Of a DNA stretch of 64,000 nt, positions 1-64,000 are shown piece after piece. The first letter of the stretch is position 1. Every line of letters starts with the position of its first letter. The translations under genes and the position numbers were made by a program. The stretch comes from Sphaerodactylus townsendi (taxonomy: Eukaryota). Where the stretch lies: positions 32,054,001 to 32,118,000 of the forward strand of contig NC_059439.1 in assembly GCF_021028975.2 (NCBI RefSeq). Reading direction: 5' to 3'. The notes under the pieces are model-generated. The model made no database searches and was not told the origin of the DNA. It saw nothing but the letters and a program-made list of their open reading frames with translations.

Positions 1-12760: not shown

Positions 12761-15364
12761 ATTTTATTCTCACAGAACAAGCCTGTGAAATGGATTAGGC
12801 TGACAGAATCGTGACCTTGCCAGCTTCCATAGCAGTGTAGGGATAATCTAATACTCTAACCACTATACCACGCTGGCTCTCTTCTTTGTATATTAGAAGC
12901 ACTATAGATTTATTGTAGGGCAAACGCTTCACCCGCTCTTAGACAATGCTGTGATGTTATGGAACGTTCATAAACATTCTGGTTGTTCAGGGGGATGCTT
13001 CTAGCCATACCACGCTGACAAAAAAAAGTGCAAGGAAGAACCTAATATAGGGGCTAGGAAGGCTGTGAATACACAGAATAAGATTTAGAAAGTGAGTGAA
13101 TCAGTAAAGCAAACAGTTTTGGGGCTCAGAGAGCCAGCATGGTGTAGTGGTTAAGAGCAGGTGGATTCTAATCTGGAGGGAACTTGGGTTTTGGTTCCCC
13201 CACTCGTCCCACCTACAGGTGGCACAGAGGCTTATCTGGTGAACCAGATGTGTTCCCACACTCCTACATTCCTGCTGGGTGACCTTGGGCTAGTCACAGT
13301 TCTCTCGGGACTCTCTCAGCCCCACCTGCCTCACAAGGTGTCTGTTGTGGGGAGAGGAAGGGAAAGGAGCTTGTCAGCCACCTTGAGTCTTCTTATAGGA
13401 GAGAAAGGTGGGGTATAAATCCAAACTCCTCCTCCTCCTCCTTCGAGGCTGAGGAAATGAGAGAGAATATGCATTAAGCAAGTTCGCTGAAGAAACAAGT
13501 TTGAAGGATGGAGTTTGCCTGGGGGCAAGAGAAGTGGATGAGGTCACGTGGAAAGGCGAGGCTGTGGTGTGTGTGTGGAAACTGACCCTTGGAACAAGAG
13601 GGAACTGGTCAGAAAAAGGGACCAGATGTGGAGGCCTGGAGGCCATAGGAGGGGGGTGCTATTGAATGCAGCATATTAATTTGGTTGTCGGCTGCAGGCC
13701 CAAGTGACAATAATAATCCCTCCTGCTGTCATCTTCTGTCGGTATTGCACCGAGCTCTTTCTCATGCTCCACGTTCCCATGGCAGGGGCTCGTGTCCGAC
13801 CGTGGACATTCCAGGAGTTCCGAAGCTTTGCATTGCCTGTCAAATGACACGCGTGTGAAGGAGTGACTCAGCTGCTGGCAGGAAGCGAGAGGAAAATTAA
13901 AGGTTTCCTGTCCGGCTGCACATGAGCTATGACTGTACAGAATCTCCAAGCGGCTTACAACCTCCTTCCCTTCCCACAACAGAGACCTTGTGAGGTAGGT
14001 GGGGCTGAGAGAGTTCTGAGAGGACCGTGCCTGGTTCAAGGTCACCCAGCAGGCTTCATGTGGAGGAGGGGGGAAACAAACCAGATAAGAAGAAGAAGGA
14101 GGAGGAGAGTTTGGATTTATATCCCCCCTTTCTCTCCTGAGGAGACTCAAAGGGGCTGACAATCTCCTTGCCCTTCCCCCCTCACAACAAACACCCTGTG
14201 AGGTAGGTGGGGCTGAGAGAGCTCCGAGAAGCTGTGACTAGCCCAAGGTCACCCAGCTGGCATGTGTGGGAGTGTACAGGCTAATCTGAATTCCCCAGAT
14301 AAGCCTCCACAGCTCAGGCGGCAGAGCTGGGAATCGAACCCGGTTCCTCCAGATTAGATACACGAGCTCTTAACCTCCTACGCCACTGCTGCTCCTGTAG
14401 AGGAGTGGGGAATCAAACCAAATTCTCCATATTAGAGTCCACTGCAGCTTTCTGAATTAGCATATGGTGGTGGGATTTTTTGGGAAAGACAACTCATATT
14501 TATTTAAGAGTAGTGTGGCATAGTGGGTAAAGTGCTCAGGTGACTGAATGGGATAAACACAGCCAGAGGTTTCTGCTTAGTCATAAGCAACCATTGTGTG
14601 CTAGTTAGAGCACAAACGTCCCCCCTCCTTGTGTTTTTGAGTCTGTGGGCACTTGTGGAATTCTGACCCAGCATGGTGGATGCAGCCACAAAAGAAGAGA
14701 AGAAGAGTTTAGATTTATATCCCCCCTTTCTCTCCTGCAGGAGACTCAAAGGGGCTGACAATCTCCTTGCCCTTCCCCCCTCACAACAAACACCCTGTGA
14801 GGTAGGTGGGGCTGAGAGAGCTCCGAGAAGCTGTGACTAGCCCAAGGTCACCCAACTGGTGTGTGTGGGAGTGCACAGGCTAATCTGAATTCCCCAGATA
14901 AGCCTCCACAGCTCAGGCGGCAGAGCTGGGAATCAAACCCAGTTCCTCCAGATTAGATACACGAGCTCTTAACCTCCTGCCACTAAAGGTGGAGGCAGCC
15001 CACTATGGCCACAGCTTCAGTCCCACAGTAAAGACCCTTGTGTTGTTTTACCCGCTGCTGCCAAAGCAACCTTTAAAAACCTCCAAGAGCTGATCAGAAG
15101 GCTTGTTGGGCAAAAGCCCCACCTAATACCAGGCAATGTTAGCAGGCATCATGGTGCCCGTGAGCGCCACGTTGGAGACCCAAATTCCTGCTATGCCACG
15201 TGTGTACTTGTGGGTTAACACTGAGCCAGCCCAGTCACGCTCTCAGCGTAATCTACCTTACAATGTAGCTGTTGTGAGGACAAAATGGATGAGAAAAACA
15301 GAACATAAAGCTCCAATAAGGAAAATACGCCTCAAATGCAGGCCTTCGTCTTCATAATCTCTCA

Positions 15365-15505
15365 GGCCCCTTCCGCACATGCAAAATAATGCGTTTTCAA
15401 ACCACTTTCACAACTGTTTGCAAGTGGGTTTTGCTATTCTGCACAGCTTCAAAGAGCACTGAAAGCAGTTTTAAAGTGCATTATTCTGCATATGCGGAAT
15501 GAGCC
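15365..15505. mobile_element. PIF/Harbinger-like MITE
   Basis: ggccccttccgcaca…tgcggaatgagcc with 3-bp TSD tca; copies at about 17196-17330 and 17752-17892. Confidence 0.65.
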
Positions 15506-16018
15506 TCAGACAAACCCAGCCTGTAGGATTGTTGTGCGAGTGTAACAAAACAGCTCCATGTATGCGATTTTAAACTCCTCGGAAGAAATCTAGGTGGTGG
15601 TGATGCGTACGCATGTGAGAACAATTAAAAAAAAACACAACCCAGTCTGATCATGTGTGATGCTGTGTACATATAAAAGCAGCATCAAATAATTACAAAA
15701 ATGACTCAAATTCGAACGAGGAAAATAGGTGTTGGGAGAATGCTGCCATGTCACTCAAAAGCGTCGTGGTGTGTCACCTTTAATACGCTAGTCATAGGGT
15801 TGTCGTCGCTAGACGGGCAGCTCTGTCCAAGAACTGCCACCCCCCCCCCACATGAAGACACCTCCCAGAAGAGTGGGGAGGCTGAAAAAGTCTCTCCGCA
15901 CTTCTGAGAAGCTTCTATAGGGTGATGCTGCTGTGTTTGGCACATTATCCTGGTGCTCAGGGTGTGGGGGAAGGCATTGGCCACACGCCAGTGGGATGGC
16001 CTCCCCACTAGGGTAAGT

Positions 16019-16535
16019 AGAAGCAAGCCTTTATTGGCATAGACAACAGTACAACAGTAATAAAAAACAGATTAAAAAGCATATACAATACAGGTCGAAG
16101 GAAATCTACTGGCGTTTAGTAATTTCCAGGAGAAAGTCTGCCACTATCGTAGAGAGAAGGATCAGGGTTGTCCAACAAGTAGTGTAATCTAATTAAATCG
16201 GGGAGATGGGGTAAATGTAAAGGAGTAAGATTCACATACTTGGATCTGATTTCCTTGAATCTGAGACACTGTAGTAATTGGTGGGCCAGAGATTCAACTG
16301 AGCCATCGTTACATGGGCACAATCTTTTAGCCTTTTCTTGCTTATTAAATCTGCCATGTAACAAGGCAGAAGGCATAACATTAAACCTGGCGAGCATTAT
16401 GGCTCTCCTTTGAACGGGGTTTATTAAGCAATACAGGTAGTGTGCCAAGTGGCCCTGTTGAAATGGGAGAGAAAAATACAGGGGGGAGCACGTTTTCTTG
16501 GCTGCGGTGATTAGGGTAGAGAACTCTATCCAAAC
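16019..16535 (-). mobile_element. LINE 3' fragment with TSD
   Basis: ORF with ARFNVMPS…RLCPC…HQLLQC; TSD cactagggtaagt. Confidence 0.75.
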
Positions 16536-19531
16536 ACTAGGGTAAGTGCCCCAGGCAGGGCAAATCCACCAGGCTGTACACTGCTCCCATAAGCGGACCC
16601 CCCCCTCACCCCAAGATGGGGCTCTAAATTATACTGTTACTGTATTTTAAAAACACAGGACCTGAGGTACGCCTAAACCACACTCTCCTCTGGAAACCCT
16701 CAGTTGTGGACGCAGCAGCTATGAATACTCACTCAGCATGGGAAATGTGCTATTCATGCATGCCAAAGGCATTTTTTATATTATTTCTTTGCACATGCCA
16801 GACAAACGAGGCCGAGCCTGGTTTGGCCCTAGTTCCAACAGCATCTTTTGCGAAGCCAAAGATATTCCTAAAAAGACTTTCTCCCAAATGATGCCTAATT
16901 ATATCCCTGTGCCTGACTTAATTTGAGCTGAAATTCATGGAGCTGCAGACTTGGGAGTGCAGGTAATTACAGGGAAGATTATTTCTGATCGTGTGAGGAG
17001 TCTCTTTCCCACCCCACGTAGCACATCGTTTGGGATGGAGGAATTGGAACTTTCAGATCGTAGTTTGTAACTTCCAGCTTTCGCCTCTCGGAGAAGTTAA
17101 CCTTTGTTTTTTGGCATCCTTCCCCACAGCGAGCCATTTCCACATCAAAGTAAGCATCCCAAAAGGAGAAAGTGACCAATCTAGTTCCCAAACCAAGGCC
17201 CCTTCCGCACACACAGAAGTTTCAAACCACTTTCACAACTGTTTGCAAGTGGATTTTGCTATTCCGCACAGCTTCAAAGAGCACTGAAAGCAGTTTGAAA
17301 GTGCATTATTCTGCATGTGCGGAATGAGCCCAAGTTTCCCCCCTCCATACAAGAGACCTGGTACTAAAGGCTGACGTCTCATCTCATTCTTGATCTTTGC
17401 CAAGAACAACATTTTTTGGTAGCCACCGAAACAGGTTTTCCAAGCCTCAGTACACAAACATCTCGTCGCAGGGATTATTGAAGAACATACTTCCTAGAGG
17501 AAGAGTAACTTAGGGTAATGATTAAAATGTTTGCTTCTGGCGGGCTTTTCTTTACTAAAGTCATGTATAAACTTATCTAAAAGTAAACACAGGAACCCCC
17601 CCCCCCCCAAAAAAAAACAAAACCCTGACGTTTCAGGGCTTTGCAAGAAACGTGAGAATATACCGTAAATTTCTATCAGCCAGGAATTGAGCAGGGATAC
17701 AATATGCAATTTTTCGTTCTTTACAGCTCACATGCCTGTAGAGATGTTAAAAGCCCCTTCCGCACACACAAAATAATGCATTTTCAAACCACTTTCACAA
17801 CTGTTTGCAAGTGGATTTTGCTATTCTGCACAGCTTCAAAGAGCACTGAAAGCAGTTTGAAAGTGTATTATTCTGCATGTGCGGAATGAGCCAAAGATAT
17901 TCCAAATCAAGTGGCTTGGAGGATTACTTACTAACAGTTATTTCTGTCTACTGTGCTACCTTCCTCCAGAATCCCACAAGGTCCATCATACTGAAATAGA
18001 GGCAGACTGGTTCCCGGTTGCTCAGCTTCTGCCAAGCAGGGATTTGAACTCAAGATTTTGGTGTTCTAAGTCATTTACAGTTATGTCACACTGGTGTGTG
18101 TGTGTGTTTAATGTTCACCTGACTTTTGTGTAACCCCAATAACTCCACCCCACCTGCACGGGCTTTTGCCAGTTAGTCACCCAGGGAGGTGGTGGAATGA
18201 ACAGGGTTAAACGTGAACAGATGAGATCAGTGGCATCATTACATAACACCCAAACGCGCACTTGCTCGGCCAACTCAGGTTTAGATTCCCGAACGACCGG
18301 AAGCGGGCTATTACAGAACATTGTGGCCTCCAGTAATTAAACAGTTAATAGGACAAATTATTTTGCAACGTTATTAACATGTCTAAGGGTGGAAATTAGT
18401 ATTTTGTACAAGGATCCATTCTCAGGTGTGGCTAGATCACTATGGTAAAGCCAAGTGCAGAGGTTGGATCCTTTGCTGAGGGCTAAGACTATTGCAGCGT
18501 TAGAAAAAGCAAACCCAGATAGTCACACACAGGACAACTGTTAATACACAACTGCTTAGCTGGGCTGATGCTGCTGTAAAGGACACAGAATCCACTAGGA
18601 AGACCTGGATCGCTCATTCCAAAGCTGGTAATCATCAGGTCTACAACTTAGAAAGATGTTTGTGCTACACCGCAGCCTCACAATAACCAGGAAGGACAGA
18701 CCACATCTGAGACATGACTCGCTTAAGGCTTCATATAACTGAGCCATTATTTGAGTGGAATTTTGTAATCGTTGGGGAATATCTTGTGTTAGACCCAGTA
18801 CACCAGTTTACTGAACACCCAGCTGAATCCAATGGATGAAAGCACTTTTAGGACTGCTGTAACTTTCTGTAAAGATGTACCCTCTGGCTGGCACTTAAGG
18901 ATCAAGTTTAACTGCTCGTTACTTCTTGAGTCCTTCCCGTGACAAGATGAAATGCTACCTGATTTTCCAGGTAGTATAAAAACTACATACACACTGTGGC
19001 ACTGGACCCAAGACTTAAAGGGGCTACAACTCCTTTTACAAATCTGCATTACCACTGTTGATTCAAGGATGGGGAATTCTACAGTACGCCAAAGGAGGAA
19101 GAGCTTAGCTACCTTGGGACTAAGAAAGGAAACCAGTTTGCAAAAATTGTAACCCCGGCGCCACTCATGAGTTACAGAACGGCGCAGCACGACATTGTAG
19201 CGTACTAGCCCTATGTTGTGCTCTGCGTGTCCTTAAGGCAAGTTTTTCACACACCTCTCATTTGAATAATTCAGCATTCCACAAACATCTCAATAACAAG
19301 GCTGACTCCACCCTGCCCGTTTCTTTATCTTCAGAAGCACATCTTCTAAGAGCTTCGGGGGTTTTGTGTAGATGTTGAACCACCTTTCGAGATAACATTC
19401 CTGCCCTACCTCCTCACCTTCACAAAAAAAGTGATGTAAACCTACAGAGGAAAAACGTGTTCTCAGGAAGGTTAGGGTCTCGGTTGCTCAGATGTTTGTA
19501 GCAAAAAAACCCAGATGTTCATTACTTAGTC

Positions 19532-19677
19532 CCGTGGTGGCGAACCTTTGGCACTCCAGATGTTCTGAACTACAACTCCCATCAGCCCCTGCCAGCATGG
19601 TCAATTGGCCATGCTAACAGGGGCTGATGGGAACTGTAGTCTATAACATCTGGAGTGCCAAAGGTTCGCCACCACTG
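19532..19677. mobile_element. Short palindromic hAT MITE
   Basis: Whole-element hairpin with 8-bp TSD acttagtc; relatives near 20010-20127, 21219-21313, 46570-46745, 52420-52680 and 63387-63532. Confidence 0.8.
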
Positions 19678-20587
19678 ACTTAGTCTATTCCCGTTTCTCC
19701 CTTGTGAAGCATGCAAGTTTGTTTTGCACCACGCTGTTCTTGCTATAAAAACAAATGCTTTGGCTAAGAGTGGTGGACTTAAGGCATGGAAAAGGTACCT
19801 TTTTGCTAGCCTCATAAACTGTCTGTTCCTGGAGTAGATCAAGCCATAGAAGGTAACATCCATGCTGGATTATGGTAATACATTGTAATGCCGCAATTGA
19901 AAACTCATCAGAAACTCCCAAGTGGTACAAATTACAATAACATCCCAGTAGCTTCCTTGCTGATGTATCTACTTGCCCGGGAACAGATGGACTACCACAT
20001 AGAGAATGCCAGGGGTCTGCAACCTGCGGCTCTCCAGATGTTCATGGCCAATTGGCCATGCTGGCAGGGGTTGATGGGATTTGTAGTCCATAAACACCTG
20101 GAGATGTTCTGCAGGTTGCAGACCCATGCCTTAGCGGATACTAAATGGTTCCCAGGCCCAGCTAAAGGTGCCCTCCATCTGGACTAGATTTTGAACAAGT
20201 TTCAGCCTGTTACATTTCTCAGTTTTTATGGTAAAATTTTGTTGCTTTGACATGTAGTTGAGAAATCTTGAGATTTTTTTTGTAGCTATGTTGTGAAATA
20301 TATCTTCATCTATTTATGCGGATCGTCGATGTTCTGGCTGTTTTCTGGGCCTTTTCTATTAGTGATCTTATCAGCATATTAGAACATTTCAATTCTGTAA
20401 CTAAAGCTTAGATACATGTAGTAGGGTAAGCTACATTTTTAAAAAAATATGTACAATGTCACTGGAACATAAACTGAGCTACATGCAAAAAAAAATCTGG
20501 TTTAATTATACACAGGAGCAGTACTTTCCGAGAGGCTTAAAATCAACAGAAAACTCATTGTTATTTTTAATATTGAATGAAAATGTT

Positions 20588-20593
20588 TTTATT
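20588..20593 (-). terminator. Probable FUS polyadenylation signal
   Basis: AATAAA on minus about 225 nt after the FUS stop in an AU-rich 3'UTR. Confidence 0.55.
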
Positions 20594-20817
20594 ACTGAAA
20601 CTGCCTATCCCTCCCCACCCTGTTGAGAAGTTATGCACATGACTAAAACATTTTCACTTGTAAATGTATGGGATTTCAAATACACACAAAAATTAAAGGA
20701 GGGAATACGAGGTTTATACACAAACAGAACACGGAGTACACAAACTTGCAACATAGCCTGACATCGTATCAAATAAAAAGTTTTATAAATTCACATGGTT
20801 GGGGATTCTATACAGGC

Positions 20818-20857
20818 TCAATAGGGCCTCTCACGGCGGTCTTGTCTGTGGTCTCCT
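20818..20857 (-). CDS. FUS: FUS last coding exon (PY-NLS)
   Basis: Polypyrimidine acceptor ttctgcag, then 40 nt giving (R)GDHRQDRRERPY*, the FUS C-terminal PY nuclear localisation signal. Confidence 0.95.
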
Positions 20858-21083
20858 CTGCAGAAGAGAGAAGGGAAAATTTAAATTCCAGACTTGCAGC
20901 TTTATGTAATTTGCACATCATACAATGAGAAACATTCACGTAAACAGGGATAATGAAGATATTCATGTTTTACTTAAGGGTAAGACACAGACATGGATCG
21001 AGTCTGTGAGCCAGGCCACAATTCTTTTCCGGAACACAACAGCTTGTTCGCAACAACCTCAGCCTTGCCAAAATAATCCTTAC

Positions 21084-21130
21084 CTGGAATCCATTTTCCC
21101 TGGTCCAAAGTTGCCTCTGTCTCCGCCTCT
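21084..21130 (-). CDS. FUS: FUS penultimate exon, 3' part (5' part in N gap)
   Basis: RGGDRGNFGPGKMDS(R) followed by donor gtaagg. Confidence 0.92.
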
Positions 21131-21584
21131 NNNNNNNNNNNNNNNNNNNNNNNNNNNNNNNNNNNNNNNNNNNNNNNNNNNNNNNNNNNNNNNNNNNNNN
21201 NNNNNNNNNNNNNNNNNNGGACCACAGTTCCCATCATCCCCTGCCAGCATGCTGGCAGGGGATGATGGGAACTGTAGTCCATAACATCTGGAGGGCCGCG
21301 AGTTTGACACCTATGTTATAAACAATACGACCTCTTGCCCCTCATTAAAGTTGTAAAATGTGTTTGTGTTTACATAAATGGAAATTGACTTGTCATAAGG
21401 CTTCATCCTAGGACCTGACAGATAGGTCTTAGTTATTCCCGCCCCCTCTTCCTGGACTAATGGTGAAGATGCTATTAAAAAAACCCTGACAAGAGAATTC
21501 ATACTTAAAAGAGATGAATTCTAAGATTCGTTCATTCTAAGATTGAACTTGTGCCTTCAACTGTATTGTTTTCATATACCTGGA

Positions 21585-21799
21585 GAAGAGTCATGTTGGG
21601 ACCAAGAGCCGGACCACATGAGGGTGACCGTGGTAATGCTACAAGCTGATGATATTCTTTGTGTGGATTCTGTATCGTGGATTTCTGTACAAATTCTATT
21701 TTTCTTTTGTTTATTGTTCTTCCTTTTTCTTGTTCTTCTCTATTCTTTTTTGCTGGCCTAATGGTCGTAATAAAACTGACTGACTGACTGACTGACTGA
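21585..21799 (+). mobile_element. Short LINE 3' fragment with (CTGA)n tail
   Basis: AATAAA plus (ctga)n; 12-bp TSD catatacctgga at 21573-21584 and 21800-21811. Confidence 0.7.
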
Positions 21800-23123
21800 C
21801 ATATACCTGGAACTGTTTAGAGCTGAGAGAAACCTCTTTGTATTTTCTTTTCTTTCTTTTTAAATAAACTTTTAAAAACTCAGCTGTTTGAAAGTACCTG
21901 TATCAAAGACCCTGTTTCTCGGTACATTACTGGAAAGAGGGCCTCGGCTTAGGGCAATTCCTCCTTTCCGTCACAATCTCACTTTCCTATCTGTCATTTT
22001 TCTAGCTTTCTGCATCATGTAAAACAACCACTATAGACAAAGAAATAGGAACACACACTCGAGAACAAAATTTCTCGATAAGATAAACCACTGCTTAGCG
22101 TCAGCCACTAGGTGCTTGCAATGAAGGTTGTAAGGATACAGAACAGGACAAGACTAGAACATAAGCTATTAGCCATGGAAGTCATCGGTTCAGATCTTAG
22201 TTTAACAATGAATAATGTGTGGAGCTGTTATTTTCTCCCTCAGCACTTATTCTGCTTTCCGGAATTTACAGTGCCAAATTAATAATAGAAACCTATTTTA
22301 TAGAGTCATTGTTAGGGTTACTGAGATAGCGTATACGAAGCATTTTGAATACAAGTGTGGGGAAACACTATGTAAATGCTATTTACTTGGTATATTTAAG
22401 AAGATCCTTTATATTTTTATTACTATTAATATTTTTAGTGTCTGTCAAATTACCAGTCTAAAGATGAGGGGCCACCACTTTGCCTTGTTTCTGAAATCCC
22501 CTTGTGAAATCCCCAACTGATTACCATTGGTGGATCTCAGATCTGAACCAGAGTAGATATTTCCCCCTCCGAAGACCATAAGGGCCTATGAAAAACAGCT
22601 CTCATTTGAGCTGATCCCAATTTTTCAAAATTTGGATTGGGCAACTGTACAACGCTAAAAGCTATTTAATATTAAAGGGAACAGACAACCTTTACTCACA
22701 GATTAGGAAGCAGATGGTTTACAAACTGGTTGTTATTTAACAAGTGAGCACTTACAATATGAAGAGTGCTTTCAAGTCATCTTTCCCTTTTCATGACGAG
22801 CCTTTGAAAACTGTCACTCGTTATCCTTGTTTTCCAACAGATAGGAACTTGAAACCAAGATGTTATGTCTACGAAACAGGGGAGGTTTGAGTCCCAGAGC
22901 CTACAAACTGGTGGTTTTCAAAGACTTTCCATCTACAGGAAACCCACGCTGATTCATCAGCCAAGGAACCTCAGAACGTGGCAAAGGATTCCAGGGGTGG
23001 AGGCAGGAAAACGCACCAGGGTGCACACAAGGCACTGGGCAATCCTTGTATAAACACAGCCTGCACTTCCTCATAACTGCACATTTTAGCGAACTGCCAG
23101 CTGTACTGAACTATGGATCTTAC

Positions 23124-23160
23124 CATAATCCTTCCATTGCGAAAAGAAGCAGATAAGGAC
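23124..23160 (-). other. Candidate 37-nt exon containing a Kozak ATG (MEGL…)
   Basis: ccttgcag|gtccttatctgcttcttttcgcaATGGAAGGATTATG|gtaaga; strong splice signals only. Confidence 0.4.
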
Positions 23161-23419
23161 CTGCAAGGTGGTCACTGCAACACCATTTGTACAAGCAACA
23201 TACAAATTCAGCAAATCTTAAGCAATAACATCAGCCCCCTCTTGCGCAATGTGTTTACCAGGCTCGGCAGATGATCTTGTGTTGAATTTTACTGTATTTA
23301 TTACATCTTGGAAGCTGGCCTGAGCCCGCAAGGGGAAGGGCAGCATACAAACAGAATGAAATAAATAAAATAAAGACCTGGACTTTCTAAATAGTAGTTT
23401 TAGACAGCACCATCAATGT

Positions 23420-23790
23420 AAGAACATAAGAACATAAGAACTAGCCTGCTGGATCAGACCAGTGTCCATCTAGTCCAGCTCTCTGCTACTCGCAGTGGCC
23501 CACCAGGTGCCTTTGGGAGCTCACAGGCAGGATGTGAAAGCAATGGCCTTCTGTGGCTGTTGCTCCCGAGCACCTGGACTGTTAAGGCATTTGCAATCTC
23601 AGATCAAGGAGGATCAAGATTGGTACCCATAGATCGACTTCTCCTCCATAAATCTGTCCAAGCCCTTTGTAAAGCTATCCAGGTTAGGGGCCATCACCAC
23701 CTCCTGTGGCAGCATATTCCAAACACCAATCACACACTGCGTGAAGAAGTGTTTCCTTTTATTAGTCCTAATTCTTCCCCCCAGGCATTT
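23420..23790 (-). mobile_element. CR1 LINE 3' fragment (second copy about 25823-26220)
   Basis: (aagaacat)n tail followed by ctggatcagacc…gtccatctagtccag, the reverse of a CR1 3' end. Confidence 0.7.
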
Positions 23791-24794
23791 AGCATTTCAA
23801 AGTTACATGGGCCCCAAAAGGAAAGGTCCTTTGGGCAGAAGAGGGGGATTAAATCTTTTTTTCCCCTCCACCATGACTCGCTCAAACACCCTTTTCAAAT
23901 ATGCATTTATAGAAATGTCACCTGGGGCCAAGAGCTTCAACACAACCGTCTCTTCCTTGCCAAGTCTCAACTGTTTACATTCCCTAGATTATAGCAGGCT
24001 ATGGGAAAAGGAACACAGGCTGTCTCGGATAACAGACTCAGCCTCTCTCAGTGCAATAAGTACCAGGCTCCTGTGGCCAAAAAGAGCTGGACTTTTCCAT
24101 GCCACCTGCTCTCCTGCCCTTCTAGAGCCTGGTAGCGCCCTTGGGTTTATCTACTGGGCTCCTGCGGCAAGTCATATCCCTATTCTCTGTTCTTGGGAAC
24201 ATTACTTTTAAAAAATAAATAAATCCCACCTCATCGCAGTTCATCGCAGAGCAACAACAACAAAAACACCCACCCAGGGAGGTTTTGCACCAAAAAAAAC
24301 TTGCCATTTGAAACTGGACAGTAGGGAAGATGAGGGAGAAACAGAGGGCCAGAATGCAAACATCCTTCCTGGCCCAAATGGATCTGCATAAAGATGCCAG
24401 CACGCCATAACAACCAGGCTTCACACTTTACCCCAAGGGACCTCACTGGGGGTGCTCTGATTTTACCCCTTACCCTATTCCCGTCCCCATCCTATTGCAA
24501 CCCAATGCTTTTGTCTCTTTCCTATTGCATGGAGAGAACCCAAAGAACCCCAATTCCCAACACCAATTCAAGAGACACCAGGAGTCCCAGCATCCCCTGC
24601 TCTGACTCCCATCTCAACCCACCATATCCTCCCCCGTGTTAGGAAGCGAGTCCTCTTTTGCAACCTTCAGCTGCCCCCTCCCCGTGAATTTAGGGGAACC
24701 CTGGATCTCACCCCCGGGCTTAACATATGGCCCTGAAGAAACGTCGCCCCCTCTTCCAGCAAGCATAATGGTACGTCCCATTAGGGCCGCTTAC

Positions 24795-24960
24795 CGCCGA
24801 TGCCAACCAGCACAACCGCGTCCACGCTTGGATTAAACCACCTCGCCCTCCTATGGGGGGGGGGGAAAGAAAAAAAAGGGGGGACAGGCTGCCAATCTGC
24901 GCTCGCGGCGTGCAGCAAAGGCACATGGGAAATGTAGTCCCACGGAAGTACTTGTACGGC
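24795..24960 (-). promoter_or_regulatory. CpG-rich promoter and candidate first exon of an unidentified gene downstream of VKORC1
   Basis: ACTACATTTCCCA (ZNF143/SBS-type) at 24926-24938, ETS-like CGGAAGT, CCAAT at 24892, donor G|gtaagc at 24795. Confidence 0.5.
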
Positions 24961-25218
24961 CTTGAAGGCACTTCCAGAACTTCCAAACCCAGAAAGCATC
25001 GCGCAAAGGAGAGGTCGCGTTGAAGCAGGAGATGTGAGCAAGGTAGTCTTCGGGGAAGGAAAGGATTGAATTGCTAAATGCTTTACTTTGGGGATGGGGA
25101 TGATGGAAATGAGTTGTCAGATGTGTCCCATGCAATAAAAATAAACGTGAATCTTATGACACTTGGAAGGCTAGCAAAATTTTACTCTGGCATAAACTAT
25201 AGCCTGCTTGTTCTAGTG

Positions 25219-25709
25219 CAGTGGTGGCGAACCTATGGCACGGGTGCCAGAGGTGGCACGCAGAGCCCTCTCTGTTGGCCCCCCACACATCTAGGCTGGC
25301 CTGGGCCACTGGGCTCGATTATTAGCATTAAACCTAAGACCTAGTTTTCAGGAAGCAGTGTAGGTAACCCTTTTAAGCGCTGTTAACCCCACTGATTTTC
25401 ATGCGTTGAACTAAAGTGCGATCCTTTACCTGGGAGTAGGCTCGGTTGCTGACAATGGGGCTTGCTTCTGATTAAACCCTCCGAGGGTCGTGATTCACCC
25501 GTTGGAAGAGTTGCATGGTTGCTTCAAAGCAAAGCCACCGACGACCACCAAGTTTACTCCCGAGTAACGCACACCTCGGAGCCAACCATTTTTTCTAAAC
25601 TAAAACCTCAGTATTCAGGTTAAATTGCCGTGTTGGCACTTTGTGATAAATAAGTGGGTTTGGGGTTGCAATTTGGGCACTCGGGTCTCCAAAAGGTTCG
25701 CCATCACTG
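25219..25709 (+). mobile_element. hAT-type MITE
   Basis: Near-identical to 28767-29279 with the same TIRs. Confidence 0.8.
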
Positions 25710-27378
25710 TTCTAGTGGGTTTTCCGGGCTGGGTGGCCGTGGTCTGGTGGATCTTGTTCCTAACGTTTCGCCTGCATCTGTGGCTGGCATCTTCAGAGGT
25801 GTACCACAGTGTACGGCCTGCTTAAGAACATAAGAACAAGCCAGCTGGATCAGACCAGAGTCCATCTAGTCCAGCTCTCTGCTACTCGCAGTGGCCCACC
25901 AGGTGCCTTTGGGAGCTCACAGGCAGGATGTGAAAGCAATGGCCTTCTGCTGCTGCTGCTCCTGAGCACCTGGTCTGTTAAGGCATTTGCAATCTCAGAT
26001 CAAAGAGGATCAAGATTGGTAGCCATAGATCAACTTCTCCTCCATAAATCTATCGAAGCCCCTTTTAAAGCTATCCAGGTTAGCGGCCATCACCACCTCC
26101 TGTGGCAGCATATTCCAAACACCAATCACACGTTGCGTGAAGAAGTGTTTCCTTTTATTAGTCCTAATTCTTCCCCCCAGCATTTTCAACGAATGCCCCC
26201 TGGTTCTAGTATTGTGAGAATACTTGCTTGTTCAAATATTGAGTGAATGCACAGCATAGTGTCATTGTATGGAAAAAATCAGTTGATACTTTCCCTGTGC
26301 GCGTTGGAACTTCACCGGTTGGACTACAGACTGGCAGCAAAACATCCACCCCACCCCCCCAGTCTGGATGCAAGCAACAAGCCCCGCTGCAAATAGGGAG
26401 GTGGGTAATAACACTGAACATGCTCGAAACAAAGACTTGGCAGGTATTTCTCTTTGAAGTTGTGGAAACCTCACCCTGTGTAATTCGAACTTTTTTGCAA
26501 ATGGGTACAGTAAATTTAGAAGCAGGCTTGACTTCATAAAGTTCAACAACCAGTGATTCTGACTGAATGCCTCGGAGCTTATATTTAATTTTTGTAAAGC
26601 ACCAGGAAGTTTTAGGAGCTCTAATACTAATTTAACAATTGATCATCGCTACCCTTTGTACCTGAAAAATACATTGCCTCAAACAAGCAGCTTCACCCTG
26701 CCAACCATCGTCTTCAGAAATTTATTTGGAAGCTATTATTGGTGACGGAAAAAAAATAAACCACGAAGAAGGCTCGAGGAGGATCCAATTGCTGGATTTC
26801 ATTTATTTACACAACACCCTCAATGAGTATGATAACTTCAGAGTACAAAGCCTCCAGGAACATACAATTTTAAGATGTCTTTTATTATTTCTACTTTAAC
26901 CTATCCTGTGTGATCCTCTAACAACCAGGTTATGGCTTCTATTATGTCTCTATCACCCCAGTTAAGCGTATCTATCACCCCGGTTCAGAACAATTCAGCA
27001 GCTTAACACGATTTGTACAAACCGCTTTGTATAAAACTGACCTGAAGGAAGGAAGAAAGAAATGGCTAAGAAAATTATTAATCCTTTTATTTTAAAAAAG
27101 GGAAAAGATTGATTGACATCTCTGCAGGATAGCCCAACTGACGTGGCATTCATTTGAACTCCACAATGGAAAACAAACTGCGGAGACCTAACAGGATTGA
27201 CACCAGAAAGACAAAAATTGAGTCACTGATCCAAGGGATGAATGTGGGACTGTCAGGCTGGAGCGCCACGCTAGCATTATACAAAATAGGCAGTGGTTAT
27301 TAAAAAAAATAGCAGAAGCAAGGTCCATGTGAAGCTAGACTCTCGACAGGATTGCCACCTGGCCGAGGTTCCATCTCC

Positions 27379-27608
27379 TCACTGACGCTTGGCTTTGGGC
27401 ATGTGGACCTCCGGGTTCTGATTGAGGTGGCCAAATCGCTTGTAGTTGAGGAAGAGAAGGCCAAAGTTGAGGAGGTACGTGCTGACACAGACCACGCAGA
27501 AGTCGTGGAGCACAAAGATGAGGATGTAGGCCAGGTAGAGTGAGCCAGCGATGGAGATAAGGGAGGAACCTAGAAGAGCAACGGCTGCCAAGCCGCTGTT
27601 GGAAAAGC
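27379..27608 (-). CDS. VKORC1: VKORC1 exon 3 (coding part)
   Basis: Acceptor ttcacag; encodes [26 protein letters not shown] (CXXC redox motif, TY motif) and basic C-terminus KAKRQ*. The three exons total 510 nt (169 aa plus stop). Confidence 0.96.
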
Positions 27609-27783
27609 CTGTGAAGGAAAAGAAAGCTGAGTTATCAGGTGTCCACAACTGTGACAGAATGAATGGGAGCTAAGAATTAAACATATACAAGGAAATTGAG
27701 TGCAGCGTTAATTACACCAATAACAAAAAGCATCCGTTGCACTCCGGCTGTTATATCATCTTAAATAAAGTATTACACACAAA

Positions 27784-28114
27784 CTCACAAGCATTCGATA
27801 ATGTCCTCTTATTTCAACGCAAGTTATCATTCCAAGTCCATAAGAACAAAAATCTTTTCACATCCATTTTGGTAAGTAAATCAATAATGGTGACACCGAA
27901 AAATGCAGATTATGCGCAAAGCGTTTCCTTCTTTATGATTTGATGGACTGCTGGATTGTAATAAACTAGAAACTGGATGCTTACCTTTTGGGACTATATG
28001 AATTAATCCATTATTGATTTACTGACCCAAACGGACGTGAAAAGATTTTTGTTCTTATGGACTTGGAATGATAACTTGTACTGAAATAAGAGGACATTAT
28101 CGAATGCTTATGAG
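27784..28114. repeat. ~107-bp inverted repeat with ~117-bp spacer
   Basis: 27784-27890 is the reverse complement of 28008-28114 with few mismatches. Confidence 0.85.
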
Positions 28115-28563
28115 ACAGAACAAGAATCCACCCCTACCTTTTTCTTCTCCATCATCCCACTAATGATCCCCACTCCCCATAGAACAACGATGGCGAACCT
28201 TTTCGAGACTGAGTGCCCAAACTGCAACCCAAAACCCACTTATTTATCGCAAAGTGCCAACCCGGCAATTTAACCTGAATACTGAGGTTTTAGTTTAGAA
28301 AAAACTGTTGGCTCCGAGGCATGCGTTCCTCGGGAGTAAGCTTGGTGGTAGTCGGTGGCTTTGCTTTGAAGCAACCGTGCAACTCTTTCAACGGGTTGAA
28401 TCACGACCCTAGGAGGGTTTACTCAGAAGCAAGCTCCATAGCCAGCAACCGAGCTTACTCCCAGGCAAAGGATCATGCTTTAGTTCTTCGCATGAAAATC
28501 AGTGGGGTTTAACAGCGCTTAACAGGGTTACCTACACTGCTCCCCCAAAACTAGGTCTTAGGT

Positions 28564-28596
28564 CTACACTTGATCTTAGCCAAAAGGCCGAGAAGC
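28564..28596 (-). pseudogene. U2 snRNA 5' fragment (about nt 4-36) at a LINE 5' junction
   Basis: Minus strand reads GCTTCTCGGCCTTTTGGCTAAGATCAAGTGTAG, matching the U2 5' end. Confidence 0.9.
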
Positions 28597-31368
28597 CTTT
28601 GCGAGGAACTCCTACTGTCACATATTTTTCTGAAGAGGGTAGGCTTATAAAAAAGCAAATACGAATAATATTCTGCAGGAATAAACAGCAAGGTTTAAAT
28701 AATCTTCCTGATGAGTATTTTCTGCCGAAGAGGCATCTATCGTGTGTTCTTCGCGAAGGGCTATATCAGTGGTGGCGAACCTATGGCACGGGTGCCAGAG
28801 GTGGCACTCAGAGCCCTCTCTGTGGGCACGCGCAAACAGAGTGCCCCCCCCGCCCCACATCTAGGCTGGCCTGGGCCGCTGGGCTCCATTATTAGCATTA
28901 AACCTAAGTCCAAGTTTTGGGGAAGCAGTGTAGGTAACCCTGTTAAGCGCTGTTAAGCCCCACTGATTTTCATGCAAAGAACAAAAGCGCAATCCTTTGC
29001 CTGGGAGTAAGCTCGGTTGCTGGCAATGGGGCTTGCTTCTGAGTAAACCCTCCTAGGGTCGTGATTCACCCGTTGGAAGAGATGCACGGTTGCTTCAAAG
29101 CAAAGCCACCGACTACCACCAAGCTTACTCCTGAGTAACACACGCCTCGGAGCCAACCGTTTTTTCTAAACTAAAACCTCAGTATTCAGGTTAAATTGCC
29201 ATGTTGGCACTTTGCAATAAATAAGTGGGTTTTGGGTTGCAATTTGGGCACTTGGTCTCAAAAAGGTTTGCCATCACTGCTCTACTACTATCATCTCTAC
29301 TACTGACCCCCCAATATGGCATAGCTATTTTTGTAATCTTTTCAATAATGGGAACTCTGATACTCTTAGGATTGAGCCCCCTTTGTCTAATGATATTCCT
29401 AGGTGGCCTCCTGTAACAGAGGAGGAAATTACAACACTAATTGGTAATCTTAAAACTAATAAAGCTCCGGGTCCAGATGGGGTCCCGGCAGAAATTTACA
29501 AATCTTTTCCCGATTGGTGGTCCCCTCTGTTAGCCGCCTTATTCACTACGATGAATGACTCTGGCTCAGTGACCATAATGTGGACTGACGCAACCATCAT
29601 TCCACTGTTTAAAAAGGGTGACCGTAATCTCCCCTCAAACTACAGACCGATCAGCCTGCTGTCTGTTTCAGGTAAATTGTATGCCAAATATTTACTTAAC
29701 CATCTTTTGAATTGGATTTCAACTAACAGACCAATCGGAATAGAGCAGATTGGCTTTACGAAAGGAAAGACCACCCTGGACCACTGTATGACGTTGGAAG
29801 CACTTGTGTCCAAATACCTCTATAGAGGAAAATCCAATCTTTTTGCAGCCTTTATCGACTTTAAGGGGGCTTTTGACTCTATTGACAGATCGCTGCTATG
29901 GCTTAAACTGCAGAAGCTCGCTATTGAACCTAGGCTTCTCCTATTAATTAGATCTCTTTACAGGAATCCCACCTGCCAGATAAGGTGTACACCATCAGGA
30001 TCTTTAACACCCAAAATACCAGTCTCTCAGGGGGTAAAACAAGGGTGTGTATTAGCACCCATGCTATTTAATCTTTTTTTGCATGATCTTGCCCCCACAT
30101 TGAATAGTTTCAACTTTCATTGCCCCTATCTGAACGGTGTGCCTCTGTCTATTCTCCTTTATGCCGATGATGCAGTTTTATTATCAAGAACAAGATCTGG
30201 TCTCAGAAACATGCTGACTAAGTGTGGTGAATACTGTTCAAACAACAGGTTGGTCATTAACCCAATTAAGTCTAAAATTGTGGTTTTTTCCAATGTTTTT
30301 AGACCTTCAAGATGGTCTATCCAAGGTGCTGACATCGAGCAAGTTAAATTGTTCAAATATCTTGGGATAATATTCCATCATAAGTCAACCTGGACCACAC
30401 ACAGAGATAACACCCTTAAAGCCTGCAAAAATTTATCCGCTGCAGTACTGAAATTCTTTAATATCAATGGTGGTAGATTCATACCAGCAGCGTTGAAGGT
30501 GTTTAACGCTAAGGTGGCCCAGCACCTTTTGTATGGTATCCCCATCTGGATCCAAGCATGGCACCAGAAATTGGAACGCATCCAATCCAATTTCCTATAT
30601 AAGATCTTTGGCACCCCGCATTGTGTCCCCTATGGTGTTCTTTGTTTGGAATCAGGGCAACATTTATTAGAAACAAGGGCATGGGTTGTAACTTTTAAGT
30701 TTTGGCTGCGTCTTTGTTTCTGCACTGACCCTAACAGTTTGTCCCAGTTAGAAATGAGAGAGCTTCAGCTTTCGAAATGGTGGCTACATATTGAAAAAAA
30801 GATCTTTTCCTTGGGCTTCTCTTGGGAGGCCCTACAAATGCTCACCGCTCCGGAGATTTACCATCGCTTAAAGACTAGATTATTTGATCAAGAGTACCAA
30901 TTTCTCCTGAGCAAAGCTCTCCAATATTCTTTGGGATTATCCCTCAGAAATCTAGCCCTGCTATATACCTGCAACAACTTATTAATTACAATTGCAGATG
31001 GGTCATGACTACAGCAAGGTGTAACTCTTTTCCGTCAGTACATCTTCAAGGTCGCTTCTCTGGTATTCCACAAAATGAGCGTTGCTGTCGATTTTGTCCT
31101 GATACAACTGATACACTTTCTCATATTCTGCTTCATTGTTCAAAATACAACAACTTCAGAACCGATTTGAGAACTGTGTTACCAACAGGATTTATGCTCC
31201 TTTCTGATAAAATAAAAATGGCTAAGCTTCTAAATAACTCTAATGTTGAAATCTCTGAAGCTGTTGCTATATTTTTACTCTGTGTACTGCAAGTTGAGCA
31301 ATAATGATCTTGTTATTGTATTTGAAATTCTTGGCACTGGTTTTATGCCTAATAAAGGTTTTGGATTT
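28567..31368 (+). mobile_element. 5'-truncated non-LTR retrotransposon (RTE-X-like; clade uncertain) in VKORC1 intron 2
   Basis: RT ORF 29383-31008 (KAPGPDG, NYRPISLL, GVKQGCVLAP, YADD), C-terminal CxxC…HxxxxC, AATAAA plus GGATTT tail, 13-bp TSD ggtcttaggtcta at 28554-28566 and 31369-31381. Confidence 0.9.
28767..29279 (+). mobile_element. hAT-type MITE (same family) nested in the LINE
   Basis: cagtggtggcgaacc…ggtttgccatcactg; same family as copies near 25219-25709 and 60967-61478. Confidence 0.85.
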
Positions 31369-31743
31369 GGTCTTAGGTCTAATGCTAATAATTGAGCCCA
31401 GTGGCCCAGGCCAGCCTAGATGTGTGTGAGGGAGTGGGGGCGACTCTGTTTGCGTGTGCCCACAGAGAGGGCTCTGAGTGCCACCTCTGGCACCCGTGCC
31501 ATAGGTTCGCCACCACTGCCATAGAAGGAAAGCCTGCACATTTGAACCTTCTGAGTTCCCACCACTACCTGATAAACCCAGGAGATCAGAACAGGCCACC
31601 TAGAGTCGTAAGAATGGTAACAATAAGCAGGTAGCACTTTTCACCCCCTGAGGAGGCTGAAGAGCCAGTATTAGGTTGGCCATCACAATGAATAGGATGC
31701 GTGTGAAAGTGCGTTTCCTCTCACACGTATATGGATTTCTCAC

Positions 31744-31853
31744 CCAGAAGGACTTGCAGAGTGTAGAAGGCAATCCCAAAAATGCTGTTAGGTTGGTTCA
31801 ACAGGCTATGGGACCCCAAGAGGTCAGCCACCAAGCCAAAGCCACGCCCCCAC
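31744..31853 (-). CDS. VKORC1: VKORC1 exon 2
   Basis: 110-nt exon between tcgcag and gtgag encoding WGRGFGLVADLLGSHSLLNQPNSIFGIAFYTLQVLL; same size as human exon 2. Confidence 0.96.
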
Positions 31854-32480
31854 CTGCGACGAAGGAGACGGAGAGGGTTAAAAAATGATCGCAAGCATAA
31901 GAACGTTTTGTATTCATATAAAAAGGAGCCTTGGAATGCTTTAAGGCCAGGTTTGTTGAAGTCTATGCTGCACAAAGGGGGAAGTCAGGGCCACTGGAGA
32001 CTTATCTAATCTGGAGGAACCGGGTTTGATTCCCCGCTCTGCCGCTTGAGCTGTGGAGGCTTATCTGGGGAATTCGGATTAGCCTGTGCACTCCCAACAC
32101 ATGCCAGCTGGGTGACCTTGGGCTAGTCACAGTTCTTCTGAGCTCCCTCAGCCCCACCTACCTCACAGGGTGTTTGTTGTGAAAGGGGAAGGGCAATGAG
32201 TTTTTAAGCCCCTTGGAGTCTCCTACAGGAGATAAAGGGGGGGGGGAATATAAATCCAAACTCTTCTTCTCTTCTTATGGAGGGCTCACGCCAGCCAGTG
32301 CACGTGGGCAGCAAATATCAACGAACAGGGACACTTCCGAGTAACCAAGCAAAGGATCAGGGCAGAGGAGGTCTCCCTGGCCGTATCAGAGCGCAAACAG
32401 AGGAGACTCTCTGCATATTGAGGGGAGGGCAAGGCTGGCAAGGGGCTGGGACGCCCACGGGACCCCACCCACCCACTCAC

Positions 32481-32650
32481 CTGGAAGTGAAGACCCGGGA
32501 GCAGCTGATGGTGGCGCTGATGTCGCACATGGCCCGGTAGGTGGCGTCCCGCTCCTTGGAGGTCTCCACGTGGAAGGCGTAAACAGACAGCGCCAGCCCC
32601 AGGGCGCAAAGCAGCAGCCGGCCACGGCGCTCCCAGCCGGGCACTGCCAT
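32481..32650 (-). CDS. VKORC1: VKORC1 exon 1 (vitamin K epoxide reductase)
   Basis: [56 protein letters not shown](R) with both loop cysteines; 170 nt, phase-2 donor AG|gtgagt. Confidence 0.96.
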
Positions 32651-32759
32651 CCTCCTTGCAGGGAAGCGAGACCCGAAGACCGCCTCCGACCCGTTTCCAC
32701 TCCTCCACCTCTTCCAGCCTGGCACAGGACACTAGGCCGCTCCTCATTGCACGCTGGGG

Positions 32760-32840
32760 CTGCCACTCAGGGACATTGGCCACTCAGGGAACAGCGGGAG
32801 GGAGGAAAGGTAGCAGGGCATGCTGGGAGTTGTAGTTTAT
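32760..32840 (-). promoter_or_regulatory. VKORC1 proximal promoter with ZNF143/SBS-type motif and CCAAT box
   Basis: ACTACAACTCCCAGCA on minus at 32821-32836 and CCAAT on minus at 32775-32779, just upstream of GC-rich exon 1. Confidence 0.6.
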
Positions 32841-33479
32841 TGCCTATGGATAGGGCACTGATCTGCCCACGTGTTCCTGGAGAAGTTCATAGCAGGGGGA
32901 ATACCTTTTTTTCGTTGTAGCTTTTATAATAAGCTGCGAACTAAGTTCCTTACTTCATGAGTGGAAAGATTTTCCGGGGCGCCCTGATAGATCACGCCTT
33001 GCAAAGCTGCTGTCCTAATGAAAACCCCTACGTTTTCCAGCCACGTCGCTAAATGTTGTGCAGGGGTGTTTAGAAGAGTGTAGTGGGTTAACTATATTCC
33101 CAAACATTCACTGGTAATTTTCATTACAGTCCTATTTCCTTTAGCATGCTGGACTGGTCCCTGTTCTGCTTTATAAGTTCATTGGGTGACCTCTTGAGCC
33201 ACATACGCTCTCTTGGCTTAGCCTATTTCACAGGGTTGTTGTAAAAGTAAATGAAGAGTATGATGGAAAGCTGATATAAACTATACAAATAAATTTAGCA
33301 ATACTGTACTTATTTTGTCAAAAGGGATTATCTCTTGCTCAGAATTTCTTGACCAACTATTCAGAAAAAGGGTTGATATGGACATATAGTTTATGACGTT
33401 TTAAGCCATAGTATTTCATCATACAAGTTATATGCGAGTAATTCACTGGGCACCAAGCACTTCAGAAGCTTACTTTAGT

Positions 33480-33960
33480 TGGAAGAAACGAAACTCATGG
33501 GGCAGCCTGACACTGAGTTTTTCAGGTGGTTTGGGAAAACAGGGCCCCACCAAGGAGATAAGGAATTAGCAGAAGCTCACAAATACAGATAAAGGTAAAA
33601 TAGAAACCAGTAGTTGTTATAGAAACCTTTTACGCAAGGTGTTTTTGACTTAAGTTTCACCAAATATGGGAATGGGCAAGGTGTGGTCAAAGGTGGGATG
33701 AGATGACCGGGTCTGTACGTCTTCTTGACTCAAACCAATGGTCAGAAGACAAGGAGGGATGTTTGTAAGAGGGTATAAATTATGTTACGCAAGCAACAGC
33801 CCCTTGAACCTCCTCCCTGTTGCTAACAGAGGAGAGTTCCCTCTTCTGCGCAGAATTGAATGAAAACAATAAATCTCTGAACACTGAAGAAGCTTTTGGA
33901 TGGTTATTTTTGTAACCGGTCAGAGCCTTTGCTCTGTGCCTATTAGGGTTATTTAGAAAA
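33480..33960 (+). mobile_element. Possible solo LTR
   Basis: CCAAT (about 33735), TATAAA (about 33774) and AATAAA (about 33868) in LTR-like order; ends not defined. Confidence 0.4.
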
Positions 33961-34989
33961 ATGCAGAAACTGGAAACTGCATTTTAATTTGCCGCTGGTA
34001 TTAATAGCCATGGATTTTTTGTTGCTGTTCATAACCTGTGGTTTCACCTGCAATCTCTTTTGTTCCCACCAAGATCTGAATCGTTTGCATCTTTTCTTTT
34101 TTGCTCCATCCACCCCGAAGACGAGTTCTGATACATGTAAAAACTTACTGGCTACTTTGTGACATTTTAGTTGGCCCTAATAATTAACCTCATATTACTC
34201 TAGGATCTCTCCCAATTCACCATCATGGCTGCCCAGGCTATTTTATCTGCTCCTGGTATAACTGACAAGCTATTATTTTGAATGCTACTACTATTTAAAA
34301 ACATGTTACAGAGGTAGGCAGTGACAAACCACCTCTGTTTGCCTATTGCCTCACAAACCCTGTGAGATTTGACTGCAACGTGATAGCACTTTCCACCACT
34401 ACTATAACTGAATAATATTAAACCGATTAAGCCACCTGTATTTAGACTGTAGCTACTTTGCAGTGACTCAGCCGCCCCAATTTGTGTATCTTAAGGTCCC
34501 GCTCACCACAACAATTCTGGGCTCCTGGAAGATATGCAGGCCTGCGAGTATGTGCAGAGAGCTCTTGTGTGACTGATACACAAACATCACCAGTTCTCAC
34601 GAATCAAAGAGTCATGGAGTATGTGGAGATGGATCAGAATGTCTATAAATTGTATTTAATCAAGAAATATGGAAATTCATATGAACCAAAGATCCTAAGA
34701 ATCAAAATGGGTGCTTCTGTATAAGTGACTAGAAGCCTGCATGTTTGCAGTAGGTCAAAAGGCATGTTACAAGCTTGCTAGTGACTATGCAGGCAAGCAA
34801 AGATAACATTTTTCAGATCTTGTCACTACAGGCCAACGTGACATCAGACATATGCATTTTATAACTTTGGTTTTTGAGTTAGAAATGAATGTGATTAGTT
34901 AAATTAAAAAATGTTTTTCTATATAGTTAAATGAACACAGAAATGATAATGAGAGATTCACATGTATTAGTATTTTACTATAATTCTAT

Positions 34990-35545
34990 TGTGTTAGAAT
35001 CAATGTATGTAAAATCTTTTAAAATGTTTTAACATTTCAAACTGGGGAGAAAGGGAAGTTTTATGATCCTAAGGAATGCTGCATACCCTAAAGGATACAT
35101 CTCTCTGGGAGCAAACTTAGCAAACTTAGAAAAACAGGTTTTTCTTGGAAACAAGAAAGACAGCAAGGTAGTTTTATTGCTGCCCTTTGCATATGGGTAG
35201 AGGTACATGAGCTAACAGCATGCAGCGTTTGAGTAACAGAAGGAATGTGACACGTAGAATAAGAGGCTGTCTTCATGTGACAAGGAGACAGATCTATCCA
35301 ATGAGATTTTTAAGGTACATGCTTGTAGCACGTGAAAGAGGTATGGATTATATACGTAAATCTTATGATGATGATTGTGTGACGTCTGTATTTTTGCGTC
35401 TATAAAAATTGGTCCCTTTGTATGAAGGGTGTGCCTCTTACCCTTAAGGGGACACCCTGGTCAGATACTTATGCTGTCCAGTAAACTTATCTTCTGTTTC
35501 AAAACTGCTTCTTGGGTGTTTTCTAACTTTAAGTTTTTCTTAAAC
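34990..35545 (+). mobile_element. Possible solo LTR
   Basis: CCAAT (about 35297), TATAAAA (35401) and AGTAAA (about 35480) in LTR-like order; ends not defined. Confidence 0.35.
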
Positions 35546-36604
35546 TAATTCAGCTGTGTATGACCAGAGACGTGGTCCTGGCCCCACAAGTAAGTAGTAA
35601 GCAGAGTAATTTTCAGGTATATATAAACTCTGCCCCCTCTCTCTGAAAAAATCAACACTACATTTTGCTATTCATTTGTGCAGTATTCTCATATGTAGAA
35701 GGTGAATTACATTATCTTATTTTGTCCAACCTCACACCCGATCCTGTGCAATAGTAATTTATTGTTCCCATTTTACAGACAGAGGGGCGTACAGGGCACA
35801 GATGGGATTAACAGATGGCCAAATTATCACAAGAAGACCAGCCTGTGTAAATGATTAAATTTATTTATGCAACAGCTGCATGACATTTGAAAAAGCCCCA
35901 CCAAAAGGACAGTAAAGCAGTACCCTAACCATTCATTGGCACCACTATTTTCAAAAGCATATGGGAGTTTAAGGACATCTGTGCGCAGAGCCGACTCCAG
36001 GGAAACAAGTTTTGGTGGATAAAAGATGGCAACGACCGTTACTACAGAAGCAAGGAATTTCTTGTGGGCTTTAACTCCCAGAATGGCAGTAAATAGTAAT
36101 CCGTCTTCTGCATAAGCTAGGTATCCTTCTTCTGGGAATTAGCCATGGCTTCTAAGTTGGGGAACCCTTACTTACCACATCAGCTTCATTGTGATAATGT
36201 AAGGTACAGAAAAGTTTGAGGGCAATACTGGAAGACCACTGATTCTCACCTGGATTTTTCCCAAATAAATCCTGTTTTGGACAAAGCGAAGGGTACAACT
36301 CACTGCATTTGGAATGCTTTTCTTTTCTTTGAGGCACTGTGTTACCTACATTTTATTATATCTATTAAACTCTTTCAGTTCCAAAAAAACAGATTAGGCC
36401 TCACTTCCTAGCATGTGCTTCCTAGGCGAGTTTTCACTTTTGGTCTCCCATAATTGCAGCACGGAAAATCAGTCCCAGCTGAAAGCTCTACCGATTACAC
36501 TACACTATGCCAATAATATTGTGACTTAAGGATGCAGAGTCATTTATGAATTATAGGAACTGTTTCTAGGCACTTGAGGGTCCAGCTGAAAAGGGTGAAC
36601 TTTG

Positions 36605-39600
36605 TTATTTCATGTTAAAGACTTCTTGGATGCATTCCAGTGCCTGCTGTTTGGTCAATCTTGTCCAGTCCTTGGGAAGATCAGCAGGGAGAGCATGGTA
36701 CCTTTCAGCAAACTGTTGATTGAATTTTTTGAACACAAACTTCCAGTAATCCGAGGCTGTGATGCCTAGCATCAGGTTTGGATCGCCAAGTCGGGATAAT
36801 ACTGGCGATAATGTTTAAAAGGGTGCCATTTCCAAGCTGTGTCTTCATTGCTAAACTTTCTGTTTGAACTGACATCAGAAGAGCACAAGGAATAACAAAG
36901 TTTTTGTGTTTCATCATGACGATATAGCCCAAGCCCTTCAGGTCGATGGACTGATGAGAAGTGTTCTTGGTGATTGCTGCCTCCAGCTTCTCAGGGGACC
37001 TTACAGAAAGGACACTGCTTCCCACAGCCAAACACATGCTTGAAGATTTCGTCCCGGGGCTTGAATGGAATGTCTGCAAGTATTTTATTAGTGCTCATCT
37101 TAGAGCGTTCTAAAAGAATGTCTTCTACCACTGTGGGGATACAGGCCTGTATCTCGGCTGAGAAGGATGCAGCATTGGCAGTATTGTTGAATAGGATGAG
37201 TACCAGGCGATCCTTGGAAATGACGAGCTCTTTACCCATCTCCTGGCAAAAATGCTCCAAGAATTCAGCCAAAGTCTGAGGTTGGTTCTCACATCTCTCC
37301 AGAACTTCTATAGCTTTCTTCATTGCAGTAGACAGGATTCGACGCTCCAAGATGGCTAGTCCTTCCCTCTGTCTGTAATGGTCTAAGAGGCGTGTCTGTA
37401 TCCAAGATTTCACAAACGTCTCATATGTGTTTATATAGTTGACATAGTCATCGAATTTCTCCTCTTCTAGCAGTGTCCTCTGAACTGTGAACTGAAAGAA
37501 GCTCCTGCTTCCATACTGGAGGGATTGCTGGCTGCTGAGGAGATCATCTACTATCTCAATCCCAAGTCTCTGGAGGAGGTGGTCCACCAGAAGCCGGGAT
37601 TACTCAGACACAGATCGCAAAAAGCCTTGGCTCTTTTCTGACAAGCGTCCTTCTCATAGTACAGATCTTTGAAGGTGGATAAATACTGTGGTTTGAGCTT
37701 TTCTAGACGTTGGTGAGGGTTGTTTGCCTTGAAGTAATTGATATGCATCTCCTGAAAAGCATCAGCTGCTTCTCCTAGAATGAAATATTTCAGATCCACT
37801 TCAAAACGAATGTTATAGTGAAGCTTTTGAAAATCTTTTTTTTCTTCAAACATTTGGTTAGTCCCAGTCTCAGCTAACCCACTGCAATACGTTTTCATCA
37901 CTTAGTCTCCTCTTGTGTTGACTTTCTCCATGACACTTAAGCTCCTCACAGGTGCGAATCAGGGATTTGACCTTCTCCTCTATTGGTTGTTTATAATTAA
38001 TAAATAATAGATCTTTTGCTGTTCTTATGAATGATTTTTCTAGATATGACTCTTTCACAACGAAAGGATTTTTGGAACGGGCTGCAAAGCCGGGTAACTT
38101 CTGCAAGAGCTGGTTGGCCAAGCTGCCGTGTACTTGAAGGTCTTTTCTGAGCTGAAGCTGAACATCTGTGTAAACGTCACGATGTCTGAAGTTACTAGGT
38201 GGCAATTCCAGTAAGCTCTCCTTCCACATTTTCTCAAATTCCTCTTCCAGATTCAAAGAAGTCAGCTGGCATTTCTCCCTTTTACACTCTTCTAGGAGCT
38301 TGTTTACTTTCCCTTGCATGGTTTTCGCATACGTAGCCTGAAGACTGTCTATTTTATGCTGTCCCTTGCGTATGAGAACGGCCTGCTGATACTTGTTGTT
38401 GAAATTGTTTTCCAACTGTTTCCGGAGACCCTCAGCATTTCTGATTAAATTTTCTCTATACTTCTCTATGAGATGCAGGTACTGTCGGTCACTTTCAAAA
38501 TAGCTTTGTATGCACTGTAATATCTTTTGCTGGCCATTGAACAATTTCTGATCAGTCTCAAGCCTCAACTTATCCAATGCATCAGAGTCAATATCTCCTA
38601 GAGACTGATTCTGAATTGTGGTTTCAGCTTTGACTACATACAGATGCATCTCCTTCTGGAAATTCCATTTCCATTCTGAATTCTTCACAGAGAGCTGGCT
38701 GTAAGCATTAGCTTTGAGGCTGTTACGGAAGCTAAAGATAAAATTTTCATGTTTTACAGCATTCCACAAGCTTCTCACCCGTTCAAGAAACTGGAGGATG
38801 TCTTTGGAATGTCTGTTTTGGGAGCTGGTCTTCATAAATTCAAACAGAGATCTTTTCAAATCTGACACACTCTCGCTGTATCCCATGTTTACTAGAGCCA
38901 TGGGTGGGACTCCGTGCCACAAACCAGGGATATACCAGGTGTGTTTTTCCAGATTGTATTCCATAACATCTGAAAAGGAAACTTCCCTGCATTGTTTCTC
39001 CATTTTCGCTGCAGCTCTGGTCATTTCGTTGAGCTGTTCTAGGAGAAGTTTCCTGTCCCTCATGTTTTGATCATGGGCCAAAACATCACTGACGTTCTGG
39101 TGGACGAATTGGCAATTGGGTTTGTGCCCAGTTTCCTCCATCCTCAGAAAAGCGTGGACTACAATTTGCAGGATGTCCTTCATCTCCGTGGTATTCTCCA
39201 TGGCCAGGTTCACAAGGGTTATGTCACTCAGTCCGATCACTAGGGTGGCCAACTCATTGTCATGTTCATAGCTGTCCTCCAATGTGGCTAGCTTGGGGGC
39301 TTTCAAGCCTTCTGTGTCAATCACCAAGATGAAATCACAACTGAGCTCTTGCTGGAAGTTCTCTGACACTCTTAGGAGGCTCATGAAGGCCCCTCGGGTA
39401 CATCGGCCACTGCTGACTGCAAACTGCAGCCCAAACATAGTATTAAGAAGGGTGGATTTGCCAGTACTCTGGACACCCAATACTGTTAGAACCTTCATCC
39501 TGGATTTGCCCCCTACTTTGGAATGAAGGGCAGTCAAAACATCCGTTATCCATTGCAGGGGGATGTTCGATGCATCTCCATCAATCAGCTCCATTGGAAA

Positions 39601-41306
39601 TCCTTCTAGCATCAGGTCAGCAGCGATTCCTGGTAAGTGCACAAACTGTCTGTGTCTTTCAATTGTCTTGTCTTCCTTTGCCATCATGTACTCTGCTTCA
39701 TAAAACTGCCCCAGCTCACGCATGAAATGTTCTATGCCTAAGGAACTGGCGGAAATTAATTCATCCAGCTGTACCAGCTGTCCCGGATCATTTCCAGAAT
39801 TCTGATAAAGTTCTTTATACTCCTCTCTTAATTTTGACAAGTTTGCCCTAGCAACGGAATCCAGGTTGAACTTCAGCCGTTTCAGAAAATAATGTTTCTC
39901 CTTTGAGTGAAGGTGTTGCATTCCATTAATAAATGTTGTTATTCCATTAGTGAGGTCGCATTGATTCTGCTGGTAACGTAAGTCTATCAGTTTCTGTCTG
40001 AGCTGAGACTTGTAATCTTCAGCGGATGTATCATCTTGCCATTTCATCCTGCACCATTCTTTCTCCACTTTGGTCAGGTTTTTCCACAAGTCCCCCTGAA
40101 GTTTCAGCATTTTCTTCTTGTAGACCACAACATCTTTTATTTCTTCAGTAATTTCATTGGCGTGTAAAATTCCAATTTGACAGGTCTGTCTTTCTTCATC
40201 AGTCGGGATTCCCAGTTCTTGGCTGACCTTTGCCATAACTTCTATACTGACCACCTTTTGTGGAGAGTTAACAATGTTCCTTATGGTTGACCGGAACTTT
40301 TTCACAAATTCTGCGGTATTTTTGTTCTTCTCTTTCACCAGTATTTGTGATTTGGTCAGGCTCAGCAATGGTGCAAGTTTGTTCAGGAACCTCAGGGTTT
40401 CCTTTGATTTCTCACCATCAACATTCAAGATTAAATAATATTTAGAAGCCGAGCCCTGGAGAGTTGCCAGCATGTCACACTGTTTGTCAGACATGTTCTC
40501 TGCAATGATGAACACAGCTGATGAGACCACTGTTAAAAATCTGAACTGTGGCCAGTATGACTCAATGTCCCCCCGGAGATTCGTAAAGGCCACAGGCTCA
40601 GGGAAAAGATCTGATTTTTCCCTCCCTCCAGGAAAATACCAGGAGATTTCTACCAGCCCATCACTGATCTCTCGTGGCGCACTCCCACACTCCATATCCC
40701 TGTGAACAAAGAAGTCATGGTGTTGCTGAGTGGAGCTGAGGACCTCATTGAGAAGCTTGGATTTGGAGAAGCTGGATCTGCCCATCCGTACAACGGAAAT
40801 GGTAGGCATGGATGTTCGTACCAGGCTCTCCTCTCTAAAGCCTCTCTTCTCTACCAGGCAGTGAGGCCTCCATTTTCTCACAATGTCCCGAAGGGCCCAC
40901 AGCATAAAGATGCGCTTGGGAGGCGGCAAAATCAAAGGGAGGGCAAACTGACACATGGACATTTTGAGAAAGATCTCCTGATGAAGGAAGCTATCGGAGC
41001 AAAACAGGACAGCACAAAGGACATCAAGGGGGTTTACAGAACCTCCATAGTCCATCCCCCTCAAGAAAAAATCCTCATCATTGATATCAACCTCTTCATC
41101 TTCATTATCCTTTGGTACAAGGTCTGTATTTCTGGCTGTTCCACTGAGGGCCATCAGTTTTCTCAAGAAGTGCCAAGGTAAATCTTCCAGCGTCTGAGGA
41201 GGTACAGTTGTGAGGATGTCTGGGTTGATTTCCAAGACTTCTCCCATGGTGAGTTTCTTACTGCTTCGATCGTGGAGACCCAGCTTCATCAGGAAGCTCT
41301 CAACTC
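36605..41306 (-). CDS. Large exon of a URGCP/VLIG-family (GVIN1-like, interferon-induced very large GTPase) gene; frameshifted in its 3' 1.3 kb as assembled
   Basis: 1139-aa ORF with URG4-type motifs (LPWHFLRKLMAL, NPLDVLCAVLFCSD, MSMCQFALPL), G1 GVQSTGKS (39454-39477), GRCTRG and G3 DTEG (39307-39318). It continues in shifted frames through GCGKQCPFCKVP to ASDYWKFVF...QEVFNMK* (TAA at 36605-36607). Phase-1 acceptor tttttcacgatag precedes 41306. Confidence 0.9.
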
Positions 41307-41604
41307 CTATCGTGAAAAAGAAGGGCAGTTGTTATTTGTGAGGTATGAAAACTTTGTAAGAAGAAAATGTGCCGGGGGCAGGGGAAGGCTGAGCAAGAGG
41401 GGAGAAAGTGAGAAGCATTTTCAGATAGAATCAAAGAGTTGGAAGAGACCACAAGTGTTGGATGTTACAGCCTTGCATGCAGCAGCAGCACGGAATTCTG
41501 GGAGATCTTNNNNNNNNNNNNNNNNNNNNNNNNNNNNNNNNNNNNNNNNNNNNNNNNNNNNNNNNNNNNNNNNNNNNNNNNNNNNNNNNNNNNNNNNNNN
41601 NNNN

Positions 41605-42320
41605 CTCTGGGAAAAGATCTGAATTCTCCCTCCCTCCAGGAAAATACCAGGAGATTTCTACCAGCCCATCACTGATCTCTCGTGGCGCACTCCCACACTC
41701 CATATCCCTGTGAACAAAGAAGTCATGGTGTTGCTGAGGGGAGCTGAGGACCTCATTGAGAAGCTTGGATTTGGAGAAGCTGGATCTGCCCATCCGCACA
41801 ACGGAAATGGTTGCCATGGATGTTCGTACCAGGCTCTCCTCTCTGAAGCCTCTCTTCTCTACCAGGCAGTGAGGCCTCCATTTTCTCACAATGTCCCGTA
41901 GGGCCCACAGCATAAAGATGCGCTTGGGAGGCGGCAAAATCAAAGGGAGGGCAAACTGACACATGGACATTTTGAGAAAGATCTCCTGATGAAGGAAGCT
42001 ATCAGAGCAAAACAGGACAGCACAAAGGACATCAAGGGGGTTTACAGAACCTCCATAGTCCATCCCCCTCAGGAAAAAACCCTCATCATTGATATCAACC
42101 TCTTCATCTTCATCTTCCTTATCCTTTGGTACAAGATCTGTATTTCTGGCTGTTCCACTGAGGGCCATCAGTTTTCTCAAGAAGTGCCAAGGTAAATCTT
42201 CCAGTGTCTGAGGAGGTACAGTTGTGAGGCTGTCTGGGTTGATTTCCAAGACTTCTCCCATGGTGAGTTTCTTATTGCTTCTCTTGTGGAGACCCAACTT
42301 CATCAGGAAGCTCTCAACTC
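41605..42320 (-). CDS. Second tandem copy of the URGCP/VLIG exon, 5' ~715 nt only (truncated by N gap)
   Basis: Near-identical to the 5' part of the first copy, with the same acceptor and ~120 nt of shared intron; 8 aa substitutions and a 2-aa indel. Confidence 0.85.
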
Positions 42321-44126
42321 CTATCGTGAAAAAGAAGGGGAGTTGTTACTTGTGAGGTATGAAAACTTTGTAAGAAGGAAATGTGCCTGGGGCAGGGGAA
42401 GGCTGAGCAAGAGGGGAGAAAGTGAGAAGCATTTTCAGATGTGTGTCAGGAAGTTATGTAATCCTTGAGAAGCTACCTTTCCTGTGTCAGCCTGTGTGCT
42501 GGTTGTAATCAGAGGACTGCTTGGTAGGCCCTCTTTGCAAGATGATATAATTTTGTCAGCAAGAAGCAGGGTCTTTCTACAGTTGCCCTTTTTTTCTGAA
42601 AAGAAATTTGCTCTCCTCCCAAGAATACAGTGGCAAAGCGCCAACAGGGCGGGGAGGAGCACCCTGCCCCAGGCACACACCATTGGGATCACGTGGGGAG
42701 CTGCTGCCCCGCAGACCCCTTCCCCTCCCCCCTGCAGTGCCCCCCAGTACCTCGCTTGCATAGGCTTTTGGCGGGACCGTCACGCCTTTAAATAATTTGT
42801 CCCGCGTCCCGCGGGTTCTGCAAATTGTCCTGATTTTTGGGAGGCGGCCGCACTGCCGTCTGGGGCGCAATGCAGTGCGGCAGCCTCCCGCGCGCCCGGC
42901 TGTAGGAGTGCCCGGCCTTCTGGGGCTTGCCGTTTGCCGCCCTGTGATAGGGCGGGAAACGGCAAGCCCCACAAGGCAGTGCGTTTCTACGGCTGCGCGC
43001 GCGCGACTGCTTCCCCGTCCCGGATCACAAAAGTGACCATCTGGTCACCTTACACTTGCAGGTCTCCAGGAAAGTGTAGTTCCCACCAGGAGAGAGGAAA
43101 TAAAGGGCAGGAGAGAGGAGCAAAGTTAAGTGGCATGGGCGTGGGGGTGGTCTGCTGAGGCTGGAGGGTAGAGTGCCCCTCTTCCTCTGAGAGAGATCCT
43201 CTCAGAGAGAGAGGGATTCTCAAGCCTCCAGGAGCAGTGCTTTTTAAAAAAAAAACCAAGAGAGAGGGTCCCTCTCAGAGAGAGAGATGCACTCCAGTCT
43301 CCTCTGCCCATAGATCACAGGACCATTGTTGAGATTTGTAATTTCAGGTAGTTTCTGTAATGTGATGGTGACTGTGAAATTACCTGGTGCAAAACATCAT
43401 TGTTTGGTCATGGTGAGGGAGGGCAATCACCTACACAGGATGGGGGGCAAAACTCAGATTTTGCCCCAGGCTCCATTTTTCCTAGCTCCGCCTCTGCAAG
43501 AATACCTTTTCTTTCAGCTTCCCTGGTCACAGCTTTTACACACATTGGGGAGGGTATGTGTGAAAAGATGGGACAGTCATTCCACTCTGACTTCTCACAG
43601 CTGGTTGTGTATCTGGTTTGATACTTCCAGAGGCGTAGCTAGTAAAAATGGAGCCTGGGGCAAAATCTGAGTTTTGTGGGGGGGCCCCGCCCCCTCCATA
43701 TGGGCAGCCACCCTCCCCCACCATGACCAAACAACATTTTTTGCACCAGGTCATCTCAAAGTCATCATCACATTATAGAACATACCCCAACACACAAATC
43801 TGAACACACCCAGGGCTCCCTAGTTTAAACAACATTCAAAGTGATGCTATTTTTTGAAGGGGGGGAATCTTCATAGGTATATCACAGAGTGAAGTCTGTT
43901 ATACACTGTGTCCAGACTTCTCTTATAACAGACTTCTCTCTGTGATACACCCCTGAAGATGCCAGCCACAGATGCAGGCGAAATGTCAGGAACACGATCT
44001 ACCAGACCACGGCCACACAGCCCGGAAAACCCACAGGAACTAGTTGAATCTGCTTGTGAAAGCCTTCAACAATATTTTCAATGTTTTTTTAATCTAGAAA
44101 GTCCAGATTCTCCCTATAAATCCACT

Positions 44127-45084
44127 TTAAGGGTATTTAATGCCAAGGTGTCCCAACAACTTCTCTATGGGGTTTCCCTATGGATCGAAGCCTGGCATAT
44201 ATCCTTGGAGCGAATACAATCTAAATTTTTATATAAGCTTTTTGGGGTCCCCCATTGTGTACCCTACGCCGCCCTCTGCCTCAAGGCAGGATTACACCTC
44301 TTGGAAACAAAAGCATGGTGGGCCACCTTTAAATTTTGGATTCGGTTATGTTTCCTTAACAACCCTAACAGTCTCATTTATTGCACCCTCCACGAACTTC
44401 AATCTTCTACCTGGTGGGCTCATATCAAATCAAAGATTTCCTCCCTGGGTCTTTCTTGGGACCAGCTCCTTATGCTTTCTCCTAGCGAGATACAACGTTG
44501 TATCAAGGTACGGCTATTCGACCAGGAACACCAATATCTAGTTAGTAAAGCAAGGAGCTTGTTCTCTCCCCTCCATTTTAACATCATGCCCGGGAAATGC
44601 AAGACAGCTGTATATTTAAACATCTTGTCTGACTCTAAGTTGAGGTGGCTATTGACCAGAGCGAGAACCAACACATTTCCACTAACCTTTTCCCCAGAGA
44701 GATTCACGGTACCTTCACAGCAAAAGCGTACCTGTGAATACTGTCAAACCCCTGAGAAGTCATTGGAGCACATTTTATTAGTTTGTCCAAAATTTAACGA
44801 TTTTAGACCAAACCTGTTTTTAGGGGATCCCTTACTGGTCCATCCAAGCCTTTTTAATCTTAAATTGAACTATCTTCTGAATACAGAGAATCCCAAGCAA
44901 TTGGACATAGTGGCCAAATTCTTGCTCACTATTACGAAATAATTTCCTGGTCTCCTCTTTCGCTCTGATGTATGCATTTTTGAAACAGGAGTACCTGTTT
45001 TATCTTGTAAAACTGTATTTGGATTACTTAGCTCTGCTATGTTTTAATGCCTAATAAAGGTCTTTGAACTTGAACTTGAACTTG
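44127..45084 (+). mobile_element. LINE 3' fragment (RTE-X-like) with (GAACTT)n tail
   Basis: ORF homologous to the C-terminus of the 29383 LINE; TSD-like aaatccact at both ends. Confidence 0.8.
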
Positions 45085-45970
45085 AAATCCACTCCAAAGG
45101 GGGTGGGTTTAAAGAGAGAACGTGGGGAAAATATGAGGGTGACTGTCAGGGAAGCAATGTTTAAGGTAACAGTACCAAAATATTAGCTTATCTTCAGGAG
45201 ACTCTCCTGATGAAATCACCCAGGTTTAGTGAAGTTTGGTTCAGGGGGTCCAAAGTTATGGACCCTCAAAAGGATAGCCTAATCTACCATTAGCACCTAT
45301 TGGAAACAATGGAAAATGGGGCACCCCTTTGGGGGTCCATAACGTTGGACTCCCTGAACCAACCTTCACCAAACCTGGGTGATATATGCAGGAGACTCAC
45401 ATAATTATATTCACCTTTTTGGGTGTTTTCCTTGTGTGGAAAGAGGGGTGAAGTTCAGAGAAATTGCCATCAGGCTGAGCAGGAGGAGAGTCGCTGATTA
45501 ATGAGGCTACACACGAATTGAAGTGGGCCAGTGAGGGATCCTTTGTGGATATAAAGATGTCAAGACTCGGTTTATCTGCGCCGTTTGAATTATTCCAAGC
45601 ATAAGCAAAAACCCAACAGAAGTTGGGGGGGAAAAGACATCCTGTGAAACTGAAATGGCTGCCCAAGCAGAACAGCATGCCACAAAATGGCTGCTGCATC
45701 TTATCCTAAGTCGCACAGTAAAGACCCTGGTGCTGTGGGGAAACTGCTGTGACAGCAACATTTCAAAAAATCTGCACAGCCAATCATGACTCCAACAACA
45801 AATGAGAAGCCCTGCTGAGCAAAAGCCCTACTCTTTTTTCGAAAACACTTGATGGCAGTGGGAAAATGTGTTGGAGGGACCCCGGATTCAAATGATTTAA
45901 GCCAGTAACTGCAAGTATAATCAAGAGCTATATTTAAGGAGCCATAAAGGCTTGGTGTTAAGGGCTTCTT

Positions 45971-46042
45971 GTGCAAACACAGACTCCAGTTTCACATCCG
46001 GATTAACTTCCTAGTGGTTGGTGTGGCCCCTCAATAAACTAC
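45971..46042 (+). repeat. 72-bp direct repeat, copy 1 (copy 2 at 57976-58047)
   Basis: gtgcWaacacagactccMgtttcacatccggattaacttcctagtggttggtgtggcccctcaataaactac; 2 mismatches. Confidence 0.9.
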
Positions 46043-46999
46043 CGGCTTTGACTCTCTCCCTTCCCCTCCCACAACAGACACCTTGTGAGGTAGGTGGGCT
46101 GAGATAATTCTGAGAGAACTGTGACTAGCCCAAGGTGGGCTTCATGCAGAGAAGAACAGGAAGCAAAATCCGGTTCACCAGATAAGAAGAAGAAAGAAAG
46201 AGTTTGGATTTATATCCCCCCTTTTCTCTCCCTGCAGGGAGACTCAAAGGAGCTTACAATCTCCTTGCCCTTCCCTCACAGCAAACACCCTGGCCAGGGT
46301 GGGTGGGGCTGAGAGCTCTGAAGAGCTGTGACTAGCCCAAGGTCACCCAGCTGGTGTGTGGGGTGCCCAGGCTAATCTGAATTCCCCAGATAGGCTCACA
46401 GCTCAGGTGGCTAAGGCAGAGAATCAAGCCGGTTCCTCAGATTAGATACATGAGCTCTTAACCTCCCTCACGCCACTGCTGCTCAGATAGACTCTGCAGC
46501 TCATGTAGGGGTGGGGAATCCGAACTTGGTTCTCAAATTAGGAGTCCCACCTGCACTCAACCACTACACCAGGGGTGCCTGGCCTGCGGCTCTCCAGATG
46601 TTCATGGACTGCACTCCAACCACACCAGGGGTCTGTAACCTGCGGCTCTCCAGATGTTCATGGACTACAATTCCCATCAGCTGGCGGGGCTGATGGGATT
46701 TGTAGTCCATGAACATCTGGAGGCAGTAGGTTTGCTGAACCACTCATGCTGGCTGTTTGATGATGGTGGTGGGTCTTTACACCAACCTGGACTACAGAGG
46801 TTAGAAGGTAGAAACCCAGCTACCTACTGCCTGCAGTGAAACAAAGACAGTCAGGCCTCTGCAGATCCTAAACAGATCATTTCACGGAAGAATGGTTGGA
46901 TAAGGTGCTTAACAACTTTGCTCACAACTTCAGTTATAAAGCAAAGCTGCTTTGTAATTCTGATAAATAGCAAACTTCTCTCTGTGGTTTTTTTTCCAG

Positions 47000-47165
47000 A
47001 GGAATACATAAGTTATGTAGTCGATTACTCTCCCATTAGACCCGAGAATCCAGGCCCCGGCATTCCAAGTATTCCTGGTGTCGGTGTTCCTCGGGGTCTT
47101 CCCACCTGAAGTATCCCCACCCGATCTATCCACCAGAATTTCGGTCCCATCCAGACCACCAACAG
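47000..47165 (+). CDS. FBN1: FBN1 proline-rich exon (classical exon 10), indel-damaged
   Basis: tttccag|AG GAA TAC…KLCS…PIRPENPGPGIPSIPGVGVPRG…|gtaaaa; lies directly before the EGF4 exon as in FBN1. Confidence 0.7.
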
Positions 47166-48135
47166 GTAAAAATAAATCAGAATTCAGTATTTTGCACGGT
47201 TAAGATTTCATCCCTTTTAAAGGGGTGTTTGTTCTGACTCCTGTAATTTCCTTATCTTTTCCCACAAGCCAAATACCAGATGGTTGCCTATTGAGGTCAG
47301 TGTTCTGAAGGTGTGACTCTGCCTAGAATATATCACTCTGAGGGCTGTCTCTGGGCCTTTCCCCACTTACCTTGGCCAGCTATGAGGGGAGAGTTGCGTG
47401 GGGTCCCCAGCACTCCCACAACAGAAGGCGTGACAAGCAGCCCGTGACGCCACTGTAGCCCCTCAGCCGCTGGCATCCAAAAGCTCTCTTACCAAAGCCT
47501 TTGATGACCCGTGCAGTGGGGTGCGCCTGGGATGCAGCAGCTGAAGCAGCCACCCAGCGGCATAGAAGGATCAGGAGTGAGTGAGAGAGCGCCTATGTGA
47601 GATGGTAGCAGAGCAGAATGCTTTTAGTTTCAGATGTATGCCGCAAAGTCATCATCTTTTTTTGAAGCAACTTTTATTTTTGCAGTAAGAAGGCTACAAG
47701 AGAGGAGAAGATTCAAACGAAGGAAAAATAAGTAGACACCAACAGACATAACAGTAACAATAATATAATTTTGAAAACATAATCTTATCAGAATTAAGTA
47801 TTAAATAGATTTGTGTTCATAGTCTTGTAAGTTTCTTTGTCATACTGATAAAGATGAACTAGCAATTGCTGGTGTACTGGATAGGAACAACCTTAGTCAT
47901 TAATTATTTAAGCAATCTAATTGATCCATCTTGAGAAGGCTTTGAGAACGGTGCTTATGGCCAAAGGGCAACTGTATGTGTGTGACAGCCGTGAAGCAGG
48001 AGAAATTGTGTCGCAAGATCACTGCCCAGTAAGTGCCCCAATATGGTTCTTACTAGAGATGTGTGCCAGTATTCGGTTCAAATTACGAACGTTGACCGAA
48101 TTTTTAACCTTTTCTTATTTATTTCTCCGTTTCAG

Positions 48136-48279
48136 GGGTTTTACCCGTTAATATCCTCGCCTCGAGTAAACTTCTGCCAGTTATATATCAAAACCTCTGC
48201 ATTAATGGTGCCAACCCTGGAAGTTATCGTTGTGAATGTAAAAAAGGATTTGAGCTGGATCTTCGCGGCGAATGCATCG
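48136..48279 (+). CDS. FBN1: FBN1 EGF-like exon (classical exon 11), indel-damaged
   Basis: VLPVN…NFCQL…LCING…PGSYRCECKKGFELDLRGECI, matching FBN1 EGF4; canonical splice sites. Confidence 0.88.
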
Positions 48280-48973
48280 GTATGGGATTTTTCTCTCCTG
48301 GATTTCCCTAGCTTTAAAAAAAATGGCAGATTGCTGTAATACCCCCACGTATAATATTTATTCTTACTGCGTTTTAATTTAAACTAGTTAATAAAAGAGA
48401 ATCTGTCTCCCACCACAATGAGTCCACTTTCACAGGGACTTTTCTTCCTCCGTGTTGTTAACAAATTGTTTGAGAAAGTTGCGTCCTCCCCTATTCGAGT
48501 TCTGCATGGTCTGTCGCTTAGCATGTCCATGTTGATCTCTTGTTTATAGTCCAAAAGTAAAATTGTAAAATATCTTGTGCAGAGTTTGTTAGTCTGTTCT
48601 GTGGAGGTTCGATATAGTGTGTCTAGGGACTTTCTTGAAATTCAGAGTAAAAGAAACCGGTGTGGTTGAGGTGTGTTTTGAGGGTCACCTGGATAAACTC
48701 TTATTTGTGTAAGGAAACAGTGTAGCATATGTTCCCGGACCTGGTGTATGGAATTTTCCGACTAGAATGTTGTATAACATAGAACGACATTGAGGAGGAA
48801 AATAAATATTCCTAAAGTTTGAGGGTTGCATAACACAGTTTATTTTTTTTAATTTAATTGTTTGTGCAACTGTTTTGCCTACGTAAAACAAATTACTGAA
48901 AGAACCTTCCAAAACTGCCAAACTAACTAATGGCTTACTAACGGGGGGGGAAAATACTATCTGTATGTTTCAG

Positions 48974-49093
48974 ATGTCGATGAGTGTGAAAGAAACCCCT
49001 GTATCGGTGGAGACTGTGCTAACACACAAGGGTCTTACATTTGTCAGTGTCGTCCTGGCTACCAGAGTACGCTGATGAGAACAGAATGCCGAG
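48974..49093 (+). CDS. FBN1: FBN1 cbEGF exon (classical exon 12)
   Basis: 120-nt phase 1-1 exon encoding [40 protein letters not shown]; intact. Confidence 0.93.
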
Positions 49094-50154
49094 GTATGCC
49101 TCTGTGTAAATCAATTGTTTATTTAACAGGATGAATAAATAAACTCTCGTTTCCGGTCACGGTCGGTTCCCAAAGTGGTCTACAATTAAAATCCGTTGCC
49201 ATATGCAATACAAGTATGTGTGGATAGAAAGGGGGAGAAAAGTTTGTCGACTGTTCCAAAGGATGAAAGATCAATGGGGCAATCCAAAGCATAGTTACAC
49301 CCTTCTAAGCAGTGGTGGGATCCAAAAATTTTAGTAACAGGTTCCCATGGTGGTGGGATTCAAACTGTGGCGTAGCGCCAATGGGGCTGGTAGGCCCGAG
49401 GTGGGGCATGGCGGGCATTCCAGGGGCAGCGGGGAGGCATTCCTGAAGCGGGGCTGTGGCTAAGGGCTGCCCGGCGCTTAGCCCGATCGCAGGTGAAAGC
49501 GAATGCACACAGGCAGGCTGCCACCTGCGCCCGGTGTACCTCCTGCTGGAGCTGCTTCAAGTTCTGCTCACTACTGCTGGGGAGGGGCGTAACTAAAGGC
49601 AAAAATCACATGGCGGAAATCACCAATTACAGGGCGGCTTTTGGCACACACAAATAATTAGTAACCTACTCTTGGGAACCTGTGAGAACCTGCTGGATCC
49701 CACATCTGCTTTTAAGCCCATTGATGCTGATGGAAGGGTGTAATTCTGGCTGGGATCGCACGGCAAATGACATACGTGCATATGGCATCAATCCGTACAA
49801 TCAAATCTTGCGTTGAGAAAATCTGGATGTGTGTGTGTGTGGAGAAATTATTATTGGAGCGGGCAGAAGGCCCTTGAGATATCTGGACCCCTTGAGGGGA
49901 TGTGTTTCTCTGAATCAAAAGCTGGCATCATTACCCCAGTGCTGTTTGTGAAACAGAGGCCCTTTCTGCACGGGCGGAATACAGCACCCCAGGGACGGCA
50001 AAAACGCCGTCCCTGGGGAAGTGTTTGCACAGGAGCGACATGAAGCCGCCGCTTTAAACCTCGCTCATTGAGTGAGCTTTTTGAAAAGCAGCGTCTTCCC
50101 CATTGCCTCCACTTACCTGCCTCTCCAGTGCCGCTCTGTAGGGCTGCAGGGACC

Positions 50155-51100
50155 CAAATCCAAATCCAAATCCAAAAACCTTTATTAGGCATAAAACCAG
50201 TGCCAAGAATTTCAAATACAATAAAAGTCGGGCCGCTCAGCTTGCAATTTTTTGAGCAAAAAAACATAACAGCTTCCAGATATTTCCACACCTAAGAGCT
50301 ATTTTAGAAGCTTAGCCATTTTTGTTTTATCAGAGAGGAGCATAAATCCTGTTGGTAACACAGTTCTCAAATTGGTTCTGATGTTGTTGTACTTTGAACA
50401 ATGGAGCAGAATATGAGGAAGTGTTACAGTTGTATCAGGACAGAATTGACAGCGACAGCTCATCTTGTGGAATACCAGAGAATGCGACCTTGAAGATGTG
50501 CTGTGGCGGAAGAATTACACCTTGCTTTCTGGGTCATGACATCTGCTATTGTAATTAATAAGTTGTTGCAGATATATATAGCAGGGCTGAATTTTTCTGA
50601 GGATAATCCCAAAAGACTATTGGAGAGCAAAAGAGCATTATGCTTTGCTCAGGAGAAGTGGTACTCTTGATCAAATAATCTAGACTTTAGCGATGGTAAG
50701 TCTCGGGCGGTGAGCATTCAACCAGGGCCTCCCAAGCCCAAGGAAAGATCTTTTTCAATATGCCCAGCCACCATTTGAAAGCTGAAGCTCTCTCATTTCT
50801 AACTGGGACAAACTGTTAGGGTCAGTGCAAAAAACAAAGGCATGCCAAAACTTAAAAGTTACAACCCATGTCCTTGTTTCTAATAAATGTTGCCCTGATT
50901 CCAAACAAGAACACCATAGGGGACACAATGCGGGGTGCCAAAAGATCTTATAAAGGAAATTGGATTGGATGCTTTCCAATTTCTGGTGCCATGCTTGGAT
51001 CCAGATGGGGATACCATACAAAAGGTGCTGGGCCACCTTAGCGTTAAACACCTTCAACGCTGCTGGTATGAATCTACCACCATTGATGTTAAAAAACTTC
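50155..51100 (-). mobile_element. LINE 3' fragment, same subfamily as the VKORC1-intron LINE, indel-rich
   Basis: Reverse complement closely follows 30450-31365; (GGATTT)n tail. Confidence 0.85.
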
Positions 51101-53069
51101 AGGGCAGTCTGGGTGGGTCCCTGCAGCCCTCCAGAGCGACTCTGGACAGGCAGGTCAGTGGAGATGATGGACCAGATGCGGCTTCATGCAGAGCCGCCTC
51201 TCCGGTGTGGCAGATCTGCGGGGCTGCTCGCATGCTGCTGTGCGAGCAGTCCCTGAGCTTCCACCGGCATAATCATTTAATGCCGGTGGAGGTGAACTTC
51301 CATTACGTCTGGGGAAACAGCCAGAGAGCTGATGCTAGATGGAAAACTTTGCTTTATTTCATACTGCATAAGTGGCCAGAGAATTAAGCATAGCTGCACA
51401 ACGAAAGCATGGGTGAAGTCAGAATTCAGTGATTATCTTCTGTTGACTTTGCATTTGAAGGCCGAAGATGTAATGAGGGGAATCGTACACTTGGTTTTTT
51501 AAAAAGAAATTATAATAAAGGGCATGCACAGGGGAAAGCGAGATACAAAATCTCTGCTGGATTAAAGCTCGAAGAAACAAAAAATTAAAAGGCAAAGCCC
51601 AGAGAAAACAAGTCTAAGCAGTACTGGCGGAAAGCGAAAGGAGGGAGTCTCAGGAATGATACTGCCCTTTTGCCAGAAGGCCTGGAAAGAAAACCGCCAG
51701 TGCCTGGGTCAGATCGTTGGCTCTAGGGAAATAACCGCAGTTCCTCCAACGGCTTCACAGTGGAGCATTCAGGAGATGGGCCAAAGATATACAAACAAGA
51801 ACCTCTGATCTTATTTGAAGGTTCTGAGGAAGAGAAAAAAAAAATCAGGGGACTCAAAGCAGCGACCATTTGTTTTAAGACGGCAATTAGGCATTAGGAG
51901 GTTAAGAGCTCATGTATCTAATCTGGGAGAGGAACGGTTTTGATTCCCAGCTCTGCCACCTGAGCTGTGGAGGTTTATCTGGGAATTCAGATTAGCCTGT
52001 ACACACTCCCATCGCCAACTGGGTGACCTTGGGGTCGTCACAATTCTTCTGAGCTCTCTCAGTCCCACCCACCTCACAGGGTGTTTGTTGTGTGAGGGAA
52101 GGGCAAGAGAATTGTCAGCCTTTGAGTCTCCTGCAGGAGAGAAGGGGATAAATCAAACTCTAAGAAGAAGCAGCAGCAGCAGCAGCAGCAGCAGCATTTA
52201 TTGTCATTGTGCACGCACAACGAAATTTTTCAAGCATTCCCCAATGCACACTATTTCGAAGAACCTCACACCCCATCCTCAAATTCACCTTCACTCACCC
52301 ATCCCTACACACACAGCCCACGAAACACATCAACACGAAACCATGGAGTTCAGCATAGCCACAGCTGTAGAATAGAAGCTATCTCTAAGCCTATTTGTCC
52401 TTGTTTTTATAATCCTATATCAGTGGTGGTGAACCTTTGGCACTCCAGATGTTACGGACTACAATTCCCATCAGCCAATTGGCCATGCTGGCAGGGGCTG
52501 ATGGGAACTGTAGTCCATAACATCTAAGGTGCCAAGTTACCTCGATCTATCAGTGATGCGAACCTTTAGCTCAGATGTTATGGGACTACAATTCCATCAG
52601 CCCCTTCCAGCATGGCCAATTGGCCATGCTGGCGAAAGGCTGTCTAAAGGCTTTAGCATCCCCTTAACATCTGGAGTGCCAAATTATATTAATCCTATAT
52701 TGTGGTCCTGTCTCGTCTCCCAGATGGTAACAGTTCAAGGCATGGGATGAGATGGGTCCTTCAGAATATTCTGAAGTTTCTTTAGGCGGGAATTATAAAG
52801 TTCTTCAAGGAGGGCGTAATAACCCTCTGGGCGGTAGTATTAGTACCCTGGAGCACCTTCCTATCTGCCACTGTGCAACTGTCGTTGAATTGCTGTACAT
52901 TAGCAACTGTGCATTAATTGCTACCCGGTAGGAAAGCGGCTCAGCATAAAGTTATTTAGGCGGCTGGTAAACCGTGCTGTTGTTGCAGGGGATGGAATGA
53001 GGAAGACTTGATATAGGCCAGCGCTGGCCAGCAGTACTATGCTCTTCAAAATTTCATAAACTGGCAGCG

Positions 53070-53800
53070 ATGAGTATTTCAGGTAACGTTAATTACTGGC
53101 ATGTTCACCGAGAACTGTTTAGTTCTATTAGTCGCCGGGTTTTATTTGAAGCCATTGATGCAGCCAGTGCTTTTAGTGAAGGGGAGCTCAAACTGCCCAA
53201 GGAGGCTGCTGATGCAGTTCTACAAGAGGAATCATTGAGTCTGTTATCTGCTCTATAACTGTGTGGTTTGGTTCTGCAGCCCGGCAAAGTCGACACGGAG
53301 CTTCAGAGATAATCAGAACTGCAGAAAAACAATTGCTGCTAACCTGCCTTCCATTGAGGACCTGTATGCCGCGGGTCAAAAGGGCTGTGAAATATTTACT
53401 GACCCCTGCATCCTGGACATAAACTGGAGCAGCTCCTTACCCTCTAAGCATTATTTTAGAGTATGCACCAAGACAATAGACGTAAAGGTAGTTTTTCGAA
53501 TGCCATCACTCTGTTAAACAAATAATTCCCTCGATAATGTCAAACTATTTGTGCCATATTTGGCCATAATTGCTTGCTACTTTTTTTCGTAATTTCCTAT
53601 TACCCATCTCCTCCCAATTATGACTGTATGACTATGGCCTGTTAGCGACATTTCGTTTTATTTTATGATGTTACATTCACAATGTTTTTTATTACTACTG
53701 ATTGCTTACTAGACCTATACTTAGGCGATAGGTAGAGATTAACGTACCTTATGATTCTTGACAAATGTATTTTTTTCTTTTTTAGCTACCTGAGGCATGT
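53070..53800 (+). mobile_element. Rex1/Babar-like LINE 3' fragment, degraded
   Basis: KLPKE…QFY…IIES…TVWFGS-like translation; an inverted related piece lies near 52200-52900. Confidence 0.5.
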
Positions 53801-54858
53801 AGGAGACGAGTATTAGTGTCCAATCACANNNNNNNNNNNNNNNNNNNNNNNNNNNNNNNNNNNNNNNNNNNNNNNNNNNNNNNNNNNNNNNNNNNNNNNN
53901 NNNNNNNNNNNNNNNNNNNNNNNNNNNNNNNNNNNNNNNNNNNNNNNNNNNNNNNNTGGGCCACATAATTTTAGATTACTTTTTTTTTTACACACACATT
54001 CTAATGGATTTTAACATGATCTGCAGCCTGCCTTCCACTTAACAGCTTTTATTTGTGGCATTTTGTTTAAATCACTTTAAACTGTTTTATTTGGGTGATA
54101 TTTGGGTGACATTTGGGTGACAGCTGGGATAAAAAACATTCAAAATTAGTTCATGTTCCTCTGATTCAAGGCGTCTTAATCACGTTATTCTGGCAAAATT
54201 ACAGAACATATGGCGGCTTTTTCTTTGGACTACCGCGTTTCAGTCTCTCAGCCTTAACATTGGCTGGACAGCACCGGTGCCACCGAATGATAGGCACAGC
54301 AGTAGGCAGTTATGTTTTGAATTAGACGGTGGGGCTTTCCCCACTGACAGAGATTTGAACTGGTTTGCACTGCGGTTCACCTCAGTGAATCCCACTGCCA
54401 CCGAGCTCCAGCATTGTTTGTCTCGATTCCCCACCCTCAGAGACACAGCTGACATCGCTTGTGGCGGTTATGAATACTTTCTGCGGAACAAAGTCGATAC
54501 CGGCCGAAGTGGGGAAACATCGAAGCGACACCTCATCCGTTCAACCAATCGAGCAGCATCGCCAGAAGCAGAATTAGGTAAGCGGAGCAGAAAAGCGCAT
54601 GTAACTGTAAACTGTAAAACTGTAAAACGCTCCTGTTTCCAGCTGCGGCACACAGGGTGCCAATCCCTGCGATCGAGGAAGCCGAAATAGGCACCAAAGA
54701 CCGATCCTGCCGCTTAAAGCTCAGACTCCGGGGGGGCCAACTCAGTTGCTGTGGGGACGGCCAGCCGCAGGAATATTTTCACTGAAGGGGACGAATTCGA
54801 TATGGCTCCCTTCTGTAGTGGGGAAAGCCTCATAGACTGCTGTTTTGTTCTGTTTCAG

Positions 54859-54979
54859 ATATTGACGAATGCTTGCAGAATGGCCGGATATGCAACAATG
54901 GCCGATGCGTGAACACAGATGGCAGTTTCCACTGCGTTTGCAATGCTGGCTTCCATGTCGCGACGGAAACTGTAGCCGA
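54859..54979 (+). CDS. FBN1: FBN1 cbEGF exon (classical exon 13), 3' end garbled
   Basis: [34 protein letters not shown], then deletions in the expected RDGKNCE tail. Confidence 0.9.
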
Positions 54980-57900
54980 GTCAGGCTCCCCTGCTCCTTT
55001 ATTCATGCCTTCCCACCCGCTTGTACCTTTGTGGGAACGAGTGTGTTTGTTCCTCAGTATGATTTGCTAGCCAAGGTCACAGCTGTTCCATAAGACCCAA
55101 AATATTGTTTAGTAACCGGCATCTGAATTCCATCTTCGATCTCAGGTAGAACCCCTCCCAACATTCTTCCATACAATAAAGATCCAAGAAAGGGCTGCCT
55201 ACTAAATCATGGTTAGATTTGCTTCTTGGGGGAATGGTCCATGGTTAGGAAGAGGTAGAGTCCTAGTTGGTCCAGATTATGAAAATCTGGCAGCTTTTAT
55301 AGATGGCCTGGGAGAGCAAGGACTGTAGTAAAATGGCCACTTGGCTTGCAGAAGGTCCCAGGGTTTGGCCCCACTCCTGTTTAATCTTGGCCGAAAGCAA
55401 GATGGTGTGAAAGTCTCAGTGATCAATAATGAGTAGATCAGTGGTCACGGCTCGGTATGAAAGCAACTTCATATTGCCCATGCATGGTAGCAGTGGTTAG
55501 GCAGGTTACTCTAATCAGGAACAGGGCAGGTCCCATTTCTGCCACTTGACTGTGACTTATCACGGGGGAACCAGATTAGCTTGTGCACCTTAACACATGC
55601 CAGCTGGGTGACCGGGCTGAATCACAGTTCTTCGGGCTTTCTCAGCTCCACCCACCTCACAGGGTGTTGGTTGTGGGGGCGGGAAGGGGTGTAAGCTCCT
55701 TTGAGTTTCCTTATAGGAGGGAGATATAACTCCTNNNNNNNNNNNNNNNNNNNNNNNNNNNNNNNNNNNNNNNNNNNNNNNNNNNNNNNNNNNNNNNNNN
55801 NNNNNNNNNNNNNNNNNNNNNNNNNNNNNNNNNNNNNNNNNNNNNNNNNNNNNNNNNNNNNNNNNNNNNNNNNNNNNNNNNNNNNNNNNNNNNNNNNNNN
55901 NNNNNNNNNNNNNNNNNNNNNNNNNNNNNNNNNNNNNNNNNNNNNNNNNNNNNNNNNNNNNNNNNNNNNNNNNNNNNNNNCGCTGACCTGCTCTGACTTA
56001 CTGTTTTTTAGCAGACATTCCTTTCAGCAATAATTGAGCTTCCTTGCAGTTCCCATCTTTGGTCAATTAAGGGTCAGGGGTGTCGCACAGGATGCAATTT
56101 CCACCATCGTGGTTGTCAAACACAGTAGCCGTTGTCATCAATTGCGAGGAGTCCTGTTTATAATGGGCAATGTATCATTTCACAGAAACCGTGTAGTAAC
56201 TTATATCTGAAGACTGCGGTTTATAATCATAGAGGCAGTATGTGCAGAAACTGTTCTAGTTGCATATTTACATCCTGAATTCCTGGTTTTGTTGTATGTT
56301 AACAACATCCCCGAGCAGGGATCATATTACCTTCAATGGCGATACCAAAAAATTGTGTCTCTTTGATAAAATGCGGCATAAGTTGATTCCTTCTTACTTC
56401 CTGAACCTCTTAGCCTTTCAAAGTGAGGGGAACAGTGAGAGTGCTCTGTTACCATATTTCCCAAAGTCCTTGGGAAGGTTTCCTGTAGATCGCTCCTTGA
56501 TAAAAATTCAGGTGCTGGTCACAGAAGCGGTTTTGAGAATGCTATCTCCAGTGATTCAACCCGAAGATTTAATGCAAAATTCCTATTTGGGATAGATAAA
56601 CATTTTCTAAATCATAAATTATTTTTTTGTCTGGCTAAAGAATGCAAGTTGAAATAAAACAGGCCATGTCTAGAAGAGCCGTTTCGCGGCTCCTGTACCC
56701 ATTTCACGGTTTGTCAAGGTAGCTATCAAAATAAACATATCGTATTTATCTGGAAACCTGACTTGCTTGCGCTGCGTTTGAATTCCTTTTCCCCCTCCAC
56801 CCCAGACCAGATCCCCATGTGGTAACAGTAATAAGAAGCAGTACAGCGGTACAGAAGACGATCTGCTAAAACATTTTCGTTCCATTGGCGCGAAACGTGC
56901 GGCGTATGCGTACATCAGCTTTGAAATGTTGCCTGTTACCATAACAGCCGGATTTCATATAAGATTCAAGCTGCGTATTGCTAGCGTAAAGGCGATGCTG
57001 AAAAGCGAGAATGAAAGACAGTAGGAGTTAAGCTTTATATGACCCCCAAATGTGTCCTTCTTTTTTGAACTTTTTTCCCCTGCTGCCCAATTAAGTTAAT
57101 AACTGCAGAAGATTAATTTTAAAGGTGCGTTGGGCGGGGTAGGAGACCTTTAACACTCAAAGAGCCATTTGGACCCGTTTTACACAGAAAAAACACTTGG
57201 AGCCACAAATAATTTTTGACATTTAAAAATAAAGGTAACACTATATATGGGGTTTTTTACCTTTTACTCCGCTCATTCTAAGAAAGCGCATGGATGTGCC
57301 AGCCCTGCTGCCTGTAAAGAGGGCAAAAGGGATAAAGAACGGAATTGGCTCATTTCGTGGAATTACACAGTGCAAAAGAACGAAGAGCCGCTAATAAAAC
57401 AACCAGGCGGTGGTTTCCCTACCCTGGAGCTAAGACGTGAAATGCTCGTAGCATAGCCTCCAGTTCTTCTGAAAGATTTACATGGGAGTTAAGCATCGAA
57501 TTTGGTAAGTGGCTTTCTGGCGGTAGGAGTGAAGCAAGTAAACTGCGGTAATTAATTCATATCCAGTCAGGGCAAGCGATGCGGTGTCGAAGAGCGCGCC
57601 GAGTTAACTCCATTGAGTAGACTTTAAGACGGTGATGAACCTATGGCACAGGTGCGGGCGCAGGCCTCTCTGTGGGCGCACCGCACAAGGAGTTAGATCG
57701 TAATGAGCGGAAAATCCACACACACACCACGCTTCTAGGCTGGCCTGGGCCGCTGAAAGGCACAATGATGCGCAGCGGTGAGCAGGAAGGACTTGGCTGG
57801 CGGGCCTGGTGCCTGTGCTCAGTTGGCTGCTACCAGGGGAGGCATGAAGGAGGCAGAGATGCTAGAGAGGCACAGGCCCGATTTATTACACAGGACTGCT

Positions 57901-60125
57901 GGAGGCTAAGAGCAGGCTGGCCCTGCTCGGGATCCTTCCCCCTCTGTAAGTCATCCACTCGCGAGACCAATCAGGGTGCTAACACAGACTCCCGTTTCAC
58001 ATCCGGATTAACTTCCTAGTGGTTGGTGTGGCCCCTCAATAAACTACGTGTTCTCTCTTTCTGGGTATAACTTTTGGTCTCTCTCTCAGAAATGGGAAAG
58101 AAGGATGTTAGAAACGCAGCTTTAAGATTCCTTAAAAGAACTTGGACAAATTTGATGAAAGCAGCAAAGTTTTATTGTTTTATAATACGTTTTTGCAAGA
58201 GCGAGCGTCTTAAAACAAATAGGCACACCCGAGAGCAATGAGCAGCATGATTAATTTCAGTTGTAACAAGCCTTTATTGGCATAAAATAAACATACAAAA
58301 TAAGCATACAAAATTTGCCCATTATTGCTCACAGTTATAGACGCTGGTACTAAAATATATACATGGTCCTTCTGTAACTATAGGACATTCCTTCAGCTAA
58401 GTTGACTCACTTAAACGTCATCGGATACTGACAGAAGCTAGAAAAATTACTGCTGGCTATATGTGGTCATAATACATAGACATTGATTGGTATTCATCTA
58501 GACTTACGTCTATTATCGTTAGCAGAAATTTTGCTACATTCTCGCACACTGTGGGATCCATGTTGTTCAAAAGCATAGGTATCTTAAGAGCATCGGTTAG
58601 ATTGTTATACAGAAATGGGATAAGTGCAGTCATAATATTCTGATTTTTGCAAACCTTTACAATAATGAAAGAGGGTATGATCGAGTGTCTCCACCTGACC
58701 CATATTGCATGGACATAGCCTCCTCTGTTTATCAATTTGTTGGTATCTGCCATAGAGCAGCATAGAAGGCATTAGATAGAATCTGGCCAGTATGTTAAGG
58801 CTCTTCTTAATTTAGGGTTGGTGATCCAATGTAAATAATTGCCCATGTGTCCTTGTTCAATTGGAATAAACAGGGTCAGGGGGGAACACATTTTCCTCAG
58901 CAGCCATTATCCATATCCCGATACTCTTGTTCCTTTGGGGGAGGCCCGGTATAAAGTGGAACAAATAAATAAATAAAATAAATAAATAAATAATAGCTTA
59001 GTTTTTTCAAGCTGCTATATGCTGCTATATGCTTTCAAGCAGCTATATGCTTCTGATAGGGAAAGAGGGACTAACGACTCTAATGAAAAGCCAAGAGCGT
59101 TGATTTTTCCCTCAACTAGTTTCAGCCACCTAGAATTTGCATAGTCAGAAAGCATGAGGTGTAGCAAACTGGAGTGATCCTGCAAATAGTGGATACGTAG
59201 CCACTAGCCAGTATCTGACAGTTCTCAGACAGGCCATTGTGGCATATGATATTTGCCCGAGTTCTAAACATAGGGCTGCATATGAAGCACAATTTGGTAA
59301 GCCCATAATTTTATGGAAAAAACGGGACTGGGCTGTGTTTATATTTTTGTTTATAGCTCCGATCCAAATTGGTGCTCCATAGAGGAGCTGAGAGCCGCAT
59401 TTAGCATTGAACACCTTCAATGCGGATGGTATATACTGGTGGCCCACAGTAAAAAAGAAACGCTGAATTGCTAGGGCACTGTTGTTAGCTGCAGCGAGTG
59501 CTAATTTCCTATGTACTGCCCAATTAAGGTTGCTGGTAAGAGTTATGCCCAAATATTTGAACTGGTTAACTTGTTCTATGGGTCTGTTATTGATGGTCCA
59601 TGTATGACTAGGGGGTCTTCTAGCGAAGACCATTATTTTGGTTTTTTCATAGTTAATTACCAGTTCGTTCTTCTTACAATATTCAGCACAGCAATTTAAG
59701 AGACGAGTGAGACCAACTTTAGTGTGGGAAAGAAGAACGGTGTCGTCAGCATAAAGTAACGCGGGCACGTGTTTAGCGCTTAGTCTGGGAACATGCCCAT
59801 TGGCCTTCTGGAGGGTTGGCACTAGATCACTAAGGAATATATTGAACAAAGTGGGGGCCAATGTACAGCCTTGTTTGACCCCTCTGGTTGTGATGATATT
59901 TTCTGTGAGCGGTCCTTTTGTTGCGGCTCTTATTCTACAGCTAGTGCAAGTGTATAGCTGTTTTATGAGAAACAGTAGTCTGGGGTCGATATGTAACGCC
60001 ATCAATTTTCTCCACAGTAGGGCTCTAGATATGGAGTCAAATGCCCCTTTTAAATCCAGGAAAGCTGCAAAAAGTTTACGGTTATTATGAGTTATACTTT
60101 TGTTAGCTAAGTGTGCTAAAACTGT

Positions 60126-60256
60126 ATTGTCGAAGGCTTTCACGGCCGGAATCACTTGGGTGCTGTGTGGTTTCCGGGCTGTATGGCCGTGTTCTAGCAG
60201 CATTCTCTCCTGACGTTTCGCCTGCATCTGTGGCTGGCATCTTCAGAGGATCAAAC
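60126..60256 (-). mobile_element. Penelope-like element terminal fragment with hammerhead motif, inserted in a LINE
   Basis: cctctgaagatgccagccacagatgcaggcgaaacgtcagga…gaaagccttcgacaat; 14-bp flanking duplication tgtgctaaaactgt. Copies near 12170-12290, 25715-25810 and 43930-44075. Confidence 0.75.
60208..60250 (-). ncRNA. Minimal type I hammerhead ribozyme motif
   Basis: UCCU-CUGAAGA-U-GCCAGC(CACAGAU)GCAGGC-GAA-ACGU-C-AGGA: stem I UCCU/AGGA, conserved core, stem II, palindromic ACGU stem III, GUC cleavage triplet. Confidence 0.7.
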
Positions 60257-60966
60257 TGTGCTAAAACTGTTACATGATCCAGTGTTGATTTATTTTTAGT
60301 GAATCCAATTTGCTCTGGTCCTATTACTTCAGCTTGCTTGACCCAATCTTCCACTCTCCTAAGGAGTAGTTTTGCATATAGTTTGCCAATTACAGATAAT
60401 AGGCTTATAGGACGATAGTTTGAAGGATTAGTAATATCACCCTTTTTGTAGATTGGGACAACTATAGACGCCAGCCACATCTTTGGGATGCGGCCCGTGT
60501 TATGCGGCCCAGCAGCATGAGTATATTTCTTTCCACCCCGCCAGGTCTTCCCTCCCTCCATTCCCCATTGGTCAGGCATTAGGAGGTTTACAGACTATTC
60601 AATTTGCCTAAACATATTACGTGAGTCTCTGCCCCTAATTGTATCTCCCGCCCCTTTAATTCTGGAGACCCAGGACTGTATTTACAATTTCCCATATATG
60701 ACTGTAACTTGCAGATAGCAACAGATTCCTGTAACTATAAAAAACCATCAGTTATCTGGTATCCAATTCTTTGGAAGGTTAGCATGTAGTAAGTCTTACT
60801 TGTCCCACTTCCCCCTTGTAGCAAGCTTTATGTTATATAATAGCTTATCTTATCTGCTTCATTACTTTCTTAACATGTTTTGTGGTCTAACTGAAACCTC
60901 TTGCAATGCTAAGTTATAGGTGCAAAGTCTTTAAATTTTTGATTAGCTGCATATAAGCTCCTATGC

Positions 60967-61478
60967 CAGTGATGGAGAACCTTTTTGAGACCGAGTGCCC
61001 AAATTGCAACCCCAAAACCACTTATTTATCACAAAGTGCCAACACTGCAATTTATCCTGAATACTGAGGTTTTACTTTAGAAAAAACAGTTGGCTCCAAG
61101 GTGTGCGTTACTTGGGAGTAAGCTTGGTGGCAGTCAGTGGCTTTGCTTTGAAGCAACCGTACAACTCTTCCAACGGGTGAATCATGACCCTAGGAGGGTT
61201 TACTCAGAAGCAAGCCCCATTGCCAGCAAACAAGCTCACTCCCAGGTAAAGGATTGTGCTTTAATACTTTGCATGAAAATCAGTGGGGTTTAACAGCACT
61301 TAACAGGGTTACCTACACTGCTTCCCCAAAACTAGGTCTTAGGTTTAATGCTAATAATCGAGCCCAGCGGCCCAGGCCAGCCTAGATGTTGGGGGGGGGG
61401 GCACATTGTTTTTGCGTGCCCACCGAGAGGGCTCTGAGTGCCACCTCTGGCACCCGTGCCATAGATTCGCCACCACTG
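60967..61478 (-). mobile_element. hAT-type MITE
   Basis: Reverse copy of the same family; flanks tcctatgc-like on both sides. Confidence 0.8.
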
Positions 61479-62987
61479 TCCTATGCAGTTTAAAGTCTCC
61501 TACTTAAGCAAGCTTCAATTTACAACCCTTAACAATCTTCCCCCAGCAATAGTTTTATAGCCTGTAATGAAAGTTTCTAAACTTTGGATGATTATAAGGC
61601 TAGAATTCTGAAAAAGCAACCTTTTCTTATTTATTACAGTGGAGGAGCCCCCTATACAACAGTTCCCCAATGCTGACCTGAGTTTCTACTCACATAGTTG
61701 CAGACAAGGAATTTTCCTATCCTGTTTCTGACCTCTGAGCGGATCTAGAGGTGATGATAAAAGGCCAAAAATAAGTGTGCTAATGAGGCAAACCAAACAT
61801 CAGTATTATGCAAAAAAGGACAGGGGGAGTAAACTGGGATTGTAGTTCATAGTGAAATCTCACATGAAGGGGAAAAAAGACACCCAAGTTGCATCAGTAT
61901 GAACCCAAAATGCAAGTATAGCTCAGAATTAACAAGGTTCTTCCAGGGTCAAATGCAGAAGAGGTCAGCCACCAGTCCTTCCTTCTTGCAGTTGTCTTCC
62001 CTGCTGTCAGAATTTATACTACAAGCTCCTTGGGGCAGAAATCTGCCTTATTCGTTTATACTACACTGAAAAATACTTTGGGTACTGATAGGACCTGAAG
62101 AAACCCAGCCAGGGAGAGGCGCCTCAGACAGCTTATTCCCCACACAATTGTCAGAAATTTTAAAATGGAAGAAGAAGAGGAGGAGGAGTTTGGATTTATC
62201 CCCCCTTTCTCTCCTGTAAAGATACTCAAAGGGGCTTACACTCTCCTTTCCCTTCCGCCCCCTCACAACAAACACACTGTGAGGTGGGTGGGCCTGAGAG
62301 AGCTCAGAAGAGCTGTGACTAGCCCAAGGTCACCCAGCTGGCATGTGTTGGAGTCCAGATTAGAGTGCACCTGCTCTTAACCACTGCACCACACTGGGAG
62401 AAAGGTGCAGGCGGATTGTGAGATCAAGCAGGAGAATTAAGACATCTCTAAAGAGTTGTGTTCTGCACAGAACAGCGGGAGACGTCTTGAGGACGACTTG
62501 GCCAAAAACAGTCTGCTATGAAGTGTCCTTCAAAACAGACGACTTGATTGGAAATAAGGTGCCCTGAGGACATCTTGGGGAAAAGGCTGTGTGGAATGCC
62601 TTCTCAATATGCCCTTTTTTGCATCCTCAGGATGTCTTTTTTGGGCTTTGTGGAATTAAATGGCTCAGAGCCAGCACCAAGAACAAACACAGAGTTTGAT
62701 AATCCTGGTTCACAATCTTTACTTCTCTCCACCCCCATGCTAACACCAAACACCATTCTGTTCCTAAAAGAGGATGGAATTGATACAATTTACAGTCCAA
62801 TCCTAGGCTTGTTTGAAGCCCTCTGACTTCAGACTTGTACTGGGAGAGGGCTGGTCAACCTCTGGGTGGTGACTGGAGATCTTCTGCTGTTACAATTGAT
62901 GACACGGATCAGTTCACTGGGAGAAAATGGCAGTTTTGGAGGTTGGACTCCGTGCATACTACTTACTGAACTACATCCCAAACTCAC

Positions 62988-63280
62988 CATTTCCTGGAGG
63001 CCACAGATCTGGAGGCAGATCTGGAAAGCGGCTCCTGATGCCTTCTAGGAACTGGAAGCAGGTCTTTTCCCCTTTCAACTGGACTCTGACCAAGAGTTTG
63101 CGGACCTTCTCCTCTGGGTCCAAAAGTTCATTTAAGGCAACATAATCACCCCCTGAGATAATGCCCTGGGCCACTGCATCATTCAAGATGTCATCAGGCG
63201 CTCTTTGTAGGAAGTTGATGAGCTTCTCGCAGCCCCTCAGGATTGTCTCGCGGGCCATGGGTGGGGGCCGAGACAACTGC
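62988..63280 (-). CDS. CARD-domain exon, CARD6-like
   Basis: ATG at 63258 gives MARETILRGCEKLINFLQRAPDDILNDAVAQGIISGGDYVALNELLDPEEKVRKLLVRVQLKGEKTCFQFL, resembling the CARD6 CARD (…DPDSILD…RKLLILVQKKGEATCQHFL, from memory). Acceptor tttcacaag, phase-1 donor G|gtgagt. Confidence 0.85.
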
Positions 63281-64000
63281 CTTGTGAAAGAAATGCAAGC
63301 ACTGGTAGTTTTAAAGGATCTGTTTCCCTGTTCAGAAAACTGTCACCCCATTAAAACTGCAAAGCTCTCAGGAGCATCATCTAGCCCCGTGGTGGCAAAG
63401 CTTTGGCACTCCAGATGTTATGGACTACAATTCCTATCAGCCCCTGCCAGCATAGCCAATTGGCCATGCTGGCAGGGGCTGATGGGAATTGTAGTCCACA
63501 ACATCTGGAGTGCCAAAGCTTCGCCACCACTGATTTCTAGCCCCTTTTCACAATTTGTTTAAAGTAACATATTCTGTCTAATCCAGGGATCCTCCAACCT
63601 TTTTGAGCCTGGGGGCACATCTGGAATTTTTACATCGTATGGTGGGCACAAGCACAAAATGGCCACCACAGGAGGTGGACCCAAACACACAGAGGAGACC
63701 CAAGGGAAGGAATTTTTTTTTAAAAAAACATACTGGGAAAACCAGTGAGAGGAAATAAAAACAAATGCTGCCAAAACAATGTTACTTTAATCTGCAAAGT
63801 CAATCACATCCCCAGTGGTTATCAAAAGCCTTGCTGGACCTGGCTGCATCAACTTGCTAAAAACACTTGGAGCGCACCCTAAAAGGTCTTGGTGGGTACC
63901 ATGCGCCGATGGGCATCACATTGGGAGCCCCTGGTGAAACTAATATATAATGTGCAGGATTGGGACACCTGCTGTGCCTACGCAGAAAATGCCGACAACA

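Follow-up and report, generated by a model that had tools for sequence, protein, structure and literature searches.

A likely CARD-bearing very large GTPase gene of the URGCP/CARD6 branch in Sphaerodactylus townsendi

In a 64,000-nucleotide stretch of Sphaerodactylus townsendi DNA (contig NC_059439.1; the whole stretch is called the window), a CARD exon and a large exon for a URGCP domain and a GTPase lie on the minus strand and, as judged from sequence comparison, are likely to belong to one gene for a protein of ~1,720 residues. The best database matches of both halves were the same gecko gene models of 1,710-1,724 aa with CARD, URGCP domain and GTPase in a single chain, and four of the five matches of the CARD search were top full-length matches of the GTPase search. 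In addition, similarity in the CARD and in the core ranked together (Spearman 0.76, n = 81), and by tblastn the gecko orthologues were collinear with the window over 63258-36608. These results bear out the initial annotation in its proposal that both regions are parts of one gene type, and the CARD-URGCP-GTPase architecture is very probably real in geckos.

The gecko models (XP_056720187.1 of Euleptes, XP_060112655.1 of Heteronotia and XP_077170626.1 of Paroedura) are named "up-regulator of cell proliferation-like" or "interferon-induced very large GTPase 1-like", names that ignore the CARD. They have the same order as the window (CARD, linker, PF25496, PF25683, helical stalk and Cys/His tail) and 77-82% identity to its main ORF, with 69-73% in the CARD, and in these predicted proteins the N-terminal CARD is joined to the URGCP domain as in the CARD6 type. 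They are intact, Cys/His tail included, whereas the window copy is without a linker exon and its 3' end is broken.

Gene organization

The first coding exon (62988..63258, minus strand) consists of 90 codons plus 1 nt, from an ATG at 63258 to a phase-1 donor (G|GTGAGT) at 62988, the latter as originally read. The Pfam scan identified a CARD (PF00619, 26.8 bits against a cut-off of 23.9, E 5.5e-6) and gave no PYRIN match on this exon. The window CARD was 67-73% identical to those of the gecko orthologues and fell in a 27-row clade (SH-like 99) with gecko, other squamate, turtle and alligator proteins, which are also the nearest to the window by GTPase core; its branch was long (0.38 vs 0.02-0.07). 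An ESM Atlas search returned generic CARD clusters only. The sole solved CARD matching at E<=1 was that of NOL3/ARC (PDB 4uz0, E 1.2e-9), which the CARD of mammalian CARD6 likewise matched (E 2e-15), and ASC was absent among the PDB sequence matches listed. A link to PYCARD/PYDC1, which had been suggested from the vicinity of FUS, was therefore dropped. The neighbour itself was found, in the form of two exons at 21130-20818 which, from their motifs, we take to be the last two of a FUS-like gene. The CARD-GTPase interval lies beside VKORC1.

The main large exon (37870..41306, minus strand, open frame as assembled) opens with a conserved phase-1 acceptor at 41306, in frame with the orthologue linker, and has an internal Met at 41289. 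Its first 1,120 codons are open. It encodes the URGCP domain (PF25496; 40147..41037, minus strand), an alpha/beta domain and the part common to mammalian CARD6, followed by a helical linker and the GTPase domain (PF25683; 38875..40065, minus strand). Both exceeded the curated cut-offs by far (PF25496, E 1.7e-113, 379 bits against 27; PF25683, E 3e-201, 669 bits against 55), and this succession places the sequence in the URGCP/VLIG-type GTPase family. Thus, the HMM search that had been advised for CARD and VLIG-type G domain gave all three profiles above their cut-offs. The G1 (GVQSTGKS, 39477-39454), G2 (GRCTRG, 39408-39391) and G3 (DTEG, 39318-39307) motifs, all on the minus strand, were located intact as previously claimed, and they are unchanged between the gecko and lamprey relatives. 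The URGCP domain has a degenerate P-loop-like sequence (GRSSFSKS, 40782-40759) and may be a pseudo-GTPase; this reading is kept conditional because, when the two alpha/beta domains were compared by profile, the P-loops alone aligned and the result was not significant (probability 0.8%, E 0.07).

The 5' end of the large exon recurs in an incomplete copy (41605..42320, minus strand), which is cut by an assembly gap of 95 nt (41510..41604) that separates it from the main copy. The two copies are 96.4% identical over 836 nt and differ at 12 synonymous and seven non-synonymous codons, plus a 6-nt indel. The acceptor at 42320, like that at 41306, is in phase 1 and in frame with an open ORF, as had been noted, but it duplicates the start of the large exon and adds no exon of its own.

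The CARD donor lies more than 20 kb from the large-exon acceptors, and at these acceptors (41306 and 42320) no loose read end was present among the matches listed. The orthologues carry an acidic linker of ~65 aa (23-31% Asp/Glu) between CARD and URGCP domain. In the window, sensitive tblastn with eight orthologue linkers revealed no linker exon, the best match of a linker HMM had an E of 0.66 or worse (held-out control, 1.7e-27), and none of the 24 open phase-1/phase-1 exon candidates scanned was acidic. Two more assembly gaps lie between the CARD and GTPase exons (53829-53956 and 55735-55980), and the absent linker exon could be hidden there. A map of repeat indels hints at further gaps within 46-56 kb and is confounded by repeat type. 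The presumed intron also holds a foreign block outside the CARD-GTPase gene (47000..54975, plus strand, opposite to the CARD-GTPase exons) with four exons (Pro-rich, EGF and two cbEGF), three of them damaged, which we presume to be fibrillin-1-like; Pfam and PDB gave generic cbEGF only.

Integrity of the 3' coding part

The 3' coding part (36605..37945, minus strand; natural stop at 36605), corresponding to the helical stalk and Cys/His tail, is broken as assembled. Relative to three gecko orthologues, the frame breaks near 37944, 37592 (37592-37601), 36789 and 36767, and ~37900-37850 is garbled. At 36993 a TGA, inside the Cys motif, replaces a Cys conserved in 5/5 orthologues, so that the final ~440 codons hold at least four frame breaks and one stop. 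After the break near 37944 the ORF ends at an out-of-frame TGA (37870), and a direct splice of the CARD exon to the large exon gives a product of 1,235 aa, in place of the full-length protein of ~1,650 aa that had been envisaged. A size of 200-285 kDa is reported for GVIN/VLIG proteins (PMC8286824); the orthologues are at the lower edge of this range, and the window copy has 1,235 aa as assembled. The Cys-rich C-terminus attributed to the GTPase is present as sequence but, owing to the frame breaks and the TGA at 36993, it is out of frame with the GTPase and interrupted.

Read data undo one of the breaks: at 37592-37601 the sole covering contig of run X1 and that of X3 lack the five extra bases, and the base at 37592 is missing in 11/11 RNA reads of run X12. 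Only 6/24 RNA reads and, in X1 and X3, about half of the contig depth speak against the stop at 36993. Depth was 55-87 for the coding contigs vs 21-23 for the flank. The coding part and 3' UTR were also covered by RNA reads of a related organism (one RNA run, of unstimulated status). Taken together, the data suggest a collapsed multi-copy locus with assembly errors, and the 3' breaks would mostly be errors of this kind. An intact copy is probably present in S. townsendi.

It must be considered that, within a birth-and-death cluster, the window copy could be a paralogue that has decayed or been truncated, with another copy as the intact CARD-GTPase and a product here of at most 1,235 aa lacking the stalk end and Cys/His tail. 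The breaks and stop would agree with this, as would the fact that just part of the reads contradict the stop, the long CARD branch and the existence of further divergent copies (P0008). The listed differences between reads and window are also near neutral (22 non-synonymous and eight synonymous), and of the 22 changed residues, 17 are nearer to the orthologues in the reads and three in the window. However, at several 3' sites none of the read depth in the four runs agrees with the window, so that the window alleles there were unseen in these runs, while X1 and X3 match the window flanks with 0-1 differences. Moreover, the breaks are clustered small insertions, the adjacent fibrillin-like exons are damaged too, and the open 1,120 codons keep intact GTPase motifs. 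We consider decay of this copy rather unlikely.

Relatives and age of the architecture

In trees the window grouped with mammalian URGCP and CARD6, apart from the ~2,400-aa GVIN proteins, and the AU test rejected its grouping with a GVIN clade of four non-mammalian GVIN-type proteins (p 6.3e-5; 841 columns, 23 rows). Therefore, the first half of the former label "CARD6-like/VLIG" agrees with the phylogeny and a GVIN1-type assignment does not. Grouping of URGCP plus CARD6 with GVIN was not rejected on the shared 386 columns (p 0.114) and was rejected on 841 (p 0.0002). A CARD6-URGCP sister pair (SH-aLRT 94; 92/96 in a second tree) was lost in the 841-column tree and may be due to long-branch attraction.

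Mammalian CARD6 resembles the window in its N-terminal CARD (43-44% identity) and URGCP domain (38%) and nests in the same tetrapod radiation. The similarity stops before G1, and CARD6 is without PF25683 and Cys/His tail; for rodent CARD6 this confirms the former description of a CARD plus URG4-like region without the GTPase. In trees with two rodent CARD6 sequences, CARD6 joined a tetrapod fork of unresolved order, together with many paralogues, and was not sister to the window lineage, which makes it a relative and not a demonstrated one-to-one orthologue. Mammalian URGCP/URG4, represented by marsupial proteins, has the URGCP and GTPase domains (44% identity over 866 aa) and belongs to the same tetrapod clade, but it lacks a CARD, its chain stops behind the G domain, and its motifs are altered (GAEGTGKS, no GRCTRG, DSGG). 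With a CARD and a chain beyond an unaltered G domain, the predicted window protein falls outside the URGCP type.

GVIN-type proteins share the core of two large domains, identical or near-identical G1/G2/G3 motifs and a related Cys/His tail, and in GVIN1/VLIG-1 the GTPase part is on one large exon, as in the window. Nevertheless, they form a separate clade (100/100) with 36-37% core identity to the window, a comparison made on GVIN proteins other than human GVIN1, and the 2,400-aa forms scanned (P0233, P0250) gave no CARD match. Human GVIN1, with an ORF of 1,808 aa, had been regarded in the initial annotation as a pseudogene; it has been reported as functional, an interferon effector that coats cytosolic bacteria and needs co-factors (bioRxiv 10.1101/2025.03.24.645074).

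A CARD was found in 54 of the best 120 relatives, from 34 genera, about half of the 120 being models without it, and in 56/109 relatives with G1 and Cys/His tail. RefSeq and UniRef models with the layout come from lizards, turtles, alligators, tuatara, amphibians, a shark and a lamprey, and they include multiple RefSeq isoforms. In predicted proteins, then, the CARD-GTPase layout is no lizard novelty; since joined models span geckos to shark and lamprey, it is old and already present in automated annotation, and it is likely to be ancestral to mammalian CARD6 and URGCP. All the orthologues are gene predictions, none with a published function in the literature searched, and no description of the architecture was found in titles and abstracts, subscription literature being mostly beyond reach. 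In other relatives the CARD is replaced by PYD, FIIND, Ig, FN3, B-box or kinesin, some have FIIND-PYD or up to three CARDs at the N-terminus, and the family shows lineage-specific multi-copy expansion.

Predicted structure

The predicted model of the window protein had a pLDDT of 86 and a pTM of 0.90. Fold searches with the whole model were dominated by the second (GTPase) domain; residues 566-846 matched hGBP1, Sey1 and atlastin at Z 19-22, with Sey1 at the top (Z 21.7, rmsd 3.1, 248 residues aligned), tied with hGBP1 (Z 20.7, rmsd 3.1, 240 residues). The modelled GTPase domain thus has the large G-domain fold of the GBP/atlastin/RHD3 type. GBP1, atlastin, Sey1/RHD3 and RNF112 share this fold with the window protein at 13-20% identity, and the window type adds an N-terminal alpha/beta domain and a CARD. 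The C-terminal model (pLDDT 89) shows a long helical stalk after the G domain and a soluble-looking helix with a Cys/His tail. In contrast to the G domain, this part had no clear solved match, with none by Foldseek at E<=0.001 and otherwise generic helical bundles at Z<=10.8.

Discussion

According to the reading that we prefer, the CARD exon would be spliced to the GTPase exon by way of a linker exon that the assembly has lost, and CARD, linker and large exons would encode a cytosolic immune GTPase of ~1,720 residues. By analogy with human GVIN1, it could be induced by interferon and form coats, assembling in a GTP-dependent manner on intracellular microbes or membranes. Assembly would cluster the CARD and so recruit a CARD-bearing kinase or caspase, with a RIPK2/NOD1-type partner conceivable by analogy with CARD6. 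CARD6 is reported to bind RIP2 (PMC6949089); it is also described as both an activator and an inhibitor of NF-kB, and CARD6 knockouts are reported to be free of a NOD-pathway defect. An antimicrobial signalling role is likely. The specific mechanism, assembly followed by CARD signalling, is proposed tentatively, and the explanation as a whole is held with slightly less than even confidence.

The CARD might instead, with lower probability, serve to dampen caspase or RIPK2 signalling, or just to localise the protein, in a GVIN1-like coat GTPase. ARC is a short CARD protein with an acidic tail and without a GTPase. NOL3/ARC supplies the closest solved CARD both to that of the window and to that of CARD6, the orthologues likewise continue from CARD to an acidic region, and in Eublepharis a CARD with acidic linker is annotated as "nucleolar protein 3-like". 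The two-sided reports on CARD6 and NF-kB would also fit an inhibitory or scaffolding CARD. What makes this doubtful is that relatives swap and multiply the CARD, a pattern typical of activating sensors such as NLRP1, CARD8 and RIG-I.

Separate expression, in which a short CARD-linker protein would be made beside a CARD-less GTPase with Met 41289 as its start and the joined models would be annotation artefacts or minor isoforms, is improbable. Eublepharis is indeed annotated with a separate CARD protein (P0121) and a CARD-less GTPase (P0005), the models of the window locus (P0002 and the RefSeq model P0298) are CARD-less, and three gaps and the foreign block lie between the exons. On the other side are the joined models in 34 genera, with their isoforms, the conserved acceptor, which continues the frame of the orthologue linker, and the co-ranking of CARD and core. 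A CARD-bearing relative of 1,667 aa is moreover contained in Logan contigs of just 5.3 and 7.5 kb (P0114, P0342), which suggests one transcript. Least probable by our estimate is a housekeeping membrane-remodelling GTPase of the atlastin/Sey1 kind with no immune role, for although Sey1 was the top structural match and the G domain continues into a long helical stalk, the family is expanded in a lineage-specific way with swapped death-fold N-termini, the C-terminal part is modelled entirely as soluble-looking helix plus a Cys/His tail, and GVIN1, which is the closest relative among studied proteins with this core, is an interferon effector.

The gene is not unique to the window, as RefSeq already contains orthologues whose names conceal the CARD. 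The public model of the locus omits the CARD, fuses the two copies and splices round the breaks, and this is a caution for genome work.

In a wider and speculative view, which we regard as rather more doubtful than not, these proteins might constitute a vertebrate class of GTPase-switched immune sensors parallel to the NLRs: a constant chassis of pseudo-GTPase, GTPase, stalk and zinc tail polymerising on microbes, with an N-terminal output module that can be exchanged (one to three CARDs, PYD, FIIND-PYD, B-box, RING, Ig, FN3 or kinesin). The full CARD form would date from the vertebrate ancestor and have expanded in reptiles and amphibians, and mammals would retain only crippled pieces: CARD6, with the CARD but without the GTPase; URGCP, with an altered GTPase and neither CARD nor tail; and possibly NOL3/ARC, with CARD and acidic linker.

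A function for the coat-forming giant GTPases became known only lately, with human GVIN1. Should the full protein act as proposed here, it would tie them directly to death-fold signalling in one chain, and it would also provide an intact ancestor for reading mammalian CARD6 and URGCP, their losses and the role of their shared domain. A single cloned cDNA from a reptile or a shark would then suffice to test the old question of CARD6 and URGCP.

Organization of the locus

The window consisted of vertebrate DNA interrupted by five N gaps. The CARD exon (minus strand, 63258-62988, 271 nt starting at ATG) ends in the phase-1 donor G/GTGAGT at 62988 as described in the initial annotation, and its 90 residues matched Pfam CARD with 26.8 bits (cut-off 23.9). 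The two phase-1 acceptors reported on this strand, at 42320 and 41306, were also correct and are nearly identical. From 41306 the frame remained open to 37870, with all three GTPase motifs that had been claimed (G1, GVQSTGKS; GRCTRG; G3, DTEG), and the proposed HMM search found, in addition to the CARD, the URGCP domain (PF25496, E 1.7e-113) and the GTPase domain (PF25683, E 3e-201). The 42320 exon is a gap-cut second copy of the 5' end of the large exon, with 96.4% identity over 836 nt and 12 synonymous and 7 non-synonymous differences. The domains are real; the assembly is damaged.

Relatives carrying both domains

In the GTPase search 1,022 proteins passed, of which the best 120 were analyzed. 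P0002 and P0298, labelled Sphaerodactylus townsendi, showed no differences from the window in the parts that aligned, and the RefSeq model of the locus, which has no CARD, merges the two copies, passes over the breaks and terminates at the stop. Among these 120, the best full-length matches were gecko proteins of 1,710-1,724 aa with CARD, PF25496, PF25683 and the C-terminal Cys/His tail. The CARD search returned five of 213 candidates, namely four of those gecko proteins and a 188-aa Eublepharis model with CARD and linker. The claim that CARD and GTPase belong to one type of gene is supported in that both halves match the same gecko single-chain models, but the assembled copy is damaged. Proteins whose CARD was closer to that of the window tended also to have a closer core (Spearman 0.76 over 81 proteins, inflated by relatedness), and the window CARD fell within a 27-row clade that agrees with the core tree. 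A precomputed CARD was present in 54 of the best 120, from 34 genera drawn from lizards, turtles, alligators, tuatara and amphibians, while our own CARD HMM found it in 60 (56 among the 109 that have both G1 and the tail). The bamboo shark (P0140) and lamprey (P0184) proteins, like the other relatives gene models, had the same layout. In addition, Logan contigs as short as 5.3 and 7.5 kb accommodate a CARD-bearing 1,667-aa form and thereby suggest that one transcript encodes it. An ancient origin of the architecture is well supported by these sequence comparisons. The gene type is already in automated annotation; its architecture was undescribed in the literature searched (titles, abstract openings and portions of PMC8286824).

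Damage in the assembled copy

The full-length protein of ~1650 aa initially proposed is not encoded by the assembled gene, which gives 1,235 aa by direct splicing. Frameshift-aware alignment revealed breaks near 37944, 37592, 36789 and 36767, the same events against three of three gecko orthologues, and garbled sequence near 37900-37850. A TGA stands at 36993, where five of five orthologues have Cys. The acidic linker that directly follows the CARD in orthologues (53-69 residues) was not found within the window by three methods. Three gaps and four opposite-strand fibrillin-like exons (47000-54975, plus strand; Pfam cbEGF confirmed for two) separate the CARD exon from the large exon, and three of these four have broken length or frame. 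The block, which from its exon order we take to be FBN1, holds fibrillin-1-like exons without the remainder of the gene, and is likely mis-placed, error-rich sequence. It also contains a gap-rich LINE-like copy (50166-51102, minus). Open frames of 337-595 aa, to judge by their motifs presumably LINE reverse transcriptases, were seen at 29221-31008 (plus), 43929-44942 (plus) and 59145-60242 (minus).

Four read sets (X1, X3, X8 and X12, the last including RNA reads) were compared with 36300-43300 of the window, and the figures refer to the listed subset of differences, 34 indel and 635 substitution entries lying beyond it. In the flanks, X1 and X3 matched the window with 0-1 differences at a depth of 21-23, whereas coding contigs had 55-87, which points to several copies collapsed into one locus. 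Of the damaged sites, the listed differences took in 37592-37601 and the stop at 36993. Five extra bases at 37592-37601 were absent from the one contig that spans this site in each of X1 and X3, and X12 RNA reads lacked the base at 37592 in 11 of 11 and the pair at 37601 in 9 of 11, while X8 had no reads over this site; at several further 3' sites the whole read depth differed from the window. The stop was contradicted by about half of the depth in X1 and X3, by all in X8 and by 6 of 24 X12 reads, and this partial contradiction counts against pure assembly error. The 33 listed coding differences touched 30 codons, 22 non-synonymously, and at changed codons the orthologues agreed with the reads at 17 and with the window at 3, a pattern that assembly error and decay predict alike. 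RNA reads of a related organism, most of them 90-99% alike to the window, lie over both the coding part and the 3' UTR and show expression of family members only.

Neighborhood

Downstream, also on the minus strand, are an intact three-exon VKORC1-type gene (32650-27379, Pfam VKOR) and a FUS-like gene of which just the final two coding exons are present (21130-20818), the first of them opening at an N gap. The placement near FUS stands as far as these two exons; the accompanying hint at PYCARD does not, as nothing in these comparisons links the CARD to ASC. In humans, VKORC1 and FUS are neighbors of PYCARD. Local gene order may be scrambled, because the remaining FUS motifs were not found in the window and only ~6 kb lie between FUS and VKORC1. 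Also on the minus strand are a GC-rich region (8200-9200) in which a signal-peptide-like first exon ends near 8770, and a 56-nt exon-like segment (24795-24850) that lies in a CpG-rich patch and has strong splice signals.

Position in the family

In a 23-row tree over 841 columns, four GVIN-type proteins of ~2,400 aa formed their own clade (100/100), and marsupial URGCP and rodent CARD6 nested within the tetrapod CARD-GTPase radiation (100/99). The phylogeny that had been called for placed the window gene with URGCP/CARD6, and AU tests on these columns rejected a GVIN grouping for it (p 6e-5) and for URGCP plus CARD6 (p 0.0002); for the latter the test was not significant over 386 shared columns (p 0.114). 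Mammalian CARD6 resembles the family in its CARD and URGCP domain, and its similarity stops before G1, which bears out the earlier remark that it lacks a complete GTPase. Marsupial URGCP lacks CARD and tail and has altered G1-G3. No mammalian full-length form appeared among the named matches, most representatives being unnamed and mammals thinly sampled. On the simplest reading, we infer an ancestral long CARD form, of which mammalian CARD6 and URGCP are reduced descendants.

Predicted structure and possible function

The first 846 large-exon residues were predicted (pLDDT 86, pTM 0.90) as a pair of alpha/beta domains with connecting helices. The second resembled Sey1 (Z 21.7), hGBP1 (Z 20.7) and atlastin (Z 19). 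The first has a conserved SKS at a P-loop-like position, as does CARD6; profile comparison of this domain with the G domain was not significant, and a GVIN1 preprint calls its counterpart the first LG domain (bioRxiv 10.1101/2025.03.24.645074). The last 733 residues of an orthologue were predicted as a long helical stalk and the Cys/His tail (pLDDT 89). The only solved CARD matched by the window CARD (62988-63258) was NOL3/ARC (PDB 4uz0), far nearer than other solved CARDs to it and to that of CARD6 alike, and NOL3 may derive from 5' exons of this family.

Human GVIN1, initially cited as a pseudogene, is described in the same preprint as interferon-gamma induced and as coating cytosolic Burkholderia thailandensis with required co-factors (bioRxiv 10.1101/2025.03.24.645074), which contradicts that status. 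CARD6 binds RIP2, with activation and inhibition both reported and a knockout without defect, (PMC6949089), and is under positive selection (PMC4476151). In an intact protein, the G domain and stalk would drive assembly on a microbial or membrane target, clustering CARDs held on the flexible acidic linker, which would recruit a CARD partner. We think this the likeliest mechanism, although we infer each step and give the whole somewhat less than even credence, because GVIN1 coats, CARD6 binds RIP2 and CARDs signal on clustering. Its main mechanistic rival is that the CARD, being ARC-like, is inhibitory.

N-terminal exchange on the same core

Among the best 120 of the 1,022 proteins, Ig and PYRIN were each present in five, and some relatives have two or three CARDs. 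A domain scan of 48 of 150 representatives, picked for long N-termini (CARD matches at E<=0.001), gave CARD in 8 (4 above cut-off), FN3 in 7, kinesin in 4, PYRIN in 2 (one with FIIND), B-box with FN3 in 3, RING in 1 and a weak MACPF in 1. In P0182, P0190, P0222, P0247, P0067 and P0097 the same core is preceded by B-box with FN3 in Sardina, RING in Polypterus and Ig in turtles. The MACPF match, in the VLIG-type Logan protein P0176 (2,234 aa), covers residues 120-272 and is barely above cut-off (E 1.6e-4). In P0158 (Pogona vitticeps), a CARD-like domain, FIIND and PYRIN, an NLRP1/CARD8-like module, stand ahead of the URGCP/GTPase core. Four frog models (P0131, P0133, P0146 and P0147, from Bombina, Xenopus tropicalis, Phyllobates and Hyperolius) combine a kinesin motor with CARD, URGCP and GTPase, three of them with FHA; in an older Xenopus annotation, the kinesin and CARD-GTPase parts are separate models. 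If real, these fusions would represent a motor-driven immune GTPase.
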